A DNA stretch of 64,000 nt from a virus, in the IMG/VR virus record IMGVR_UViG_3300004481_000389, one strand, 5' to 3'. Under the pieces are notes generated by a model. That model had not been told where the DNA came from and searched no databases. It saw only the letters and a list, made by a program, of their open reading frames with translations. The translations under genes were made by a program, and so were the position numbers. Each line of letters begins with the position of its first letter. The first letter of the stretch is position 1. Below are positions 1-64,000 of the stretch, piece by piece.

Positions 1-132
1 GCACTTATGATTGTGGGCATTATGGCTGCCATGAGTATTGATTCACAAAAACCAGCACACACCAATTATTCACTGGTGGCTTTGGCCGCTGTTTGTTTTG
101 GCCTGGCTGCATATATTGAGGTAATGAAGTAA
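1..132 (+). CDS. 3' end of a CDS cut by the window edge; hydrophobic C-terminus
   Basis: Frame 1 is open from base 1 to TAA 130-132 (ALMIVGIMAAM...CFGLAAYIEVMK). The stop overlaps the next ATG (TAATG). Confidence 0.4.
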   Translation, partial: ALMIVGIMAAMSIDSQKPAHTNYSLVALAAVCFGLAAYIEVMK

Positions 133-521
133 TGAGTAATAAAAAACTATGGTGTGTAGCAATTCGACCTGAATTTGACAGTCCATACAAGCAAACGCCC
201 GCCGTATCTAAGGAGGTGGCAGAACAGGTCATTGCTCGATACCGAAAAATGAATCATGCCATGTTCCAAAGTGAAGTAATTGCTAACTCCTATGATGGGT
301 TTTACCAGGTCCAACAATGGCACGGAACACGCAAGGACCATATTAGAAAAATGTTCTATACCCAGGATTGGTTTAATCAACCGATGTACCAGATTTTTGA
401 TATGAGCAATGCGGAAAGTGTTTTTAGTCGGGATGACCTGGTGATCTGCTACAAACAAGGATCTACCCCTTTAACAACTAAAGATATTAACGAAGCAAAA
501 CGCTTTTATGAGGCTGTGTAA
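132..521 (+). CDS. hypothetical protein
   Basis: 129-aa ORF whose start and stop are translationally coupled to both neighbours. No motif recognised. Confidence 0.6.
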   Translation: MSNKKLWCVAIRPEFDSPYKQTPAVSKEVAEQVIARYRKMNHAMFQSEVIANSYDGFYQVQQWHGTRKDHIRKMFYTQDWFNQPMYQIFDMSNAESVFSRDDLVICYKQGSTPLTTKDINEAKRFYEAV

Positions 522-1018
522 TGACTAAATTTCCAAGACAGTTAATGAGCGATATGTGGGACAGCAATGTTCGTTTTGACAAGATTCTACATATCCCGAC
601 CCTATCTGCGTCCATGTCCGAACGTATATCTGATGAGTTTCAGGAATTTTTAAGTGATGCGTATGAGGACTATCAAAATGCTGCGCTTTTAGAGCAATGT
701 CCAGCACTGGCCTCTACTCTTAAAGAGATCCAGGACAACGATAGCATTGAAGAATATTCGAGTGATATTGCGCGGGATCTATACCGGGAATGCGGCGATT
801 TTGAGTTTCTAGTGTGTCTTGAAATGGCCATACCTTATAACTTTAGTTTCAATGCCAAAGGTCAATACTTGTCTAATAGCCTGGGCGGTGTGTATCAAGG
901 CTTGTGGATTTTGGCCAAAGACATGACAGAGGCGGCCCAACTGGCCATCCAAAAAGCCGAAGCACTTTGGGAAAAGGAATGTGAAAAGGCTAAGCGTGAA
1001 AAGGGACTAATAGCGTGA
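521..1018 (+). CDS. hypothetical protein (acidic)
   Basis: 165-aa ORF; its ATG overlaps the preceding stop. Confidence 0.6.
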   Translation: MTKFPRQLMSDMWDSNVRFDKILHIPTLSASMSERISDEFQEFLSDAYEDYQNAALLEQCPALASTLKEIQDNDSIEEYSSDIARDLYRECGDFEFLVCLEMAIPYNFSFNAKGQYLSNSLGGVYQGLWILAKDMTEAAQLAIQKAEALWEKECEKAKREKGLIA

Positions 1019-1076
1019 ATCCCTTACCCATAGGACCCATAAAAAAGCCATCTTGCGCCGTAGAGGATAAAGCCTG

Positions 1077-1169
1077 ATGCAATATTGCGTAATTTGCCAG
1101 GCAGCTACCTTTTTTATTGAGGGTCGTTGCCTGGAATGCGGTCGGAAATGTTCAGGTCAGGGTCAGTAA
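1077..1169 (+). CDS. possible 30-aa zinc-ribbon miniprotein (MQYCVICQAATFFIEGRCLECGRKCSGQGQ)
   Basis: Hand-translated; below the ORF-track size cutoff. Two CxxC pairs; GAGGA lies about 9 nt upstream of the ATG. Confidence 0.3.
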   Translation: MQYCVICQAATFFIEGRCLECGRKCSGQGQ

Positions 1170-1211
1170 TGGCCCTTTCTTATATAAAAAATTAGATTAA
1201 GACTAATTATT

Positions 1212-1224
1212 GTGATAATATCAC
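1212..1224. promoter_or_regulatory. Palindromic operator GTGATA-A-TATCAC (site 1 of 4)
   Basis: Perfect 6-bp inverted repeat with a 1-nt centre, 33 bp upstream of the 1257 gene. The same motif recurs at 8753, 10784 and 14019. Confidence 0.5.
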
Positions 1225-1256
1225 TATGTTTTAAATCATCAAACTAAGGCTAAATT

Positions 1257-1637
1257 ATGAAGCATGAAGTAACTTCAACCAATTTTATTGAAATGATCAA
1301 TGTTTTACCTGAATTACCGGAAGTAGTGAAGGCCGATATTCTGAAACATCACGACCGTTTCGAGTTTATTTTTAATAACTGTGTAAGTGATCCAGGTGTT
1401 TTAAAAAGCTTTTATCAAAAATTCAATATGTTTAAGGCTGCTCAAGGTGCTGAATCCGATCCTTTTAGCGGGCAGATCGAAAGTGTAAACGGCGTTAGTT
1501 CTGTCGCTATGAGCATAGAGGATGTGTCAGCATTCATTATTTACATTTATCAAATGATTTACTTGCCAATACGTGAAGGAATGGCCCAAGTAGAAGAAGA
1601 AGTCCAATTTAATACAGCGCCAGTAGGGAGAGCATAA
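1257..1637 (+). CDS. hypothetical protein
   Basis: 126-aa ORF, first gene after operator site 1. Its stop overlaps the next start. Confidence 0.6.
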   Translation: MKHEVTSTNFIEMINVLPELPEVVKADILKHHDRFEFIFNNCVSDPGVLKSFYQKFNMFKAAQGAESDPFSGQIESVNGVSSVAMSIEDVSAFIIYIYQMIYLPIREGMAQVEEEVQFNTAPVGRA

Positions 1638-2026
1638 TGGATAATCCTATCTGCCCATACTGCAACGGCGATTCTAAGCTTGTTACAGGCCTTGTAATCT
1701 ATCCAACTAGGGTTGACCTTGCAGATTTAAGTTTCTATCAATGCGCGCCGTGTGAGGCTTATGTGGGGTGCCATAAAGGCACCACTCAGCCATTGGGCCG
1801 CCTGGCTGATGCTGAATTAAGACAATGGAAGTCTATAGCGCACAGAGTATTTGACCCAATCTGGCGTACAGGATTAATAAAGCGCAAAGAGGCATATAAA
1901 GCCTTAGCGCGTGAAATGGGTATTGAGGCTAAACACTGTCATATCGGAATGTTTGATGTGGAACAGTGCAGACAGGTTTATGCAATTTGCAAGAATGGCA
2001 AGTTAGTAGCGGGGGTTATAGCGTGA
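1637..2026 (+). CDS. zinc-ribbon protein (resembles the phage DUF3268-type family)
   Basis: CPYCNG...CAPCEAYVGCH four-cysteine N-terminal motif. Confidence 0.6.
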   Translation: MDNPICPYCNGDSKLVTGLVIYPTRVDLADLSFYQCAPCEAYVGCHKGTTQPLGRLADAELRQWKSIAHRVFDPIWRTGLIKRKEAYKALAREMGIEAKHCHIGMFDVEQCRQVYAICKNGKLVAGVIA

Positions 2027-2394
2027 TGGATATTCAAGAAGCAAGAGAAGCATTTGAGCGTAGGCAGGCCAAGGCCTTAAATGTGCCTTATGAAGGATTA
2101 AAGGCTCGCTTTGATGAAAATTCTAGATTGTTTGGTGCTCGTTACAACGCAGGCAGTATCAATGAAAAAGAATGGAATCTTTGGTTGGAAGCATGGCAAG
2201 CCAAAACCCAAGCGGTGCCGGAAGGGTTTATTTTGGTTTCTGCTGAGCAAATGAGCCAATGGGGCCACATGGCTAATTGCGCTGAACAGTATGGATGCCC
2301 TGAGTGTTATGAAGCCAGAGGATATACGCATAGTTTGGCTTGTGAAATTAATGCTTATTTCAATGTAAGTGAAGCACAGGAACAAAACGCATGA
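2026..2394 (+). CDS. hypothetical protein
   Basis: In-frame ATG at 2026 overlaps the upstream TGA (GTGATGG). The track ORF from 1966 would overlap the previous gene by 60 nt. Confidence 0.55.
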   Translation: MDIQEAREAFERRQAKALNVPYEGLKARFDENSRLFGARYNAGSINEKEWNLWLEAWQAKTQAVPEGFILVSAEQMSQWGHMANCAEQYGCPECYEARGYTHSLACEINAYFNVSEAQEQNA

Positions 2395-2735
2395 ATAAAA
2401 TTGTAATCAAGGATCAAGATATATCGATCCCTCACTTTTTTGATGTGGCAAAAATTCAGGCGCTTTTTGATTCATTCTGTGAGCCAGAAACCAAAAAAGA
2501 TAAGGTATTCAATCTGATTGCACTTGCTGATTTTTTGAAGCTTGATAGTCAGGCCGACACTTTGAGAGATCTATTGAGTTTAATAAACGCCATTGAATCA
2601 AGGGAGGGGATGGCTAGTCTTTCTGACGATCTTTATCCTATATGCAAAAGACTGCAGCACTCCGTATTTGGAGCTTTCAGACAACAAGCTGGTGATGGTT
2701 TAAGTAGCTATTTTTACATATACGCAGGGCTATAA
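2391..2735 (+). CDS. hypothetical protein
   Basis: 114-aa ORF with an ATGA overlap to the upstream gene. Confidence 0.6.
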   Translation: MNKIVIKDQDISIPHFFDVAKIQALFDSFCEPETKKDKVFNLIALADFLKLDSQADTLRDLLSLINAIESREGMASLSDDLYPICKRLQHSVFGAFRQQAGDGLSSYFYIYAGL

Positions 2736-2738
2736 ATC

Positions 2739-3278
2739 ATGAACAAACCAGTATTACCACTAGAAGTCCTGGAAGGCTCTATCGCTCATATCGAGCAATT
2801 AAAATCTAAAACAGAGGCAATGTTAGGTCCCAAAAACCTACTTGCTGATGCTGTGATTAGCATGGATTTTGCCGGGCATTCTTATGATTACAGTGAATTG
2901 TTGGTTATGCGTGACGGCGCTTTAGATCTGGCCGCTATGAATGCAACAACCACAACGGCACACCAGGCCTGGAACAATCCAGAGGATGCTATAAAAAGCA
3001 TTCGCCTGGCACGTGAAAAAATGGACCTACTCGATGAGGAAAGGACCCGGCTTATAAGAGAACACCAGGATAAATATGCGCGTGATATTTTTATGGATAT
3101 GCACCAATCATTAGAGGATGGCTTGGGTATACCGCACCGTTTTATATGTGATGAGTATCTGGCAAAAAAGGATATAACGCCTGTATGGGCTGAAAAGATA
3201 TGGCCGGAATTGCAGAGATACCACTTAAAACGGGCTAAATCGCCGGAAAGGGTTGCTGTGATTAGTGTTGTTGATTAA
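2739..3278 (+). CDS. hypothetical protein
   Basis: 179-aa ORF, tightly packed in the same operon. Confidence 0.6.
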   Translation: MNKPVLPLEVLEGSIAHIEQLKSKTEAMLGPKNLLADAVISMDFAGHSYDYSELLVMRDGALDLAAMNATTTTAHQAWNNPEDAIKSIRLAREKMDLLDEERTRLIREHQDKYARDIFMDMHQSLEDGLGIPHRFICDEYLAKKDITPVWAEKIWPELQRYHLKRAKSPERVAVISVVD

Positions 3279-3292
3279 TAGGGGAATATAAA

Positions 3293-3562
3293 ATGAGTAT
3301 CTGGCTTGATGCAAAAGTAATCTTGAGTAGTAAGGTTGACCCTTCAAAGTCTCCTAAAGCTGGAATCGAGGCTATTTTTAAAAAGAATGGAATAGATTTT
3401 AGTGAACGTCACTTTGAAGGCTCGGTAAAAGTCACTAAAGAAGCAATAGTGATTAGTATCTGCAATCCTGACGGATATGTTGATGAAATACACCAGTCTT
3501 TTAAGGACCTGGTAAAACAGCCGTGGATTGTGACTGTAAAAATAGAACAACATTACTATTAA
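3293..3562 (+). CDS. hypothetical protein
   Basis: 89-aa ORF with GGGGAA upstream, followed by a terminator. Confidence 0.55.
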   Translation: MSIWLDAKVILSSKVDPSKSPKAGIEAIFKKNGIDFSERHFEGSVKVTKEAIVISICNPDGYVDEIHQSFKDLVKQPWIVTVKIEQHYY

Positions 3563-3579
3563 TCATTAATAGCCAACTT

Positions 3580-3604
3580 AGCCCCCTTCGTGGGGCTTTG
3601 TTGT
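3580..3604 (+). terminator. Rho-independent terminator
   Basis: AGCCCC-cttcgt-GGGGCT hairpin followed by TTTGTTG. Confidence 0.6.
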
Positions 3605-3674
3605 ATCTGGACTATAGCATTTTGCTTGAATCACAATATAATTAGCCTATATCTAATTAATAAGGCTCTACCTA

Positions 3675-4097
3675 ATGGAAGATACTAACTTAGTCGCGTT
3701 TTCACATAAAGAAGGCTGGCAATCTACCCCTGATTTCATCATGCAAAAAATGGATGAATTGAACAATGAAGAATTGTCTTATCACGATTGTATTGCTGAA
3801 TGTGGCTATCAGTTAGATTCAGCGTATGATTTTAGCCGATCTGAGGACTGCCCTTACTTTTTACGTGTGTATATGACACTACAGCCAGGATACCCGCCGT
3901 TTTTAGTCATGATGAGCATTTCACCAGAAATGGCCACAGAAAACTTTGTCTGCTTTGATAGTTTATCCCTCCTGGAATTGCTGGCCAAGCTTGCACCAGT
4001 CTTACAGCTCAAGCTTGCGTGTACTAATCCTACTCAAGCATTGCACCTTGTAGCTAATAAACCAGCTGCAAAGAAAACTAAGAAAAAATCGGCTTAA
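3675..4097 (+). CDS. hypothetical protein with a Lys-rich C-terminal tail
   Basis: 140-aa ORF ending KPAAKKTKKKSA. Confidence 0.55.
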   Translation: MEDTNLVAFSHKEGWQSTPDFIMQKMDELNNEELSYHDCIAECGYQLDSAYDFSRSEDCPYFLRVYMTLQPGYPPFLVMMSISPEMATENFVCFDSLSLLELLAKLAPVLQLKLACTNPTQALHLVANKPAAKKTKKKSA

Positions 4098-4369
4098 ATT
4101 AGTTTTTAATTAATTTAATGATTGCAAATAATAAGCTAAAGGCTTATATTTCAACGCAAGCGGCCTGGGTGTACATTCCTCAGCATGTGACTATCCCATG
4201 CCTGGGCTGCTTACAGATTTAAAGATTTGACTGTGATCGTTGAGATGTTGGGTATTTCCGCGATTGGGATTGGGAGGTCCTTCACAGTTGGATGGTGTGG
4301 CCCGCTTTAGTGGCAAGTGAGTGATAAAAAGAGGTTCTTAGTCCTCCCTCTTTTATCACTTGCGAATTT

Positions 4370-4446
4370 GCGCCATTAGCTCAGTTGGATAGAGCATCTG
4401 CCTTCTAAGCAGATGGTCACTGGTTCGATTCCAGTATGGCGCACCA
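4370..4446 (+). tRNA. tRNA-Arg (anticodon UCU, reads AGA), with encoded CCA
   Basis: Cloverleaf read by hand: acceptor GCGCCAT/ATGGCGC, D-arm GCTC-AGTTGGATA-GAGC, anticodon stem TCTGC/GCAGA with loop CTTCTAA, T-arm ACTGG-TTCGATT-CCAGT, then ACCA. Confidence 0.92.
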
Positions 4447-4821
4447 GTTTTAAAGGATTGAATGTCGTTGTTTATGACGTGAACGGGTGATCGAATAATT
4501 CGAGAACTGGCGACTATGGGATCGTATGCCCTGAACGTGTCGTTGCAGATATACCGCAGAATGATGAACATGACAGCCTGGAACAGACAGGCAACCGATC
4601 TGACGAGCTGGCGAGATTCCAGCGAAACCTTTTAAGGTCATCGGACGTTACGCTGTTAGTTATGACATGAGACTAACAAGGATTGCCAGGGGATGCGTAA
4701 TAAACCTGGACGGCATAGCACGTTATTGGTCGTAGATGATAGTAGCCCGACCACAAAGCCGCTATGGGTATTTACCTATCCCGTGAGGTGATACACGTTA
4801 AAAAACACAAGATTTATTTCA

Positions 4822-4856
4822 GCCGCCTAGTAACCCTCATTAGGCGGCTTTTTTTT
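4822..4856 (+). terminator. Rho-independent terminator
   Basis: GCCGCCTA-gtaaccctcat-TAGGCGGC followed by T8. Confidence 0.75.
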
Positions 4857-4860
4857 GTCT

Positions 4861-4908
4861 GCACTTATACAGTTATACGTTTATGCGGTTATGCACTCAT
4901 GCACCCTG
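4861..4908. promoter_or_regulatory. 8-bp-periodic repeat array A (6 units)
   Basis: gcacttat|acagttat|acgtttat|gcggttat|gcactcat|gcaccctg. Lies between the terminator and the methyltransferase-terminase operon. Confidence 0.55.
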
Positions 4909-4995
4909 GGGATAGCTCAGTATAGGAAAATCAAAGGATTTGACCTGGTTTGCCCTTGCTTCAATACAGCGTTCAAGTGGTAAACGGTGTTTGAT

Positions 4996-5718
4996 ATGCA
5001 GTTAATACAAGGCGATTGCCTGGAAAAAATGAAATTAATCCCGGATCAAAGTGTGGACCTGATTTTGACCGACCCGCCGTATGGCACCACGGCCTGTAAA
5101 TGGGATTCAGTCATTGATTTTGGCTTGATGTGGGCCGAACTAAAGAGAATCATTAAACCCAACGGCGCAATCGTGCTATTTGGTGCAGAGCCATTTTCTA
5201 GCCTACTCCGGGCAAGCAATATTAAGCAGTTTCGCTATGACTGGATCTATGAAAAGCCAGCTGCTACAGGCTTCTTAAACGCAAAAAAGCAACCTTTACG
5301 CGCTCATGAGATTATCAGCGTATTTTATGCCCGCCAGCCGATCTATAACCCTCAGAAAACCACTGGCCAGCGCCGTAAACAATCAGCCAGGACAGATATA
5401 GGAAGTGAATGTTATGGAAAGGCCATTAAACGCCAGGTTTATGATTCTACAGAGCGTTACCCGCGATCTATTCAAAAATTTAACAGTGATAAGCAGAAAC
5501 AATCCCTTCACCCTACCCAAAAGCCAGTAGCCCTACTGGAATACCTGATCAAGACTTACACCCAGGAAGGAGAGACAGTTTTGGATTTCACAATGGGATC
5601 GGGTAGCACCGGGGTTGCTTGTCTCAATACCGGGCGTGATTTTATTGGTATCGAGTTGGATGCTCATTATTTTGAAATTGCCAGCACCAGGATAGCCCAG
5701 GCCCAGGCGACCAAATAG
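4996..5718 (+). CDS. DNA methyltransferase (N6-adenine/N4-cytosine, beta-class), orphan
   Basis: LILTDPPYGT catalytic motif, HPTQKPVALLEYLI, and the VLDFTMGSGSTGVAC SAM-binding motif. No endonuclease gene is adjacent. ATG 4996 is preferred over GTG 4987. Confidence 0.85.
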   Translation: MQLIQGDCLEKMKLIPDQSVDLILTDPPYGTTACKWDSVIDFGLMWAELKRIIKPNGAIVLFGAEPFSSLLRASNIKQFRYDWIYEKPAATGFLNAKKQPLRAHEIISVFYARQPIYNPQKTTGQRRKQSARTDIGSECYGKAIKRQVYDSTERYPRSIQKFNSDKQKQSLHPTQKPVALLEYLIKTYTQEGETVLDFTMGSGSTGVACLNTGRDFIGIELDAHYFEIASTRIAQAQATK

Positions 5719-5777
5719 GAAAATCAAAGCTTTTCGCTGTTTTTGATCCGCTTAAATGAAGTCTTGATTTTGTAAGA

Positions 5778-6242
5778 GTGGATTCAATGACACAAGCGAC
5801 TGCACCCCAGGGCCTTAGAGCTACCGCCAGGATTAAAAGCCAGTTTAAGCGATACAAGAAAATAGCTTGGTCCGTGGGGTTTGCTGCTATCTGGGCGTAC
5901 CTCTTTATTTTTTACACGCTTGTTAAAAGTACGGCGGGCTGTCTATCTGGCATGTATGTCTGCCGTATGGATAACGCGCCGTTTGATCTGGGTCCTATCG
6001 TGATTAGCTGGCTTGTTTATTTGGGCATGGTTATCGCCACAATTAAGCTGGCCACAAAAGTTGACCTGGTTCAATCGGCCCTGACTGATTATGAGCAAGA
6101 GCAGCTGCAATTGGTCGCAATGCAAGATGCTTATATGCGAAGTGCTGAAATTGCAGAATCCAGGGATAACTTGCACGGGACCTATCACAGCAAAGTTTAC
6201 AGTGCCGCCGTCCGTGACATTGAAAACATTATTAATAAGTGA
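5778..6242 (+). CDS. membrane protein (2-3 predicted TM helices)
   Basis: Hydrophobic segments IAWSVGFAAIWAYLFIFYTLV and LGPIVISWLVYLGMVIATIKLA. Lies directly upstream of the terminase. Confidence 0.5.
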   Translation: MDSMTQATAPQGLRATARIKSQFKRYKKIAWSVGFAAIWAYLFIFYTLVKSTAGCLSGMYVCRMDNAPFDLGPIVISWLVYLGMVIATIKLATKVDLVQSALTDYEQEQLQLVAMQDAYMRSAEIAESRDNLHGTYHSKVYSAAVRDIENIINK

Positions 6243-6251
6243 TGTTATCAA

Positions 6252-7775
6252 ATGGTTAAGCGCGTTTTATTACACCAGGACCCAAGATGGCCCGAATTTT
6301 GTGAACGATTTGCACCGGATATTGTTCGTTTTGTGATTGAGGTTATTGGCCTAGAGCCAACGCCTCACCAGATTGAATTGCATAGATCCGTGGCTTGTTC
6401 CCGTTCCAGGACAAGTGTTGCTTCTGGTCATGGTACGGGTAAAACGTCCGGTACTTCTCACATTGTCTTATGGCACCTACTTTGTTTCCCTATGTCCGTT
6501 ACGCTGATTACAGCGAACGACATGGACCAGTTGAAAGCGACCATGTGGAAGGAGATTGGCACCAACGTTGAACGTATCCGGGCCAATCCTAACTATGGCT
6601 GGATTGCGGATCATATCGAAGTCCTGGCGAATGCCACAATGCGTATTAAGGGCTTTGAAGATACCTGGTTTGTGGAATCTAAAACAGCCAACGCCAAAAC
6701 CGCTAACAAAATGGCGGGCCGTCATGGTGAATGGCTATTGGTCATTGTCGATGAGGCAAGTACCGTACCAGATGAAGTGACAACCACACTTCTAGGCGCA
6801 TTGACAGAACAGCATAACCGAATGCTGATGAACTCACAGCCTACCCGTAATGCGGGCTTTTTCTGGCGTACACATCATGAGTTATCGCTGGCCAACGGCG
6901 GGGAATGGAATAACCTTGTATTTAGTTCAGTAGATTCGCCCCTGGTATCTGATGATGCCTTGATGGCCCTATGGAACTCATACGATGATGATGAAAGGCG
7001 GGTGCGTTTACTGGGCTTATTCCCGCAAGATTCATCAAAGCACATGATGAGTTTGCGCGTAGCTATGAAAATGTATAGCTATGGCCGAATTATTGATGAA
7101 AGTGAGCCATACGGCTATTTACTCACAAATGACGTTGCATCTGGTGAAGGTGTCCGCGATAAATCTGCAATCGTGGCGATCCGGGTGATTGGTTACGGTG
7201 ATGTAGGACCCGAAGCCAGGCGGGTTGAAGTAATTGAAATCCCATTATTCACCAACGGCGTAAGATCCAACAAATTAGCTGGCCGCATTATGGGATCTGG
7301 CCAGGAATACCCGGACAATACAAAAGTAGTCGATAGCGGCGGCTTAGGTATTAACGTATGCCAGGATCTTGAGGATGCCAACCAGGTCATTATACGGGTA
7401 AACTGGGGAAATCCATGTTTCCAGAACAAGAATAAGGATCGTTATTTAAATTTACGCGCTCAGGCCATGCACCAGGCCGCCAGGGCTGCAAAAGAGGGTC
7501 GACTTAGTATATTGACCCCGGCATATAAAAAAGAGCTTCTAGCGCAATCTAGCCGCATTCCTAAATCATTCACTGATAAAGGACGAATTAGGGTCCCGCC
7601 TAAGCATAGTCCTGAATGGGAGGGGATGGGTTCACCCGATTTATGGGATGCAATCTGTTTTGCTTTCCTGGAAAACGTATCTTATATCGCTACTGAGAAG
7701 GATTTAGATAATGTGGATGAGGTAGGTAAGAGCCTGGAAGAAGAAGCGGCGGCGGCTTTTGATGATATTGAGTGA
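6252..7775 (+). CDS. terL: terminase large subunit
   Basis: Walker A SGHGTGKTS, Walker B LLVIVDEAS, 507 aa, acidic C-terminus. Confidence 0.8.
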   Translation: MVKRVLLHQDPRWPEFCERFAPDIVRFVIEVIGLEPTPHQIELHRSVACSRSRTSVASGHGTGKTSGTSHIVLWHLLCFPMSVTLITANDMDQLKATMWKEIGTNVERIRANPNYGWIADHIEVLANATMRIKGFEDTWFVESKTANAKTANKMAGRHGEWLLVIVDEASTVPDEVTTTLLGALTEQHNRMLMNSQPTRNAGFFWRTHHELSLANGGEWNNLVFSSVDSPLVSDDALMALWNSYDDDERRVRLLGLFPQDSSKHMMSLRVAMKMYSYGRIIDESEPYGYLLTNDVASGEGVRDKSAIVAIRVIGYGDVGPEARRVEVIEIPLFTNGVRSNKLAGRIMGSGQEYPDNTKVVDSGGLGINVCQDLEDANQVIIRVNWGNPCFQNKNKDRYLNLRAQAMHQAARAAKEGRLSILTPAYKKELLAQSSRIPKSFTDKGRIRVPPKHSPEWEGMGSPDLWDAICFAFLENVSYIATEKDLDNVDEVGKSLEEEAAAAFDDIE

Positions 7776-7978
7776 ATAAATTAGATTTGATTTAATATTT
7801 TTATTAGTCAAAAGCTTTTATTTCATGATCTATTGATATACAATGCTTTCCGTCAGCTAAACGGCGCTGATAGCAGAAAAACTAATTGAGGCCATGCTCT
7901 AATCGAAAAGTCTGCTGCTTGTGGTGTTTTTAGTTTTTTACACAGGCTCCAACCAAATTTAAAGTTACTTTTTGATGC

Positions 7979-8012
7979 CCGCTATTACCCCCCAGTAATA
8001 GCGGTTTTTTTT
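7979..8012 (+). terminator. Rho-independent terminator
   Basis: CCGCTATTAC-ccccca-GTAATAGCGG followed by T8. It lies 200 nt beyond the terL stop. Confidence 0.75.
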
Positions 8013-8032
8013 GCTTGTGTGTTTCTCCCAGG

Positions 8033-8061
8033 TATAAAAAAAGCCCCGGTTAAAGGGCTTT
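8033..8061 (-). terminator. Rho-independent terminator (minus strand)
   Basis: On the minus strand, AAGCCC-tttaaccg-GGGCTT followed by T7. Lies after the 8073-8441 gene. Confidence 0.55.
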
Positions 8062-8072
8062 AGTCTGAAAAA

Positions 8073-8441
8073 TTAATCCCAGCTTGAAGATGAACTTGAA
8101 CTGCTGCTATCACAGCTAGATGAGCCGCCGTCATAGCTGGATGAGCCACTATAACCGCTTGAATGGTGGTTGCTTGAGGTGCCAGAACTATAGCAATTAT
8201 CACTATGGCCCCTGGTAGGTTGATCATCATTCAAAGCTGAGGCAAGTAATATTGTGTTTTGCTGCTGTATATAGCCGGATGATAGATTGCTTGATGAGTT
8301 ACCCGATCCGGTACGCTTAATATCTGGCTTAGGCACTGTATTAAAATGTGTTGCACGGGCCTTGAGTTGTTTAGCCTTACAGTCGCATTTCACTTGTGAT
8401 GAAAAAAACCAACGTTTATTGCAGATATTACATTTAGCCAC
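8073..8441 (-). CDS. Cys-motif N-terminus plus extremely Ser-rich tail; function unknown
   Basis: CNICNKRWFFSSQVKCDC at the N-terminus. The C-terminal half is roughly 45 percent Ser and ends CDSSSSSSSSSWD. Confidence 0.5.
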   Translation of the reverse strand: MAKCNICNKRWFFSSQVKCDCKAKQLKARATHFNTVPKPDIKRTGSGNSSSNLSSGYIQQQNTILLASALNDDQPTRGHSDNCYSSGTSSNHHSSGYSGSSSYDGGSSSCDSSSSSSSSSWD

Positions 8442-8488
8442 TTTATGATCCCGGCAAAAATTAAGATTAGAAAAGAAAAAAACCCCGG

Positions 8489-8713
8489 TTAAAGGGCATT
8501 TTTCCTATAGAAGTCGAATATATGAGCTACTGCTTCATCATTGGTACAGTCCTCACCCTGGTTCTGCAGCTGCTCTTTTACCTGGCTAACCAACTCAATA
8601 TCTTTTTGATTCTGATAGTAGGCTTTTTTGGTTAGTCCCTGGGCCTTTTTACGCTGTTCAGTAACCTTGCGCCGTTCATAGGCTGTCATTGGTTTTGGCT
8701 TGGTCTTTTCCAT
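8489..8713 (-). CDS. small basic protein, possible RHH-like or RepB/YbfE-like DNA-binding regulator
   Basis: MTAYERRKVTEQRKKAQGLTKK followed by helical segments. Operator site 2 lies 40 bp upstream. Confidence 0.5.
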   Translation of the reverse strand: MEKTKPKPMTAYERRKVTEQRKKAQGLTKKAYYQNQKDIELVSQVKEQLQNQGEDCTNDEAVAHIFDFYRKNAL

Positions 8714-8752
8714 TGATATTCCCTTAAAAGCTTATTCTGCAATATTATACAG

Positions 8753-8765
8753 GTGATAATATCAC
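8753..8765. promoter_or_regulatory. Palindromic operator GTGATA-A-TATCAC (site 2)
   Basis: On the minus strand it sits just upstream of a perfect TATAAT (8744-8749), that is, in a promoter spacer. Confidence 0.5.
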
Positions 8766-8775
8766 ATTAAATAGC

Positions 8776-9093
8776 TCAAGATATGGATTGCGAGCGAATA
8801 GAGTAAGCGCCATTTACCCAGCCATCCTGGTAGTCTACTTCGGGTCCCTTAATCATGACGGCGTGAGGCTGAACATCGGACCAATTCATGTTGTTTGAAG
8901 CCCAGTCATGTATTGCGTAGGCGCTTTGGGTGAAGTAAGGCAGGGTATCATCCTTGAGGCTTTCATTTACATCACCGTTGTAATCTATACCAGCATAGAA
9001 TTTAGCCCGATCCTCAGCAATCAGGCGCATAGGTACGGCCCATTCGCTGCCGTCATCCATTGTGATCACGTATTGACTATTCAAAATGCTCAT
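8776..9093 (-). CDS. hypothetical protein
   Basis: 105-aa ORF, last gene of a five-gene coupled leftward operon. Confidence 0.6.
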   Translation of the reverse strand: MSILNSQYVITMDDGSEWAVPMRLIAEDRAKFYAGIDYNGDVNESLKDDTLPYFTQSAYAIHDWASNNMNWSDVQPHAVMIKGPEVDYQDGWVNGAYSIRSQSIS

Positions 9094-9545
9094 TGGTTTT
9101 CTTCCTTTTTTTCCTTAATGCAATCTTCTAGGTGTTGAATTGCTTTGGCCTGGCTCCTGAATGGACCTTGCCAGCATCCATTCAGGTATATATCCCACTC
9201 GGTAAGGCCATGTTCTACAATCTTATTCATCTGGACGGTGCCAAAAAATGGGACCTCATGCGCCCACCAGATTTCATTATCATCTGTGCCAAATTCAATT
9301 TTTGAGTTTTGGGCCACTGCCTCAGCCTTATAAGCTCCTTCTGCGTACTTGATCAGATTTGCTACTGGTGTGCCTTTCATAAACCAGGTTTGTTCAATCA
9401 TGCAGTCATTCTTTAGGGCTGTATGATCCTCTACCGTTTTAATAATCTGAGGGATCAGTTCACCAAATTCAGTCACAAAATCTAAAGGCTTGCCAGCACA
9501 TAGATTTAATAAAGCCACATCGAGCTTAGTCATTGATTCGCTCAT
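9090..9545 (-). CDS. hypothetical protein
   Basis: 151-aa ORF with 4-nt overlaps on both sides. Confidence 0.6.
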   Translation of the reverse strand: MSESMTKLDVALLNLCAGKPLDFVTEFGELIPQIIKTVEDHTALKNDCMIEQTWFMKGTPVANLIKYAEGAYKAEAVAQNSKIEFGTDDNEIWWAHEVPFFGTVQMNKIVEHGLTEWDIYLNGCWQGPFRSQAKAIQHLEDCIKEKKEENQ

Positions 9546-9835
9546 TTATCTGACCCCTGAACATAGTTTTCATCAAAATCAGGCGATCCAGGTGTGGCAA
9601 ATGTCTCTTGTGATCCATATTCCTCAGCAAGATAGGCGTTAAAAAACTCTTTTTTATTCATGAGTTCATAGCCTTCGGGTAATGAATCCTCGGCCTGTTT
9701 GATGAGGGATCGGATTGTTTCCGGTGTTGGGTACTGACCTAGCGGCAAGCTTGCTTTTACTATGGCCTGGGTCCCGGTTTCCTGGTTAATCCCGTATATG
9801 CCTAGCTCAAGCTTGATCGGTGCATTCATTTCCAT
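9542..9835 (-). CDS. hypothetical protein
   Basis: 97-aa ORF with coupled overlaps. Confidence 0.6.
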   Translation of the reverse strand: MEMNAPIKLELGIYGINQETGTQAIVKASLPLGQYPTPETIRSLIKQAEDSLPEGYELMNKKEFFNAYLAEEYGSQETFATPGSPDFDENYVQGSDK

Positions 9836-10221
9836 TAGTTTTGTTCCTGTTTGTATGTAATATCAAGTTGCTCTTTTACCCAATCACACCAGGTAAAAAA
9901 GCCGTGTAAAATTGGCTGTATATTCTGAGTATCTGACCAACCAGCAAAGCCAATAAAGCCGCCTTTCTCAAAAGCGATACATTGCCGTCCGGTGAAATAA
10001 AACGCCTGGCAGTTAAAACTTGCCTCAAATACCCCGCCTTTATCGCTACTGGTGTACTTGATCCGGCCATGACAGGAAAATGAGCCATCGAGATAGCCAC
10101 TTTCCTTGAGGTTCTGATTCACCACGGCGCGAAGCTTCTTAAAGTGGTCTTTAGTAATGTTCTGGTAGCTCAGGCCGCATTCATTGAAATAGGCCCGTGC
10201 CTGGTCCCTGGTGAGTTCCAT
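9835..10221 (-). CDS. hypothetical protein
   Basis: 128-aa ORF with coupled overlaps. Confidence 0.6.
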   Translation of the reverse strand: MELTRDQARAYFNECGLSYQNITKDHFKKLRAVVNQNLKESGYLDGSFSCHGRIKYTSSDKGGVFEASFNCQAFYFTGRQCIAFEKGGFIGFAGWSDTQNIQPILHGFFTWCDWVKEQLDITYKQEQN

Positions 10222-10223
10222 AG

Positions 10224-10754
10224 TTACCCCTTGCTGCTGGTATGAAATTCAATAAATTGGTCCGGTGTTTCAAATACTGGGGAATCCATGTCTAGCCGCT
10301 TCATTGCTTCTACTTCTTTGGTCCATCCCAGGCGTTCAGCAATTTGCATGTAAGCACTTGGGTTGCCCATTTTAATCTGCATGATTGCGGCACCCGCACA
10401 CTGGCTAGTCTTTTCATCATAGGTATATGTGCCGTCCTCATGTTCGCCGTCCTCATCATCCCTAGCGCCACCAGTGGTTTTGTGACAGGGGAATGACTGA
10501 CCCATTTTAAAGGTGCTGAATGCAATCCCTTCTGCACGGGCCTTGCCTAACCAGCCTTTATTGTGTGCTGGTAGATCATTACGGAAAGGACAGTTTTTAC
10601 ATGGGCTACTAAGCTTGAATGACTTGATTTCGTCCTTTTTCGCTTCTGGCGTATTACCTGGCTCCGGTTGCAGTGCTGGTTCAGGTTGTTCAGCTGGATC
10701 TGCTAAGACTTCTTCTGAATCAAAAGTTGTTGCAGCATTGCGGGTTAATTTCAT
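10224..10754 (-). CDS. Cys-motif protein (resembles the DUF6283-type CxxCPFR...FPCH family)
   Basis: CKNCPFRND...SFPCHKTTGG. Start moved to the MKLTRNAA codon because the track start (10796) lies inside operator site 3. Confidence 0.6.
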   Translation of the reverse strand: MKLTRNAATTFDSEEVLADPAEQPEPALQPEPGNTPEAKKDEIKSFKLSSPCKNCPFRNDLPAHNKGWLGKARAEGIAFSTFKMGQSFPCHKTTGGARDDEDGEHEDGTYTYDEKTSQCAGAAIMQIKMGNPSAYMQIAERLGWTKEVEAMKRLDMDSPVFETPDQFIEFHTSSKG

Positions 10755-10783
10755 AGTGATTAGCCTTAATCGTTTGATGATTG

Positions 10784-10796
10784 GTGATATTATCAC
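10784..10796. promoter_or_regulatory. Palindromic operator GTGATA-T-TATCAC (site 3)
   Basis: Perfect inverted repeat 30 bp upstream of the leftward operon start. Confidence 0.5.
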
Positions 10797-10956
10797 AATG
10801 ATATTAAATTAGTTAGTTTTTATTTAATTTTGTTGATTTAAATAAGCCTTAGACTTATTATTGCAGCACGGATGCTCTTAGTCCTTATGTTTTGTGGTTG
10901 GTCAGCTTCACTGGGTCGTGCAAGTTGATTGCTCGATAGTGTCAGAACAGCAAGAT

Positions 10957-10982
10957 AGCCAGCGTAAAAAGCTGGCTTTTTT
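10957..10982 (+). terminator. Rho-independent terminator in an intergenic region with no CDS upstream
   Basis: AGCCAGC-gtaaaaa-GCTGGCT followed by a T-run. Confidence 0.7.
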
Positions 10983-11006
10983 GTATCTGCTTTCAGGTAA
11001 ATAGAT

Positions 11007-11702
11007 ATGAACGATAAAGATATTGAACAGTTAATTCATGGTAAGGCACCAATTGGGCCACGCATGACTGCTGAAATGGTTGAAAGCCTGATTAAAGATA
11101 TTGAATACACCTTGTTACCCAATAAACGCTCTACTGTCTGCTCTATTACCCTGGTAAACGGCTTTATGGTAAACGGCGTTAGCTCACTCATTAGTAGCTT
11201 TGATTATGATGAGGAAGTGGGCAAGATTACAGCGCATAAAAAAGCAATGGCTGAGGTTTGGGACGTGGCCAGCATCTTATTCACGGAAAAAATGCACCAA
11301 AACCAGACTAAAAGAGACAATGTATCAAGAGGTGAGCAGCTTTACTTCATCCACCATAAGGGCGGGATCTATAAGCTGCTGCATATTGCCAAGAATGAGG
11401 CTGATTCTAGTGAGGCCGCCGTATATCAAAGCCTGATGACTGGCGAAGTCTGGACCCGTCCAGCCAGTGAGTTTTATGAAAAATTCACATGCTGTATGGA
11501 TGATCCGAATTTTGATTATGAAAAGTCCTGGTTACAAGAGGAATGTAATCAAGTTCTGGCCAGATATAACAAGCTTGAGAAAAAGATTAGCCAGGGCCAG
11601 CCGGAAAACATGACAACGGCGCAATGGCAGCTGTTAAATCGTCATTTACTGGTACAGCGTGAGGATTATGAAATTACACAATGCCGCCTAGAGGATTGCT
11701 AA
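11007..11702 (+). CDS. two-domain protein: N-terminal Gp49/Sf6-gp66-like region plus C-terminal DUF1653-like region
   Basis: N-terminal segment TVCSITLVNGFMVNGVSS...VGKITAHKKA. C-terminal segment YFIHHKGGIYKLLHIAKNEADSSEAAVYQSLMTGEVWTRPASEF. Confidence 0.6.
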   Translation: MNDKDIEQLIHGKAPIGPRMTAEMVESLIKDIEYTLLPNKRSTVCSITLVNGFMVNGVSSLISSFDYDEEVGKITAHKKAMAEVWDVASILFTEKMHQNQTKRDNVSRGEQLYFIHHKGGIYKLLHIAKNEADSSEAAVYQSLMTGEVWTRPASEFYEKFTCCMDDPNFDYEKSWLQEECNQVLARYNKLEKKISQGQPENMTTAQWQLLNRHLLVQREDYEITQCRLEDC

Positions 11703-11716
11703 TCTACCAGGCACAA

Positions 11717-11748
11717 AAAACCCGGATCAATGTCCGGGTTTATTTTTG
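11717..11748 (+). terminator. Rho-independent terminator
   Basis: AAACCCGGA-tcaatg-TCCGGGTTT followed by ATTTTT. Confidence 0.7.
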
Positions 11749-11886
11749 GTTAATTAAAAGATAGGTAAAAGTCTATAATTTAAACGGCGCTAGTGGATTT
11801 TCACAATCTATGTGTTATCTTTACTGGGCTGTAACTAGCCTTACAGTTTGATGATGACATTCCCGACTGCCATATTGGGAATGGGA

Positions 11887-11917
11887 AAGCCCCCTTCTAG
11901 CCGAGGGGGCTTTTTTT
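11887..11917 (+). terminator. Rho-independent terminator (plus strand; the hairpin also lies just 3' of rep on the minus strand)
   Basis: GCCCCCT-tctagccg-AGGGGGC followed by T7. Confidence 0.7.
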
Positions 11918-11922
11918 ATGTC

Positions 11923-12900
11923 TTATTTAAAGCCAGCCTCTACCAGATAATCTTTTAACTCCATGCGGGTCTTAGGATCAACCAGCATGTCAATTGTTCT
12001 CATGGCCAGCTGTTCATATTGCTCATTTTGCCCGCCATATTTACCCCCGAATGAATGTAGGCGGCTTAATTTGGTTGCAAATGTTGTGATTTGGCTATCA
12101 GTCATGGTTAGAATTTTGCGGTTCAGCTTATTTTCTTCTGATTCTTCTATCGCTTTCTTGCTGACTTTCTCAACTGTCGGCTTCATCTTTAGTTTGAAAT
12201 TAAAGCCTGATACCACGCGACCCGTCTTGATTTGGTCACACTCTACTTCAATATCCGTATGGGCGTTAATCTGTTTTAAAGCTGGATTTAGGACCCTGGC
12301 CTTAAAGTCGGGGATACGCTGATATTCCGTTTCCTCAATTCCTAAGCTAAAGCGTAGATCTGAAAGTTGAATAGTCGGCGTTTTGCCTACCTCACGCCAA
12401 GCAATGAGGATTTCATATAGTCTGACCGCATACTTACTTTTAAGTTCTGCAATCTGGCCCAGCTTATACCAGGTAAAGTGCTTATGATTGCGCGTAATCA
12501 ATGGCACTACTACTGGGGCAAATGCCAGGGTTACACAGCCTTGTTCTTCACAATAGCCGACTTCACTCACCCAACGAGATTTAATATAAAACTCTTTACC
12601 TTCTCTAATTTCCTTGTAGGTAAATTTACGCTCAAAAAGATTCTTAGCAGCTGTTTTAAGGGCCTCATAAGCACCACTTCTATTGGTGTTAAAGCAATCC
12701 ATATAGTTCTGAGCATGGATAATCAATCTGCTATCTGCAGTAATACCTTGTCCGGTTTCTCTAGCACCTACAACCGCGAGTAAAATCATTCGCTGTTCGA
12801 TAAGATCCAGATTGTAGCTGGCATTGATAAGCATATTGTCTTTAACGACAAGTTGTTTGGTGTCCATAAAATAGCCTTGATGTTGACGATGATTGCTCAC
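11923..12900 (-). CDS. rep: plasmid replication initiator, Rep_3 (RepB/RepA iteron-binding) family
   Basis: LVVKDNMLINASYNLDLIEQRMILLAV... is the typical Rep_3 N-terminal winged-helix motif. Size is 325 aa and iterons lie directly upstream. Confidence 0.85.
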   Translation of the reverse strand: MSNHRQHQGYFMDTKQLVVKDNMLINASYNLDLIEQRMILLAVVGARETGQGITADSRLIIHAQNYMDCFNTNRSGAYEALKTAAKNLFERKFTYKEIREGKEFYIKSRWVSEVGYCEEQGCVTLAFAPVVVPLITRNHKHFTWYKLGQIAELKSKYAVRLYEILIAWREVGKTPTIQLSDLRFSLGIEETEYQRIPDFKARVLNPALKQINAHTDIEVECDQIKTGRVVSGFNFKLKMKPTVEKVSKKAIEESEENKLNRKILTMTDSQITTFATKLSRLHSFGGKYGGQNEQYEQLAMRTIDMLVDPKTRMELKDYLVEAGFK

Positions 12901-12904
12901 TGCA

Positions 12905-12937
12905 ATTAATAGACAATATATTTCAATGTCTACTAAT
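12905..12937. promoter_or_regulatory. Inverted pair of iteron-core half sites in the rep promoter (probable autorepression operator)
   Basis: ATTAATAGACAAT (inverted, 11/13 match) and AATGTCTACTAAT (direct) are separated by 7 bp, 5-37 bp upstream of the rep start. Confidence 0.45.
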
Positions 12938-12980
12938 AAGCAATAAGCTTTTCAATTGTCTGATGAATTACTACTCACAA

Positions 12981-13012
12981 GCGTTATGCGCCTAAGCACT
13001 TATGCACGGTAA
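12981..13012. promoter_or_regulatory. Short 8-bp-periodic array abutting the first iteron
   Basis: agcgttat|gcgcctaa|gcacttat|gcacggta. Same unit family as arrays A-D. Confidence 0.35.
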
Positions 13013-13089
13013 ATGTCTACTTATGAAATTAGATGGCTATTCCTGCCCGGAGAATGTCTACTTATATGCACGGTAAATGTCTACTTATA
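13005..13089 (+). repeat. oriV iteron cluster 1 (3 iterons of 21 bp)
   Basis: GCACGGTAAATGTCTACTTAT at 13005 and 13069. GCCCGGAGAATGTCTACTTAT at 13046. Confidence 0.8.
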
Positions 13090-13262
13090 AATACTCGAAG
13101 GCCCGTATTTATTGGGTTTATGTGATTTAGCACTTATTGCTGTGGAGGATATTAAAGAGCATCTAAACATTATTATTAGGCATAGTTTATTATATTAATT
13201 TTAATTAGTTTAAGGCTAATTTATACCTGAGTAAAAATAAATCTAATGTGTGAAAACTACAT
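13090..13262. other. AT-rich spacer between iteron clusters (candidate DNA-unwinding region)
   Basis: Visibly AT-rich, with runs such as attattattaggcatagtttattatattaattttaattagttt. Confidence 0.5.
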
Positions 13263-13370
13263 TAACGGTAAGTGTCTATTTATGCCCGGAGAATGTCTAC
13301 TCATTGCCCGGAGAATGTCTACTAATAGCACGGTAAATGTCTACTAATAGCACGGTAAATGTCTACTAAT
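13263..13370 (+). repeat. oriV iteron cluster 2 (5 iterons at 21-22 bp spacing)
   Basis: Starts at 13263 (degenerate), 13284, 13306, 13328 and 13350. Two sequence classes are present: GCCCGGAGAATG... and GCACGGTAAATG.... Confidence 0.8.
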
Positions 13371-13691
13371 GAAGCTGAAAAGGCTTGCTGTGCAAGGGTT
13401 TCAAGCTGCCTAAAAGCATTTAAAAACATTTAAAAGTATATAAAAGCCAAATCTTATTTTTTTTTAATTTTAATTTTAAGAATGTTTAAGGGTAGTAAAT
13501 ACCGTTTAATATTCAAGTTTAGGCTCTCTAATTTTTATTACAGTGATTAATAGATTTTGATTATTTAAATTAATCCTGGGTTACTCATTAATAAAATTTA
13601 ATAACAGTATTGTGATTCTTGTTAATAAGATCTAGCCTATAAGATAGATTGTAAATCAAAGTATTCACACCTAAGAACAAAACTACATAAA

Positions 13692-13952
13692 TTGGACATT
13701 TTCATCATGAAATCTTACACCGTTGTTATTTTTAAAAAGTCAGAATTAAGTCTTGATGCTTTAATTCACGATAATGAGCGTTTAGAGCATGTTTCACATA
13801 AAAGCTATACCGACATAGCCGAAGCATACGAAAACCTCAAAATAGCGCAATCTGAGGGAAATGAGGCTATATTATTATCTGATTCACTGATTACCGATCT
13901 GTTTACTACTACTGTTAAAAAAAAGGTAAATAGAGTTTTAAGCATAGTCTGA
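13692..13952 (+). CDS. hypothetical protein
   Basis: 86-aa ORF (alternative ATG at 13707) followed by a hairpin and T-run at about 13973-14001. Confidence 0.45.
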   Translation: MDIFIMKSYTVVIFKKSELSLDALIHDNERLEHVSHKSYTDIAEAYENLKIAQSEGNEAILLSDSLITDLFTTTVKKKVNRVLSIV

Positions 13953-14018
13953 TTGATTTTGTAATTTTAAGGAGGTCCGGGATAAGTCCAGGGCCTTTTT
14001 ATTTTGCCTATTGAAATT

Positions 14019-14031
14019 GTGATAACATCAC
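14019..14031. promoter_or_regulatory. Palindromic operator GTGATA-A-CATCAC (site 4, one mismatch)
   Basis: Lies exactly within the 17-nt spacer between TTGAAA (14011) and TATATT (14034). Confidence 0.45.
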
Positions 14032-14072
14032 AGTATATTGAGGCCTCATTCATCAAATGAAATAGGCTAGGT

Positions 14073-14513
14073 ATGAAATTTGATTACAGCTCTTTTAAAT
14101 CTGAGGGTATAAACCGTAACCGGGATCTGGTAGGGACAGTACAAGGGACCTTTCAGGGGCAAGAAATTACTTGTCGTGCTTACCAGGCTTCAAACAGTGA
14201 TTTAGTTATTGCTGGATTCATGGGAAAAAATAAGGCTTATAACCGCCTATGGGTTGCTACCGTCTGGCTGGAAAAAGATAACCAGTTACGCTTTTATTTT
14301 GGCTTTGAAAGCAAACCGAAGCGCAACGGCGCATCTGACCTTGTTTATGATCCTGATGGATATTTTGAACAGGCACCTAAGCATTTGTTTAATGTGGACC
14401 CATCCAGCATAGAGGAAAACGCATATTGCCATCGTTGCGGAAAGGACGTTGTTCTAGTGCATGGTGAATGTTCTGATTGTGAGCTTTATTTTGCAAAAAA
14501 ATACGATTACTAA
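14073..14513 (+). CDS. hypothetical protein with a C-terminal zinc ribbon
   Basis: CHRCGKDVVLVHGECSDCELYF near the C-terminus. Confidence 0.55.
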   Translation: MKFDYSSFKSEGINRNRDLVGTVQGTFQGQEITCRAYQASNSDLVIAGFMGKNKAYNRLWVATVWLEKDNQLRFYFGFESKPKRNGASDLVYDPDGYFEQAPKHLFNVDPSSIEENAYCHRCGKDVVLVHGECSDCELYFAKKYDY

Positions 14514-14545
14514 AAAAATGCCCTGATTTTTTCAGGGCTATTTGC
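14513..14545. terminator. Bidirectional terminator
   Basis: GCCCTGA-tttttt-TCAGGGC flanked by an A-run and a T-rich tract, between convergent genes. Confidence 0.65.
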
Positions 14546-14571
14546 TAATTGATATATGTTGTAGCCTGCCC

Positions 14572-15126
14572 TTATTTGTAAGGGCTTTCCTTTTTTGCGC
14601 GTACCTTCTTAAAGTGCTGGTTTACCAGGTCCCAGGCCATATCTTTATTTTTTCGCACTCTTGCCCGGTTCTGATTCAGCTTTTTCATTGCCCAGGGCCG
14701 TTTTTTCGCAATAATGGTCCCTATCCTTTCCCAGTCCTCACTTTTATCAGCTGCAGTGCGCCCATGCTCACCAAAAGCAGCAATCAGGGTCTTATTTGAT
14801 GTGCTGCAATCAAACAGGCCTTGTAGCATTCTATGTGCCAGGGTCGCCGTCATATCAAGCTCATATTCAATGGCCAGCGTATATAGGACCACAAGCATTA
14901 ACCCTGCTTTACGCTTCCTGGACAAAATCGACCACTGGGCCGCATGTTGTGGGTCCATAACGGCCATAGTGTCATGTAGATAACTTGGATCTGGTACCAG
15001 GGATTCATGATCGTATTTATGGTAATTGATCCGGTTGAAAATTAATTGTTCTGCATCTTTTGTGTAGTCTTGGAGACTATAGGGCTTATGCCTGGTGTAG
15101 AAGTCCCTCATTTTTTCAATATTCAT
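14572..15126 (-). CDS. hypothetical protein with a basic C-terminus
   Basis: 184-aa ORF; no motif recognised. Confidence 0.55.
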   Translation of the reverse strand: MNIEKMRDFYTRHKPYSLQDYTKDAEQLIFNRINYHKYDHESLVPDPSYLHDTMAVMDPQHAAQWSILSRKRKAGLMLVVLYTLAIEYELDMTATLAHRMLQGLFDCSTSNKTLIAAFGEHGRTAADKSEDWERIGTIIAKKRPWAMKKLNQNRARVRKNKDMAWDLVNQHFKKVRAKKESPYK

Positions 15127-15231
15127 GTTTACTCCATTGTCGAGGCTAAAACATATATCGCTTAGCTTGGTCGATTTTGAGGTTATAACATGAGTTGTGC
15201 GCCGTTGTATATCAAGCGATTAGCTGGCATT

Positions 15232-15251
15232 AAAAAGCCCCTTTCGGGGCG
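15232..15251 (-). terminator. Rho-independent terminator (minus strand)
   Basis: On the minus strand, GCCCC-gaaa-GGGGC followed by TTTTT, right after the 70-aa gene. Confidence 0.6.
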
Positions 15252-15254
15252 TAT

Positions 15255-15467
15255 TTATGGAATGTCTTTAATACATTCATCAATCAGGCTGGTTAAATGG
15301 TCCTTCATGTTTAGTCTGTTTTGCGCCAGATAGATCTTATAGCGTCTGTGGCGATCCTCAGACAATACCAGGCTGCTACGCACGGTTGGACCTATATCCT
15401 TAATGCTTTCCAATTGCTGAGCTTTGCGTTTATCGCCCTGGTCCTTTTTGGATTTAATTTCTAACAT
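15255..15467 (-). CDS. small ribbon-helix-helix-like protein, candidate ParG-type centromere-binding partner of ParA
   Basis: 70 aa with a basic disordered N-terminus, then RSSLVLSEDRHRRYKIYLAQNRLNMKDHLTSLI (strand-helix-helix pattern). Lies downstream of parA. Confidence 0.55.
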   Translation of the reverse strand: MLEIKSKKDQGDKRKAQQLESIKDIGPTVRSSLVLSEDRHRRYKIYLAQNRLNMKDHLTSLIDECIKDIP

Positions 15468-15485
15468 TTAACATTCCTGGGTCAT

Positions 15486-15549
15486 GCACTTATGCGGTTA
15501 TACACTTATACAATTATGCACTTATGCTATCAAGTGCATAAGTGCATAT
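15486..15549. promoter_or_regulatory. 8-bp-periodic repeat array B (8 units; last two inverted)
   Basis: gcacttat|gcggttat|acacttat|acaattat|gcacttat|gctatcaa|gtgcataa|gtgcatat. Lies between parA and the RHH gene. Confidence 0.6.
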
Positions 15550-15556
15550 ATTTGAA

Positions 15557-16201
15557 TTAAGTCTTGTCTGAGAGGTATTTAGCTTTGATTTCTTCTGCTA
15601 GTTTCCAAGCGTCTTTAGCTGCATTGGAATTAGGTGCATAGTCGTGAACAGTCAAACCTTTAGCAATTGATTTTGTGTAGTCGATGTACTGAAAAATAAC
15701 TGTATCTAACACGGGTAGTTCATAGCCAGCCAAAACGCTAGAAACTTCTTTACCCAGTGACGTATTTGCAATTACACGAGATACCAGGAAAGTAGCCTTT
15801 AATTTTTCATCTGTAAGCTCGATACGTTGTTTAACCATATCTACCAGGTCGGACGTTGCCCATATATCAAGTGGTGAAGGCTGGACTGGGATAATAACTA
15901 AATCGGATGCTTTAATTGCTGACGCGCTCATTTGTTCTAAAGAAGGTGCGCCGTCAATAATGACAATATCCATATTGGATAGAGATTTAATGTCTTTATG
16001 AATCGTTGGGCGGTCAATAGCGAAAACTGGCACCGGGTTATTTTCATCTACTTCCTTCCAGTCGCGGGCGCTACCTTGTGGATCTGAATCAACCAGGGCA
16101 ACTTCCATACCCATTTTTTGAAAAGCACGTGCAAGATTAAGTGAATTTGTAGTCTTACCAGCGCCGCCTTTTTGATTGAGCAAAGAGATAACAAAAGCCA
16201 T
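15557..16201 (-). CDS. parA: ParA-family partition ATPase (small, type Ib-like)
   Basis: Deviant Walker A LNQKGGAGKTT; 214 aa; DSDPQGS; IIDGAP. Confidence 0.9.
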   Translation of the reverse strand: MAFVISLLNQKGGAGKTTNSLNLARAFQKMGMEVALVDSDPQGSARDWKEVDENNPVPVFAIDRPTIHKDIKSLSNMDIVIIDGAPSLEQMSASAIKASDLVIIPVQPSPLDIWATSDLVDMVKQRIELTDEKLKATFLVSRVIANTSLGKEVSSVLAGYELPVLDTVIFQYIDYTKSIAKGLTVHDYAPNSNAAKDAWKLAEEIKAKYLSDKT

Positions 16202-16301
16202 TTTTTAATTTCCAGTTTGATGATGAATCCATTGAAGTATAAGGCTTTACGTGCCTCTGTCAATAAAATAAAGGCCCAAAAATCAGCTATTTGTATATTT
16301 T

Positions 16302-16343
16302 AAGTGCATATACATTTATGCACTTATACATTTAAGTGCATTT
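16302..16343. promoter_or_regulatory. 8-bp-periodic repeat array C1 (alternating orientation)
   Basis: aaGTGCATat|acatttat|GCACTTat|acatttaa|GTGCATtt. That is AAGTGCAT/ATGCACTT arms with 8-bp spacers, upstream of parA. Confidence 0.55.
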
Positions 16344-16422
16344 TGTAGAAGTTTCATAGCCTGGGTGATTGATAGCTTTTTAATCTAATTATTTGATTTA
16401 ATTAAAATCAATTTTATAAAAA

Positions 16423-16454
16423 GTGCATAACCGCATAAGTGCATGAGTGCATTT
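16423..16454. promoter_or_regulatory. 8-bp-periodic repeat array C2 (4 units)
   Basis: gtgcataa|ccgcataa|gtgcatga|gtgcattt. Lies between divergent parA and the 16542 operon. Confidence 0.55.
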
Positions 16455-16541
16455 CTAGGGATATTGCCTAGATAGGAAAACAGGAGATTAACCGTATTTT
16501 TTTTATCTCATGATGAGATAAATATACATACAGGTTGTCTT

Positions 16542-17372
16542 ATGAAAACTGATTTAGTACAACCCCCATTGATCCGCTACAACCTCAAGGAACGTGGCAG
16601 ACAATTTAGAGGGGTAGAACGTAATTTCGATATTCCGGCTATCGTTGCTGCTATCAATTCACCCGCTTGCCAGGAGAGAGTTAAAACCCGTGGCATGTTG
16701 GGATACCTGGGCCACTGGGTCCGTATTCGTTTTGGTTTAGAGCCGCCGGAAGGTGGGATTGCTCAAGGCAAGGCTTATGCTGTTGAGCCAGCCATTGTGA
16801 CGACCTACCTTAAAGCATACCCAAACGGCGATATTGAGCATCAAACAGAATTTTTAGATACCGATCCAGGCCGTATTGCTGCGCGTATGTATGCAAACGA
16901 AGTCGGCGGCTTTAGTTCTGCCATCGATGAAAATAAACCGACCTTTTACGGCTTTGACTGGGTGAATGATCCGAACTATTCAACCAATCGCGGGTACAGC
17001 TTGACCCTGGATAGCGTGGTAGAGGGTGGAATGACCCTAGATGATGTTTTGGCTGCTGAATTGCAAGATCGTACCCAAGCTATGAACATGCTTTTAGAGA
17101 GAAGCGAGTACCGTGAAAAACTAGCCCTGGATAGCGCCGTTGCCTTGCGTAATGAAAATGAGCAGCTGTTATCTCTATTGGCTGAGTACGACAAAAAATC
17201 AGATGCGCCAGAAGTGCCAATTTCAACCAATGAGGCCACAATGCGTATGGAGCGTGATAAGGCGGTGTTTGATTCAGCTGGTATCTTACCAACCTTCAAA
17301 GAGCAAAGTAGCGAACAGGACAAGAAAGATGAACGTGCGTATCGATCAATTCGTTCAATGGTGGTTCGCTAA
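16542..17372 (+). CDS. possible prohead protease/scaffold protein (weak motif-level call)
   Basis: GMLGYLGHW and GGFSSAIDE resemble the His and Ser regions of T4 gp21-type prohead proteases as I recall them. The C-terminus is acidic and coiled-coil. Confidence 0.45.
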   Translation: MKTDLVQPPLIRYNLKERGRQFRGVERNFDIPAIVAAINSPACQERVKTRGMLGYLGHWVRIRFGLEPPEGGIAQGKAYAVEPAIVTTYLKAYPNGDIEHQTEFLDTDPGRIAARMYANEVGGFSSAIDENKPTFYGFDWVNDPNYSTNRGYSLTLDSVVEGGMTLDDVLAAELQDRTQAMNMLLERSEYREKLALDSAVALRNENEQLLSLLAEYDKKSDAPEVPISTNEATMRMERDKAVFDSAGILPTFKEQSSEQDKKDERAYRSIRSMVVR

Positions 17373-18121
17373 TGTTTGAGCCAGTTAAAATCGCTTTAGG
17401 TGAGTATCTGCAAGGCTTTTATAATGAGCTTGTGCCAACTACGCCAGCGTTAAAAGAGTTCAAGAAGCGTGGCTTTTCGTATGGCTTTGTTTATGCGCCT
17501 AGCCGCCTGGTGGATCAGGCAAGTGACATGCTGGCCGCCTGGCAAAAAAACGATACCACGGGCAAGCCAACAACCCCGGCAAAGTTACCCGTGATTATTA
17601 TCGGGATGGCGAAGGACTACACCCCAACCGGACGGGATTTTAACTATCAAATTTCGGATAGCGTGGAAATCATGTTACCCGATGATGCCAAAGAGCGTTA
17701 TTTTGAAGTTAAAACTATTGCGGGTGATTTGCGGGTCCAGCTGGTGATTTGTACGAGTGATGAAGCAACGGCGAAAAGTATAGCTGCTCAGCTGTTGTTA
17801 TATGTGGATTCACCCGTGCGCCGTGGTTTTGATGCGGTTTATACATTCGCCAAAAATGATGTGAGATTCCCTTGCCAAATTGAGGCCCCGGATAGCCCGG
17901 CTTCAAGTGTGGATACAGGGAGTTCAAATGTCACAATGCTGGCGATTGATTTTAATCTGCATTGCACGGTACCGCTTTATAGTGCGCCAGATGAGAATGA
18001 GCCGAACGATGGTAAAGGGTCCGGCCCTGATGATCCAAGTGGATTCCCGCTAGTGCAGCAAGTTAATCAAGAAGATCAAACGACTGTTAAAAACGGGCGT
18101 GATGTTGATGTGACTGATTAA
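17372..18121 (+). CDS. hypothetical structural-module protein
   Basis: 249-aa ORF whose start overlaps the upstream stop. Confidence 0.55.
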   Translation: MFEPVKIALGEYLQGFYNELVPTTPALKEFKKRGFSYGFVYAPSRLVDQASDMLAAWQKNDTTGKPTTPAKLPVIIIGMAKDYTPTGRDFNYQISDSVEIMLPDDAKERYFEVKTIAGDLRVQLVICTSDEATAKSIAAQLLLYVDSPVRRGFDAVYTFAKNDVRFPCQIEAPDSPASSVDTGSSNVTMLAIDFNLHCTVPLYSAPDENEPNDGKGSGPDDPSGFPLVQQVNQEDQTTVKNGRDVDVTD

Positions 18122-18489
18122 CACGGTCTGAGTGAGTGATGTTGTTTAAGTTCCTGGTACTCGATACGTTCATCGTAACGTCTACAGGCCTCGTTAAGTG
18201 TTTCGGCATTTAATGAGGCGATCCCCTCCATTAAATTATCCGGTCTAATCAGGACTGCATCATATATTCCCATTGAATCCTTATAGATAACTTTAAGTGT
18301 GGCCAGGTTGTGATTGAGCTGGACCAATGAGGCTAAAACATTGTGCATATCATTGGTGACACTTGTATTGCCCAGGTCTAAATCTTCAATAACCAGAAAG
18401 CCTGGATCTAGTAAAAAATACTTAAAATCTGCGGTACCAAGCAAATTATTAATACCCTTTTTGGCTTTGGTTTTGTTCTGAAACTGCAT
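18118..18489 (-). CDS. hypothetical protein; lone minus-strand gene in the head region
   Basis: 123-aa ORF containing LVIEDLDLGNTSVTNDMHNVL. Arrays D1 and D2 lie upstream. Confidence 0.5.
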   Translation of the reverse strand: MQFQNKTKAKKGINNLLGTADFKYFLLDPGFLVIEDLDLGNTSVTNDMHNVLASLVQLNHNLATLKVIYKDSMGIYDAVLIRPDNLMEGIASLNAETLNEACRRYDERIEYQELKQHHSLRPC

Positions 18490-18572
18490 GTCTTAAAGCC
18501 TTATATATTCGATGATTCAGACTATTTTAAACTTTTAAGTCTCTGTAAAGCAAAGCATGTTGTATTTATATT

Positions 18573-18636
18573 GTGCGTATAAGTGCAAAACTGCATAGCT
18601 GTATAGGTGCATAAGTGCAAGGTTGCATAGGTGCCA
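18573..18636. promoter_or_regulatory. 8-bp-periodic repeat array D1 (about 8 units)
   Basis: TGC/TGT recurs at 18584, 18592, 18600, 18608, 18616, 18624 and 18632, plus 18574. Units resemble gtgcataa, ctgcatag and ttgcatag. Confidence 0.6.
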
Positions 18637-18660
18637 ATTTACCTTATCAATCTAGGCCAG

Positions 18661-18717
18661 GTGCATGAGTGCATAACTGCACGGGTGCAGAATTGCATAG
18701 GTGCATAACTGTGTAGG
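18661..18717. promoter_or_regulatory. 8-bp-periodic repeat array D2 (7 units)
   Basis: gtgcatga|gtgcataa|ctgcacgg|gtgcagaa|ttgcatag|gtgcataa|ctgtgtag. Confidence 0.6.
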
Positions 18718-18793
18718 CAGTATTGGAAAACCAAGTAAATCAGGCAAACAGGGCTAAATAGAATACCTCCATAGGCTCTATGGGAGTAAACAC

Positions 18794-19285
18794 ATGAAGC
18801 AAAAAATACAAGCGAATATACAAGGCTATAAAGGCCGGCCCGCTAGTTTGTTTGGATTGCATGACACTGAAACGAGTGTACTTGTTATTGCCAAACTATC
18901 CACAAAAAGAATGGACCCGCAACCTGGCTGTGCATTCATTACCAATCAGTTAAGAACGGAACATGATTTCTATATAGATGAAACCAAGTTGCTTGATTCA
19001 ATTTCAAGTTATTACCGACTTAAAAACGGTCTGGCCAAAAACAATGAGACAGCATTATTGCGAATTGACCCTAAAGCGGGGAATGCAGATCCATCAAGCG
19101 GCATTGAAATGGACGGCGTATCGGGGCGGGGGATGGAATACCGTATTTCGCCTGACGTTACCAATGCACAAATCGCGCTGTTAGCTATGTGCTTGTATGT
19201 GGAAGGTTCATCCACGGTTAATGACACGCTGGAAATGTTCGATGAATTAGAGGCATTGATGGAAGGTAACTGGTTGACGATATGA
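18794..19285 (+). CDS. hypothetical head-module protein
   Basis: 163-aa ORF, first gene after array D, with a GGGAG RBS. Confidence 0.55.
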   Translation: MKQKIQANIQGYKGRPASLFGLHDTETSVLVIAKLSTKRMDPQPGCAFITNQLRTEHDFYIDETKLLDSISSYYRLKNGLAKNNETALLRIDPKAGNADPSSGIEMDGVSGRGMEYRISPDVTNAQIALLAMCLYVEGSSTVNDTLEMFDELEALMEGNWLTI

Positions 19286-19626
19286 CTGCTTATTTAGATC
19301 AAAACAGCCAGGCGGCCAGGGTGTTTTTTAAGAAAGTGGCCAACTATGTGCAAGGTGCTAAGCCCTGGGACAAAGTGGTGAGCTATGAAATCAAGCCGGA
19401 TGAATATGTGGATGCCACTTTAATCAGCCGCCGGGTGTATGGGACCTCAGATGAGGTTCTGACAGTTATGGCGTGTGCTGGCATTGATAGCTTTGATGAT
19501 GGTTTTAAGCAAGGTGTATTAATCCTACCTAACCAGGTCCAGTTAGACAGATTAAAGCGCGAATCCGGCTTTGAATCTGTGCATAGCAATCGCCGGGATG
19601 GTAAACCTCGATGGAGTAGGGATTAA
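19282..19626 (+). CDS. hypothetical head-module protein
   Basis: 114-aa ORF with an ATGA overlap. Confidence 0.55.
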   Translation: MTAYLDQNSQAARVFFKKVANYVQGAKPWDKVVSYEIKPDEYVDATLISRRVYGTSDEVLTVMACAGIDSFDDGFKQGVLILPNQVQLDRLKRESGFESVHSNRRDGKPRWSRD

Positions 19627-20675
19627 TGGTTGATGCAAGTGACCGTAAAATTGCCGGGTCCATAGGTCAAGCCAAAGCCAGGGCGCAAGCCAGCCAGGAT
19701 AAGCGTGACAGTGCGCCAAATATCCTAACGCCTGGTGAGGTTCGCGGGGAATATGATGCTAACCGGATGCTTGAGACTACTCTAGGCGGGATCAAGCGAA
19801 TTATGACGGCTGATGACCTGGCCGCATTTCGCCGTAATGCAGCTATAGCCGGGAAAAGCTTTGTTGGTGGAATTACTGCCAGGCAAGTGATCGACCGTTC
19901 CTTGTCTACGGATCGAAAGCGGGCAAGACAGGAAATTCTATGGGCTATGCCAAGTCATGCCAATAAGAATCAGAAAGGCCATTTAGCTGTTAATTTCAAT
20001 ACTGATGCCTCTGGCCGCAATGATGCGTCTAGGCATTATGTCCAGGTGGAATTTATAGGATTCCAGACAGCTATTGCATCCGGCGCTCATGCACCACAAC
20101 GGGCGGCCCGTGAAATGGCTAAGGATAAGATCCGTTTTGACTGTGATTGTGGCCGTCATACCTACTTTTTGCGATACCTGGCCACGATTGGCAACTATAA
20201 CTCTGGCCGATCCGAAACGGGCTACCCAAAAATACGAAACCCTAACCTGGTGGGCGTGGCATGTAAGCACGTTTTACGTGTAATGGCTGAAATTGAGGGC
20301 GGGGCATACGTGCTGCAATTCCTGGCCAGGGCTATTGAAAAGGCGCGTAAGGACAACGGCAAGGTACGCATTCAATCCAGCCAAAAAGAGGCAGATAAGC
20401 AAATCCAGAAACAAGCGGGCCGTTCTACAACCAAGCTTGATTCAAGAGAGGAACGTGATCTGCACCGGGCGCGCCTGGCGTTACGAAAATCGGCAGCTGC
20501 AGCACGGGTCAATATGCCAAAACCAAAAGTGACGGCGGGCGGTAGTCGCAAGATTGGCCAGCTGGGGAAACTTGGCCATAACAAAACCACGGAAACAATT
20601 TTGCTGCAAACGATCCAGGGCTTAGGCATTACCCGTGAACAAGCCATTGCCATGCTGGCGGGCCTAAAAAAATAA
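19626..20675 (+). CDS. SWIM-type zinc-finger protein with a basic C-terminal region
   Basis: CDCGRHTYFL...GVACKHVLRV fits the CxCx(n)CxH pattern. The C-terminal third is Lys/Arg-rich. Confidence 0.6.
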   Translation: MVDASDRKIAGSIGQAKARAQASQDKRDSAPNILTPGEVRGEYDANRMLETTLGGIKRIMTADDLAAFRRNAAIAGKSFVGGITARQVIDRSLSTDRKRARQEILWAMPSHANKNQKGHLAVNFNTDASGRNDASRHYVQVEFIGFQTAIASGAHAPQRAAREMAKDKIRFDCDCGRHTYFLRYLATIGNYNSGRSETGYPKIRNPNLVGVACKHVLRVMAEIEGGAYVLQFLARAIEKARKDNGKVRIQSSQKEADKQIQKQAGRSTTKLDSREERDLHRARLALRKSAAAARVNMPKPKVTAGGSRKIGQLGKLGHNKTTETILLQTIQGLGITREQAIAMLAGLKK

Positions 20676-20696
20676 TCTAATTAGATTCTAATTAGA
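20676..20696. promoter_or_regulatory. Two tandem copies of the 10-bp palindrome TCTAATTAGA at 11-bp spacing
   Basis: Copies at 20676-20685 and 20687-20696, immediately after a stop codon and 44 bp before the next gene. Confidence 0.35.
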
Positions 20697-20739
20697 ATTT
20701 TTCGGGCCATTAATCTGCTAATCAAAAATAGGTTTAGAT

Positions 20740-21249
20740 ATGTTGAATAACATTCCAAAAGGCTTGAATGCCATTACTCGTAAGGTGGTGATCCGGCACC
20801 CCAACACATTTAATTGTGAATTTTACCGCCGTAATACCAATCGTATTGAGCCAGTAGTGGGGGAGAGGCCCACAATTGGCGGCATGATGGTTATGTCTGT
20901 GGATGATGAAGTGGACATAAGCTGGTCCATGATCGGCACCGGGTACGCTTTAGTCGCGGATCAATTCCAGCCGTCAACCATGATGGACCGCATGGATACC
21001 AACAACGGCAGCGGTGATGAATTTCGCTTTTTGATTGAATCTGAATTAGAGGCTTTTGAAGGCGGCTTTGAGCCAAAAAAGAACGATGTGTTTTATGTGG
21101 TCCTGGGAGATATTCAGGATGAAGATGCACCACGATTAGCTTATGAAATTATCGGGGTAGAAACGACCGTAAACGTGCCGCCTTATGTCCCACGTTATGT
21201 ATGCAATCGCCGGGATGATCTAATGCCGCACATAATGATGCAGCCATAG
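20740..21249 (+). CDS. hypothetical head-module protein
   Basis: 169-aa ORF. Confidence 0.55.
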   Translation: MLNNIPKGLNAITRKVVIRHPNTFNCEFYRRNTNRIEPVVGERPTIGGMMVMSVDDEVDISWSMIGTGYALVADQFQPSTMMDRMDTNNGSGDEFRFLIESELEAFEGGFEPKKNDVFYVVLGDIQDEDAPRLAYEIIGVETTVNVPPYVPRYVCNRRDDLMPHIMMQP

Positions 21250-21342
21250 TTCAAAATGGGAAAATCCGACAAATAGGCATTTTTTGAAGGGCAACAATGA
21301 GTAATCCGAATTTTTCGGCATCTTATTGGAGTTTTAAAGAAA

Positions 21343-22995
21343 ATGCCTGCTCGTCAATACCACAAGCAATCCACTATTCAAGCTGATAACTTTCTTAGTG
21401 GTCTTAAAGACAACGCTCAGACAACTACAGGTACATTTGATAGTGCTGCAGCTGAATCATTTGTAAATGAAGCTTTAAGCCAAAACACTATCGAAGTGCC
21501 AGCAACATTACAGGGCGTATTAGATTCTGTAAGCGACAAAGAATCAGGCTATGTCCTACGCGCTATTCTTGATGGTGCTGCTGCTTATGAAGCTGCTCAC
21601 GGCCAATCAATGCCAGCTGACGTATTAGAACAAGCATTACATTCTGCTTATTCAACTACGCCAGAAGGCCAAAAGGCGGCGCTGGATTCTACAGGTAACA
21701 GCCTACAGTCTGCACAGTCTTACCAGTCTAACCGTGCGATTGTAGCGATTTTAACGACAACTACAGAAGCCATCCCATTTGTTCACTACTTACCAGCTGA
21801 TATTAAGTCTAACCAGGCTAAATTAGCGATTCTTGAACACGTAACCGGATCTGAAAGCGGCCTTTATAAAGAAAGCAGCTTATTGGACGGCGCGCATTCT
21901 GGTGATCGTTATATTAGCTCTGCACGTGATCACGTTTTAACTCACGGTGAAGGTGGTGCCTTAACAGGTAAAATCACTGCAAATCAAGCAACGGCTGATA
22001 CCTGTGATCCGCAAGGTAAAGCGGTAAAACTGGTTCGTGGTGCAACAATCATTTATGTGAATGGTTTGAAAGCGGCTCAAGAAGTTGGCTCGAAGTCTGT
22101 TAATTCACCGATTGCGGGCGCTGTAACGATTGGCAATACCAGCTATGCAATCAGCGGTAGCGTAAACACAGATAACGGTGAAATTACACTTGCTGTTAAT
22201 CCAGCATTGCCGACCTCTGTTGAAGTGCTTGCGGAAGGTTTTATTGATTATGAGCGTCAAGAAGATCTAACGCCTTCAATCATCACAACCGTTGAAACTT
22301 TTGATCTGTTTGCGAACTCATGGAGAGCTTTGACTCGTCAATCAATCGATTCACGTACTCAAATGGCTAACGAATTGGGCTTAGATTCATATTCGGAAGG
22401 CGTGATCGCTATTCAGGCTCAATTTGCAAATGAACGTCATTATGACGTAATCCGTAAAGCGCGCCGTGTCGCGGTATGTAACCGTGAAACTTTCGATTTC
22501 AACTGGGTTGGTGCTGGTGATTACAAAGTACGTGCTGATATTTGGCGCGACTTCTCATCTGCTTTAGGTGCTGTTTCTCAAAAAATGGCGCTTTTAACGA
22601 TGAATCACGGCGTAACCCATTTATACGTTGGTGAAAAGATTGCAGCTCAAATGCAAGGCCTACCAGCTGACATTTGGCAGCCTAGCGGTATCTCTGCACG
22701 TCCTGGTATCTACCGTGCTGGCCGTCTATTCGGCAAATACGATGTGTACTACACGCCTCGCGGTGTTCATGAAGATGCAGAAGGCGCTGAAATCCTTTGT
22801 ATCGGTCAGGCAAGTGACGTAACTCGTAACGCATTCATCTTGGGTGATGCTGTTGCTCCGACTGTTATCCCTCTAGCAACTAACTCTGACCTGAAAACAG
22901 GTGCGGGTTACTACGCTCGTAACTTCACAGCTGTAAACCCTCATAAGCATTCTGCTCAGGGTGCGGCTCTAATCACAGTAACTAACTTGTTCTAA
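21343..22995 (+). CDS. putative major capsid protein
   Basis: 550 aa. Codon choice looks like a highly expressed gene (cgt, ggt, gct, aaa). GGAG RBS. Position in the head module supports the call. No diagnostic motif. Confidence 0.45.
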   Translation: MPARQYHKQSTIQADNFLSGLKDNAQTTTGTFDSAAAESFVNEALSQNTIEVPATLQGVLDSVSDKESGYVLRAILDGAAAYEAAHGQSMPADVLEQALHSAYSTTPEGQKAALDSTGNSLQSAQSYQSNRAIVAILTTTTEAIPFVHYLPADIKSNQAKLAILEHVTGSESGLYKESSLLDGAHSGDRYISSARDHVLTHGEGGALTGKITANQATADTCDPQGKAVKLVRGATIIYVNGLKAAQEVGSKSVNSPIAGAVTIGNTSYAISGSVNTDNGEITLAVNPALPTSVEVLAEGFIDYERQEDLTPSIITTVETFDLFANSWRALTRQSIDSRTQMANELGLDSYSEGVIAIQAQFANERHYDVIRKARRVAVCNRETFDFNWVGAGDYKVRADIWRDFSSALGAVSQKMALLTMNHGVTHLYVGEKIAAQMQGLPADIWQPSGISARPGIYRAGRLFGKYDVYYTPRGVHEDAEGAEILCIGQASDVTRNAFILGDAVAPTVIPLATNSDLKTGAGYYARNFTAVNPHKHSAQGAALITVTNLF

Positions 22996-23007
22996 TTGGG
23001 TGCGCCA

Positions 23008-23598
23008 ATGACTAAGAAAATTGACATTGGCGCTTCAATTTCAAGCAGAACAGATGCGAGTTCAACTGTTGAGAATGTTTTTAGTGCTGAGGAATTTCCC
23101 TGCACTTTAAGCGTTCAAAATCACACAGTAACCCGTCTGGTATTGCCTGAATTGAAGGGCCTAGACATTCCAGGCATGAGCATCAAAGAAGCTCAATTTA
23201 ACGATATTGGCGTATTAAAGCGCGTGGTATCAAGCCTGGCTCAAATCTCACGACTAAACAATTTCACGGCTATCGCAACGATTTGTGCGCCTGAATTTCT
23301 GGAAAACCAAAATGCTCAAGAAAGTGAAGGCCAGACTGAAACTGACGTTACACCGTCTACTTTACAAGGCGGCGAAGAAAGCACTGAAACTGACGTATTG
23401 GGCGCAGGGGAGACTACTCCTACTCAGGATCTTGAAGTCAAAGCCACAGTAATTGAAGAACTGCCAGGCGGCGTTTTGCGTGTAGCTGTTGGTGAAACAC
23501 AGTTTGAAGTGAAAAAAAACCAGTTACGTGAAAACGGGACTTTAACCGCTGGCGGTATCTCTGCATACCAGGTAGCACAAAATACTACGAATGAATAA
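23008..23598 (+). CDS. hypothetical protein (acidic, Thr/Glu-rich middle)
   Basis: ATG at 23008 preferred over TTG at 22996. Confidence 0.5.
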   Translation: MTKKIDIGASISSRTDASSTVENVFSAEEFPCTLSVQNHTVTRLVLPELKGLDIPGMSIKEAQFNDIGVLKRVVSSLAQISRLNNFTAIATICAPEFLENQNAQESEGQTETDVTPSTLQGGEESTETDVLGAGETTPTQDLEVKATVIEELPGGVLRVAVGETQFEVKKNQLRENGTLTAGGISAYQVAQNTTNE

Positions 23599-23606
23599 GG
23601 TGTGAA

Positions 23607-25244
23607 ATGACAACTTCTTTTGTACGCGCTTTGGGGGAACAATCGGGCGTTCAGCTTAACCCTCTAGGTGATAATTCTGAAATGCCCACTACAGGCACGG
23701 CAGATCAAAATTTAGCAATTGCAATGCGCGCTACACGTGGCCGTATTGATAAGGCTTTCTCTGTTGATGGTTCAAACTTCTACAAGCGTTTGGGTTATGG
23801 CGAAACTTTAAGAGCAAATGCACTCAATGAGGCCTGGATTCATGTGCAAGAAGCACTGACCAATGGTACAGCTCAGGCAGTAGTCACTCGTATGGTTGGT
23901 TCAGATGCTCAAAACAAGTGGATGACGATCTCTATTGATAAAGCTACAAATGCGATTAGCTTTGCTGTTTCGGATGCACAAAGCCCTGAAAGCTACGATA
24001 TTGCAGTTAAGCATTTAGAGTGTTTTAACGATGGCATTCGATTGTCTATTCATGCTGATGAAAACCGTTTAGGCGGCCAGCTGGCGGCAAATGATTATGT
24101 AACTTTAATGTTGTCTGATTCAAAAGGCGTAAAGCTTTATGAGTTCTCAGGTTCACTAACCGAAGGATCTCAGGATGATTACGGCAATTCTGATTATCTG
24201 CCTGATGTGATCGAAGCATTAACAGATAACGTTGAAGTTATGGTTGCAAAAAGCATAACGATTGCTCCTGCATCTAAAGCCTATGGCTTTGATGAAAACG
24301 GCGAAACAAGCTGGGCAACTTCTGGTCTACTTAGCTATTTCAGCGAAGGTGTGGTCGGTGATTACACAACTGAAACTTATGTGCAAGCGCGTGAAAATCT
24401 GGAAAAAACACAGCTGCAATATCGCTATATTGCTTCTGGTGGTACTAAAGCGCCTGGCCTATTAAGTCAGTTAATGACTTTGGCATTCAATACCAATCGT
24501 CAGTTACGTTTTGACATTGATGGGACCTTAACGCCAGAACAGGCCATTGCGTTTATTGAATCTATCAATCCGTATGGTGCCAAAGCATCACACCTTATTC
24601 ATGCGTACTGGACCCCGTTAAAGACTAACGACCCAAGCGGCGTAAACGGTAAAAGCTATATCGGTACGTCTGGCCTGAATATTGGTCTTGCATGTGGCCG
24701 TAACGCTGCAAAAAATGCAAAAGGTTTTGCTCCTAAAAACTACCCAGTGGCGGGCCGTATGTTCCCGGTCAATCGCTCAGGTATCGTGCAAACTTACACG
24801 CCAAGTAACCCGGAATTAAACCAGCTTGCAGCTGCAAAAATTAACCCGGTGATTTATGAATCTTATGAGACAGGCGGCTTGTATGTTTTCCGTGATTCAT
24901 TAACTTGCGCGCCTGTAAAAAACAGCTTACGCAAACTGATTGCCGTGGCTGAAATGTCCACTTCCGTTGATGATGCTGTCACGGGTACTGCAAAAATGTA
25001 CTTGCAGCTGCCTATGGCAACCGCTGTTAAACGTATGAACGACTGGCTGAAAGGCTACCTAGAAGGCGCAGAAGCGGCTGAATGGATTACGCCATCAAAT
25101 GATCCAACTATGGGCGGTGCTTCATTCCGTTATGAAGTGAAGCCGAATGCAGCCAATCCATACGATCAAATGGACGTTAATTACTGGGTGCATTATGACG
25201 GTACAGCGCGTCAAATCTTTGCTACTCAAACATTGTCTAAATAA
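23607..25244 (+). CDS. putative tail sheath protein
   Basis: 545 aa. C-terminal KINPVIYESYETGGLYVFRDSLT...RKLIAVAEM resembles the conserved sheath C-terminal domain pattern. Confidence 0.55.
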   Translation: MTTSFVRALGEQSGVQLNPLGDNSEMPTTGTADQNLAIAMRATRGRIDKAFSVDGSNFYKRLGYGETLRANALNEAWIHVQEALTNGTAQAVVTRMVGSDAQNKWMTISIDKATNAISFAVSDAQSPESYDIAVKHLECFNDGIRLSIHADENRLGGQLAANDYVTLMLSDSKGVKLYEFSGSLTEGSQDDYGNSDYLPDVIEALTDNVEVMVAKSITIAPASKAYGFDENGETSWATSGLLSYFSEGVVGDYTTETYVQARENLEKTQLQYRYIASGGTKAPGLLSQLMTLAFNTNRQLRFDIDGTLTPEQAIAFIESINPYGAKASHLIHAYWTPLKTNDPSGVNGKSYIGTSGLNIGLACGRNAAKNAKGFAPKNYPVAGRMFPVNRSGIVQTYTPSNPELNQLAAAKINPVIYESYETGGLYVFRDSLTCAPVKNSLRKLIAVAEMSTSVDDAVTGTAKMYLQLPMATAVKRMNDWLKGYLEGAEAAEWITPSNDPTMGGASFRYEVKPNAANPYDQMDVNYWVHYDGTARQIFATQTLSK

Positions 25245-25260
25245 TAGGGGGATCATTTAA

Positions 25261-25971
25261 ATGACTACTTTGACCGATCTTTTACGCACTCAGCTCTATG
25301 GCAAAAAGCCTGAAAATGGGGCAGCTGCAGCGGTTAAACCTGTCCTGGACAGCGCCAAAACTGAAAAAGAACAAGCGGCTTTAGATTCAGCGGAAGGCTA
25401 CGAATTGGCTGCAATTGCACAGCAAGCAGTAGCCGCAATTCACCAGTGGATCGAGACAGATGATCTTGATTCAGGCGAAACCATGGCCGACCGCTTAATG
25501 GGCCTATTTGTTGGGATCGCTGATTCTAATAAAGATGGTGAGCTTGATGATGATGAACAGGAAATCGTTGAAGCTGCTTTAAGTGCTGCATGGGATTACC
25601 TGGAAGGCATGGGCGTGGACGAAAGCGATATTTCAGCATTATTGAATGATTGGGATGACGCAGTGGCCAACAACGTGATTGACCTGGTAGCAACCAGCTT
25701 GCCGGAAGGTGAAGATGCAGCGGATCAGGTGATTGCCAAGTTTGCTTTTGGTGATGACGATCAAGAGGCTGTATTTGATGCGACCTATGCAAAGCGTACT
25801 GCATTCCGTCACGGCAAGAAGGTTCGCATTAATAAGCGTATTGCTGGCTCAGTTCGATTGACTGCTAAGCAAAAGGTGGCGATTCGCAAAATGCAGCTTA
25901 AATCGCATTCTGCTAAAGCACGTGCTGGACGTTTAAAAAGCTTTAAAGCTCGCAAAAACGCGGGTCTATAA
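25261..25971 (+). CDS. hypothetical protein: very acidic body, strongly basic C-terminal tail
   Basis: 236 aa. The final 60 residues are rich in K and R (KRIAGSVRLTAKQKVAIRKMQLKSHSAKARAGRLKSFKARK). Confidence 0.55.
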   Translation: MTTLTDLLRTQLYGKKPENGAAAAVKPVLDSAKTEKEQAALDSAEGYELAAIAQQAVAAIHQWIETDDLDSGETMADRLMGLFVGIADSNKDGELDDDEQEIVEAALSAAWDYLEGMGVDESDISALLNDWDDAVANNVIDLVATSLPEGEDAADQVIAKFAFGDDDQEAVFDATYAKRTAFRHGKKVRINKRIAGSVRLTAKQKVAIRKMQLKSHSAKARAGRLKSFKARKNAGL

Positions 25972-25991
25972 GCAGCATTACACATAAAAAA

Positions 25992-26016
25992 AGGCGATTA
26001 ATTTCGCCTTTTTTTT
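25992..26016 (+). terminator. Rho-independent terminator or attenuator within the late operon
   Basis: GGCGA-ttaattt-TCGCC followed by T8. The next RBS follows immediately. Confidence 0.7.
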
Positions 26017-26028
26017 CAGGAGAATTTT

Positions 26029-26916
26029 ATGTCTTTATTTGATAAGGCAGCATCGGCGGTCAGTTCAGCTAAATCAGCTGGTACCAGTTTTATTAAGGAC
26101 AAAATAAACGGGGTCGGCGGGGTGCGTGGTCTGGCCACACTGGGCATTAACTCACTGATCAATCAGGCCTCCGCTATGGTCCTGGGTCCTGGTCCCTGGG
26201 ATAACCTTAACCCCAACTTACTTGCGACCATTTATGAGGTGGACCATAACGGCCATATCATCCCTGGTACCGCAGTAATCCAGGCACCATTTTCAGAAGA
26301 TGTAACCATTGAAGCAAGCTTGAACTGGCAAAGTCCTTTTGAGGGGGCGGGCGCAGAAAGCAAGGCCCCGGCGCTTATGTCTATGCTGCAATCCGGCGCA
26401 TTCCAGCCACTTATTGACAGTATTGGCGGTAAAACTAAGGAGGTTTTGCAAAATACGGTAGATGAAGCCAGGGGAAGAACAGGTATTACCAAGTTGAACT
26501 CAACCCAGGTGTTTTCTGGTATGCCGCCTATGAAGATCCAGGGCAATCTGATATTGCGCGCTTGGGAAAATCCAGTAAAAGAGGTCGAAAATCCACTTGA
26601 TACTTTAATGAAGTGGTCATTGCCCTATTTCCTTGCGCCAGAAGGCACTTTGCTAAGTAATGCTGTGAATTTTGCTCAGGGAAATGGCAAGACTTTAATC
26701 GAGACAATCATGCCATCCGAAGCCCCGCCAATGGTTGCACTGACCTATAAGGGCCGTACTTATGGGCCGCTGGTGATTGAGAGTATTAACTTGCCGATAG
26801 GCAGTCCGGTTGATGTAAATGGTAACTTTACCAATATGTTGATCCCGGTGACATTCTCAACATTAACTGCAATCGATGGTAATGACTGGATGAAATACAG
26901 TACAGCAGGTTTTTAA
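26029..26916 (+). CDS. hypothetical virion-module protein
   Basis: 295-aa ORF with an AGGAGA RBS. Confidence 0.55.
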   Translation: MSLFDKAASAVSSAKSAGTSFIKDKINGVGGVRGLATLGINSLINQASAMVLGPGPWDNLNPNLLATIYEVDHNGHIIPGTAVIQAPFSEDVTIEASLNWQSPFEGAGAESKAPALMSMLQSGAFQPLIDSIGGKTKEVLQNTVDEARGRTGITKLNSTQVFSGMPPMKIQGNLILRAWENPVKEVENPLDTLMKWSLPYFLAPEGTLLSNAVNFAQGNGKTLIETIMPSEAPPMVALTYKGRTYGPLVIESINLPIGSPVDVNGNFTNMLIPVTFSTLTAIDGNDWMKYSTAGF

Positions 26917-27668
26917 TGTTATTTATCCCGGTTTTACGCACTGCACGTTTTACCCTGGCACTTAAAGAAATCGCCATGCTTAACGCTATTAAGCTGGCGA
27001 ATATGCCCGAAAGCCAGGCAGAGCAGCAAACGACCTTTTTGATTAACGCAATTACTGAAAATGTCGAAGGTCTTGAGAATCCGCTTCATTGGACGGTTCA
27101 AGAAAGAATGCTTTGTGTTGGTCACTATATTGCGGCCACACAGGATGAAAGCCCTGATTTTGCAATCGGTGAGGCTCGTTTCTCAAACTATCTTCAAGCC
27201 GAAAAGCAATACCAGCACGATATTTGTGATCTAGGTGAATATGAGGAAGATCATTGGACTGCAGTACCGTTACTGGGGGTGATGGCTGAAACCATTGAGC
27301 GCCTGGAAGGTGCCATCGAAGGCATTGAAAGCCGTACACACTGGTATTTAGGCTGCATGGCTTGTCAATTGATCCCGAACGGCGCAGCACTCGATTATGA
27401 AAGCCACAACTATGAAGCTCAGGTGCTTGAGCGCATGGTGGTGTTATCTCAAATACCTGAAACCAACTTTTTACACCTTATGGGTTTGCTGACCAAAGCA
27501 CACCAATATTTTAACCATATCTTTGATATTGCCATTACTGATGTTGGTATTGCTGTATTGCCGAGAGAGGGGGAGGCAGACTTGCCGTATGCCCGATTTC
27601 CAGCTCATACCGCAATCACAACAATATCGCAGCAGCTTAGTGGAAAATCTCACCTTTCTGGCTCATAA
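26916..27668 (+). CDS. hypothetical protein
   Basis: 250-aa ORF; ATG overlaps the upstream TAA. Confidence 0.5.
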   Translation: MLFIPVLRTARFTLALKEIAMLNAIKLANMPESQAEQQTTFLINAITENVEGLENPLHWTVQERMLCVGHYIAATQDESPDFAIGEARFSNYLQAEKQYQHDICDLGEYEEDHWTAVPLLGVMAETIERLEGAIEGIESRTHWYLGCMACQLIPNGAALDYESHNYEAQVLERMVVLSQIPETNFLHLMGLLTKAHQYFNHIFDIAITDVGIAVLPREGEADLPYARFPAHTAITTISQQLSGKSHLSGS

Positions 27669-27885
27669 CATCAGCATATATTCCAACACAAGTCTTATTG
27701 ATGCTTTCAACTTGACCGAATCCCAGGCCGACCAATTCTTAGAAGGGAAGGCATTTAAAGATTGGGTCAAAGTGAAGGAATCAGAGCAGAAGTTGCAAGC
27801 TGCTTTAGGTGATCGTATTAACGGCGTGATCCGAGCTTGTGGAGTAATTGTTAAGGCTGTTTCTAATCTATCAAAAGTCAGATAG
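27589..27885 (+). CDS. possible overlapping ORF (98 aa from the ATG)
   Basis: Fills the otherwise empty 27669-27905 gap. There is no in-frame ATG after 27668, so it must start inside the upstream gene in the +1 frame. Confidence 0.3.
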   Translation: MPDFQLIPQSQQYRSSLVENLTFLAHNISIYSNTSLIDAFNLTESQADQFLEGKAFKDWVKVKESEQKLQAALGDRINGVIRACGVIVKAVSNLSKVR

Positions 27886-27905
27886 AGCAGCATGTAGGTA
27901 TTGTT

Positions 27906-28325
27906 ATGACAGAGCCAGCAAGTGCATCTGGTTTGACTGTGGCGGCGGGAGTGGGTTTAGCCTCACTTCTACCGTTCGTCAACGGGGATGCTTTAATCGG
28001 GGCGGTTTTAGGGGCGGCTGTGGTGGCCATCCATACTAAAGACGCAGTTTGGTATTTAAAAATTGTGGGGTTATTCCTTTCAAGTCTATGTGGTTATTTC
28101 TTTGCGCCTGATGCCCAGGTGCTTATCAATGTCTTTCTCAGTAAATTCTTTGGATTTGAAATTAAGAGCATTGCAGTAGTTAGTTGCTTACTCGCAGTAG
28201 TAAGTGTTCCTTTCCTTAAAAAATTGTCTGATTGGGCTTATAGATTTGATTTAGCTGGCGCTATTGATAGCTATATCGAGAAACGTATGGCCGCCAAAAA
28301 AGACAAGGAACAAAAGGGGGAGTAA
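27906..28325 (+). CDS. holin-like membrane protein
   Basis: Multiple TM segments and a charged C-terminus (AAKKDKEQKGE). Lies immediately upstream of the endolysin cassette. Confidence 0.55.
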   Translation: MTEPASASGLTVAAGVGLASLLPFVNGDALIGAVLGAAVVAIHTKDAVWYLKIVGLFLSSLCGYFFAPDAQVLINVFLSKFFGFEIKSIAVVSCLLAVVSVPFLKKLSDWAYRFDLAGAIDSYIEKRMAAKKDKEQKGE

Positions 28326-28328
28326 ACA

Positions 28329-28625
28329 ATGATGGAATTTATCCCGTTATTTACTGCAATCTTGAAAGTCTGCATAGGCTTACGTGTTCTTGCTTTCACC
28401 TCTACTCATCACCGGATCAAGCGGATCTATTCAATCCTGGCAGTGGCCTTTGTGGGCTATTTCCTGGGGAGTGCTATTGCCATCCTGGTGAATGGCCAGC
28501 TTGTGACTGTTTCAGAGCTTATTGTCACCTTCATTTTGACGATCCTTGTCTTTATCGCACAAGGGAATGTGGCAGAGCTATTCCGTGGAATTACTAAATT
28601 ATTGGGGCGCAAAGATGAATATTGA
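28329..28625 (+). CDS. second small membrane protein (holin or antiholin candidate)
   Basis: 98 aa with three hydrophobic segments. Its stop overlaps the endolysin start. Confidence 0.5.
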   Translation: MMEFIPLFTAILKVCIGLRVLAFTSTHHRIKRIYSILAVAFVGYFLGSAIAILVNGQLVTVSELIVTFILTILVFIAQGNVAELFRGITKLLGRKDEY

Positions 28626-29160
28626 TAAGGCAATTGATGATCTTATTAAAATCGAAGGCGGTTATGTAAATAACCCTAAAGATCGTGGCGGTGAAACCAA
28701 TTTCGGTATTACTGTTCAAACGGCCCGTGACCATGGTTATAAGGGCGCAATGCGTGATCTACCTCTATCGGTTGCAAAAGCCATTTACCTAAAAACTTAC
28801 TGGACGGGTCCACGTTTCGACCAGGTGGCCAAGATCAGTCCAGGTATTGCCGAAGAACTATTTGATACAGGCGTGAATTGCGGTGTTGGCTTTGCTAAAC
28901 CTTTATTACAGCGTGTTTTGAATCTGCTTAATCAGCAACAAAAAGTCTATAAGGATCTAACGGTAGACGGCGTGTATGGTCCAAAAACTTTACAGGCCTT
29001 AGAGCTGACTTTAAGCAAACGTGGCCGTGATGGTGAGCTGGTAATTTTGCGAATGCTGAACAGCTTGCAAGGTGCGCGCTATATCGATCTAGCCGAAAAG
29101 CGGGAAAGCCAGGAAGAATTTATTTTCGGGTGGTTCCGTGCCAGGGTGGTAATGCCGTGA
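28615..29160 (+). CDS. endolysin, glycoside hydrolase family 108 N-terminal domain with a PG-binding C-terminal domain
   Basis: IEGGYVNNPKDRGGETNFGIT is the GH108 signature. VDGVYGPKTLQAL is a PG_binding-type motif. ATG at 28615. Confidence 0.85.
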   Translation: MNIDKAIDDLIKIEGGYVNNPKDRGGETNFGITVQTARDHGYKGAMRDLPLSVAKAIYLKTYWTGPRFDQVAKISPGIAEELFDTGVNCGVGFAKPLLQRVLNLLNQQQKVYKDLTVDGVYGPKTLQALELTLSKRGRDGELVILRMLNSLQGARYIDLAEKRESQEEFIFGWFRARVVMP

Positions 29161-29570
29161 TCAGAGCATTAATAGGCTCGTTATGCGCCGCTATTGTGGT
29201 GCTGGCTATTACTGCTATCTGTCTTTATGGGTGGGGTCAGAGAAACGCCAATCAGGCGCTTAAATCTGACCGCAGCCTTGAGATAGAAAAGGGCGTTTCT
29301 AGTGACTTACGTGTAAGCCTGGAAGTCGCCCAAAAATCAAATAGCGACCTGGTGGGCCAGCTGCAGCAAGAACGTGAATTGGTCCAGAAATACCAGGTAA
29401 AAACAGCCAGTTTAAATAAAGAACTTTTGTCGAAACAAGAAACTATCAGGATATTAGAACGTGAAGATAAAGCCTTTCATGATTGGAGTAACACTCCTTT
29501 GCCTATCAGTGCTATCGGGTTGTTCGCTACTGCCGGAAAAGGACCCGCCAATCGTGATAACCCGGACTGA
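29130..29570 (+). CDS. i-spanin (Rz-like)
   Basis: N-terminal TM segment IRALIGSLCAAIVVLAITAICLYGW followed by a coiled coil. The alternative GTG at 29157 overlaps the endolysin stop. Confidence 0.6.
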   Translation: MVPCQGGNAVIRALIGSLCAAIVVLAITAICLYGWGQRNANQALKSDRSLEIEKGVSSDLRVSLEVAQKSNSDLVGQLQQERELVQKYQVKTASLNKELLSKQETIRILEREDKAFHDWSNTPLPISAIGLFATAGKGPANRDNPD

Positions 29571-29757
29571 ATACATTACCTGTCCAATTATCTCAAGATG
29601 CGATAAAAATGACCCCGTAATGGCCGTAAATGGTGATTTATTGCAGGGTTATATTCTGGTGAAGCATGAGCGTGATCAATGTTCTCTATTGGTTGATCTA
29701 ATCGTGGATTGCCAGCTTGAACACAGGGTAGCCCAGAGTGCGAATGTGGAAAACTAG
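29461..29757 (+). CDS. o-spanin (Rz1-like lipoprotein), overlapping the i-spanin gene in another frame
   Basis: Signal peptide with lipobox MKIKPFMIGVTLLCLSVLSGC. Its start lies inside the i-spanin gene. Confidence 0.6.
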   Translation: MKIKPFMIGVTLLCLSVLSGCSLLPEKDPPIVITRTEYITCPIISRCDKNDPVMAVNGDLLQGYILVKHERDQCSLLVDLIVDCQLEHRVAQSANVEN

Positions 29758-29778
29758 AGCATGACCCTCCTTAAAAGG

Positions 29779-29817
29779 CAGTAATGATGTGCATAAGCAT
29801 CATTGCTGTTTTTTTTA
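29779..29817 (+). terminator. Rho-independent terminator after the lysis cassette
   Basis: 11-bp stem CAGTAATGATG/CATCATTGCTG followed by T9. Confidence 0.75.
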
Positions 29818-29833
29818 TTTAAGGTTGTTCAAC

Positions 29834-30334
29834 ATGACAGTTTCTACACCGCAGTATTTAAAGGGTTTTAGTGAATCCACTCGCGCCCTGGGTCGCAAGG
29901 CCATTAACTCCGACTTCACCATTGAGATTGAAGGTTATGAGGGCATGTTCCTTTTAACGAAACAATGCCCGTGGCCAGTGCTTACAACTGGTGGTGAAAT
30001 TGAAGTCCCGACCCCATTAGGCAGCACGGTATGGGAGGCTCAACAAGTCAAAACCGCTCAGCAGGGCGCTATTTCATTCCTGGAAACAGCAGCGGGCGAT
30101 ATTGATCAAATGTTGGTCGACCTCATCAAAGATGGTGGCTATTTCAATGCCAAAATTTATGAAGGTACACCGAAAAAGTACCTACGCTACAAGCGCATTG
30201 AAGATTGCTTTATCCAGCTGGACCCAGTGGACCGTGACTGGGAAAACCGTTCTCAAGTCTTAACCTTCTCAGGCACGATGTTCTATCACTACTACGGTGA
30301 TGTAACAGAGGGCAATTCTAAGGATTACCGCTAA
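29834..30334 (+). CDS. possible tail tube protein (call by size and position only)
   Basis: 166 aa from ATG 29834. First gene after the terminator, ahead of the baseplate genes. Confidence 0.4.
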   Translation: MTVSTPQYLKGFSESTRALGRKAINSDFTIEIEGYEGMFLLTKQCPWPVLTTGGEIEVPTPLGSTVWEAQQVKTAQQGAISFLETAAGDIDQMLVDLIKDGGYFNAKIYEGTPKKYLRYKRIEDCFIQLDPVDRDWENRSQVLTFSGTMFYHYYGDVTEGNSKDYR

Positions 30335-30337
30335 TCC

Positions 30338-30787
30338 ATGAAGCTAAATGACATTGTTAAACAGTTTCTCCAAGAGGAACGAAGTGTAGCGGTGTTGTTA
30401 GATGAAACCCAAGTAGAAGCTTTGGCAAGATCAGCTGTGAGCTTCTACTGTGGTTATGCGGATCTAGCATCTTGTCCGAATACCTCGCTTGCCGATATTA
30501 CCGAGACTACTGAACTATCTATCTCAGAATGGGCGGTGATTAAGCCGCTATTTCTGCTCTATGTTGAGCGTGAAACCGCTTTGCAAACAGAGGCTACAGG
30601 GATGCAGGGCGTGGCGGGTTATGGTCGCAATAGCTCAGAGGTAAACGGCGAGATTGCTAACTATGAACGTGAATTACCACAAAAGGCTTCATCTAGTGCT
30701 GCATTCACCATAGGCGGTGATGAGGCGGCTAATCCCGATTCAGTCAATGCTTATTTTCCATTTGGTTTTAATTACCCGATCTACTAA
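30338..30787 (+). CDS. hypothetical tail-module protein
   Basis: 149-aa ORF. Confidence 0.5.
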   Translation: MKLNDIVKQFLQEERSVAVLLDETQVEALARSAVSFYCGYADLASCPNTSLADITETTELSISEWAVIKPLFLLYVERETALQTEATGMQGVAGYGRNSSEVNGEIANYERELPQKASSSAAFTIGGDEAANPDSVNAYFPFGFNYPIY

Positions 30788-30795
30788 GGCTGATT

Positions 30796-31698
30796 ATGCA
30801 AATTTTTTATGATGATGGCGGTGAAAAGCAGCTAGTCGATGGTCAATTTTTAAAGAGCTTTGTTCTTAGAAATGACTTGGTGCCAATACCTGTCACTTTG
30901 GAGGCCGAAATTCGTGCAGAAGATGAAGTATTGCCGTTTTTTGAGCAAGGCAAAAAAGTCTACACGGCCAATGGTGATGAGTTCATTATTTTAAAAAGTG
31001 AGCCAATCAGCTCAGGTCGGGTCCAGGGCGGGAACATAGCACAGGTGGTAAAAATTATTGCTGTGCTAAGTTCCCTGACCAACGCCTGTTATGTCAAAGA
31101 GAAATCTATTTATAAAAAGAATACGACCCTAGCTGATATTTATCGCGCCCTGGGCTGTAAAGCAGATTCAATTCAGGGTGACTTAACCGTTCCCTTATTT
31201 AACTGCATGGCTGGGGACAGTCCTAGCTATCAGATCGCCGTCATTTTGCAAGAAAGCGCGGGTGTAATGCGCTGGCGTGATGGTCAATTGTCCTTTATGC
31301 GCCTGGATGACTTATTCAGGCAAGAGGCGATTACAGACGTACCTATTACGGCGGCTGAAACCGTGCAAAGTGGCTTTTTGGAACGTCATGAAATCCCGAC
31401 TTTTTACAGTGTGGATGATAACGGTGAATTTATCTATGGCAACAAAGACAAGGCCAGAACGGCGCGTTTTGTGCCGAATAAGGACGCATTAACCCTTAAA
31501 AATATGAGTACCTGTTTAATCCTAAAACAGATCTCAAGAATCTCATACAACGACAACATTGTGGCGGGTGATCTTATCCAGGTCAGCGCAGATGAAAAGC
31601 TGATAGTGATTACTGCAGCACACGTGTTTAGTGGTGGTATCGATGGTGATCCGGCACGGCAATATACAAAGCTTTGGCTTGGAGAGCTGCATAAATGA
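30796..31698 (+). CDS. hypothetical baseplate-module protein
   Basis: 300-aa ORF coupled (ATGA) to the spike gene. Confidence 0.5.
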   Translation: MQIFYDDGGEKQLVDGQFLKSFVLRNDLVPIPVTLEAEIRAEDEVLPFFEQGKKVYTANGDEFIILKSEPISSGRVQGGNIAQVVKIIAVLSSLTNACYVKEKSIYKKNTTLADIYRALGCKADSIQGDLTVPLFNCMAGDSPSYQIAVILQESAGVMRWRDGQLSFMRLDDLFRQEAITDVPITAAETVQSGFLERHEIPTFYSVDDNGEFIYGNKDKARTARFVPNKDALTLKNMSTCLILKQISRISYNDNIVAGDLIQVSADEKLIVITAAHVFSGGIDGDPARQYTKLWLGELHK

Positions 31699-32246
31699 GC
31701 CAAAAATCAGGAAGTAACGGGCTGGTATTTGGCAAGTTTCCCGCTGTCATTACAAAGTACGACCCAGGTAGTCGAGAGTGCATGATTAAAACCCCGGTTG
31801 GGGATGAAGTCGATGCCGAAATCGAGTACCCGATTGGGGATAAATCCGCAAATGGTTATGTGACTGAAATTGAAATTTTACCAGGTGACAAGGTTTGGTG
31901 TGAGTTCATTCAAGGAGATACCCGGCGGGCTTTAATCACGGGATGGAGAAATCCAAAAACAGGAAATTCTAGCGGTACTAGGCGCTGGCACCATGCCAAT
32001 ATTGAGCTAGTGGCTGATTCAACAATAAACCTAATAGTGGGAGGCAGTACCATAAAAATTGACCCAAGTACGATTGCGCTTGTAGCGGCCGCAATTTCTA
32101 CCCAGGGGGCTTTTTCTGGTACTGGCAATATGTCTATTCAAGGTGCTGTTGAATCATCGGATGATGTAGTAGCGGGTGGTGTCAGTGTTCAGGGTCATAA
32201 GCACTTTGTACCTAAAGAGGGTGCGGATTCTGAGGCTGCTAAATAG
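31695..32246 (+). CDS. baseplate spike / assembly protein V-like
   Basis: OB-fold-like N-terminus ending LPGDKVWCEFIQGDTRRALITGW. C-terminal GGVSVQGHKHF resembles an HxH apex motif. Confidence 0.65.
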   Translation: MSQKSGSNGLVFGKFPAVITKYDPGSRECMIKTPVGDEVDAEIEYPIGDKSANGYVTEIEILPGDKVWCEFIQGDTRRALITGWRNPKTGNSSGTRRWHHANIELVADSTINLIVGGSTIKIDPSTIALVAAAISTQGAFSGTGNMSIQGAVESSDDVVAGGVSVQGHKHFVPKEGADSEAAK

Positions 32247-32254
32247 GTGGTATT

Positions 32255-33280
32255 GTGAGTAAAAATATAGTTTTTAATTTTGATGAAATCAGCAACAAGG
32301 ATAAGGCCACTAAAGCCGTTTCCAACGCATTTAAAAAGGCCGGGGCTGCAATTGCCCAAGTAGACGTATCGCCTAGCGTAAAACGCACATCAGGGATCAG
32401 TTACCGTGAGCTAAGCATTACATTTGCGGATTCCCAGGTGATTGTTTTCCGTATTAAGCAATCTGGTGATATTTACCAGGCTTTGTTAAATGGCAAAGTG
32501 CGCCCAATTACCAATCAGGATGACCATACAGCAGCAATTACCGAGCTGGCTAAGGCCATGGAATCAGGCCGTTCGGCATTCCAGGCAAAGCTGGCCAAAG
32601 CAAAGTTAAAGTTACCAAATGGTATTAAAACCACGGTGCCAAATAAGGAAAAATTGCTGATTGAAAAGCGTGATTCTTTAAAGGAGGCGGTAGCAGCTGC
32701 AGAGCAAGAGCTTAATCAGATCAAAGCTGAAATTGCCAAGTCTGCAACACTGGATTCTGTAACGCTCGATGCGGCTAATGATCCTTTCACGGAATTTGAT
32801 CAACAAGCCCATGAAGCAGCCACTTCACCTTATAGCCGCACACCAGCACCAGCCTGGGATGATCTAATCGCGGGCAATTATAAAAAGGGTGCAATGACCA
32901 TTGCCGGGATGAATATTTCTATTGAAAACCCGGCTGAATCTATCCGTCAGGGTCAAGATTCAAACGGCGAAAAATGGAAAATCACAATGAAGCATCACTA
33001 TGGCTATTTTGATGGCTCGATGGGTGCGGATGGTGATGAACTGGATGTTTTTGTTAAAAACAATCTGGAAGTAGCGCCGGATCATGCCTATATCATTAGC
33101 CAGGTGGATCTTGACGGATCTTTTGATGAACACAAGGTTGTCATTGGTGCCGAAAGTGAAGATGAAGCAAAGGAAATCTATCACTCAAACTACAAAGCCG
33201 GATGGGATGGTTTTGGCAGTATCGAACGTGTGACCATGGATGAATTAAAGGGCCGAATGCAGTACCAAGCAGCAGCTTAA
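32255..33280 (+). CDS. protein with a C-terminal family-I inorganic-pyrophosphatase-like domain
   Basis: HHYGYFDGSMGADGDELDVFV. DGDELDV fits the PPase signature D-[SGDN]-D-[PE]-[LIVMF]-D-[LIVMGAC] as I recall it, and YGY precedes it as in PPases. Confidence 0.6.
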   Translation: MSKNIVFNFDEISNKDKATKAVSNAFKKAGAAIAQVDVSPSVKRTSGISYRELSITFADSQVIVFRIKQSGDIYQALLNGKVRPITNQDDHTAAITELAKAMESGRSAFQAKLAKAKLKLPNGIKTTVPNKEKLLIEKRDSLKEAVAAAEQELNQIKAEIAKSATLDSVTLDAANDPFTEFDQQAHEAATSPYSRTPAPAWDDLIAGNYKKGAMTIAGMNISIENPAESIRQGQDSNGEKWKITMKHHYGYFDGSMGADGDELDVFVKNNLEVAPDHAYIISQVDLDGSFDEHKVVIGAESEDEAKEIYHSNYKAGWDGFGSIERVTMDELKGRMQYQAAA

Positions 33281-33292
33281 ACAGCTTTCAGG

Positions 33293-33319
33293 AAAACGGG
33301 CAATTTAGCCCGTTTTTTT
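33293..33319 (+). terminator. Rho-independent terminator
   Basis: AAAACGGG-caatttag-CCCGTTTT within a T7 run. Confidence 0.7.
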
Positions 33320-33383
33320 GTCTCTAATATTGTTGATTAAGTGAGGTGAAAGCCTTGTAAATTAACTATGTTAAGAGGTCTTT

Positions 33384-36308
33384 ATGACTGTGCAATTTAA
33401 TTGGGATGGTGCCAATAACCCAGTCGGTCAAACAATTGACCAGATGCTTTACCGGATTCGCTCAAATGATAAAGAGGGCTTGATTTTTGATAGTGCGACC
33501 CTGGCTGATTTTATTGAAGATTCAGACGGCGTTATGGCGGTTTTTGATGCCTTAGTTACTCCATATTCACGCCTGGAACGCAAAGTGAATCAATTGCGCC
33601 TAGTGATGGACAAGGCAATTCCCGACCTGGAAACTGTATCGGTCCAGGTATCCGAGCCATTTAAGCAAAATGGCAGTGTGCATGTAGCCGCTGTATTTGA
33701 ATTATCTGATGGTCAGACGGTATCGGTGGTATTTCATAACCCGGATTCAACGCCTAACAAACTGGTCGCCAGTGATGAAATGATTTCCTGGAAGTGGATG
33801 CTCAATAAAAAAGACATTACGATTGTTGTAGCGCCTGAAAATGGCCGTGACCTGGCTATTCGTGAAGTCGGCAGACGTATCATGAAACTGGCCCATAAAA
33901 ACAGCACAGGCTTTGCCCGTTTAAACCAGAAGCGCGCCGAAAAACTTGAGAATATTAAGAATCTTACAGGCGAAGTAGAGCAGCTGGAACAAACGCTATC
34001 AGGCCTGGAAAAAGAGATTGAAGCGGCTAAGGCTGAACAGGCCCGAATTGAGGAAGAAAAAAACAATATTCCAATGATCAAGCAGCTATTTGAAAAGCTG
34101 GTGCGCGGTGGCTGGAAACTGAAAAATGGCCATGACGATTTTTTATCAAAAGAAGAATATGCCTTTGGTGCAAAATCCAATGTTGTTGTGGATTTTAATA
34201 GTTTCGATACTGTAAAAAGTGACATTGAAATTACAGCGGTGGGCGGTGGTTCCAAAACCATGCACATTGGTACCAGTGACCTTGAGGCTGAATTTGATGA
34301 ATTTAAGATTATTGTAGAGGACTTGATGAGTGCCTTGCATGGTAATGGCACGGTCGATTCACTACTTAACCTCCTACAAAACACGTTCAAAATGCAATGT
34401 GAGCGCCTGGCCCCGTTAATCTTTAACGTAACTACGCCTAGAACAAGTAGCGGTGTAACGATTGAGCTTGATGATGATGGTACTTTCCAGTTTGAGAGTG
34501 ATCATTTGTCAGTGGATCACTTGCAGGGTGAAGATAATCAAGCCCTCATTGCTAAAAAACTAGATGAATTAGACTTTGTTGCTTCTCAGGGTGCTTTTGA
34601 TGATGATCCAGAGCTTGAGGGTGATGTAATCCAGGGCGGCGTATTTAAGGGTAAATCTTTTGACTTTGCTTATACCATTGAGCAAATTGAAATCGCTGTT
34701 AATTCACTATCTAGTTTGTCTTTAGTGTTTGGTGACTTTAATCATACGGCGGCAGCTGGTGGCACCTTGTTCGATTCAATTGCTAGTGAATCTAACCCGC
34801 CAATTGAAGGTATTACTGCACAGATTGGATACAAGCCAACTGATATTGTTATGGCTAGGGTAAGTGTAGATGCAGCGGGTAATGCCATTATCTACAGAGG
34901 CGAAACAGGGACCACACAGGAAAGAGGCATTGATGCACCGACCTCCTATAGCCAATTTGTACCTGTATTTAAGCGCCTGATTGCAGAGCTAACCAAAGAG
35001 CCAGAGCTAGAGGAAAAGCTACCTGAGTTAAAAGCCTACCTTGATACATTTACCCCGTTAAAGCGTGGCCAAGTGCTTAAATCTCTATCACGTGCAGCCT
35101 ATGATCTGGATGGTGCGCGTGTCACTGTTGCTGAAACTGTAATTTCACTTGCCAAAAGTGAAGGTGCTAGAGTGGGCGTGAATGGCAAGGATGAAGTGTC
35201 TTTGATGAATGATAAGCACACTTTGAGCAGCAAACTAGGCAAGATCCCCATGAACTTTGGTATCTGGTTGATTGAAAGCGGCACTGTGAAGCCAAAACCA
35301 GCTGCACCGGAATCAAAATATCCGGATGACTTTGATCCGACTACTCCTGAAAATTATGCCCTGGTTAAAGAAAACGGTGATCTTGAAATGTTCCAGGATC
35401 AACTAGATGCGTTTTTCCAAAACCGTTTTATTGATGTGCGAAATGCTTTACGTGACCTGGGTTGGGAAGGTGAGCAAGGCCGTGACTTGAGCAAAAACGG
35501 ATATACCGCAATTCCTCATTTCAAACAGGCGGGTGCGGGCGCTAACCTGGTAGGCATTCATTACACTTTAAACGGTCCTGATGGGAAGGATATTGGATTC
35601 TTTATGTCTGATACTTTGACCTTGAGCGCAGAGCAATATGCGGATCGTGTGAATATGGGTCTACCAGCACAACCAGAGCCAATTGTAGTTAATGGGAGTG
35701 ACCCATTAGATATATCTATGGCGAATAAGCAGAATGCCATTCAATTAGCAGAAAACCTAAAGACTTTTAGCCAACAATCATGGGTTATGAGAACAACTTT
35801 AAATGATGTTAAAGATTTAAGTGTAGATCAGTTTAGAGAGCTTTATCAGGCTGATTTAGAGGCACTAAAGTCTGAGCATGATCAGGTGATTGCAGCATTT
35901 AATACATTGTTTAGAGCAGCTAAGGTTAAGGATCGGGATGTTATTCAAGAAATAGCAAATGAGACAAATTCCATTTATAAGCTACTTACTCCAAAAGGCA
36001 AACAATTAGAATCTGAATGGCAGAAACTAGGTGGTGAATATACAGCTTATCAAAAAAGTTTGAATACAGATCCAATCGTGGACCCAGATCCAGATACAGG
36101 GGATGATGAAATTAATACTTTCTTAAATGATGTAATTGCCAATCCTGGTAATCATACAAATGATGAATCACTGGACCGATTGACAGAACTTGCTGAAAGC
36201 CTGGGTGATGATGAAACAAGTGAATTTGCTATCACTGTGAATAAGGCAGCTAAAGCGGTTCAAGAAGTTGCATTTAAACAGCTTCAAGACATGGTAAGTC
36301 AGGGGTAA
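33384..36308 (+). CDS. 974-aa protein of unknown function (coiled-coil segment, acidic C-terminus); candidate virion cargo protein
   Basis: Long uninterrupted ORF with an AAGAGG RBS. No catalytic motif recognised. Confidence 0.65.
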   Translation: MTVQFNWDGANNPVGQTIDQMLYRIRSNDKEGLIFDSATLADFIEDSDGVMAVFDALVTPYSRLERKVNQLRLVMDKAIPDLETVSVQVSEPFKQNGSVHVAAVFELSDGQTVSVVFHNPDSTPNKLVASDEMISWKWMLNKKDITIVVAPENGRDLAIREVGRRIMKLAHKNSTGFARLNQKRAEKLENIKNLTGEVEQLEQTLSGLEKEIEAAKAEQARIEEEKNNIPMIKQLFEKLVRGGWKLKNGHDDFLSKEEYAFGAKSNVVVDFNSFDTVKSDIEITAVGGGSKTMHIGTSDLEAEFDEFKIIVEDLMSALHGNGTVDSLLNLLQNTFKMQCERLAPLIFNVTTPRTSSGVTIELDDDGTFQFESDHLSVDHLQGEDNQALIAKKLDELDFVASQGAFDDDPELEGDVIQGGVFKGKSFDFAYTIEQIEIAVNSLSSLSLVFGDFNHTAAAGGTLFDSIASESNPPIEGITAQIGYKPTDIVMARVSVDAAGNAIIYRGETGTTQERGIDAPTSYSQFVPVFKRLIAELTKEPELEEKLPELKAYLDTFTPLKRGQVLKSLSRAAYDLDGARVTVAETVISLAKSEGARVGVNGKDEVSLMNDKHTLSSKLGKIPMNFGIWLIESGTVKPKPAAPESKYPDDFDPTTPENYALVKENGDLEMFQDQLDAFFQNRFIDVRNALRDLGWEGEQGRDLSKNGYTAIPHFKQAGAGANLVGIHYTLNGPDGKDIGFFMSDTLTLSAEQYADRVNMGLPAQPEPIVVNGSDPLDISMANKQNAIQLAENLKTFSQQSWVMRTTLNDVKDLSVDQFRELYQADLEALKSEHDQVIAAFNTLFRAAKVKDRDVIQEIANETNSIYKLLTPKGKQLESEWQKLGGEYTAYQKSLNTDPIVDPDPDTGDDEINTFLNDVIANPGNHTNDESLDRLTELAESLGDDETSEFAITVNKAAKAVQEVAFKQLQDMVSQG

Positions 36309-36311
36309 AAA

Positions 36312-36701
36312 ATGAATCAATTGCTATGGGGTGATCAGCCTCATAGCCGTTTTGCTGTCCTTGACAGTGTTTCCCCACTTGAAGCACTTAAAAACAGCCG
36401 GGCGGCCATGGGTCTGATTGCTGAAAAACCCAATCTGAAAAAAACAACTGAAATCATGAGCTGGACCAAAAGAGCAGCTGCTCTACTGGGGTCCATTAAT
36501 GAAGTCTTGCACCCATCCTTAGAAATCCTGAAAAAGATTGGCCAGGGTGCTTATGACCATGAAACCCTCTATTCATTATGGGCCATGATGGATAGTAATT
36601 TAGATGAATTGAGCGCAGACAAAGCGTTTAACGATAAGGCGGGAAGTCTGACGCACAAAGCTATTTCCCGTTGGGCTGAATTGGAGTTAAAGAATGTTTA
36701 A
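36312..36701 (+). CDS. hypothetical protein
   Basis: 129-aa ORF packed between the two large genes. Confidence 0.55.
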   Translation: MNQLLWGDQPHSRFAVLDSVSPLEALKNSRAAMGLIAEKPNLKKTTEIMSWTKRAAALLGSINEVLHPSLEILKKIGQGAYDHETLYSLWAMMDSNLDELSADKAFNDKAGSLTHKAISRWAELELKNV

Positions 36702-38682
36702 TAATGACTACAAAGCGGTTAAAAGCCGACTGGGTTATTGCTTTGACTTGCTGACGGCCAAAGACATGACCAAAGAGCAAAATTCTGAAAAGAATAGCCT
36801 TCTTTTAAAGAAAAAGATCAATACCTTGCGCGCTTTAATTGCGGGTCAAAATCTGCCAGCGCATGAAATCTTATTAACCTCAAATACTTCTATGTTCTCC
36901 TTTTTTAAGGACCAGATTAAAGCGTTTGAAGATGAGACAGATGAAGCGGAAAAGGCTAAAAAATTACTTAGACTGAAAAACTTTATTGATGTGCAAACCG
37001 CCGCAATAAATCTTGATGCTACTCGCATGGTCAGTATGGGCTATGAGCGCAATAAGGTTGCTACTAAGATCGCTGAAAATGCCAGCCTTATCACTGGCCT
37101 GGTTAAGCATACGGTTGAAAATTCAAAAATTAAGGGAATGTTTGATCCAGAAAAAGCACGGTCCCTAATTGATGAAGAAGCTCGCAATACTACAGCTTAC
37201 AATGCACAGTATAGCGCCGCCTGGAAGGTGTTAGTCGAAAAGCATGATTCGATTAGAGGGCCATTTCTTGAATTGCGTAAGAAAATGTTTGATGAGCTGG
37301 AAAGGGAGGGATCGACCCTGGAGCTACGCGAGACTATCCGGGGAGAATACGCAGCCGACTTGAATGCTTTAGAGCAAAAGGCCGATGAAGAATATAAGAA
37401 GCTTAAAGCCAGTCTTTTTGATGACCTGGAGGCCAACTACCAGGCCCAAAAAAATCGTATCGCAGCTGAAAAAATCGCAATGGCCAGGGCGGTTAAAAAT
37501 GCTGTCATTGATCAGTCGACCGTGACCCAGGAAGATGCCGAAAAGTGGATTGCAGAAAAGGTGACTATCACTCAAGCTGTGATCAATAAGATGAAAAAGA
37601 ATGGCATTACGCCTGAGAAGTTTCACCAGGATCTAAAAGACTTTTTTGTTATTACTAATGGCCGCCTGGGTAAAATTAAGATTGATACCAAAAATCACCA
37701 GAGAGCTTATGCCAGCGGCACAACGACCCATGCAACTGAGGGTTTTATCATGCTGGATAATGACTTTAGCCAGCGGGTATTATGGCATGAATTGGCGCAT
37801 CATTTGGAATCTGATGATAACTTGCGTGTTATTGCTCAAGAGTACATTAAATCCAGATCGCTTGATGGAAAACTGGTACACCGCTTACGCAATCTGACCG
37901 AAAATAAGGGCTTTGCAGCTAGTGAAAAGGCATATAAGACAGATATGTTTAATCACTATGTTGCCAAGATCTATGATCATGGGTCCACAGAGGTTTTCTC
38001 TATGGGTGTTGAGGTTCTGTATGACGATGCAGTCTTATTCGATACCATGTTGAAAGACCCTAAAACTATTGAATTTGTCACAGGCGCATTGATGCAGACA
38101 AAGCAAGAAGTGGATCTTATTAATCAACAATTAAGAGATAGCATCCTTAACATAAACGCTGATATTGATAATCTCAGGACTGAACAGTATCAAGAGGTTT
38201 TTGAACAGCTGGCGGGCCTGGTGAAATTCAGTACCACAGTTAATGTCACTGAGGCTGACTTTACCGATCCTGATGCCACTAGATTCTTTAGTGAATGGAA
38301 GTCTAAATTTTATGGCACCTTAACATTGCCAAATGGCCGCGAATTGGTCCTTCTTAAAAGTGGTAAGGTGAAATATAGATCTTTCCGTGGTCGTGCCATG
38401 AAGGGTGTATTCGCTTTAGACTTTGGAAACTATGAGCATGTCAGGGAGGCAATTGCAGAGGGCCGATATACCACTTATTTTGCTTATGGTTACGGCGTGA
38501 AGGAGGAAGTTGCTTTAGCCATCCAAACACAGGACCTTGACCGGATCAAAGTGTTAGCTTTATCAATGGATTTGCACAAGGTTGGCGGGTATAGTATCCC
38601 TAATACTTCTGGCGAAATCGGTGAGGGCTTCACCTCATTTGAAAGCTTAGATAATCTCAAAAGACAATATTTACAGGGCTAG
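36694..38682 (+). CDS. 662-aa protein with a zincin-type HExxH metallopeptidase motif
   Basis: VLWHELAHHLESDD follows a long coiled-coil N-terminal half. This resembles the metallopeptidase modules of polyvalent phage and conjugative-element proteins. Confidence 0.65.
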   Translation: MFNNDYKAVKSRLGYCFDLLTAKDMTKEQNSEKNSLLLKKKINTLRALIAGQNLPAHEILLTSNTSMFSFFKDQIKAFEDETDEAEKAKKLLRLKNFIDVQTAAINLDATRMVSMGYERNKVATKIAENASLITGLVKHTVENSKIKGMFDPEKARSLIDEEARNTTAYNAQYSAAWKVLVEKHDSIRGPFLELRKKMFDELEREGSTLELRETIRGEYAADLNALEQKADEEYKKLKASLFDDLEANYQAQKNRIAAEKIAMARAVKNAVIDQSTVTQEDAEKWIAEKVTITQAVINKMKKNGITPEKFHQDLKDFFVITNGRLGKIKIDTKNHQRAYASGTTTHATEGFIMLDNDFSQRVLWHELAHHLESDDNLRVIAQEYIKSRSLDGKLVHRLRNLTENKGFAASEKAYKTDMFNHYVAKIYDHGSTEVFSMGVEVLYDDAVLFDTMLKDPKTIEFVTGALMQTKQEVDLINQQLRDSILNINADIDNLRTEQYQEVFEQLAGLVKFSTTVNVTEADFTDPDATRFFSEWKSKFYGTLTLPNGRELVLLKSGKVKYRSFRGRAMKGVFALDFGNYEHVREAIAEGRYTTYFAYGYGVKEEVALAIQTQDLDRIKVLALSMDLHKVGGYSIPNTSGEIGEGFTSFESLDNLKRQYLQG

Positions 38683-38961
38683 ATGATGGATATAAATACA
38701 ACGGCGTTAAAAGTGCATACACCTAAAGGCTCATTCTTTGCTGTCTTTCCAGATGATGCTAAAAACTGTGAATTGTGCGGTCCCTGGCTTGAGGCAATTG
38801 GCTACTTTGAGGGTAACTTGCATAAGCTATTTAAGCAGCATGGCCATCCGCTAGAGCTGGCACGGTTGGAGCCGGGAGACCTCATGCTGTATGGCAACCG
38901 TCCGGATCTTGAAATTTCCATTACTGATGACTTTGACCGTGAAGAACTGAGAATGATTTAG
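38683..38961 (+). CDS. hypothetical protein
   Basis: 92-aa ORF; its ATG immediately follows the upstream TAG. Confidence 0.5.
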   Translation: MMDINTTALKVHTPKGSFFAVFPDDAKNCELCGPWLEAIGYFEGNLHKLFKQHGHPLELARLEPGDLMLYGNRPDLEISITDDFDREELRMI

Positions 38962-38978
38962 TAGTAAAAATAACCAAA

Positions 38979-39009
38979 AAAGGCCCTTCCAAGTGAAAGG
39001 CCTTTTTTA
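38979..39009 (+). terminator. Rho-independent terminator
   Basis: GGCCCTT...AAAGGCC hairpin followed by T6. Confidence 0.6.
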
Positions 39010-39080
39010 TAGGAAAAACAAAAGAAAATAAGAAAAATTATCTACCAACATACAAGCTGTTTCACTTGTATGGAGTAGTG

Positions 39081-39440
39081 ATGAAAAGCCTTCAATCACT
39101 CGCTTTGACCCGAAAGGCTTTAAAGCTAATCGCAGAAAAAGCAACCACTAAAACCACGATGGCAGTTTTACGCTGGAATAAAGAGGCACTGGCTTTGCTA
39201 GGGCAAGCTTTTCCCAAAATTAAAACTGATGAATCGAATCCTGATTACCAGTATTTGCAGTCTGTAATTAAACGCGAATTACCCAATATGAATGACCCCG
39301 ATATTGGCAATCGCATGACAGACATTCTTAACCGAAATTCAGAAAACTCGGCATTCCTTTCGTATGTGCAACAAGCCGTTGCTGCATACCGCGAAGCCTT
39401 GCTTGCTGCATCCACTCAATTTTTATGGGGTAACGCTTAA
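39081..39440 (+). CDS. hypothetical protein
   Basis: ATG at 39081 with GGAG 6 nt upstream. Its stop overlaps the start of the giant gene. Confidence 0.5.
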   Translation: MKSLQSLALTRKALKLIAEKATTKTTMAVLRWNKEALALLGQAFPKIKTDESNPDYQYLQSVIKRELPNMNDPDIGNRMTDILNRNSENSAFLSYVQQAVAAYREALLAASTQFLWGNA

Positions 39441-42400
39441 TGTTTGGCATTTTATTCGATGATGCTGGCAATCCTAAATTGACCACACAGGCGCTTGAGC
39501 TTACTAGCAAGCTGCAAAATATTGTTGATAGCCTCAAAACGCCACAAAATAGCCTAGAAGGCCTTTTGTCTGAAATTGGCACTATCACACGTGGTAATCA
39601 CTTAATTGCGGATTTGAAGCAATTAGGCGGCAATATCGGCGGTGTTTCATTGCAAATTAATGATGATCCAGCAATTCCATTGTCAAAACCACGTAAAAAG
39701 ACGGATCAGCACTACAATTTCCAGCAAAACAACACAAAGAACAAACGCCAAAAGGACAACATTGCGGCGGTGGAATTGGTGCGCCAATACAATGCGGGTG
39801 AAATCACTTTAGATTCCATTACCGATGAGCAAAAAGACATTTTAGGCCGATACACCGGGAACGGCGGCAACTTGCTCGATGTGGAAACAGGTATGCGCGG
39901 CTCAGACTATGAGTATTACACGCCTAAGCCTATTGCTTCTGGTATTTGGGACGTTCTAAATGATATGGGCTTTGGTGGCGGTAAAGTGCTGGACCCATGC
40001 GCTGGTGTAGGTATTTTTGGTGCTACTGCACCATTAAATGCGGCTATTGATGCTGTAGAGCTGGATAAGACTAGCGGCACGATCAATAAGCTGATTAATG
40101 AATCAGACAGCTATAACGTGCGTGTAAGTAATTTTGAGAGTGTGGCAGCGCGTACACCAGATGAATCATACGATGCCATTGTGGCTAACGTTCCATTTGG
40201 TAGTAATCGCGGTCGTAACTTCAAATACGATGAAAAATACCAGAAAGCTAGTCTTGAGTATTACTTCATCATGCGTTCCCTGGAAAAGCTTAAAGGCGGT
40301 GGCTTGGCTGCATTCCTGGTACCGGATCGCTGCATGACAGGCAAATCAAGTAAAGAACGTGCATTGCGCCAGGATTCAAGCCTACTGGGTGAATTTTTGG
40401 GAGCGTATCGCTTGCCTAACAAAGTATTTGGCGCTGCAGCAGCAGATACCATTACTTGTGTGATGTTCTACCGCAAACATAGCAAAGCGGCTTTAGAGAA
40501 GGTCAGCGACCTCTATTCTGGTGGTGAAGCTAAGACGCTTTCTGATGCTCAAGTGCTATGGGATTCATTTGTTGATGGCAAATACTTTGAAACCAGCGAA
40601 GGTAAAAAGCGCGTCCTGGGTGATGACTTCATCAAAGCAGAGGAAGGCGATAAATACGGGCGTGATCAACTAACTTCTAGTGAAGATATTTTGGCAATCG
40701 CTAAGCGTATGCTGGTTCACAAATTGCCGAAAACCCGTATTGACTGGGCTTTGCTGGATGAAACCGAAGCTTTCCCAATTTCTTACAATGAAGGCGATAC
40801 CATTACCCAACGTGGCCAGACTTTGCAGCTGGTGAATGGTAATTGGGTCGTATTGAATCCAAGCCCTGAAAACAACGCAAAAATGGACCTGCTAAGTGAT
40901 GCACAGGACCCATACAGTGCTTTTGTTTCCAATATTACGATTGAACAGGTCGATGAATTAGCCGACCACATGAAAAAAATGTCTATGGCGCTGGATATGC
41001 CGCCGTGGATGGGTCAAATGCGTGTTGCTTTGGCGGGTGGTAAAACCCTGGACCAACGCAAGCAGCTTTACAAGCCAATCCTGATTGGTATGTGTGTAAA
41101 GCAGATCATGGATGAGGAAGGGCTAGATTCAGGCACCAACTTCAAAGAGAAATACCAGGATCTATCGGCTGAAATGGAGCGTTACGCCTCAGATGCCAAT
41201 AAAGTGAAAGGTGTTGAAGGTGAAGCGAAGCTTGCAATCCTGGAATACAAAAAGCATTACAAGAAAGGGACCGGATTTAGCTCAATTTGGCTTGGTGAAA
41301 TTCGCCAGGTAACAGAAGTTGAAATGACCCCGGACGCAAGCCTGGACGGCGTGATTTATGTGAATAAATCGCCGTGGTTCACTGTTGAACAGGCTAGAGC
41401 CTCACTTGGTCCAGACTTTGACCCATTTAAGGACCCTGAATACTGCCTATCTGATGATGGCAATAAAATCTGTCGTTCTGATGATTACTATGTTGGCAAC
41501 CTGGGTGAGTTTTTAAAGCGGATCGATCCGGCAATTGAAAATGCAGCCAATGATTCAATCCGAAATAAGCTACTGGCACAGAAAAAGGCGGCGTTTGAAC
41601 GTGTGACTAAGATCGATGTTCAAGAAATGCACTTCAACCTATTTTCGCCATACGTGACGATTGAAGAAAAAGCAGAGTTTTTGCGCCGTTCCGTACATGC
41701 CAGTGCGCGTGTGGTTGATGTTGATGGTGAAAAAACAATTTCATTCAACGTAACTTCATCGGAAAAGGATAAAAACAATCGTGCCAAGTACATTGGCCGC
41801 CTGGAAAGCTATTTGAAGCATGGCAATGTCTCCTTGCAGGGCATTAAAATCGAAGGTATTTCTGAGGAAAAGCAGCTCGAAGAACTCCGAAGCTTTATCA
41901 ACAAAACCAACGATAAATTTAATAGCTATGTGCGTTCTAATACCAGGATTACTAACCGCCTAGAAAGTACGGCAAACGATCCTAAAAACATGCGTTTTAA
42001 GCAGCTTGAAGATACTAAGGACTTGATTGTTCAAGGTATGAATCCAGAGCTTAAATTGCACACGTATCAACGCGCTTTCGTGCGTAAAATGTCGCGTGAT
42101 TTCAGCGGTATCAATGGCTTTGATGTGGGCTTAGGTAAAACCTTTACGGCACTTGCATCGGTCCAATACGTGCAGTCTATTGGCGTTAAAAAGCGCACTA
42201 TGTTTGTGGTCCCAGGATCGGTGCTATCAAACTGGCGTAAAGAAGCATTGCGGGCATATAAAACGATTGATGATTGTTTGTTTGTGGGCTTGCGTGAAAA
42301 CGGTGATGGCAACCTAATTGCTGATTCCAAGTATTACGATGAAGATTTAATGTCGATTGTGAGCAACAAGCCGAATAAGATTTTTATCAGCTTTGAAGCT

Positions 42401-45400
42401 TTTGAGCGCATTAAATTAAAGGCTGAAACTATTGAGCATTTTGAGAATCATATTCGCTCGGTTGATGCCTCGTTTATGGAAGATGATAGCCGTAAAAATG
42501 AGGAAAAAACCCAGGCGAAACTTGAAGGCCTAACCGCTATTTTGTCGAAAAAGACAGGCGCGGCACCTTATCTTGAGCAATTGGGGATTGATTCAATCGT
42601 GATTGATGAAGCCCATGCTTATAAAAACTCAAGTGCTGTGCGTGAATTTAAGGGCGGTAAATACCTATCAACCGCTGGCATGTCTGGCCGTGGTATCGAT
42701 GCACAATGTAAGGCCTGGTTTATCCGTGGTATGTCGGATCGTAAAGACGGCGTATTGCTACTGACTGCTACCCCGATTACCAATAGCCCGCTTGAAGTCT
42801 ATTCAATGATGAGCCTGGCGGTTGGCCATGAGCGCGTGAACAGTTTAGCTATGGGTGTATCTGGTGCTGATGACTTCATGAATGCTGTGTGTGTCATGGA
42901 AGATGAACAGGAAGAATCTATCGATGGCCAAATGAGTAACAAGCGTATCTTTAAAGGCCTAAGTAACCCGGCAATGTTACGCAATCTTATTTCTGATGTG
43001 GCCACAATTAAAACCGCCGATGATGTAGGCGCGCAAATCGTGGTACCAGATGAAGATACTCAAGAAACGATAGTAACGCTTGATAAGTATTCCCAGGATA
43101 AGCTGGATACTTATAAGAATGCCTATCGCTATGCTATGGACCTGATCCGTGACCGTGCTTTGCCATTTGGCCCAGGTGTGGCGGCGTATGATTACGTTAA
43201 GCAGCAATTTGGTGAAAAGGACGATGTAATCGCGCATCCATTTAACTTGATCAATAAAATGACGATGTTAATTGCCGATCCTGACCTGGATAAGCAATAC
43301 ACCAAGTACGTGATTGGCCAGGACCAAAAAGAGGCACTTGATAAGGTTCTAGCTGAGTGGGATAAGAAGCGACCTAAAGAGGACCGTGGCCGTATTAGCC
43401 CGCATACTCAAGAAAGCGATTACTCCTTAAAGATCAAGAAGAACAAGGATACAGGTGAGGAAACAGCGATTTATACAATTCAGGTTCGCGCCTGGGCTGA
43501 TAATGCCAATGTTTACCTGGATTCTACCGACTGGAAAACACAAGAAGCATTCGAGACGCTGGCCGAAAAACACGGACTAGGCCTGGATTGCGTCATGTCT
43601 CCAAAAATGGCCGCTATGATCGATAACCTCAAGCGTGAAAACTCGCATGTTCGCGGTGTGAATGCTCAAGGTGAAAAAGCGCCGTATGCGAAACAGATTG
43701 TTTTCTGTGACATTTTGGGTATCCACAACAAAATGCGTAAGTTGATCGCTAAGCATTTAGGTGTTTCAGCAAGCCAGATCGCTATTGTGACCGGACAGCG
43801 AAATAATGATGCAGCTGAAATTTTGGAGATTCAAAATAACTTCAATGATTATGGTGAAGATAACTATCGCATCATCATTGCCAACAAGAAGGCCGAAGTC
43901 GGTATTAACTTGCAAATCGGTACTCAGGCAATTCATCACTACACAATTGGCTGGACCCCGGATAGCTTGCAACAACGTAACGGTCGCGGTGTGAGACAGG
44001 GCAACAAGACAGAAAAAGTAACTGTGTATCATTATGACGCGCAAGGTACTTTTGATGCAGCTAAGCGCACCCTGGTAAACAATAAAGCTGACTGGATCGG
44101 TGAGCTGATGGACGGTCAAGGTTCTGAGAGCATTAAGATTGTAGGCGGTATGTCCAATGAGCAGATCCGGGCGCTGGCTGAATTTGCGGGCGGTGATGCT
44201 TTAGAAGCCATGCAAGCCGAAATTGCACGTAATGAAAAAATGCGTCATGAAAAGGAAAATGTGGAGCGTCAAAAAGCATTACTTGAGACGGCAAAACAGC
44301 AACAAGACTTTCTTGATAAGAACAAGGATTTTTCAGGATGGGTTAAACGTGACTTTGATGCTTTGATGCAAACCGCCTCAAGTGTCGGCAAGCTGGAACG
44401 TTTAATCAAAAAAGAAAATGATCTTAAAGCTGATCTAGCTGAAATCGTAGCAAGTAGTGGCTCAGTGAAGGACGTACAAGCCAAACTGAACAATATTGAG
44501 AAATCAAAACTCAAGCTTGAAAACGAAATGCGCCAGGCGAATAAGCTAATGGCTCGTATTGCCGGGGCGGTAAATGCGGTAGTTGCAAATTACAACTTTG
44601 AGCAAATTGCACCAGATAAAGCAGCGTATGTGATCAATAAAAAGTTCCGTGAACGTGCTGAACAGCCACATTCTAAGGCCACACTTACAGATACTTTTTA
44701 TGATCATGAAGATGGTGTGCGTTATGGCGTAAAAGTGAAGGCTAAGGAGGAAGTGGAAGGCTCAGAACTTTACAATGAGTGGAGCTTTGAGGTTGATTCT
44801 GCAGCTGGCTTGATCCGTGAAACGGTGAAGCAATTTAAAGAACGTGCGAAGGTTGATAATTCAATCAATGAGCGCGTGATTGATGACTTTATCGGTGAAG
44901 ATCGAAATGGCCAGATTAGCCCGTCCGGTGTTTTATTTTCAAAGTCTTGTTTCCTGGTGAAAAACAACGACCCTAAACAAGCGGTTTATTACTTTACAGG
45001 TGTGCCACAAGAAAATCAGTATGGTTCTAAAATTAAGGGCTTGATCAATGGTGAAAGGACCGATACTGAATTTAACTATGATTTTGTAGATCAACCTGAG
45101 TACAGCGTGGCTTATCCTGATTCTGATTTATATACGCAGTGCTGCATTGCCCTGGCTGAATATGAAGATTCATTGGTAGGCACCGTTTCCACTAAAGAAG
45201 GCAACCTATTTAGTGATGTTATGCCGGATATTTTGAAATATCGTAAGGGTATTATCGAAATCGCTTTTGAGTACGCTAACAGCTACTTGCAGGGCCACTA
45301 TTACCCATACGTGATGAATGCACATGAGCCAGATAAATTGAGCGATTTTGAGAAAGCAGTTGTTAAACAGCAATCAGAAATCGTATTGAGACATACGAAA

Positions 45401-46168
45401 TATCATTTCTATGTATTGGCTGAAAATGAGCATTTAATTACCAAAAATCGCCCGACCATTGGTAATAAAACCGCAGTGATCCGTGACTTTTGTTTAGCCA
45501 ATAACTTTAAGGCCAGTGTTTCTGATATTCCGGTATCTTTTAAACTGTCTGTTGAATTGGCGAATTACATTCGAGAAGGTGATGCTAAGGATCGATTATT
45601 TACCTTTATTGACCGGGCAAAATTTGAGACGGTGGCTGCATTCCGTGAAGCTTTGGCCCAGGTGGTATGTGATGAATTTACACCGTTTATTCATGATATG
45701 GAGCCGGATACGTCAATCATGCTGGACGTAGTAGATCGAGTTTATGAGGTGAGTAATATCTATCGCACTAAACAAGCTGAAATTCTGGCAATTGAGAAAG
45801 CAGCTCAAGCGATTAATGCACCGGAAGTACAAGAGCCTCAGCCGATTGATGTGACGATCCATGAGCCGGATATAGAGCCTGGTGCTATTCCAAAAACTGC
45901 AATCATCCGTGTGGAGACTAACGGCTTTAATACTTTGCCGTATCGTGAAAAATTCCGGGAATATTCGGATGAGATTCAAAATGCGACAAGTTATGCTAAA
46001 CCTGATCATTGGTCGAAGTACAATAAGCGTTTTAGCAATGCCTCCGCTTGTTGGAATAAACCGCTTAAACAGTGGGAAATTCCATACGGTGCATGGCAGC
46101 TATTCGAGCAGCGTGATAGCGAACTGACAGATGCTTGCACATTCACAGTAATTTATGGCGGGGTTTAA
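39440..46168 (+). CDS. DarB-like giant protein: N-terminal SAM-dependent DNA methyltransferase plus SF2 (DEAH/SNF2-like) helicase
   Basis: Methyltransferase motifs: VLDPCAGVGIFG (motif I) and ANVPFG (motif IV). Helicase motifs: GFDVGLGKT (Walker A), VIDEAHAYKN (DEAH), LLLTATPITNSP and QQRNGRGVRQGN (motif VI). At 2242 aa it is comparable to P1 DarB. Confidence 0.85.
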   Translation: MFGILFDDAGNPKLTTQALELTSKLQNIVDSLKTPQNSLEGLLSEIGTITRGNHLIADLKQLGGNIGGVSLQINDDPAIPLSKPRKKTDQHYNFQQNNTKNKRQKDNIAAVELVRQYNAGEITLDSITDEQKDILGRYTGNGGNLLDVETGMRGSDYEYYTPKPIASGIWDVLNDMGFGGGKVLDPCAGVGIFGATAPLNAAIDAVELDKTSGTINKLINESDSYNVRVSNFESVAARTPDESYDAIVANVPFGSNRGRNFKYDEKYQKASLEYYFIMRSLEKLKGGGLAAFLVPDRCMTGKSSKERALRQDSSLLGEFLGAYRLPNKVFGAAAADTITCVMFYRKHSKAALEKVSDLYSGGEAKTLSDAQVLWDSFVDGKYFETSEGKKRVLGDDFIKAEEGDKYGRDQLTSSEDILAIAKRMLVHKLPKTRIDWALLDETEAFPISYNEGDTITQRGQTLQLVNGNWVVLNPSPENNAKMDLLSDAQDPYSAFVSNITIEQVDELADHMKKMSMALDMPPWMGQMRVALAGGKTLDQRKQLYKPILIGMCVKQIMDEEGLDSGTNFKEKYQDLSAEMERYASDANKVKGVEGEAKLAILEYKKHYKKGTGFSSIWLGEIRQVTEVEMTPDASLDGVIYVNKSPWFTVEQARASLGPDFDPFKDPEYCLSDDGNKICRSDDYYVGNLGEFLKRIDPAIENAANDSIRNKLLAQKKAAFERVTKIDVQEMHFNLFSPYVTIEEKAEFLRRSVHASARVVDVDGEKTISFNVTSSEKDKNNRAKYIGRLESYLKHGNVSLQGIKIEGISEEKQLEELRSFINKTNDKFNSYVRSNTRITNRLESTANDPKNMRFKQLEDTKDLIVQGMNPELKLHTYQRAFVRKMSRDFSGINGFDVGLGKTFTALASVQYVQSIGVKKRTMFVVPGSVLSNWRKEALRAYKTIDDCLFVGLRENGDGNLIADSKYYDEDLMSIVSNKPNKIFISFEAFERIKLKAETIEHFENHIRSVDASFMEDDSRKNEEKTQAKLEGLTAILSKKTGAAPYLEQLGIDSIVIDEAHAYKNSSAVREFKGGKYLSTAGMSGRGIDAQCKAWFIRGMSDRKDGVLLLTATPITNSPLEVYSMMSLAVGHERVNSLAMGVSGADDFMNAVCVMEDEQEESIDGQMSNKRIFKGLSNPAMLRNLISDVATIKTADDVGAQIVVPDEDTQETIVTLDKYSQDKLDTYKNAYRYAMDLIRDRALPFGPGVAAYDYVKQQFGEKDDVIAHPFNLINKMTMLIADPDLDKQYTKYVIGQDQKEALDKVLAEWDKKRPKEDRGRISPHTQESDYSLKIKKNKDTGEETAIYTIQVRAWADNANVYLDSTDWKTQEAFETLAEKHGLGLDCVMSPKMAAMIDNLKRENSHVRGVNAQGEKAPYAKQIVFCDILGIHNKMRKLIAKHLGVSASQIAIVTGQRNNDAAEILEIQNNFNDYGEDNYRIIIANKKAEVGINLQIGTQAIHHYTIGWTPDSLQQRNGRGVRQGNKTEKVTVYHYDAQGTFDAAKRTLVNNKADWIGELMDGQGSESIKIVGGMSNEQIRALAEFAGGDALEAMQAEIARNEKMRHEKENVERQKALLETAKQQQDFLDKNKDFSGWVKRDFDALMQTASSVGKLERLIKKENDLKADLAEIVASSGSVKDVQAKLNNIEKSKLKLENEMRQANKLMARIAGAVNAVVANYNFEQIAPDKAAYVINKKFRERAEQPHSKATLTDTFYDHEDGVRYGVKVKAKEEVEGSELYNEWSFEVDSAAGLIRETVKQFKERAKVDNSINERVIDDFIGEDRNGQISPSGVLFSKSCFLVKNNDPKQAVYYFTGVPQENQYGSKIKGLINGERTDTEFNYDFVDQPEYSVAYPDSDLYTQCCIALAEYEDSLVGTVSTKEGNLFSDVMPDILKYRKGIIEIAFEYANSYLQGHYYPYVMNAHEPDKLSDFEKAVVKQQSEIVLRHTKYHFYVLAENEHLITKNRPTIGNKTAVIRDFCLANNFKASVSDIPVSFKLSVELANYIREGDAKDRLFTFIDRAKFETVAAFREALAQVVCDEFTPFIHDMEPDTSIMLDVVDRVYEVSNIYRTKQAEILAIEKAAQAINAPEVQEPQPIDVTIHEPDIEPGAIPKTAIIRVETNGFNTLPYREKFREYSDEIQNATSYAKPDHWSKYNKRFSNASACWNKPLKQWEIPYGAWQLFEQRDSELTDACTFTVIYGGV

Positions 46169-46173
46169 AACTA

Positions 46174-46593
46174 ATGGCATTTTCTGAATTTTTATTCGAT
46201 AAGGCCTATATTGATGAGGTGGCCGCAAATGCGGCTGCTTCACTCAAGGCAAATCGTGGTTTTTCTAACCTGGAAGGGTTCGCGGCTGGTGTAATTCAAC
46301 GCCGTTTAGCAAAGGACCCGGCTCGTTATCTGGACTATGGTGTTTATTGGCCAGCCTTAAAAGCGGTGCTGCATAAGCATGGCTTTGATTTTGGCGCGCC
46401 AGTTTATCCGCAACTTTGCGCGGTTTATTGCGGCGATAATGACTTACAGACAATCATTATGGCTGATGAATTTAGGAATGATTATCTGGCCACTCAGTTT
46501 GTGGGTACCAGGACCTTTTTAGTCGATAAAGAGACGGGTGAGGAAATCATTTTGATCGATGATGACATGGAAGGGAAAGCCCTCAATTCATAA
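46174..46593 (+). CDS. hypothetical protein
   Basis: 139 aa from ATG 46174, just after the giant gene stop. Confidence 0.5.
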   Translation: MAFSEFLFDKAYIDEVAANAAASLKANRGFSNLEGFAAGVIQRRLAKDPARYLDYGVYWPALKAVLHKHGFDFGAPVYPQLCAVYCGDNDLQTIIMADEFRNDYLATQFVGTRTFLVDKETGEEIILIDDDMEGKALNS

Positions 46594-46597
46594 CCCT

Positions 46598-46632
46598 GGA
46601 AGGCCCGTTTAAATAGCGGGCCTTCTTGTTTT
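46598..46632 (+). terminator. Rho-independent terminator
   Basis: 9-bp stem GAAGGCCCG/CGGGCCTTC followed by TTGTTTTT. Confidence 0.7.
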
Positions 46633-46647
46633 TGCATATAGGAAAAG

Positions 46648-48225
46648 TTGCCGTTTTCACTCATGGGCCGCGTTTATCGTGGAATGATGAAAAATGTATC
46701 TAATTCTCCGAAAGGGCGCGGTAATTTTCTAAACAACTTTGGCATTTCTGCTAAAAAATGGGGTTCGGAAAATTTACCACTCGCCAATGAAATCACTCAG
46801 ACCGATCTAACATTATACGGGTCCGGTTCGACTACAGTTGCCTCTTTATTATCTAGTGGTTCCAGGACTGCTAGAACTCGTCAAAATATCTATGACAAAT
46901 GGGCCTTAATGGAAAGTGACCCGATCATTTCCACGGCCTTAAAGATCCTTGTAACCTCCGCTTTGGGTGGCCATGAGACAAGCGGGGACCTGGTATTTTT
47001 GGAGACAAAACCAGGCCTGGCGAAAAACGATAAGCGCATGAAGTATATAGACGAAATCAGGGCAGACCTGGTGCCGCTATTTAACAAAGTAGCTTATACA
47101 AGTAGCTACCTGGCTGCTGCTTTTGGTGATTCTTATGTCCGGGTTCACTCCAATAAAAATGGCATTCAGGATCTTTATATTGGTGAATTGGTACGCCCTA
47201 CATTGATCCAACCGTTTGAACGTGGCAGTCGCACGGTCGGCTATGCTGTTTCCTCCGGTGCAAAGAATTTCCAGCGCCTCGATGCCCTCCAAATGGCGCG
47301 AATGAAGCTGCCCCGTACCCAGTGGATACCTCAAGTTGGTGTGGTCGAAAAATCAATGCGCTATGCGCTTGAAATCGATGATATGGATGAATTGCCACTT
47401 ATGCCCGCAATGGTCGGCGGCTCACTCTTATATTCGGCTGAATCGCCGTATGACAACCTCACATCATCATTGCTTGGCCTGGTTGGTCAGCGGTGGATGG
47501 ATTCAATCGATGAGCAGCTGCTCACAGTGAATCTTGAAGGCATGGATAAAAGCCAGCAATCACGCTTCCTGGAATCCATGAAAAAGATGCTGATTAAGTC
47601 TAAGCAAATTGCTGAAAACGCTGTGAAGCGTAACAGGCCTGTCATGGAGCGTATTCGTCATGTGGTCCCAGTATTCAGCGAAAAGCAGCTCACACAGGTT
47701 GCGGGCAATGTAGGCGGCCAGCGTAGTGCCAATGTATCAATTGAGGACATTATGCTACATGCGCGCTTGCTGTCCGGTTCAATGGGTGTGGATCTGTCCA
47801 TGCTTGGCTTTGCCGATCAGCTGGCGGGTGGCCTGGGTGAAGGTGGATTTTTCAGAACATCGGCCCAAATTGGGGAAAGCTCACGGACCATTAGAACGGC
47901 CCAGGCTGAATTTTATGATTCGATCATTGATATTCACACGTATAAAAAATACGGCTTTGTCTTTGATAAAAATGACCGTCCTTTTTCAATCAATTTCTAT
48001 GGGTCCATTAGTGCGCTAGAAAACGAAAAACAGGCGACCCGTGCCAATGCAATGAACGGCGGCTTGATGTTGGTTCAGGCCATGCAGCAATTTAAGGACC
48101 TGGGCGCTGATAAGGAAATGATGAAGCAATTTCTGATGCAGACCATGTTGCTTGATGAGGATATTGCTCAGCTATACAGCGCAATTGTTGATGTTAAAGG
48201 GGGTGAGGATGAGCCTCTACAATAA
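46648..48225 (+). CDS. putative portal protein
   Basis: 525 aa. YDKWALMESDPIISTALKILV resembles the N-terminal motif of Mu-type (DUF935-like) portals. The start is uncertain: TTG 46648 or ATG 46663. Confidence 0.5.
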   Translation: MPFSLMGRVYRGMMKNVSNSPKGRGNFLNNFGISAKKWGSENLPLANEITQTDLTLYGSGSTTVASLLSSGSRTARTRQNIYDKWALMESDPIISTALKILVTSALGGHETSGDLVFLETKPGLAKNDKRMKYIDEIRADLVPLFNKVAYTSSYLAAAFGDSYVRVHSNKNGIQDLYIGELVRPTLIQPFERGSRTVGYAVSSGAKNFQRLDALQMARMKLPRTQWIPQVGVVEKSMRYALEIDDMDELPLMPAMVGGSLLYSAESPYDNLTSSLLGLVGQRWMDSIDEQLLTVNLEGMDKSQQSRFLESMKKMLIKSKQIAENAVKRNRPVMERIRHVVPVFSEKQLTQVAGNVGGQRSANVSIEDIMLHARLLSGSMGVDLSMLGFADQLAGGLGEGGFFRTSAQIGESSRTIRTAQAEFYDSIIDIHTYKKYGFVFDKNDRPFSINFYGSISALENEKQATRANAMNGGLMLVQAMQQFKDLGADKEMMKQFLMQTMLLDEDIAQLYSAIVDVKGGEDEPLQ

Positions 48226-49006
48226 CATTGCGAAAAAATCCAAACAATCGGGCCTGGTGAGCGCAATTACTAAAGGCGCTCAGTCTGTTGTTGGATCAGC
48301 TATTAACAAGACCATGAATAGCTCACTGGCCAGCCCTCTATTCGATCAGGCGGCCAAAATAGGTATTACGCCAGACCTGGCTAGTTTTGTGGCGAATGAG
48401 TTTGCCGGGCAATACATTTCAGACAAGGTTAGTGAAGCAGAATCATTAATCAAAAAGCAAATAAGTACCTGGATTAACAAGATTGGCGGGGGCTTTAAGG
48501 GGATTCCTGAAAAAGCCCAGTACCGTGAATTTATTGCGCTTAGTCGTGCCAGAAAAAACAATTTTATTGTTCAGGTTGAAAGTAATTTGACGGGTGATTT
48601 CTCCAAAAAGATGAATCTATTTGTCACAGACATAGATTTAAACCCGATGAATATTTCAGGCGAAAAACGGCGGGTCGGTGGTGGATTTATTGATGCGCCG
48701 ACCGGGGCCGAAGCTACTGAGATTCGTATCACAACTATGGATGATAAGGCGGGAACGATTAAGAAGTGGTTTGAGCAGCAATGTGCTGCAGTCGTGGCTG
48801 CTGATGGGACATTTGGTGTGCCAGCCAGTTATGGAATCACAATTAAAGTCTTACATGCTGTGGTGAATGGTCAAAACTCAAAAGATGCCTTTACTAATAA
48901 GGGGTTATATCGTGCGGCCTCTTATGAGGTGCAGTTGTCCCGCAGAGAACAGGCCATGCAAGAAGTGACCCTCACTTTCACTCAACTTGATTCATTTAGA
49001 AGGTAG
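48209..49006 (+). CDS. hypothetical tail-module protein
   Basis: 265 aa from ATG 48209, with GGTGAGG RBS. Lies directly upstream of the tape measure gene. Confidence 0.5.
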   Translation: MSLYNNIAKKSKQSGLVSAITKGAQSVVGSAINKTMNSSLASPLFDQAAKIGITPDLASFVANEFAGQYISDKVSEAESLIKKQISTWINKIGGGFKGIPEKAQYREFIALSRARKNNFIVQVESNLTGDFSKKMNLFVTDIDLNPMNISGEKRRVGGGFIDAPTGAEATEIRITTMDDKAGTIKKWFEQQCAAVVAADGTFGVPASYGITIKVLHAVVNGQNSKDAFTNKGLYRAASYEVQLSRREQAMQEVTLTFTQLDSFRR

Positions 49007-49010
49007 TAAA

Positions 49011-52000
49011 ATGTCAGGGTTAAAATCCGATGAATTAGGCTTTTTGATAGGAAAGCCGATCAACTTAACTGATCTACATGATGAGCTGTCAGATATTCAC
49101 GGCGAATTATCAGAGATTAAGCAGCTCTTAAAGAAGGATGCTGTTGTTGATATTTCTCCTGATTCCTTAGATCAGCTCACAAGTGCATTTAGTACAAATC
49201 TTGCCGCTGAAAATGAAAAAAATGCAGACAAGGCACCCGATAAAATAAGTGTACCTGGTGCAAGGGAAATAAAGAAGGAAGGCATCCCGTTTGCTAATCT
49301 GGATAGGCTAATTGCCAGTCAGCTTGATAATCATGCTGTCAACCAGAATGGCCAGAATGAAGCAGCTAAATTCCAGCCTCGTGATGCACATGGTCGCTTT
49401 ACTTCTCCGGTCAATCCGGGTGAAGCCGTTAAAGTCCATCAAGTCCGAAATGTGGCGAATAGTCTATCTATTCAAAATGCCCGGACTGATGGCCCTGGTG
49501 TTGAAAATCATAATCAGGATATAACGCAGAACACTTTAAATAATACGGTTTATAAGCGTTCCTCACAGGCAGAAAATATTGCCAGTCCTTCTACTCAAAC
49601 AACGGTCAATAACAGCTCAAAAACAGCTGCAAAACGTGATGAAAAAGGCCGTTTTATTGCCAGCCCCTCGGCAAAAGAAGCAATTAGCACTCCCAAAAAT
49701 CGCGGTGCAAATGGCCAATTTTTGCCAAAAGGGACCAATTCTGAAAGTAATACACCGGATAAGGTCGGTGCTGAAAAGGATTCTATCGGCACTAAGATTA
49801 AAAATGTCGGTAGCAAAATTTCAGATGCAATCGGCGGTTTAGCCCAGGACAATGAACAGGCAGACCCAAGTGTTCAGGCTATGGGGGAAATCAAAGGGGT
49901 ATTAAGCCCGGTTGGTCGCGGCCTGGGTAAATTATTCACTGGCGGCAATGGTGGTGTAAGTCGTGGCCAGGACCGCTGGTATAGACGTTTCTTTAAGCAA
50001 AATGCTGAAAAGGCAAGAGCTGATGAGTTGGCCAACAAGCGAGAGCAGCGCCTACTTTCAAATATTGAAAAGAAAGAGGGTCCAGAGGTTGCATCCAATC
50101 ATGGGTTAATGGCGACTTTGTTCCTGGCGTTTATGGGTGCATTGGCTGGATTGCTGGTTAAAGGATTCCAGGCATTAGCAACGCCGTTGCGGTTTTTAGG
50201 TTCATTTTTCAGCCCATTACTCAAAGCTTTACAGGCTCTTGCCCGTGCAATTGGCTTAAAGAAGCTTGCGGATCGGATCGGTTCGCCAGGCACGAAAAAC
50301 CCCGGCAATAAATCCGGCGGGCCAGCTGGTACCGTAAAGGATAGCTCTACTAAAGGAGGCGCGGGTAAGGCGATATTAAAGAAATTGCCAATTGTTGGCG
50401 CTTTAATGTCGGCGGGCTTTTTGGGTAAAGAGCTTTACGATATTTCTGAAAATGATGAAACCAGAGAGATTAAGACTAAGCAAGTCGGCTCGGCGGTCGG
50501 TTCTACTGTTGGCGGTGTTGGTGGTGCGCTTGGTGGTGCTGCAGCTGGTGCGGCGGTCGGCTCAGTGGTCCCATTGGTCGGTACTTTGGTCGGCGGTATT
50601 GTTGGCGCAGTCCTGGGCGGTATAGGTGGCGATAAACTAGGGGGAATCCTGGGGGATAAATTCGGTGCTTGGGTCAATGACCTAAGATCATCGGGTTTTA
50701 TTGATCGCATGTCCTATAGATGGGACGTTGGCGTAAATGCCATGAGTATTATGTGGCGTGACTTTACCAGTCTGGCTTCATCGGTATGGTCCGGCATGGT
50801 TGCGGGCTTACAAGGTGGCTGGAATGCGGTAGTTAATACTACTCAACTTATGTGGCAAAACGTGAGCAGCGCGTTCACCTCGGCTACAGATTTTATTAAA
50901 TCCACTTGGGCCACGACTGCAGCTGTTGTTGGTGGTGCGCTCGATACAGTATGGACCAGTCTAGGGGAGCTTGCCTCCCAGTTAAATGAAGCAATTAAGG
51001 CTAAAACTGGGGTAGATATTGCCCAGAATGTTGATGACATGAAAAAGACCGTTGCTGGATGGGCCGATGGCCTAAAAGCAGCGGTGAATGATGTTTCAAA
51101 CTCATTTAAAGAAAAGCTCGGCGGTATGTTTGAAGGAAGTTATTTAGGTGGCGTTTTTAGCCAGGCTCAGAATATGGCCGACACTAATAATGAGCCGCTT
51201 AGCACTTCAAAAGAACAAGATGCCAATCAAACAGGTGTACTTAACGCATTTTTGAAAGCTGGATTTACCAAAAACCAGGCAATCGCCTTAACCGCAGAAG
51301 TTGGTCGTGAAAATGACTATAACTCTAAAAACTTGTATGGCTATCACAAGGATGCGGCAAACGGCGCTGTGAATATGGGTATGATCTCCTGGCAGGGCGA
51401 TAGAGCCAAGCGTTTAGAAGAACACATGCAAAGCAAGGGCTTGATCAAAGACGGTAAAATGGTGAGAAGCCAGGCCGCTTTAGACGCTCAAGCTGAATTT
51501 GTTAAAAAAGAGATTGATGGCGGTCAATACAAGGCAACTAAAAAGCTGTTTTCGGAAAGCCCAAATCTGGACCCCGAAGCTTATGCAAAAACACTGGGTA
51601 AAGACTATATTAAATGGGCCTATGGCCAGAATGTCCTTTCTAATGGCAATAGCTTTGATTGGAAAAAGCATGATGCAAAACGCAGAGGGTACAAGGTTAA
51701 GGCTGCTGCTAAAACAAGTACCGCTATTCCATTTAGACCGGGATATAACGCGCAAACTGCTCAAGCGGCTATAGCGGAAAAAGGGAAAGGCCAGGCAACC
51801 AGTACGGCGGCACCCAAAGCGGATCAGAACACAGCTAATGCACCTCAGACTGAAACTGTGACCGCTTCAATGGACGCGACCCAGGCAGAGGAAAAAGCAG
51901 CCCCTAACTCTATTGAAAGCTTGATGCAGACCGTTAATAACTTTGATGGCATGTCAAATATTAAACATGCCGTTGTAACTATGCTCAAAAGCAGTGCCGA

Positions 52001-52223
52001 AGGCCCAGGGGTAGCGCAATATGCTCCACGTAAGACCCCAGTAGTACCAGCTGTGAACGTGTCAGCGGCACCGCCTATTGCAGAGGCCCCGAAAGTTAGT
52101 ACACCAATTGCAAGCACTCAAACGGCCCAGGATTCCAATAAGGCAATCGATGATGTATCGAGAGATTTATCAGACAGACGTATTGCTCACATTGTAACTG
52201 GCGCTTATTCAAGCCCGACCTGA
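49011..52223 (+). CDS. tail tape measure protein with an embedded phage-tail-lysozyme-like domain
   Basis: 1070 aa. Gly-zipper hydrophobic block GSAVGSTVGGVGGALGGAAAGAAVGSVVPLVGTLVGGIVGAVLGGIGG. Lysozyme-like segment AIALTAEVGRENDYNS...GMISWQGDRAKRLEEHM. Confidence 0.7.
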   Translation: MSGLKSDELGFLIGKPINLTDLHDELSDIHGELSEIKQLLKKDAVVDISPDSLDQLTSAFSTNLAAENEKNADKAPDKISVPGAREIKKEGIPFANLDRLIASQLDNHAVNQNGQNEAAKFQPRDAHGRFTSPVNPGEAVKVHQVRNVANSLSIQNARTDGPGVENHNQDITQNTLNNTVYKRSSQAENIASPSTQTTVNNSSKTAAKRDEKGRFIASPSAKEAISTPKNRGANGQFLPKGTNSESNTPDKVGAEKDSIGTKIKNVGSKISDAIGGLAQDNEQADPSVQAMGEIKGVLSPVGRGLGKLFTGGNGGVSRGQDRWYRRFFKQNAEKARADELANKREQRLLSNIEKKEGPEVASNHGLMATLFLAFMGALAGLLVKGFQALATPLRFLGSFFSPLLKALQALARAIGLKKLADRIGSPGTKNPGNKSGGPAGTVKDSSTKGGAGKAILKKLPIVGALMSAGFLGKELYDISENDETREIKTKQVGSAVGSTVGGVGGALGGAAAGAAVGSVVPLVGTLVGGIVGAVLGGIGGDKLGGILGDKFGAWVNDLRSSGFIDRMSYRWDVGVNAMSIMWRDFTSLASSVWSGMVAGLQGGWNAVVNTTQLMWQNVSSAFTSATDFIKSTWATTAAVVGGALDTVWTSLGELASQLNEAIKAKTGVDIAQNVDDMKKTVAGWADGLKAAVNDVSNSFKEKLGGMFEGSYLGGVFSQAQNMADTNNEPLSTSKEQDANQTGVLNAFLKAGFTKNQAIALTAEVGRENDYNSKNLYGYHKDAANGAVNMGMISWQGDRAKRLEEHMQSKGLIKDGKMVRSQAALDAQAEFVKKEIDGGQYKATKKLFSESPNLDPEAYAKTLGKDYIKWAYGQNVLSNGNSFDWKKHDAKRRGYKVKAAAKTSTAIPFRPGYNAQTAQAAIAEKGKGQATSTAAPKADQNTANAPQTETVTASMDATQAEEKAAPNSIESLMQTVNNFDGMSNIKHAVVTMLKSSAEGPGVAQYAPRKTPVVPAVNVSAAPPIAEAPKVSTPIASTQTAQDSNKAIDDVSRDLSDRRIAHIVTGAYSSPT

Positions 52224-52277
52224 TCTAAACAGGAAAACCAGAAAAAACCTCAAACAACATTGTGCCACATTTAAAGC

Positions 52278-52562
52278 ATGAAAACTTTAAATGGGCATGA
52301 TGTTGCCGAAATGGTAGGCCACTGGACTGAAACCCCGATGAATGGGTATTTAGGCAGTCCCTACGGACAAAACTTCAAATCTTTTTTACAGCAACCGCAA
52401 ACTGTGGTTGTTGGAAATTCATTCATTCAAAAACTGCAAAAAGACGTTGATATTTTGCAAGTTTTACCCCCTGATGCAGTCAATATGTACTCAGTTCCTA
52501 AAGGTACTGATGGTGCGGAAGTGATTTTGTCTGTGGCAGGGCGCAAGTTCAATATAGGCTGA
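52278..52562 (+). CDS. hypothetical baseplate-module protein
   Basis: 94-aa ORF. Confidence 0.5.
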   Translation: MKTLNGHDVAEMVGHWTETPMNGYLGSPYGQNFKSFLQQPQTVVVGNSFIQKLQKDVDILQVLPPDAVNMYSVPKGTDGAEVILSVAGRKFNIG

Positions 52563-52566
52563 AATT

Positions 52567-54060
52567 ATGATCACTAAACAAGAATTTTCGCAGTCTGCTT
52601 TTGCAACTATCGGTGATTATCCAACCCTTGAGATTTTGTACCAGGCAAAGGACCCTCGACTACTACAACACATTGATGCGATAGCAACGATGCTTTCGAT
52701 GTTCTCAGCACAACTGGAAGTTGCTCAGGCAGAGCCTTTTGAAAAAACCAAGCAAAGCACCGTACTTGCAGATGCGGCCATGCGGGGCGTGATCCCTAAA
52801 GCAGTACCGACCGTGCTATCTATCAAGATCGAAAATGATGCAGTAGAAGCCGTGTCAATTGGCGCGGGGCGTATTTTGCTAGATTCTAGCGGCCGATCTT
52901 TAAGAGTAGATAATTCAGTAAGTGTAAATGCTAAAGGCACTGGCTATGTCACAGCTACTCAGTTATATGACCTTAAAACAGTGCATACCGTGACTGAAAG
53001 CCGACCGTTTTATGAGATTCCTTTGCCTATGAAAAATGAGGAATCACTTTTATCAGGCGTTCGCGTTTTTGACGAGGCTGGTAATGAATATACCTATAGT
53101 GATAGGTATGTTGCGATTAATGCTGATGACAAAGTTTTCCATATTGAAGTTGATGAAAAGCAAAACTTTTATGTGCGCTTTGGTTATAAGGGTATTGTCG
53201 GCGTTCAACCTCCTAAAAATGCACAAATTACAGTCCAGGCCTTTTATACATTTGGTTTAGTTGATTCCTACTTACAAGGGGATCAAGTTGTTTTTGAGGT
53301 AAATCAATCTCTAAATGATGCCTATGTAAAACTTTCAATTGATGCAGTTAAAACAGTCGGTGAGGCACCAATTTCTACAGCGGTTTTACGCGAATTAACC
53401 AAATATCCAAGCGTATATAATAAAAACGCCGTTTATTTAGGTGAGTTTGATTATTTAATTCGCAGTAATTTTCCTCATTTGGCCTTTCTATCTGTCTGGA
53501 ATGAAGCAGCGGAAGAAATTGCTAGAGCGCCAAGTACGGACAATATTAATAGCCTATTTATTGCTGTGGTGGGTGACACTGGCCAGGAAGGTTATGATCT
53601 ATACGCACCAGGTAAAAAACCTACGGAGGTTACTCAATTAACCCCATTGCAGCAAAGTATTAAGACTGCTGTTTATAAGGCTGATGATACCTACCGAGTG
53701 CGTTTTTTCCGGCCATTGGTTCGGGAAATCGCCGTATCCATTACTGCCAACGTTTCTACTTCTTATGATCAGGATGTTGTTAAAAAGCAGATTCAAACAG
53801 CTGTTATAGAAAAGTATGGCCAGGATTCAGTAGTAATGAGTAGAGGTAAGGCAAAACCTAAATACCAGGATCTTTATAACCATATTAAAAAAAATGTATC
53901 GGCCTTAGCGGTCGGTAGTGCTGACTTAAAAATTGTTCTTGAGGATCTAGGCCAGTTTGATGCCTATCCTGAAATCTGGCAATACATTGATGTAAGTAAG
54001 TTGGACATTGTGGTGAATGTAGAAAACGTATCTACAAACTCCTGGGGGGTCGGATTCTAA
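52567..54060 (+). CDS. putative baseplate wedge protein (J-like by position)
   Basis: 497-aa ORF two genes upstream of the tail fibre, with coupled stops. Confidence 0.45.
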   Translation: MITKQEFSQSAFATIGDYPTLEILYQAKDPRLLQHIDAIATMLSMFSAQLEVAQAEPFEKTKQSTVLADAAMRGVIPKAVPTVLSIKIENDAVEAVSIGAGRILLDSSGRSLRVDNSVSVNAKGTGYVTATQLYDLKTVHTVTESRPFYEIPLPMKNEESLLSGVRVFDEAGNEYTYSDRYVAINADDKVFHIEVDEKQNFYVRFGYKGIVGVQPPKNAQITVQAFYTFGLVDSYLQGDQVVFEVNQSLNDAYVKLSIDAVKTVGEAPISTAVLRELTKYPSVYNKNAVYLGEFDYLIRSNFPHLAFLSVWNEAAEEIARAPSTDNINSLFIAVVGDTGQEGYDLYAPGKKPTEVTQLTPLQQSIKTAVYKADDTYRVRFFRPLVREIAVSITANVSTSYDQDVVKKQIQTAVIEKYGQDSVVMSRGKAKPKYQDLYNHIKKNVSALAVGSADLKIVLEDLGQFDAYPEIWQYIDVSKLDIVVNVENVSTNSWGVGF

Positions 54061-54719
54061 TGTTCGACTTTCAGGCCTCAGTTATCCCTCAGATGACCCC
54101 ACTTCAAAAGAGTTATACCAATAATTCTTTTGAACGGGAAATCAAAGAGCTATTTATCGATCTGTTTAAAACCCATTTAGGTGAGGCAACTTTTAACGCT
54201 TTTGTACTGGGTTCGCCGCATTTGGGTAGCTTCGACCTGGTGCGTAAAAGTATCAATACAGATGGTATTTCATTGTTGCAAAGTAATGTTGAAGAAGCCA
54301 CGACCCGATATTTGTATCGCGCCTGGAAATCGGGGGACGTTCAAAAGCGCGGCCTCCATATCTTGCGGGTTTATGTGAAATTGCTATTTGGTAGCTTGGC
54401 AGAAGTTACCCAGCTGCAGCACAGTATTCATGAGCCTTATCCGACTAAACTTGTTGAATATAAGCCTGGTGATCCTCTATTGCCAGACCATTACCTAACA
54501 TCGCGTGTGTATGTGGATATTGATGCTTCTTTTGCAGATGAATCAATTAAGCGTATTGCAAGCAGTGTGCAGTCAATCCTGGCTGCTCGTTTTGTTCCTG
54601 AGATTCGTTTCAAAACCCTATCGACCCGTTCAAGCATGACATTCCTATTTGCAAATAACAGCGGACTAAGAGCGCACTTTATAGCAACAGGTACATTGGT
54701 GAATAACAATGGCAATTAA
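54060..54719 (+). CDS. putative baseplate / tail-fibre attachment protein (by position)
   Basis: 219-aa ORF that overlaps the tail-fibre start by 11 nt. Confidence 0.45.
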   Translation: MFDFQASVIPQMTPLQKSYTNNSFEREIKELFIDLFKTHLGEATFNAFVLGSPHLGSFDLVRKSINTDGISLLQSNVEEATTRYLYRAWKSGDVQKRGLHILRVYVKLLFGSLAEVTQLQHSIHEPYPTKLVEYKPGDPLLPDHYLTSRVYVDIDASFADESIKRIASSVQSILAARFVPEIRFKTLSTRSSMTFLFANNSGLRAHFIATGTLVNNNGN

Positions 54720-57700
54720 CTTAGCATTAACCCTTACTTTAGATGGTAGAGATGCGTTCTGGAATAGTGGAAATACAGGTACAAAGCTTGATATTACACA
54801 CTTGCAATTTGGTACTCGAAACCGCTTACCAACGGGTGAGGAATCTCTTTTAAGCTTACCAAAGCAATCAGTAAAGATTCAAAACGGCAATAAGATCGGA
54901 CCAGATCAGGTTCGGATTATGGCCACAATGCCAGGGATTGAAAACTATAACGTCACGGAAATCGGTTTATGGTCCGGTGAGCCTGGGCTTGTGGGCAGTA
55001 TTTTAGTTGCTTATACATCGGTGAGGACTGGATATATTGCCCAGATGGTTAATGGCATTGATCTAGTGTTTACCTATGACATGGTAATTGCTACAACGGA
55101 TATTGATAAAATTAATATCGTTAAGGATACTGATCAAAGCTCGACTTTTTCCCTGCTTGCGGCGCATGAAACAGATAGAAATGCTCATCCTTTTTATGTG
55201 ACAACTGATACGGCTCAGACTATTTCTGGCGCTAAAACTTTCACAAATAAGGCGATTTTTTCAGGTGGCTTGACGGGTGAGTTGACAGGTAATGCAGCCA
55301 CGGCCACACAGCTTGAAACACCCCGAACGATTGGCGGTGTAAGCTTTAATGGTACTGCAAATATCAACCTACCTGGCGTGAATATTGCGGGTAATCAAAA
55401 CACCTCCGGGAATGCTGCAACCGCTTCAAAATTGGCGGCGGCGGTTCTAGTCGGTGGTATTGCTTTTGATGGCTCGGCTGCAATTAACCTACCTGGCGTA
55501 AATATTGCGGGCAATCAAAACACCTCCGGGAATGCTGCAACCGCAACTAAACTCCAAACAGCTCGAACTATTGCCTTGAGTGGCGCGGTTACAGGTACAG
55601 CGACGAACTTTGACGGTTCGGAAAACATCACCATTGCAACAACTTCAATTGATGGCTCTAAGATCAACACGGGCACAATTCCTGCGGAGCGAATTCCAAC
55701 GCTAAACCAAAACACAACTGGTTCAGCCAAAGTGGTTCTTAATCAGGGCAATGTGGCACCTTTAACAGGTACAGCTTCTCCTGAACGTGGCTTGAGCATG
55801 GTTCAAGGCTACAACAATGGCTACCCACACGCTTACGGCAACTCACTACGGTTAGGTGGTCATGGTCAGGGCGAGATTTATGTAGGTTGGTCGGATTTAA
55901 ATGGTGGCTTAGCCCCTTCATTCATCCGAAATAAGCGTGATAATGCGGATGCCAATTGGAGCGCATGGCGCGAGATTGTGTTTAAGGATGAAATTGGCAC
56001 ACTGAGCGCAGCCACAGCGACTAAACTTGCAACGGCTCGCACGATTGGCGGTGTGAGCTTTGACGGTACAGCGGACATCAACCTACCAGGCGTTAACACG
56101 ACAGGTAATCAATCAACAACTGGAAATGCAGCCACAGCGACTAAACTTGCCACAGCTCGCTCAATTAACGGTGTGGGCTTTGATGGTACAGCTAATATTA
56201 CGATTGCGGATAATACTAAATTGCCGTTAACTGGCGGTACATTAACTGGCGGTTTAACTGCACCCAATCTTACGGCTACTGGTAGTATAAACGCTACTAC
56301 GTGTGGTGTTACTGGAATGGGTAATTATTCCCCAACAGGACAGGGTGCATACCTTTCATGGAATAGAAATGATGGAGGGGGTAGAACTGACTTTATTAAT
56401 AATAGAGGTGGGGGTGCAGGTGGTTTTGATTGGTGGAATGGAAACGAAAGTAGTTACACCCAAGTAATGAGTCTAGACCAAAGCGGAGTATTATCAACTA
56501 AAGGCGGTTTTAACGGTAACGCTGCATCTGCAACTAAATTACAAACTGCTAGAACTATCAACGGTGTTAGCTTTGACGGTACATCCAATATTACTATTGC
56601 AGCTGAAACCCCTTCTATTACATTAATTAATAGCGATGCTACTCTGGCTTCTGCAACGACACCCGGTTTATATTCTGTTGCTGGATATTCAATAGCAGGA
56701 TTGTACGACTATGGATTATTGAGAGTTTGGTCGTTTGGCGGTGTATGGAATCAGATGTTCATTTCACATAACTCCAATTCTAACGGATCTGTCGCAATTA
56801 GACAATCATGGAATGGTACAGCAGGATATAATGCATGGAGAGTAATAGATAGTCCTAACGTAGGGGGCAACGCTGCCACTGCAACTAAACTCCAAACGGC
56901 TCGCACGATCAATGGCGTAAGCTTTGACGGCACGGCAAACATTACCGTTGCGGATAGTACTAAATTACCATTAACCGGTGGTACAATTAATGGTAGTATC
57001 ACAACCACAAATTTGTCTGTACGTTCAGGCTTAATCAATTCGGATGACAATAATCACTATATAGATATAGGTAAAGACGGTGTAGACCGAATGAATTTTG
57101 GCTCTTATGGCGGTATTTTTAATTTTTATAATACTAATAAAGGGACCGGTACTGAGTCTACAATTGGAGTGTCCATTGCCAACAATAAAGTTAAAGCGAC
57201 TACGTTTGAGGGAGCATTAACCGGCAATGCTGCAACGGCAACCAAACTTGCAACAGCACGTACAATTAATGGCATGGCATTTGATGGTACAGCTAATATT
57301 ACTATTACGGATAATACTAAATTACCATTAGCTGGTGGCACAATTACAGGCAGTTTAAATGTAAGCGATACAATCACTGTTACCGGTGTAGGTGATCATG
57401 CAAATGCATTTAAGAAGCTTATTCAAGCTGATACTACTACAGATGGCGGATATATTGCAGTAGGTAATAATGGTTCTGATAAAGGTTACGTTGAAATTGG
57501 CACGATTGATGATCCTGATGCTGCAATTTGTGCGCGAAAAAGAAATGCTGCCAATACAGTTATTGATGAAGCTTATATTTTAGGGTCTGATGGTAATACC
57601 TCTTTTCCTAAATCAGTATTTATACATAATGTTCCATCTGGATATGGGACATGTGGATTAGTTGCAGGTACCGCTGACAATGCTAGATATGATGGGTGTA

Positions 57701-58398
57701 ATATAGACATTACATCGTGGTTTGGGGTCGGGATTAAAGCTTCAAACAGTGGCGAAAGAACAGTAGTTTTTAATGCTAGAACTGGTGATATATCTAATAA
57801 AGGTTCAATTAATACTGTTGGATTGGTAAACGGTAAAGGATTGGGAGTCACTAGCGCAGATGGGTTGGGAAGTGGATTATCTTTGTATAACGGAGCAGTG
57901 GATGGGTTGCCAACTTACGGTATCGCGTTTGCTCAAATACAGCATCACGGAGGATATGGTTATGTAGATGGTGATTGGGCGACTTATTTTACTATGGAAG
58001 GTGCTTATAATCGTGGATGGATTTTTAAGTCGCATACTCGTGGAAATGTAGCTTCAATTAGTTCAACAGGTGATGCATATTTTAATGGTGTGATTAGTGC
58101 TGAGAAGTACCACACAAGAAATAAATCAATTGCCGCAACTGGTTATACTCCATTAACCAATGGTGTGATTCTGCAATGGGGCACTAATCTGGTAGAAGGT
58201 GATAGTGATTTAACTGTAACTTTCCCGGTTGCTTTCCCTAACGGCTTTCTTAGTGCACAGGCTTCGCTAGGTATGAACAACTGGTCAGTAAGAGGTGATG
58301 CGGGTTGTGGTGCTCATAGTCCCACAAATACAACTTTGGTAATTCGTAATGGTGCGGGTCCAGCGGGTGATCTTTTCTGGCTGGCAATTGGATATTAA
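54709..58398 (+). CDS. long tail fibre protein
   Basis: 1229 aa with eight or more copies of the phage tail-fibre repeat GNAATATKLxTARTIxGVSFDGTANI, plus KLPLTGGT motifs. Confidence 0.85.
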   Translation: MAINLALTLTLDGRDAFWNSGNTGTKLDITHLQFGTRNRLPTGEESLLSLPKQSVKIQNGNKIGPDQVRIMATMPGIENYNVTEIGLWSGEPGLVGSILVAYTSVRTGYIAQMVNGIDLVFTYDMVIATTDIDKINIVKDTDQSSTFSLLAAHETDRNAHPFYVTTDTAQTISGAKTFTNKAIFSGGLTGELTGNAATATQLETPRTIGGVSFNGTANINLPGVNIAGNQNTSGNAATASKLAAAVLVGGIAFDGSAAINLPGVNIAGNQNTSGNAATATKLQTARTIALSGAVTGTATNFDGSENITIATTSIDGSKINTGTIPAERIPTLNQNTTGSAKVVLNQGNVAPLTGTASPERGLSMVQGYNNGYPHAYGNSLRLGGHGQGEIYVGWSDLNGGLAPSFIRNKRDNADANWSAWREIVFKDEIGTLSAATATKLATARTIGGVSFDGTADINLPGVNTTGNQSTTGNAATATKLATARSINGVGFDGTANITIADNTKLPLTGGTLTGGLTAPNLTATGSINATTCGVTGMGNYSPTGQGAYLSWNRNDGGGRTDFINNRGGGAGGFDWWNGNESSYTQVMSLDQSGVLSTKGGFNGNAASATKLQTARTINGVSFDGTSNITIAAETPSITLINSDATLASATTPGLYSVAGYSIAGLYDYGLLRVWSFGGVWNQMFISHNSNSNGSVAIRQSWNGTAGYNAWRVIDSPNVGGNAATATKLQTARTINGVSFDGTANITVADSTKLPLTGGTINGSITTTNLSVRSGLINSDDNNHYIDIGKDGVDRMNFGSYGGIFNFYNTNKGTGTESTIGVSIANNKVKATTFEGALTGNAATATKLATARTINGMAFDGTANITITDNTKLPLAGGTITGSLNVSDTITVTGVGDHANAFKKLIQADTTTDGGYIAVGNNGSDKGYVEIGTIDDPDAAICARKRNAANTVIDEAYILGSDGNTSFPKSVFIHNVPSGYGTCGLVAGTADNARYDGCNIDITSWFGVGIKASNSGERTVVFNARTGDISNKGSINTVGLVNGKGLGVTSADGLGSGLSLYNGAVDGLPTYGIAFAQIQHHGGYGYVDGDWATYFTMEGAYNRGWIFKSHTRGNVASISSTGDAYFNGVISAEKYHTRNKSIAATGYTPLTNGVILQWGTNLVEGDSDLTVTFPVAFPNGFLSAQASLGMNNWSVRGDAGCGAHSPTNTTLVIRNGAGPAGDLFWLAIGY
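55366..55544 (+). repeat. Near-identical 59-nt segments at a 120-nt period inside the tail-fibre gene
   Basis: 55366-55424 and 55486-55544 differ at 2 positions (aacctacctggcgtRaatattgcgggYaatcaaaacacctccgggaatgctgcaaccgc). Confidence 0.8.
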
Positions 58399-58410
58399 TT
58401 AGGTGTAGCA

Positions 58411-58911
58411 ATGAGTATTAAATTTAGTGAAAAAAATCAAGCGTTTTATGATTTAGTTTTGGACTATGGTGATCTACCTGATGATCTGGTTGATATAAAC
58501 AAGGATCTACACATGGATTTACTTGCAGCGATCAATGCGGGTCACTATATTTCTTCTGAATTGAAGATTTCAAAAGAAACTAGAAAATCAATATTTGAAA
58601 AATGGAATGGTGAGGCTTGGGTTGACCCTAGAAATTCAGAAGAAATTAAAGCAGCTGAGTTTAGAAAACTGACACCATTAACCCGTAGACAGTTTCGGAT
58701 GGCCTTTATTTTAAATGGCTATGACCTAGACGCAATTAAGGCCAAGATCCTAGAAATTGAGGATATTCAAACTCGCCAGCTAACCTTAGTGGAATGGGAA
58801 GATGCAGTCACATTTGAGCGTGATAATGCTTCACTGGTTATGATGGCTGGATTACTAGGCCTGGATGATGATCAGGTTAATGCCATGTGGAAACAAGCAT
58901 TAACGCTATAA
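58411..58911 (+). CDS. tail fibre assembly/chaperone-like protein
   Basis: 166 aa immediately after the fibre gene. The C-terminal LTRRQFRMAFILNGY...VEWEDAVTFERDNASLVMMAGLLGL resembles the DUF4376-type domain found on fibre chaperones. Confidence 0.55.
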   Translation: MSIKFSEKNQAFYDLVLDYGDLPDDLVDINKDLHMDLLAAINAGHYISSELKISKETRKSIFEKWNGEAWVDPRNSEEIKAAEFRKLTPLTRRQFRMAFILNGYDLDAIKAKILEIEDIQTRQLTLVEWEDAVTFERDNASLVMMAGLLGLDDDQVNAMWKQALTL

Positions 58912-58994
58912 AAATGTACTGGTTATTGAAGTGGTTATTCATTCGTGAGTAATCACTTTTTTTATATATAAAAACAGCAACTTAAAATCCTATG

Positions 58995-59015
58995 TGATGC
59001 GTACAGTACGCATCA
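58995..59015. promoter_or_regulatory. Perfect inverted repeat TGATGCGTAC-A-GTACGCATCA upstream of int
   Basis: 10-bp arms, 76 bp upstream of the integrase ATG. Confidence 0.35.
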
Positions 59016-59090
59016 TACAAAAGCCTTGTATTTCAATTGAAAGCGCATTAATGTGGATCATAAGACTAACCAAAAAAATACAGACTTCCC

Positions 59091-60314
59091 ATGTCTTTGA
59101 CTGATAAACACGTTCGCCAGGCCCCACCAAAAGATAAAATCTATTTTTTAAGTGATGATGATGGGCTAAGCCTCAAAATAGAGCCGACCGGATTAAAAAC
59201 TTGGTGCTATCGCTATACCGATCCAGTCACAAAAAAACGGGCAAGAAAAAGCCTGGGCTATTATCCAGAAATGCAGCTCAAACAAGCCAGGAATGAAAGG
59301 GACCATAAAAAAGCTTTTTTGCATATTCATGGTATTTGGGAGGGGGATGAAGTTAAAGCCAGTACCTTATTATTTTCTGATGTGGCGAATGAATGGCTAA
59401 ATTTTAAAGTTAAAAATAGCCTGGGGGATAATCCTCGTTGTGGGGTTTTATCACTATCAAAAAGATGCCTGGATAATGATATAAATCCGGTTATTGGTGA
59501 AATCCCATTTAATGAGGTTAAACGAAAGGACCTGGTTAATGTGATCCGTAAAATAGAGGAACGGGGAGTAAAAGAGCCAGTTAAAAAGGCATGTAGTTAT
59601 TTAAGCCAGATTTATGATTATGCCGTGGCAATTGGTTATTCTGATTTTAATATTGCGCTTAATTTAAACAAAGTATTAATTAAATCCAAAATTAAAATAA
59701 ATTACCCATATTTAAAAGATAGTGAGTTAGGCGATTTTATTAAATCACTCACTGGTTATAATGCCGATCCAATTATTAAAAAGGCACTATGGTTGAAGCT
59801 TTATACTGGTGTGCGTGGTGCTGAATTAATCCAGGCAAAAGCAGAGCATTTCGACCTGGATAACAAGCTTTGGAGAATCCCGGCAATTCACGTAAAACAA
59901 TTACGGCGTAAGGCTTTGATGGGTGTCGATGTTCCTGACTACTTGGTGCCTTTATCCGATCAAGCCATTGAGGTTGTAAGATCTGCTTTGGATTGGTCCC
60001 ACGGTGAACGGTATGTTTTTGCTAGTCCTAGAAAGGTCGGCCAGCATATACATTTTAATTCTATTAATACATTAATTCGCCGTATGGGGTACGATAAAAA
60101 TAAATTATCTTCACATGGTTTACGTTCAACCATGAGTACAATTTTAAATGATTCTGGATTATTTAAAAGTGAATGGATTGAAGCTCAATTATCACATTCG
60201 GATAAAGACCAGACCAGGGCAAGTTATAACCATGCTGAATATATAGGACAGCGTTTAGAAATGATGCAATGGTGGGGGGATTATCTTCATAATCTGCCTA
60301 CTCAAAATAAATAA
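59091..60314 (+). CDS. int: tyrosine recombinase, P4-type integrase family
   Basis: N-terminal arm-binding motif LTDKHVRQAPPKDKIYFLSDDDGLSLKIEPTGLKTWCYRY. Catalytic region GVRGAEL, HGLRST and RASYNHAEY. Confidence 0.9.
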   Translation: MSLTDKHVRQAPPKDKIYFLSDDDGLSLKIEPTGLKTWCYRYTDPVTKKRARKSLGYYPEMQLKQARNERDHKKAFLHIHGIWEGDEVKASTLLFSDVANEWLNFKVKNSLGDNPRCGVLSLSKRCLDNDINPVIGEIPFNEVKRKDLVNVIRKIEERGVKEPVKKACSYLSQIYDYAVAIGYSDFNIALNLNKVLIKSKIKINYPYLKDSELGDFIKSLTGYNADPIIKKALWLKLYTGVRGAELIQAKAEHFDLDNKLWRIPAIHVKQLRRKALMGVDVPDYLVPLSDQAIEVVRSALDWSHGERYVFASPRKVGQHIHFNSINTLIRRMGYDKNKLSSHGLRSTMSTILNDSGLFKSEWIEAQLSHSDKDQTRASYNHAEYIGQRLEMMQWWGDYLHNLPTQNK

Positions 60315-60345
60315 ACTGAGGCTGCAGATAGAAAAAACCTCGTAT

Positions 60346-60375
60346 AAAAAAAGGCCCATTTAAGGGCCTTTTTTT
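60346..60375. terminator. Bidirectional terminator
   Basis: A-run, AAGGCCC-atttaa-GGGCCTT, T-run. Confidence 0.7.
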
Positions 60376-60769
60376 AGATATGTGGATATGAACAAATAGC
60401 GTCAGTTACATATTCAAAAATAGATCCGGGCGGGATTTCCAACCAACGGCCAGAGCCAAGATCTTGACCTTTAAATTGGCCATTTGCGCCATAACCGATA
60501 GTTGCATCAATTGAGAATCTTGTATTTTTACAGTCTATTGTCTGACTGGTAAGCGTGTAATCACCAGCATTAAATTTGCCATCTGCACGATTGTATTTAA
60601 CTTTTACCCAGGCTTTGCGGTGATCCAGGCCTTTATTCGCGTATGCAATCCGATCTGCATCTACTGATACTGTTGTATTTTTATTGGCATTAAGCTCTAC
60701 CCAGTCAGCCGCATTTACAGCCGTGGTTCCCAGTGCCAAAAACAGGGCAGATACAAGTATTTTTTTCAT
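60374..60769 (-). CDS. secreted protein resembling the surface-adhesin protein E family (moron)
   Basis: Signal peptide MKKILVSALFLALGTTAVNA. Family-like pattern W..., VDADRI, AWVKV, DC, Y..NG, WLEIPPGS, C. Confidence 0.6.
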   Translation of the reverse strand: MKKILVSALFLALGTTAVNAADWVELNANKNTTVSVDADRIAYANKGLDHRKAWVKVKYNRADGKFNAGDYTLTSQTIDCKNTRFSIDATIGYGANGQFKGQDLGSGRWLEIPPGSIFEYVTDAICSYPHI

Positions 60770-60803
60770 TTACATTTCCTTTAGTTACAAGGGAAAGTAT
60801 AAA

Positions 60804-60834
60804 CAAAAAAGGCCCTATAGAAAGGGCCTTTTTT
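60804..60834. terminator. Bidirectional terminator
   Basis: A-run, AGGCCCT-atagaa-AGGGCCT, T-run. Confidence 0.7.
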
Positions 60835-60844
60835 AATTAGAAAA

Positions 60845-61084
60845 CTAGGAATTATGGTGTTTTTCACCCTTATAAAGTGAAATGGCTAACACTGCTCGAT
60901 AGCGCCAAGATTGCCAGGCTGCTTCAATGAGGGGATTGGCATAAACCTGATCATCAAGAGGTGAGCGTTTTAGATATTCAGGTGTGAAATTTTCCATACC
61001 TAAAATATGTATTTCAAAAGCTTTTCGCTCTAAAGATTCTTCAAAGTAGCTTAGGCACTTGAAGGTAAGAGTTTTATCACTCAT
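60845..61084 (-). CDS. hypothetical protein
   Basis: 79-aa ORF. Confidence 0.5.
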   Translation of the reverse strand: MSDKTLTFKCLSYFEESLERKAFEIHILGMENFTPEYLKRSPLDDQVYANPLIEAAWQSWRYRAVLAISLYKGEKHHNS

Positions 61085-61150
61085 GTTATTTTTCCCATTA
61101 AAGAAGGCCCTAAAATTAGGGCCTTGAAGGTTTTTGTGAAGTTGTATTTT

Positions 61151-61705
61151 TTAGCCAAGTCGCCAATCTAGGGGCGCAAAAGGTAGATCATCATCTAAAT
61201 CACTGGTGCCGCCGCCGCCGTTTGGTGGGGGTGGTGTATTTGTCCGGGGTGCATTGCCATAGCCTCCCTGGTTGCGCGGTGGTGGGCTGTTATAGCCTGG
61301 CTGTTGCTGATTCCCATAGCCTGACTGCTGTTGGCCATTACCGCCTCGTTGCTGGCCATTGCCATCATGTCGGGGACTATCCACCAGCTGCATAACTTCG
61401 CCGCGAACTTCGGTTGTGTAACGTTCCTGGCCGTTCTGATCCGTCCATTGCCGGGTGCGTAATGAGCCTTCGATATAAACTTTCGAGCCTTTACGCACAT
61501 ATTGGGCGGCAATTTCAGCCAGGCGATTATTTAAGACAATGCGGTGCCACTCGGTTTGTTCTTTGCGTTCACCCGTAGTTTTATCGGTCCAGCTGTCACT
61601 GGTTGCAATTGAAAACTGTGTGAGTGAGCCGCCATTTGGAAAAGTTTTAGTTTCAGGGTCCTTTCCTACAGTACCAACTAAAATAACCTTATTCACGCCT
61701 CGCAT
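61151..61705 (-). CDS. ssb: single-stranded DNA-binding protein
   Basis: OB-fold N-terminus [18 protein letters not shown]...TEWHRIV, a Gly/Gln/Pro-rich linker, and the DDDLPF acidic tip followed by 8 extra residues. Confidence 0.9.
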
Positions 61706-61721
61706 GATATTTACCTCTAAA

Positions 61722-62036
61722 TTAACTTTTTAGAACGGGTTTCTTGCCCTGAGTTTTAGGCTTTGATTTGCGTTCAACTGGATTTGGTTTCGGTTTGGTG
61801 TCGGATCGCTTTGTAGCTGGCTTGTGTTGCCTGTTATCCTTTCGGGCTTGCTGCTGCTTATACCGGGCCTGTTGATCATGCTTGAAGGCTGCAGCGGTGA
61901 ATTTTTCAATCTCGAAAGGGGCTACATTCTCAAATGTTTGACCCAGGCAGACTAGGGTTCGCGTCATGCTGCTATAGCGAAAACTGATACCCGTGTGTTT
62001 GTTTGGTGTGTTGCTTTGATTCATGTTTATTTCCAT
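61722..62036 (-). CDS. hypothetical protein with a Lys/Pro-rich basic tail
   Basis: 104-aa ORF. A start at the second ATG (62024) is possible. Confidence 0.45.
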
Positions 62037-62069
62037 AAAAAAAGCGCAAAACTAAAAAAGGTTTGCGCT
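62037..62069 (-). terminator. Rho-independent terminator (minus strand) after the HU gene
   Basis: On the minus strand, AGCGCAAA...TTTGCGCT followed by T7. Confidence 0.6.
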
Positions 62070-62093
62070 TTTAATTCTGAAAGCCGCTTATCA

Positions 62094-62387
62094 CTAAGGG
62101 TTTAGAATATCTTTCATGCCTTTGCTCATTTTGAAGCTAACAGTGTTTTTAGCGTGAATCACGGCTGGTTCGCCCGTTTTAGGGTTGCGGCCCATACGTT
62201 CATTTTTACGTTTTGGCGTGAAGATACCAAAGCCAACCAGGGTTACAGTTTCACCTTCCGCTAGGCCTTCGGTGATCGCCTGTAAAGATGCTTCAAATAC
62301 AGCACTGGCTTGGGCTTGGGTAACGTTCGCTTTTTTTGCAACGATTTGGATGATTTCAGCCTTTTTCATAGTTCGCTTCGCTTTCAA
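62094..62387 (-). CDS. hup: HU/IHF-family DNA-binding protein
   Basis: VTLVGFGIFTPKRKNERMGRNPKTGEPAVIHAKNTVSFK is the classic HU arm motif. Confidence 0.85.
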   Translation of the reverse strand: MKAKRTMKKAEIIQIVAKKANVTQAQASAVFEASLQAITEGLAEGETVTLVGFGIFTPKRKNERMGRNPKTGEPAVIHAKNTVSFKMSKGMKDILNP

Positions 62388-62687
62388 TTAAGTAGATTGC
62401 TGTTGCTCGGCATTGGCTTTCATCTGGCTTATGTGATTCATAAAGACAGCGAAGGCCTCAGCGCCTTGTAACATATAGCGATACTGTAATCGTAGCTCAT
62501 GGCTCTCAGTCTGCAATTTTCCATTATTGATAGTGTAGTGGGGGATTTGTTCGCCACGTGCATCATATTTTTGGATTAGCAGACCAACCAGGTAGTATTT
62601 AAATTCTTCCTGGGTGCGTGGTCGGGAAAGGTATTCTGCAAACTTACTCATAATTGGCTCAAAAAAAGGTAGGCCCATCGTGATCAA
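62388..62687 (-). CDS. hypothetical protein
   Basis: 99-aa ORF abutting the HU gene. Confidence 0.5.
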   Translation of the reverse strand: MITMGLPFFEPIMSKFAEYLSRPRTQEEFKYYLVGLLIQKYDARGEQIPHYTINNGKLQTESHELRLQYRYMLQGAEAFAVFMNHISQMKANAEQQQST

Positions 62688-62699
62688 TGGGCCTGGGTG

Positions 62700-64000
62700 T
62701 TACGCCGTTAATTCAGCATGAAGGGTATTCAAATAAGCGGCCATGTCTTTAATCATTTGAGCTGCTTCATCTTGGGTATATGAATCTTTTACGATATGCC
62801 CTAGATGCGTGGCCAGCTGACCATGATTAAAACGTAGCTGATTATCTAAATCCGCTGCTGCAATCAGTGATTCAGCATTATCGGACCCTTTCTGCTTGGC
62901 TTTTGCGTCCTTTTCCTTTTGCTTTTTGGCCTGTGCAATCATCCGTTCAGCTTCCAGGCGGGCAGCTTCACTTACTTGAGATTCCTCAGCGGCGGCCTGT
63001 GCCTTTTCGGCCTGTTGCTGGTTATAGCAATCGATCCGGTATTTCACCGCTTCAACCAGATATTCGCCTGTGTTCTGCTCAGCAAGTTTTTCCTTGTCAC
63101 TGAATAGGAACTCATAGCCTTTAGCATTCTTATCAATAAACGCAATACCTGTGTCGATCTGCTCAATTAGCACATCAATGGCACCCTTAGCGCGTGATAC
63201 CTCCATGAAAATAGCCTCATTCATAGATGAAAGGCTTTTTTTGCCTTTGATGGCATTTTCCAGGGAGTAAGTCACATTGACTTGATACTTTTGTTCACTC
63301 AAGTACGCTGCAATGGTCGCTTGAGCCTCATGGATCGCATTTTGTTTAATTTGATCCTTTTGGCTTTTTACCAGCTTTTCAAGGACCAATCGCTTAGAGC
63401 GTAGCTTGTCCTGGATCTCGTCAATTGCCGTCAATACTGCATTAATATCGGTCGATTGAGACAGTACATTCGCCTTAACATCGGTTAATGATGTTTCTGA
63501 ACTCTTGCACCATTTCACGGCCTTTTCAGCATCGGCAAAGTCTTGATCAGTCACCAGCTCAGTGCTGATGCCTTCAATAATGGCTACCGCATTTTCAGTA
63601 TAAAGATCTAAGTTGCTGGCCAACACTGTGCCTTGCACTTGGATCGATAGCTGCATGAGCTGATCAATCGATTTGCCCTGAACTTTCTCCTGGCCAACGA
63701 TATGAGTTTTTAGATCCTCGTTGAATTTATCCCAACCGGATAACAGCTGTTTACGCTTAACCGGGTCGGATTCATACCAGCAATGCACCATTTTTTCAGG
63801 GGTCCCGTCTGATACCACAAACAGGATTTTTTCAGCACCGGAGACATAGAGTTGCTGCTCTAGTTGCCACACATGGGATTCAGGAACTTGATTATTTCTG
63901 ACACATTCAGCCAGTTTCTCATTCCATATCTTGTGTTCAAAGCCCACATCACCCATGAGGGTGATGCCATCGAATGATGCAAGGAGATTGTCACGGCTGG
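62700..64000 (-). CDS. YqaJ/lambda-Exo-type recombination exonuclease fused to a long coiled-coil C-terminal region; 5' end lies outside the window
   Basis: The frame stays open upstream of the track ATG to the window edge (...SRDNLLASFDGITLMGDVGFEHK). ASFDG, EHK and WQLEQQLYVSG fit PD-(D/E)XK YqaJ motifs. About 330 helical residues follow. Confidence 0.6.
   Translation of the reverse strand, partial: SRDNLLASFDGITLMGDVGFEHKIWNEKLAECVRNNQVPESHVWQLEQQLYVSGAEKILFVVSDGTPEKMVHCWYESDPVKRKQLLSGWDKFNEDLKTHIVGQEKVQGKSIDQLMQLSIQVQGTVLASNLDLYTENAVAIIEGISTELVTDQDFADAEKAVKWCKSSETSLTDVKANVLSQSTDINAVLTAIDEIQDKLRSKRLVLEKLVKSQKDQIKQNAIHEAQATIAAYLSEQKYQVNVTYSLENAIKGKKSLSSMNEAIFMEVSRAKGAIDVLIEQIDTGIAFIDKNAKGYEFLFSDKEKLAEQNTGEYLVEAVKYRIDCYNQQQAEKAQAAAEESQVSEAARLEAERMIAQAKKQKEKDAKAKQKGSDNAESLIAAADLDNQLRFNHGQLATHLGHIVKDSYTQDEAAQMIKDMAAYLNTLHAELTA

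Follow-up and report, generated by a model that had tools for sequence, protein, structure and literature searches.

The locus analysed here raises the question of why tandem copies of one 8-bp sequence lie at the partition genes, beside the replication origin and in front of packaging and morphogenesis operons of a single element, and of which protein binds them. The 64 kb stretch of DNA examined (the window) is a distant P1-like phage-plasmid whose host is Acinetobacter lwoffii. A search of phage and plasmid reference collections found no close relative of this lineage. An earlier account made from the letters alone (the sequence-only reading) had proposed seven arrays and a 70-aa ribbon-helix-helix (RHH) protein that would bind them, coupling segregation, access to the origin and silencing of lytic genes.

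The best frame for the repeated unit, [WW][RTGCAY], gives AAGTGCAT, with ATGCACTT as its reverse form. Framed in this way there are 41 units in seven arrays across the whole 64 kb, all in strict 8-bp phase and free of gaps, even where the orientation of the units switches. The arrays (A1 to A7, Table 1) lie within a few bp of where they had first been placed and there are none elsewhere in the window. The exact 8-mer GCACTTAT/ATAAGTGC, previously counted by eye as present at least 11 times, has 7+4 = 11 copies against about 2 expected, and 9 of the 11 are inside arrays. The remaining two copies stand alone as single units, one at position 1 and one at 13130.

A PWM chain scan with a threshold of at least 3 phased units returned exactly these seven arrays in the 64 kb, against 0–0.44 in shuffles. 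A second PWM, seeded from the parA/RHH intergenic array alone to guard against circularity, recovered the same seven and nothing else. Motif-free autocorrelation over periods 5–12 picked only period 8 (at A1, A3 and A6), and 40 first-order Markov simulations contained no period-8 segments. Period 8 was reported independently by Tandem Repeats Finder at A1, A3, A5, A6 and A7. The claim that the arrays are intergenic also stands: they are confined to five intergenic regions, none is within a credible coding region, and the scan found no arrays at random positions. Their places are kept among lineages with protein identity down to 45–80%.

Table 1. Arrays, promoter elements and neighbouring genes of the locus, in order of position in the window
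Feature	Position	Strand	Description
A1	4859..4906	-	6 contiguous units, ATGCACTT on + strand
TATAGGAAAA box	4921..4930	+	Candidate late-promoter element, 14 nt past A1
Packaging operon	4987..7775	+	DNA methyltransferase, putative small terminase and large terminase; downstream of A1
repA	11923..12900	-	Rep3-type initiator
A2	12986..13009	-	Mini-array, 3 units ATGCGCCT AAGCACTT ATGCACGG, between repA and first iteron
Iterons of repA	13004-13090 and 13265-13370		22 bp
Hairpin	15237..15250	-	Terminator-like, closes parA-RHH operon
RHH protein gene	15255..15467	-	70 aa, ribbon-helix-helix
A3	15484..15547	.	8 contiguous units (6 reverse then 2 forward)
parA	15557..16201	-	214-aa Walker-type ATPase, type Ib
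parA promoter	16236..16263	-	Sigma-70-like, TTGACA-16-TATACT, 11/12 matches
A4	16302..16341	.	5 contiguous units AAGTGCAT ATACATTT ATGCACTT ATACATTT AAGTGCAT, order > < < < >
A5	16421..16452	+	4 units AAGTGCAT AACCGCAT AAGTGCAT GAGTGCAT, upstream of pro operon
GATAGGAAAA box	16471..16480	+	18 nt past A5
pro operon	16542..18121	+	pro (276 aa, homologue of P1 head-processing gene Pro) and 249-aa gene; downstream of A5
A6	18573..18636	+	8 units
A7	18659..18714	+	7 units, directly upstream of TATTGGAAAA box of 18794 operon
TATTGGAAAA box	18721..18730	+	6 nt past A7
Structural operon	18794..21249	+	Downstream of A7; PHROG matches: baseplate wedge subunit, tail protein

The parA and RHH genes form a partition locus of type Ib. 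ParA is of the small kind (about 200–220 aa), has the deviant Walker A motif KGGAGKT in its translation and is without an N-terminal DNA-binding domain; it matches AAA_31, CbiA and VirC1 in Pfam and a ParA-like PHROG. The RHH gene follows parA after 89 bp on the same strand and is itself followed by a terminator, and the tandem short repeats of a candidate type Ib centromere adjoin the operon as A3 and A4. The RHH protein has a disordered basic N-terminal tail, the ribbon TVRSSLVL and two helices, and its AlphaFold2 model likewise comprises an extended segment and two helices besides a disordered tail.

Support for the RHH fold is of remote-homology grade. The best solved-structure match of the RHH family profile is TP228 ParG (1P94), over the whole RHH domain (E 0.051), and hhalign against ParG gives 79% probability (E 1.5e-5). 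An E. coli protein reached by the family profile passes the Pfam ParG threshold. The sub-threshold Pfam matches of the window protein itself are Omega_Repress (PF07764), the better of the two at 15.2 bits against a threshold of 33.3, and ParG (PF09274), at 12.6 bits (E 0.16) against a gathering threshold of 21.4 that P0019 (15.3) does not reach either; the Pfam ParG link is thus at profile level only, via P0020 (27.4 bits) and hhalign. Foldseek with the monomer model found no match. On the basis of profile, hhalign, model and gene order the 70-aa protein is a remote ParG/omega-type RHH protein paired with a type Ib ParA, as the sequence-only reading had supposed.

Covariation of ribbon and box was compared at three homologous regions (parA/RHH, pro/parA and baseplate/orf123). 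The ribbon residues T28, R30, S32 and V34 (T-x-R-x-S-x-V) are invariant in the window, L001, L006, L007, L013 and L022, and in these six lineages the three regions hold 11–19 GTGCA/TGCAC cores versus 0–6 GCGC-type cores. L011/L012 have the ribbon QTRTSLSI (Q-x-R-x-S-x-S) and, in the same regions, 1 GTGCA/TGCAC core versus 22–23 GCGC-type cores, with AGCGCT-type arrays at all three and the 8-bp phasing kept. The prediction for L022, that a lineage keeping the ribbon would have GTGCA arrays, was borne out. L012 is not an overall outlier, since its Pro is 71% identical to that of the window (69–70% for L006 and L013) and its RHH protein 50% identical (46–50% for L013 and L022). Ribbons of RHH proteins are portable specificity determinants, with the helices setting box spacing (PMC3413123), which fits an altered box with a constant period and invariant helices.

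Because the box changes with the ribbon at all homologous sites examined, it appears that one factor, most likely the RHH protein, binds every array. The covariation is a single event, one lineage versus six, and it is from this event and from the architecture of the arrays that we infer binding by the RHH protein, which is the best candidate on sequence grounds. Binding, taken by itself, is very probable. Other proteins also differ between lineages, and orf123 and orf184 are therefore formal alternative binders; in L012 both are no more divergent than in L013, a lineage with the GTGCA box.

A3 nearly fills the 89-bp space between parA and the RHH gene and has a counterpart in all relatives. 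It is a candidate centromere and also a candidate operator or roadblock for the RHH gene. The sequence-only reading had placed arrays around parA, and A4 is indeed upstream of the parA promoter, PparA; in L007, L012 and L022 the homologous promoter has a lineage-specific unit across its -35/spacer, but in the window A4 lies 41 bp upstream of the -35 and not on it. In the window neither A4 nor A2 covers its promoter; each lies upstream of it by about 40 bp. The link to oriV that had been drawn from A2 stands in part. The last A2 unit overlaps the first bases of the iteron, and 3-unit arrays at the same relative place accompany two different Rep modules, in L024 (same Rep) and L023 (different Rep and iterons); however, the array has just 3 units, and a third Rep module, in L007, has 2 weak units only.

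The other arrays are associated with phage genes. A1 begins 8 nt past a terminator (4821-4849), upstream of the methyltransferase-terS-terL operon, and has a counterpart before the packaging operon in L015 and L007. A6 is 24 bp upstream of the sigma-70-like promoter (18549-18521, - strand) of a conserved 123-aa gene (orf123). The operon downstream of A7 had been taken for a head operon, but by its PHROG matches it is a baseplate/tail operon, with no head-protein matches. A row of 7 identical CTGCATAA units is found in L001.

No sigma-70-type promoter was found after A1, A5 or A7. A conserved TAxxGGAAAA box is present downstream of each of these, at a conserved distance, and its separation from the promoter-proximal unit is 19–22 nt across lineages. 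In front of the baseplate operon, array and box adjoin. These boxes are putative late promoters. At least three further TAxxGGAAAA boxes (21255, 39008 and 46637) have no array, so having an array is not general among the putative late promoters.

The 8-bp box-plus-spacer architecture resembles that of TP228 ParG at OF/parH, as had been proposed. ParG binds ACTC boxes, both direct and inverted, that are set apart by 4-bp AT spacers, with one dimer on each box, and both OF and parH act as centromeres, the arrays being operator and centromere in one (PMC3130281). The ParF-ParG pair is similarly made up of a small Walker ParA and an RHH protein of about 70–76 aa with a flexible N-terminal tail, and OF-parH shares the 8-bp period, AT-rich spacer, mixed orientation and location of arrays upstream of the operon. 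The differences are that the box here is RTGCAY rather than ACTC, that one array is between parA and the RHH gene, and that five more lie beyond the par locus, in the rep region and at the phage packaging/morphogenesis operons. In addition, the window protein is below the Pfam ParG threshold, and the element that hosts the system is a phage-plasmid.

Omega of pSM19035 is an RHH partition protein and a global regulator, binding contiguous non-palindromic repeats in mixed orientation. Its 7–10 heptads overlap the promoters of copS, delta and omega, and four units are the minimum for full ParA activation (PMC9499535). The omega arrays are at the copy-control, parA (delta) and RHH promoters, a layout followed here by A2 at repA/iterons and by A4 and A3, which precede PparA and the RHH gene respectively; judged from these positions, regulation may work in an omega-like manner. 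The ribbons of omega (KTVRVR, sequence verified) and of the window protein (PTVRSS) both start with T-V-R. The period here is 8 bp with the unit AAGTGCAT, whereas in pSM19035 it is 7 bp with WATCACW, and the present system has a Gram-negative host, no downstream toxin-antitoxin genes and a set of arrays reaching phage late operons. The spread of arrays was at first described as unusual. They do lie beyond parA, but there is a precedent in omega of pSM19035 (PMC9499535). N15 Sop is another.

The arrangement would be explained if an RHH dimer bound each 8-bp unit, formed by the 6-bp box RTGCAY and a 2-bp A/T spacer, with dimers coating each array cooperatively. A3 and A4, flanking parA and the RHH gene, would be the centromere and autoregulatory operators, and through the mini-array A2 the protein would weakly engage the replication region. 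A1, A5, A6 and A7 would put it just upstream of the packaging, head-protease, 123-aa-gene and baseplate promoters, with the promoter-proximal array box at the expected -35 position. In the plasmid state the partition protein would also hold those operons down, as an omega-like global regulator, and the late-operon arrays may double as additional dispersed centromeres.

We give a probability of about 0.65 to the RHH protein binding every array, with the arrays together being its centromere and its regulon. From the comparisons made here we infer that each unit takes one dimer, that the arrays act as centromeres and which way regulation goes. If the protein does bind, repression of the late operons has a little less than an even chance. 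More tentative is the wider proposal that a ParG/omega-type partition protein has been recruited as a plasmid-state lock on the packaging, head-protease and baseplate operons, with arrays at the -35 of activator-type late promoters, tying together segregation, rep control and virion-gene silencing, and that its regulon was re-addressed by two DNA-facing ribbon residues (GTGCAT to AGCGCT). The interpretation given by the sequence-only reading keeps its arrays, their architecture and the RHH/ParA pairing, with a weaker oriV link and without the head operon.

The RHH protein could bind all the arrays without repressing anything, those outside the par locus being dispersed centromeres only, like the four scattered SopB sites of N15, or aids to late expression, as is reported for N15. 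This is unlikely, though it has more in its favour than the other alternatives. N15 is also a phage-plasmid in which dispersed partition sites (SopAB, IR1-IR4) are near late-gene control elements. Work by Ravin, Rech and Lane in 2008 reportedly found N15 partition sites scattered near late-gene control and an influence of the partition system on late expression. The reported effect of Sop is to facilitate late expression via antitermination rather than to repress it. N15, a lambdoid siphovirus, differs in having a type Ia system whose ParB (SopB) is a large helix-turn-helix protein and whose sites are single inverted repeats, where the window has a 70-aa RHH protein and tandem arrays. Spread operators are known as well from the IncP plasmid RK2, where about a dozen sites for KorB (ParB) coordinate partition, replication and transfer genes; KorB, however, is a helix-turn-helix ParB that acts at a distance from single 13-bp palindromes, with no phage genes. 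Beyond the N15 precedent, a centromere-only role is consistent with the at least 4 contiguous units in all arrays but A2, four being the omega-system minimum for full ParA activation (PMC9499535), with the double centromere of TP228, OF and parH (PMC3130281), and with the absence of overlap between A4 and PparA in the window. A pure centromere would need neither the 19–22 nt spacing from unit to box nor an array abutting the box at the baseplate operon, and known RHH partition proteins also repress the promoters that they coat (PMC3130281, PMC9499535).

It is less probable again that another phage protein binds the arrays, be it a late-gene activator, the 123-aa or 184-aa protein, or the small terminase at a pac-like site, and that the position at par is incidental. 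Three arrays do precede structural/packaging operons that are without sigma-70-type promoters, and two conserved neighbours, orf123 and orf184, match no family. The pac site of P1 is itself a set of short hexamer repeats, but seven pac sites within 14 kb would be senseless. Arrays are densest and best conserved on either side of parA and the RHH gene, and in relatives a unit is on the parA promoter, and parA must be on in the plasmid state. Other TAxxGGAAAA boxes are free of arrays and the box does not covary with them, and the unexceptional divergence of orf123/orf184 in L012 relative to L013, where the GTGCA box is kept, speaks against these two proteins. Sites made of tandem 8-bp units that point both ways mark RHH partition proteins, not helix-turn-helix regulators (PMC3130281).

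Operators of a prophage master immunity repressor, scattered like those of P1 C1, are a highly improbable explanation, even for a P1-like element and with the many dispersed C1 operators of the P1 annotation. The annotated C1 operators are single 17-bp asymmetric sites and not 8-bp tandem arrays, and the arrays here accompany late operons and genes of plasmid maintenance instead of early lytic genes. There is no array in window positions 1-4800, nor in the 10 kb that precede the window start in L015, where early and HTH-regulator genes lie. The late promoters of P1 (AAGTGACTT-N4-TANNAT) share no motif with the arrays or the TAxxGGAAAA boxes. Chance or slippage-made simple repeats without function are effectively refuted: units can amplify, as the L001 row of CTGCATAA illustrates, but shuffles and simulations lack such arrays, the scan and independent PWM find them only in intergenic regulatory regions, at places conserved at 45–80% protein identity, and the box switches in concert at three regions of one lineage.

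How some sixty virion genes are silenced during the plasmid life of phage-plasmids is poorly understood outside P1 and N15. With the RHH protein as the probable reader of all seven arrays, this locus offers a compact link, in which recognition arrays of a 70-aa candidate centromere-binding protein are on the partition genes, beside the origin and at three late operons. A single factor would serve both plasmid maintenance and lytic silencing if these operons are repressed by the protein, and a cell in which the partition protein is lost or titrated would then have an unstable plasmid together with unlocked packaging and morphogenesis genes. The natural specificity pair TVRSSLVL/GTGCAT versus QTRTSLSI/AGCGCT, with equal 8-bp spacing, offers ready material for work on DNA reading by RHH ribbons and on the co-evolution of a dispersed regulon with its regulator.

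Seven arrays of tandem octamers with a TGCA core, A1 to A7, are present in the window. Their existence, proposed in the sequence-only reading, was upheld by reading the regions in 8-bp register and by four tests against chance. The consensus of the tandem units in this register is GTGCATAA, with per-position counts in 40 hand-registered units of G26/40, T33/40, G40/40, C32/40, A37/40, T34/40, A32/40 and A26/40. The frame [WW][RTGCAY], as in AAGTGCAT, leaves all arrays gap-free, orientation switches included, and totals 41 units. Of the suggested checks, motif scanning across the 64 kb recovered the seven arrays alone and periodicity analysis confirmed the 8-bp phasing. A PWM trained on all arrays, with chains of at least three units phased at 8 bp as the threshold, returned exactly seven arrays from the 64 kb (0–0.44 in shuffles), and a PWM seeded solely from the parA/RHH intergenic array found the same seven and no others in the window. 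Motif-free autocorrelation over periods 5–12 flagged period 8 alone, at A1, A3 and A6, and 40 first-order Markov simulations gave no period-8 segments. Tandem Repeats Finder independently reported period 8 at A1, A3, A5, A6 and A7. The 8-mer GCACTTAT/ATAAGTGC, put by eye at no fewer than 11 copies against about 2 expected, was counted at 11 exact copies, nine of them within arrays. The lone GCACTTAT copies outside the arrays, at 1–8 (the very first bases) and 13130–13137, are probably due to chance. AGCGCT, the box of another array lineage described below, has 0 occurrences in the whole 64 kb.

Arrays of 8-bp units in the window, in the [WW][RTGCAY] frame
Array	Coordinates	Units	Adjacent genes
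A1	4859-4906	6	packaging operon
A2	12986-13009	3	repA/iterons
A3	15484-15547	6 reverse + 2 forward	parA/RHH gene
A4	16302-16341	5: AAGTGCAT ATACATTT ATGCACTT ATACATTT AAGTGCAT	parA/pro
A5	16421-16452	4	parA/pro
A6	18573-18636	8	123-aa gene/baseplate operon
A7	18659-18714	7	123-aa gene/baseplate operon

By its gene content the window is a P1-like phage-plasmid, though a distant one. The 276-aa product of the gene at 16542 is homologous to Pro, which processes the P1 head, and to proteins from many P1-like plasmids; further genes encode a DNA methyltransferase, a large terminase, a 214-aa ParA and a Rep3-type initiator, the last having 22-bp iterons. Megablast of 12000–19000 against phage and plasmid reference collections gave no match and no near relative, and a ParA-based scan of viral contigs yielded no relatives; those compared here were gathered via Pro and via RHH homologues. 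The operon at 18794, initially taken for a head operon, matches baseplate-wedge and tail families and is instead a late structural operon. Divergent from it is a conserved 123-aa gene (18118–18489, minus strand) flanked by A6, and a conserved 184-aa gene (14572–15126, minus strand) comes after the par terminator; neither product has a Pfam or PHROGs match. A tRNA-Arg gene (anticodon TCT, 4370–4446) lies in a gene-poor stretch of about 900 bp before A1, with a strong terminator downstream at 4821–4849. Rfam found the tRNA alone in the window.

The 70-aa ribbon-helix-helix (RHH) protein is the proposed ligand, and the probability that it binds all of the arrays is put at about 0.8. A hypothetical protein from Acinetobacter lwoffii, encoded on contigs as long as 79.7 kb, matches it at 100% identity. 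A basic N-terminal tail, which is probably disordered, is followed by the ribbon TVRSSLVL and two helices. AlphaFold2 with the family alignment reproduced this pattern, with pLDDT of 88–97 across the C-terminal 40 residues. When the family profile was compared with all solved structures, ParG of plasmid TP228 (1P94) was the best match, the whole RHH domain being aligned (E 0.051), and hhalign against ParG gave 79% probability (E 1.5e-5). The extended family profile also picks up a protein of E. coli whose score is above the Pfam ParG threshold. The window protein alone is sub-threshold in Pfam (ParG 12.6 bits, Omega_Repress 15.2 bits), tblastn found just two weak plasmid matches, annotated ParG and ParB, and Foldseek of the monomer model against the PDB returned no matches. 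Because the matches are at the level of the profile while the single protein is sub-threshold, it is classed as a remote ParG/omega-type RHH protein outside both Pfam families. A gap of 89 bp separates its gene from the preceding parA, a terminator lies beyond it, and the gene pair is kept in all relatives. A role as an antitoxin was considered and set aside in view of the ParA always present upstream and the terminator downstream.

Arrays of the GTGCA type are found at homologous places in relatives L001, L006, L007, L013, L022 and L023–25, the shared places being the parA/RHH and parA/pro intergenic regions and the stretch that separates the baseplate operon from the divergent 119–123-aa gene. 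The packaging-operon array is also present in L007 and L015, the loci that extend far enough; the view of the 10 kb that precede the window comes from L015 alone. A reading of the arrays as targets tied to the adjacent methyltransferase was set aside, since L007 has the packaging array without a methyltransferase there. No arrays were found in the Pro relatives from Halomonas, Ectothiorhodospira and Pseudomonas (L002, L004 and L005), which differ in gene order and have their 7–8-bp repeats inside coding sequence, nor in the farther P1-like Acinetobacter plasmids pGFJ2, p1_010055 and p1_010030 (L010, L017 and L018) at periods 6–12. In the close relative L001, seven identical CTGCATAA units occur consecutively before the baseplate operon (3531–3594); the arrays therefore grow by recent amplification of units.

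Across the GTGCA-array lineages every second residue of the ribbon (T28, R30, S32 and V34) is invariant, whereas those in between vary. The ribbon is QTRTSLSI in the lineage of the RHH homologue P0019 (L011, L012, L020 and L021), in which the arrays keep the 8-bp phasing and the same three places with boxes of AGCGCT/GGCGCT alternating with weaker RRYGCT units. The contigs of this lineage reach about 1.2 kb past the RHH gene and the comparison covers three homologous regions, which contain 11–19 GTGCA/TGCAC cores and 0–6 GCGC-type cores in the T-x-R-x-S lineages, against 1 and 22–23, respectively, in the P0019 lineage. Each of the three regions shows the switch. L022 was chosen as a test of prediction, its RHH protein being just 50% identical to that of the window with the ribbon kept, and GTGCA arrays are present. 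The P0019 lineage is no overall outlier, with Pro identity to the window of 71% versus 69–70% for L006 and L013, RHH identity of 50% versus 46–50% for L013 and L022, and divergence of the 123-aa and 184-aa genes no greater than in L013; the switch therefore follows the ribbon rather than general divergence. As a single evolutionary event, this argues well, if not conclusively, for a box switch that tracks the DNA-facing ribbon residues. It fits published work in which RHH ribbons are portable specificity determinants and the helices set box spacing (PMC3413123).

The array described at oriV is present as A2 and recurs in relatives, but it has three units only. Its last unit overlaps the start of an iteron. 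The corresponding place holds a 3-unit array in L024, whose Rep is the same, and in L023, which has a different 414-aa Rep and different iterons; in L007, where Rep is of a third type, just two weak units are present. The 3-unit arrays beside two different Reps therefore suggest a link to the replication region that appears to be selected for, yet weak. For omega, the RHH partition protein of pSM19035, activation of ParA takes a run of 4 or more contiguous repeats (PMC9499535), and by this rule A2 would not be a centromere. A reading of the arrays as Rep iterons was set aside, as the iterons are 22 bp and vary among relatives that share the arrays. Within the origin (13004–13447), iteron clusters at 13004–13090 and 13265–13370 flank AT-rich sequence at 13150–13260, and the 10-bp repeat TAAAAGCATT is present in 3.7 copies at 13411–13447. 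Among close relatives there are three different Rep3 initiators whose iterons are unrelated (L023, 12000–12400; L007, 12400–12900), yet the par module and phage genes are the same, and the replication module is therefore exchanged separately from partition genes and arrays.

The parA promoter is near-consensus (TTGACA-16-TATACT, 16263–16236, minus strand), with A4 41 bp upstream. Lineage-type units overlap the -35/spacer of the homologous promoter in L007 (GTGCATAG), L012 (CGCGCCAT) and L022 (GTGCATCC), which is the classical arrangement for autoregulation. The parA/RHH spacer is nearly filled by A3 and includes a possible promoter on the minus strand, TTGATA-17-TATAAG, read by eye and unflagged by the scan. 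The 123-aa gene has a conserved sigma-70-like promoter, and A6 is 24 bp upstream of it. The promoter scan found no sigma-70-type promoter after A1, A5 or A7, each of which has the box TAxxGGAAAAyC(A)AAGG downstream. TAxxGGAAAA sites precede structural and packaging operons at 4921–4930, 5714–5723, 16471–16480, 18721–18730, 21255–21264, 39008–39017 and 46637–46646; those starting at 5714, 21255, 39008 and 46637 are without arrays, the last two directly after terminators. The box has no -35-like partner. The last TGCA core of the array is 15–19 nt upstream of it and would occupy the -35 position if TAxxGG is the -10 hexamer; at pro the array-to-box distance is 19–22 nt in seven lineages. The box is kept whichever array type a relative has, the AGCGCT lineage included, and is therefore read by a factor other than that reading the arrays. 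It does not resemble the P1 late promoter, AAGTGACTT-N4-TANNAT, and is a candidate late-promoter element for some other factor. The pro leader also contains, at 16503–16521 and about 20 nt upstream of the start codon, a perfect palindrome with 9-bp arms, TTATCTCAT-G-ATGAGATAA, which is kept with small changes in L001, L007, L012, L013 and L022 and may serve as an operator or form an RNA hairpin.

The window arrays resemble the ParG sites of TP228, OF/parH, in their 8-bp period, mixed orientation and A/T spacer, but the box differs, RTGCAY here against ACTC there (PMC3130281). Their positions follow the layout of the omega system, with sites at the rep-control region, the parA promoter and its own promoter (PMC9499535). 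The omega ribbon starts T-V-R, like that of the window protein. In the proposed mechanism each unit would be occupied by one RHH dimer, so that the arrays are coated. At A3 and A4 the dimers would assemble with ParA into the partition complex and control their own operon, and at A2 provide a modest input at repA/oriV. At A1, A5, A6 and A7 the protein would border, on the upstream side, the promoters of the packaging operon, pro, the 123-aa gene and the baseplate operon, most likely for repression in the plasmid state, and these arrays may double as extra centromeres. Given binding, repression of the late operons is held tentatively, at a little under even odds. In the phage-plasmid N15, partition sites of the Sop system are reportedly scattered near late-gene controls. 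The window arrays might be a dispersed set of centromeres only, or the protein might aid late expression as is reported for N15; together these readings are considered less likely. No description of type Ib RHH arrays at phage-plasmid late promoters was found in the literature searched. The novelty lies in the combination: a P1-like phage-plasmid has a type Ib RHH system whose arrays sit right at the promoters for packaging and morphogenesis, and its specificity has switched in nature.

Follow-up and report, generated by a model that had tools for sequence, protein, structure and literature searches.

The block at positions 33293-46632 of the 64,000-nucleotide viral DNA analysed here (the window), extended upstream to 32255, is, with a probability of roughly 80%, the Dar (defence against restriction) cassette of a temperate Acinetobacter myophage distantly related to P1. 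The phage belongs to Acinetobacter lwoffii/nosocomialis, is ~78 kb in size and is probably plasmid-borne. Five of the six P1 Dar proteins, Hdf, DarA, DdrB (by its peptidase domain), DarB and Ulx, were found to have significant homologues in P1 order, with identities to the P1 counterparts of only 25-38%. The catalytic motifs of the cassette enzymes (zincin, methylase, helicase) are intact, the genes tested are under purifying selection, and the set of eight genes is conserved across distant hosts. Furthermore, the window contains homologues of P1 Pro, gp23, gp22, gp21, gp25, bplA/B, sit, tub and ssb. In P1, all six Dar proteins (Hdf, DarA, DdrA, DdrB, DarB and Ulx) were found in virions (PMC9024508); they leave the head together with the DNA, which they shield in cis against type I restriction (PMC12810830, PMC9024508). 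By homology, the proteins encoded here would be packaged into the head, injected and active against restriction. The original prediction of a Dar-like locus around a DarB homologue beside the portal gene, as in P1, is upheld, but its description of the system as analogous and differently composed is largely wrong in view of the five matches.

The start of the block should be placed at 32255 because the hdf-like gene (32255-33280) lies upstream of the first terminator; this and all genes of the window described below are on the + strand. The seven open reading frames listed originally were located as claimed. The first cluster comprises 33384-36308 (974 aa), 36312-36701 (129 aa), 36694-38682 (662 aa) and 38683-38961 (92 aa), while the second comprises 39066/39081-39440 (124/119 aa), 39440-46168 (2242 aa) and 46135/46174-46593 (152/139 aa), followed by 46648-48225 (525 aa). 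The forms deposited at NCBI correspond to the 119-aa and 139-aa start choices, and the latter matches the Ulx PHROG over its full length. All three strong terminators were recovered at the sites claimed. An intrinsic terminator follows the hdf-like gene at 33289-33320 (+ strand; 13-bp stem then a T run; -18.6 kcal/mol, z -5.7), with a compensatory G-C to A-T change in the related locus L005. A hairpin at 38974-39013, flanked by A and T runs and with the features of a terminator on either strand, separates the two gene clusters (-14.5 kcal/mol, z -3.1) and shows compensatory stem changes in the related loci L004 and L005. The third, an intrinsic terminator after ulx at 46598-46626 (+ strand), consists of a 12-bp stem, 7 of whose pairs are G-C, and a T-rich tail (-21.7 kcal/mol, z -4.9). 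The generic terminator scan was barely above chance overall (24 found against 18.4 expected), and these three were its top hairpins, exactly at the gene-cluster boundaries.

A P1-type late promoter, which is Lpa-dependent and consists of a -22 box, AAGTGACTT, plus a -10 box, was sought in the two intergenic gaps, upstream of 33384 and of 39081; no convincing -22/-10 arrangement of this type was found there, nor any sigma-70-like site on the + strand of the gaps. Conserved intergenic blocks are nonetheless present, and the lack of P1-type late promoters may simply reflect a different late activator. Since neither gap yielded a promoter, the proposed division into two transcription units is drawn only from the terminators. 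The GC content of the block equals that of its flanks, so it is no recent insertion. As predicted, the block is surrounded by tail and baseplate genes, with P1 bplB/gp5-like genes upstream and, beyond the portal, tube, tape measure and baseplate genes downstream. The portal gene itself, a P1 prt homologue outside the system (46648-48225; P1 Prt E 5e-38, phrog_1497 E 2e-166), directly follows the block as claimed. A homologue of P1 pro, which encodes the head-processing protease in P1, is found at 16542-17372 (P1 Pro E 1.8e-17).

The hdf-like gene encodes a 341-aa protein in which residues 1-163 form the Hdf/DarA_N capsid-anchor part and residues 206-333 a family I inorganic pyrophosphatase-like (InPase) domain with the metal-binding signature DGDELDV at 259-265. 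It matched DarA_N (E 1.5e-20) and InPase (E 2e-45) in Pfam, phrog_1620 'Hdf-like antirestriction' (E 8.6e-42), P1 Hdf (E 1.3e-9) and, in the PDB, Hdf of the solved P1 head (9ukm_H, E 5e-9) and a portal-InPase protein (9b41_L, E 1.8e-26). The pyrophosphatase-like protein had been placed outside the P1 set; this is correct for the InPase domain, absent from P1, and incorrect for the protein, which is an Hdf with InPase fused to it. Its dN/dS is 0.08. As with P1 Hdf, this second DarA_N protein is encoded directly upstream of the darA-like gene (33384-36308), whose 974-aa product matched Pfam DarA_N (E 8.5e-42) and P1 DarA (E 6e-24). The profile and structure searches proposed earlier did reach the P1 set: besides the match of Hdf by sequence, the solved P1 DarA, 9ukm_I, was matched both by sequence (E 5e-23) and by fold in Foldseek (E 7e-10), where the 302 alignment columns took in 302 of 303 modelled residues. 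The DarA-like protein starts with a propeptide-like low-confidence region, followed by the DarA_N domain, a long helix and a penton-binding-like domain; the remaining ~570 residues form alpha/beta and helical domains with no similarity to P1. Because it scores 91.5 bits against the NCBIfam anti_RE_DarA equivalog, under the 350-bit cut-off, the protein is DarA-related without being a close orthologue. Proteins combining DarA_N and InPase were also found elsewhere (P0072-P0077 and L011).

[quoted passage not shown] These findings, together with the position of the cassette genes among morphogenesis genes, would fit an alternative in which the Hdf-like and DarA-like proteins are mainly a head-assembly or size-determining scaffold, DarB modifies progeny DNA inside the producing cell, and nothing functionally relevant is injected. 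This alternative is improbable, as in P1 the same proteins serve both purposes, with all six present in virions (PMC9024508). Ulx, which in P1 has no listed role other than helping DarB to reach the head, is conserved here next to darB, and the InPase on the capsid anchor, a domain also carried by a portal in PDB 9b41, is best understood as cargo.

The third Dar component is a DdrB-like zincin of 662 aa (36694-38682) with a coiled-coil N-terminus, a metallopeptidase (MPTase) domain at ~227-455 and a C-terminal part of ~200 aa to which no function is assigned. The predicted HExxH was confirmed at residue 365, within WHELAHHLE at 364-372, and lies at residue 872 in P1 DdrB. Similarity to P1 DdrB spans residues 784-966 of the latter (E 1.5e-11), i.e. 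the metallopeptidase domain only, with a common WHELxHHLE motif, and phrog_2299 was matched at positions 739-934 of 995 (E 1e-15). The zincin had been regarded as foreign to the P1 set, but P1 DdrB ends in this same domain, described by Iyer et al. 2017 (PMC5512222). The ParB-like domain of DdrB was predicted in the same work to be its packaged fragment (PMC5512222); no match to a DdrB-type ParB-like domain was found in the 662-aa protein or anywhere in the window.

Three small genes complete the cassette. The ddrA slot is occupied, by position and size (P1 ddrA encodes 121 aa), by the gene of a 129-aa all-helical protein (36312-36701), which starts 3 nt after the darA-like gene and shares its last 8 nt with the next gene. 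Neither BLASTP nor hhalign (probability ~1%) nor Foldseek gave a significant match between the 129-aa protein and DdrA, to which it is linked only weakly and transitively through an ORF of Xanthomonas phage Rb1. DdrA is fast-evolving, with only 33% identity between P1 and D6. The 129-aa family is small (18 representatives) and its dN/dS is 0.16-0.18. The 119-aa protein (39081-39440) is a paralogue of the 129-aa protein by BLASTP (E 2e-8 over 38 aa) and hhalign (probability 97%, E 5.5e-11); the stop of its gene overlaps the darB start (TAATG), and its dN/dS is 0.07-0.09. Its C-terminal half has a match at the very C-terminus of the DarA-like protein in both Rb1 and L011. The 92-aa conserved protein (38683-38961; dN/dS 0.10-0.17), kept in the related loci L004-L006 and L011-L013, belongs to a family that forms the N-terminal domain of Rb1 DarB: the family HMM scored 40 bits against residues 16-96, compared with a best of 8.3 bits among the 1,332 scoring shuffles of 2,000 made. 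It has no similarity to P1 Hxr. Since the 92-aa and 119-aa modules sit on DarB and DarA in relatives, these domain fusions tie the small partners of unassigned role to Dar proteins. No P1 counterpart was found for either gene; this, the InPase domain foreign to P1, the undemonstrable DdrA homology and the missing ParB-like half of DdrB are what stands of the differing composition proposed originally.

The largest gene (39440-46168) encodes the 2242-aa DarB homologue, an N6-adenine methyltransferase with an SF2/SNF2 helicase. The assignment as a methyltransferase-helicase was borne out by Pfam domains for an Eco57I-type N6-methylase, SNF2/ResIII and Helicase_C. Methylase motifs I (DPCAGVG) and IV (NVPF) and the helicase Walker A (GLGKT), DEAH and motif VI (QRNGRGVRQG) were all identified. 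The protein matched phrog_11801 (DarB-like) at 2475 bits and P1 DarB at E 2e-123 over residues 103-1692. No similarity to P1 was found in the C-terminal ~550 aa, and the N-terminal capsid-targeting sequence of P1 DarB has no alignable counterpart, the alignment beginning at residue 103. The ulx homologue lies 5 nt after darB, in the same position as in P1 (46174-46593, 139 aa), and its product matched phrog_1629 'Ulx-like anti-restriction' (E 1.2e-34, residues 1-138 on profile positions 1-137 of 138) and P1 Ulx (E 9e-7). With the Ulx, DarA_N and phrog_1620 matches, the earlier statement that no partner except the DarB-like protein was recognisable no longer holds.

The helicase region of DarB gave weak NCBIfam matches to DISARM DrmD (63 bits), DpdE and a PLD anti-phage protein, as might be seen if the methylase-SNF2 giant and its neighbours formed a DISARM- or BREX-like system with which the prophage defends its lysogenic host. 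This is extremely improbable: the scores are far under the cut-offs (63 against 610 bits for DrmD), no DrmA, DrmB, DrmC or PLD partners are present, and similarity to P1 DarB extends over ~1,590 residues, 71% of the protein. Dar synteny within a late structural-gene context and the PHROG labels DarB-like and Ulx-like also speak against it.

InPase, MPTase and DarA_N are recurrent domains of polyvalent proteins with proposed roles in early infection (PMC5512222). The cassette could therefore be a general injected 'polyvalent protein' effector set whose main target is other than type I restriction, for instance nucleotide-based signalling, or pyrophosphate-sensitive early reactions through InPase; the missing DdrB ParB domain and the large parts of DarA and DarB unrelated to P1 point in the same direction. 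Acinetobacter defence repertoires differ, which can be counted for it as well. This possibility, itself compatible with the Dar interpretation, is nevertheless unlikely, for the best-conserved component is DarB, with methylase and helicase motifs as in P1, and the domain search found none specific for another defence system.

Several observations given above count against the Dar interpretation: the undemonstrable DdrA homology, the missing ParB-like domain of DdrB, the DarA score under the NCBIfam cut-off, the C-terminal parts of DarA and DarB that are dissimilar to P1, the unalignable DarB targeting sequence and the lack of promoters in the two gaps. The interpretation is further supported by related loci. 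Loci with GC contents of 37–64% show the same eight genes in the same order, and the cassette is conserved in L004-L007, L011-L013 and Xanthomonas phage Rb1. Across the genes tested (hdf-like, 129, 662, 92, 119 and ulx, with darA-like and darB left out), dN/dS is 0.07-0.18, which is purifying selection. Compared with P1, the order matches within each operon (hdf-darA-[121/129 aa]-ddrB and darB-ulx), the portal gene is adjacent in both, and the genome also carries a homologue of the Pro protease along with a set of P1-like virion genes. However, the two operons are ~7 kb apart in P1 and form a single contiguous locus here, no lydA/lydB precede hdf, which is here the last gene of a baseplate gene cluster, and DarA, 639 aa in P1, is 974 aa with an unrelated C-terminal part. 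InPase on Hdf, a DdrB-like protein free of the ParB-like domain, the undetectable DdrA homology and the additional 92-aa and 119-aa genes also set this locus apart. The order hdf-darA-[ddrA slot]-ddrB...darB-ulx next to prt in Escherichia phage D6, where the dar operon leads directly into prt, is mirrored here. In D6, too, DdrB is a 'half' protein; judged only by its length (454 aa) and N-terminal sequence, it apparently corresponds to the ParB-like N-terminal half, the converse of the situation here.

The closest isolated phage is Rb1 (PQ569993), whose DarB is 41% identical over 86%, with the same order of darA, a small ORF, zincin, darB and ulx. Its 129-type gene, at L001:15480-15944, is unannotated, and the Rb1 record labels its dar genes 'internal head protein', 'M12B peptidase' and 'chromatin remodeling complex ATPase'. 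In contrast to the present locus, InPase is located at the DarA N-terminus in Rb1 (also on DarA in L011) instead of on Hdf, DarB includes the 92-aa module, DarA ends in the 119-type C-terminal module (as in L011), and the portal gene is non-adjacent. Phage-type polyvalent proteins (Iyer, Burroughs, Anand, de Souza, Aravind 2017, PMC5512222) share the DarA-N, MPTase zincin, InPase and methylase plus SNF2 helicase domains, which were proposed to be packaged and delivered early (PMC5512222); there they make up one giant polypeptide, whereas here eight separate, translationally coupled genes are present. The T4 internal proteins (IPI-III, with capsid-targeting sequences) are alike in concept, being loaded into the prohead and injected against restriction (PMC9024508), but they are small with a cleaved N-terminal targeting peptide, and no sequence or structural relationship to them was found.

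Based on homology with P1, a mechanism is proposed in which pairs of the Hdf-like and DarA-like proteins would bind to the inside of the capsid while the head is assembled. The Pro protease, which trims the N-terminus of DarA in P1 (PMC12810830), would likewise trim the DarA-like protein. The Hdf/DarA scaffold may then recruit the 129-aa and 119-aa helical proteins, the DdrB-like metallopeptidase, Ulx and, last, the 250-kDa DarB. All cassette proteins would exit the head alongside the DNA and, acting in cis, would blunt type I and possibly other restriction of the incoming genome. InPase on the Hdf anchor, reduction of DdrB to its peptidase half and two extra small modules are lineage-specific traits. 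In conclusion, the cassette is no new kind of system and is a further example, from an Acinetobacter phage, of the known Dar system of P1.

Of the six Dar components of P1, five have significant homologues here, arranged as in P1, and the remaining component has a positional counterpart. The original prediction of a Dar-like system was thus correct, whereas its statement that the partners of DarB are unrecognisable as P1 Dar proteins was wrong, since homologues of Hdf, DarA, the DdrB peptidase and Ulx were found. All seven open reading frames that it had placed between 33293 and 46632 are present exactly as claimed, but the start of the block should be moved to 32255. The gene concerned, one upstream of the block (32255-33280), encodes a 341-aa protein matching P1 Hdf (E 1.3e-9), the "Hdf-like antirestriction" family phrog_1620 (E 8.6e-42), the DarA_N domain (E 1.5e-20) and the Hdf chain of the solved P1 head structure (9ukm_H, E 5e-9). 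An InPase domain (PF18823, E 2e-45) makes up its C-terminal part, and the residues DGDELDV at 259-265 agree with the family I pyrophosphatase signature (PROSITE PS00387). The 974-aa protein that follows (33384-36308) is a DarA homologue, with matches to DarA_N (E 8.5e-42), P1 DarA (E 6e-24) and 9ukm_I, the DarA chain of the same structure (E 5e-23). The top PDB match of its AlphaFold model (pLDDT 71) was the in-capsid P1 DarA (E 7e-10, 302 of 303 residues aligned). About 570 further residues gave no match, Pfam searches on sub-segments returning noise and Foldseek the DarA part only. Two proteins of the block are named "DarA-related" in UniRef and hypothetical in NCBI records.

The InPase domain changes its carrier among relatives. 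It is attached to Hdf in the window and to the DarA N-terminus both in Xanthomonas phage Rb1 (PQ569993; 41% identity) and in the locus L011. In the close relative L005 the tblastn match of the Hdf-like protein is confined to residues 1-158, so that InPase may be absent there. The same domain is also found on the portal protein in PDB 9b41. The domain combinations as such (DarA_N + InPase, MPTase) were already catalogued in 2017, when MPTase was identified in DdrB and proposed to self-process that protein before packaging (Iyer et al. 2017, PMC5512222).

The 662-aa zincin (36694-38682), in which the HExxH motif was confirmed at residue 365, had been considered foreign to the P1 set. In fact, it matches the C-terminal metallopeptidase of P1 DdrB (residues 784-966, E 1.5e-11), with the motif WHELAHHLE against WHELGHHLE in P1. 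When the PDB was searched with a profile of the zincin family, no match was found, and Pfam searches on sub-segments of the protein returned only noise. The DdrB-type ParB domain, queried with the P1 and Escherichia phage D6 proteins, was absent from the whole window by tblastn, and the DarA and DarB C-termini likewise had no tblastn match in the window. D6 DdrB (454 aa), judged by its length and N-terminal sequence, appears to consist of the N-terminal ParB-like half only. The 2242-aa protein (39440-46168) matches P1 DarB over about 1600 residues (E 2e-123). Its reading as a methyltransferase-helicase was confirmed by an Eco57I-type N6-adenine methylase, SNF2/ResIII and Helicase_C domains, with conserved methylase motifs DPCAGVG and NVPF and helicase motifs GLGKT, DEAH and QRNGRGVRQG; a DISARM-like defence reading was rejected on scores. 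The 139-aa protein (46174-46593) is Ulx by a full-length match to phrog_1629 (E 1.2e-34). The portal gene directly follows ulx in the window. In P1, prt and darB lie side by side, and in D6 the dar operon continues into prt. Beyond the portal gene (46648-48225), a tube-like ORF called mechanically from a TTG at 48152 (48152-49006) overlaps it by 74 nt; as the PHROG alignment begins at residue 20, translation probably starts downstream of this TTG.

The 129-aa protein (36312-36701) occupies the ddrA slot by position; P1 DdrA, of 121 aa, begins at the end of darA. The 129- and 119-aa proteins showed no similarity to DdrA by BLASTP, by profile-profile comparison (hhalign) with expanded families or by Foldseek (model pLDDT 65). 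Identity between P1 and D6 DdrA is only 33%. In Rb1, the genes labelled 'internal head protein' and 'M12B peptidase' flank an unannotated 154-aa ORF (15480-15944) that is homologous to the 129-aa protein; the match of this ORF to D6 DdrA (E 1e-5 without composition correction, across a Pro-rich linker) was judged too weak. The 119- and 129-aa proteins are paralogues of each other (BLASTP E 2e-8; hhalign probability 97%), and no more than 18 representative relatives, both types included, were recovered when the HMM search was made exhaustive. The C-terminal half of the 119-type matches the extreme C-terminus of DarA in Rb1 (residues 1159-1218 of 1221, conditional E 5e-6) and of the DarA-like protein in L011 (1057-1114 of 1121, i-E 0.01), both of which have no separate 119-type gene. 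The 92-aa gene is conserved and evolves under purifying selection (dN/dS 0.10-0.17), and its family HMM matches residues 16-96 of Rb1 DarB at 40 bits, the best score being 8.3 bits among the 1,332 of 2,000 shuffles that returned one. This match identifies the module as the N-terminal domain of DarB in Rb1; the evidence for the 119-type match to DarA is weaker but consistent. Identification of the 92-aa protein with P1 Hxr was rejected, and neither the 92-aa nor the 119-aa gene has a counterpart in P1.

Three terminators had been predicted, and all are hairpins followed by T runs: 33289-33320 (-18.6 kcal/mol, z -5.7), 38974-39013 (-14.5 kcal/mol, z -3.1; terminator-like on either strand) and 46598-46626 (-21.7 kcal/mol, z -4.9). 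Compensatory substitutions in related loci preserve the stems of the first two. Genes overlap or are closely packed in both clusters, as with TAATG at the 119-aa/darB junction, and block GC does not differ from that of the flanks. Scans of both intergenic gaps detected no P1 late-promoter box and no sigma-70 promoter ahead of either cluster, and the two transcription units originally proposed are thus deduced from the terminators alone. Directly 5' of the 119-aa gene's ribosome-binding site lies an inverted repeat, ACAAGCTGTTTCACTTGT (39040-39080), almost invariant across three close loci (L004-L006). Within it, ACAAGTGA, a sequence similar to the P1 late -22 box, occurs as its reverse complement; for promoter function in that orientation the start codon is too close. 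An antisense ORF of 218 aa within the darA-like gene (33734-34390, minus strand) is still open in relatives. It was judged spurious and is probably no gene, since its Ser/Leu-rich composition is expected when a coiled-coil gene rich in Glu, Lys and Ala is read in reverse. In P1, an antisense ORF (iddB) is annotated within ddrB.

Four close loci preserve the gene order hdf - darA - 129 - zincin - 92 - (119) - darB - ulx, as do L012 (GC 41%), L013 (GC 37%), L011 (GC 64%) and, with fusions, Rb1. Three Rb1 gene labels conceal the cassette: 'internal head protein' stands for an InPase-DarA fusion, 'M12B reprolysin-like' (the 'M12B peptidase') for the DdrB-type zincin, and 'chromatin remodeling complex ATPase' for DarB with a fused 92-aa-family domain. 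As a system the cassette is of a known kind, and it shows lineage-specific domain shuffling.

Megablast of the block against phage and plasmid collections gave no nucleotide match, relatives being detectable by protein-level searches only. Judged on its proteins, the window comes from a myophage distantly related to P1, with BLASTP matches in the P1 proteome to Pro, gp25, gp23 (capsid), gp22 (sheath), gp21, BplB, gp5, Prt (portal), Tub, Sit (tape measure), BplA and Ssb. The SSB (61151-61705, minus strand) is 48% identical to P1 Ssb, and a DNA methyltransferase (4987-5718) and the large terminase (6252-7775) lie on the plus strand. A replication initiator (11923-12900), a ParA-like protein (15557-16201) and a RecE-like exonuclease (62700-63956), all on the minus strand, together with a Cre/integrase-like tyrosine recombinase (59091-60314) and a tRNA gene (4370-4443; Rfam 75 bits) on the plus strand, are consistent with a P1-style plasmid prophage; P1 also carries tRNA genes. 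Identical proteins were deposited from Acinetobacter lwoffii and A. nosocomialis (sequences of about 78 kb; proteins of this element include WP_253145219, WP_253145223 and WP_253145224), and a related sequence comes from an Acinetobacter MAG. These hallmarks around the structural genes suggest an Acinetobacter phage-plasmid of about 78 kb in P1 style. The published Acinetobacter 'AB' phage-plasmid group was rejected as its counterpart, the sizes differing (about 110 kb; PMC7969092). Acinetobacter phage ABMM1 was set aside as well, a DarA_N protein being the only thing in common. The 9-bp motif TAAGTGCAT and its one-mismatch variants are clustered in both orientations at 15484-15639, 16301-16452, 18580-18706 and 4859-4899, with five to six copies per cluster spaced about 8-16 bp apart. 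These intergenic clusters, adjoining the ParA-like gene, the pro-like gene and a gene at 18794, resemble arrays of operators or iterons that would belong to the regulator or replication system of the phage-plasmid. Many repeated stretches of the 1229-aa tail-fibre protein (54709-58398, plus strand) match tail-fibre PHROGs, up to eight per family, suggesting a mosaic fibre with internal repeats, comparable to P1 S.

In P1, cryo-EM revealed 55 DarA-Hdf pairs at penton-hexon junctions of the inner capsid surface, which touch DNA and are missing from emptied heads; Hdf and DarA are loaded first, then DdrA, DdrB, DarB and Ulx, and the absence of Hdf or DarA prevents packaging of all the rest (PMC12810830). 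[quoted passage not shown] Homology and synteny relate the window's cassette to P1 Dar, and from P1 we infer its packaging, injection and restriction phenotype: its proteins would undergo P1-type head assembly and ejection and provide cis-protection, with the pyrophosphatase as cargo added to the P1 pathway. A tentative model, to which we assign a probability of about 0.3, is that the Dar scaffold inside the head acts as a plug-and-play cargo carrier, in which the DarA_N anchors, Hdf or DarA, would deliver an active pyrophosphatase to the cell while the 92-aa and 129/119-aa proteins would be adaptors loading DarB and its partners. Fusion and fission across lineages support this model, namely the joining of the 92-aa module to the DarB N-terminus in Rb1, that, in Rb1 and L011, of the 119-type C-terminal half to DarA at its C-terminus, and the carriage of InPase by either Hdf or DarA.

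Discussed hitherto for enterobacterial P1-like phages, the Dar system occurs as a conserved eight-gene cassette in Acinetobacter and Xanthomonas phages distantly related to P1, as well as in uncultured hosts (37-64% GC). Its apparent core comprises two DarA_N anchors, the zincin, DarB and Ulx, and InPase, the ParB domain and the small helical modules appear to be swappable. The most useful by-product is a set of fusion-based hypotheses on contacts in the Dar assembly and on which small protein partners which large one, which bear on Acinetobacter phage therapy and on protein delivery by phage heads. If the plug-and-play model is true, it would reveal protein-protein contacts and provide starting points for engineering P1-like phages to deliver proteins.
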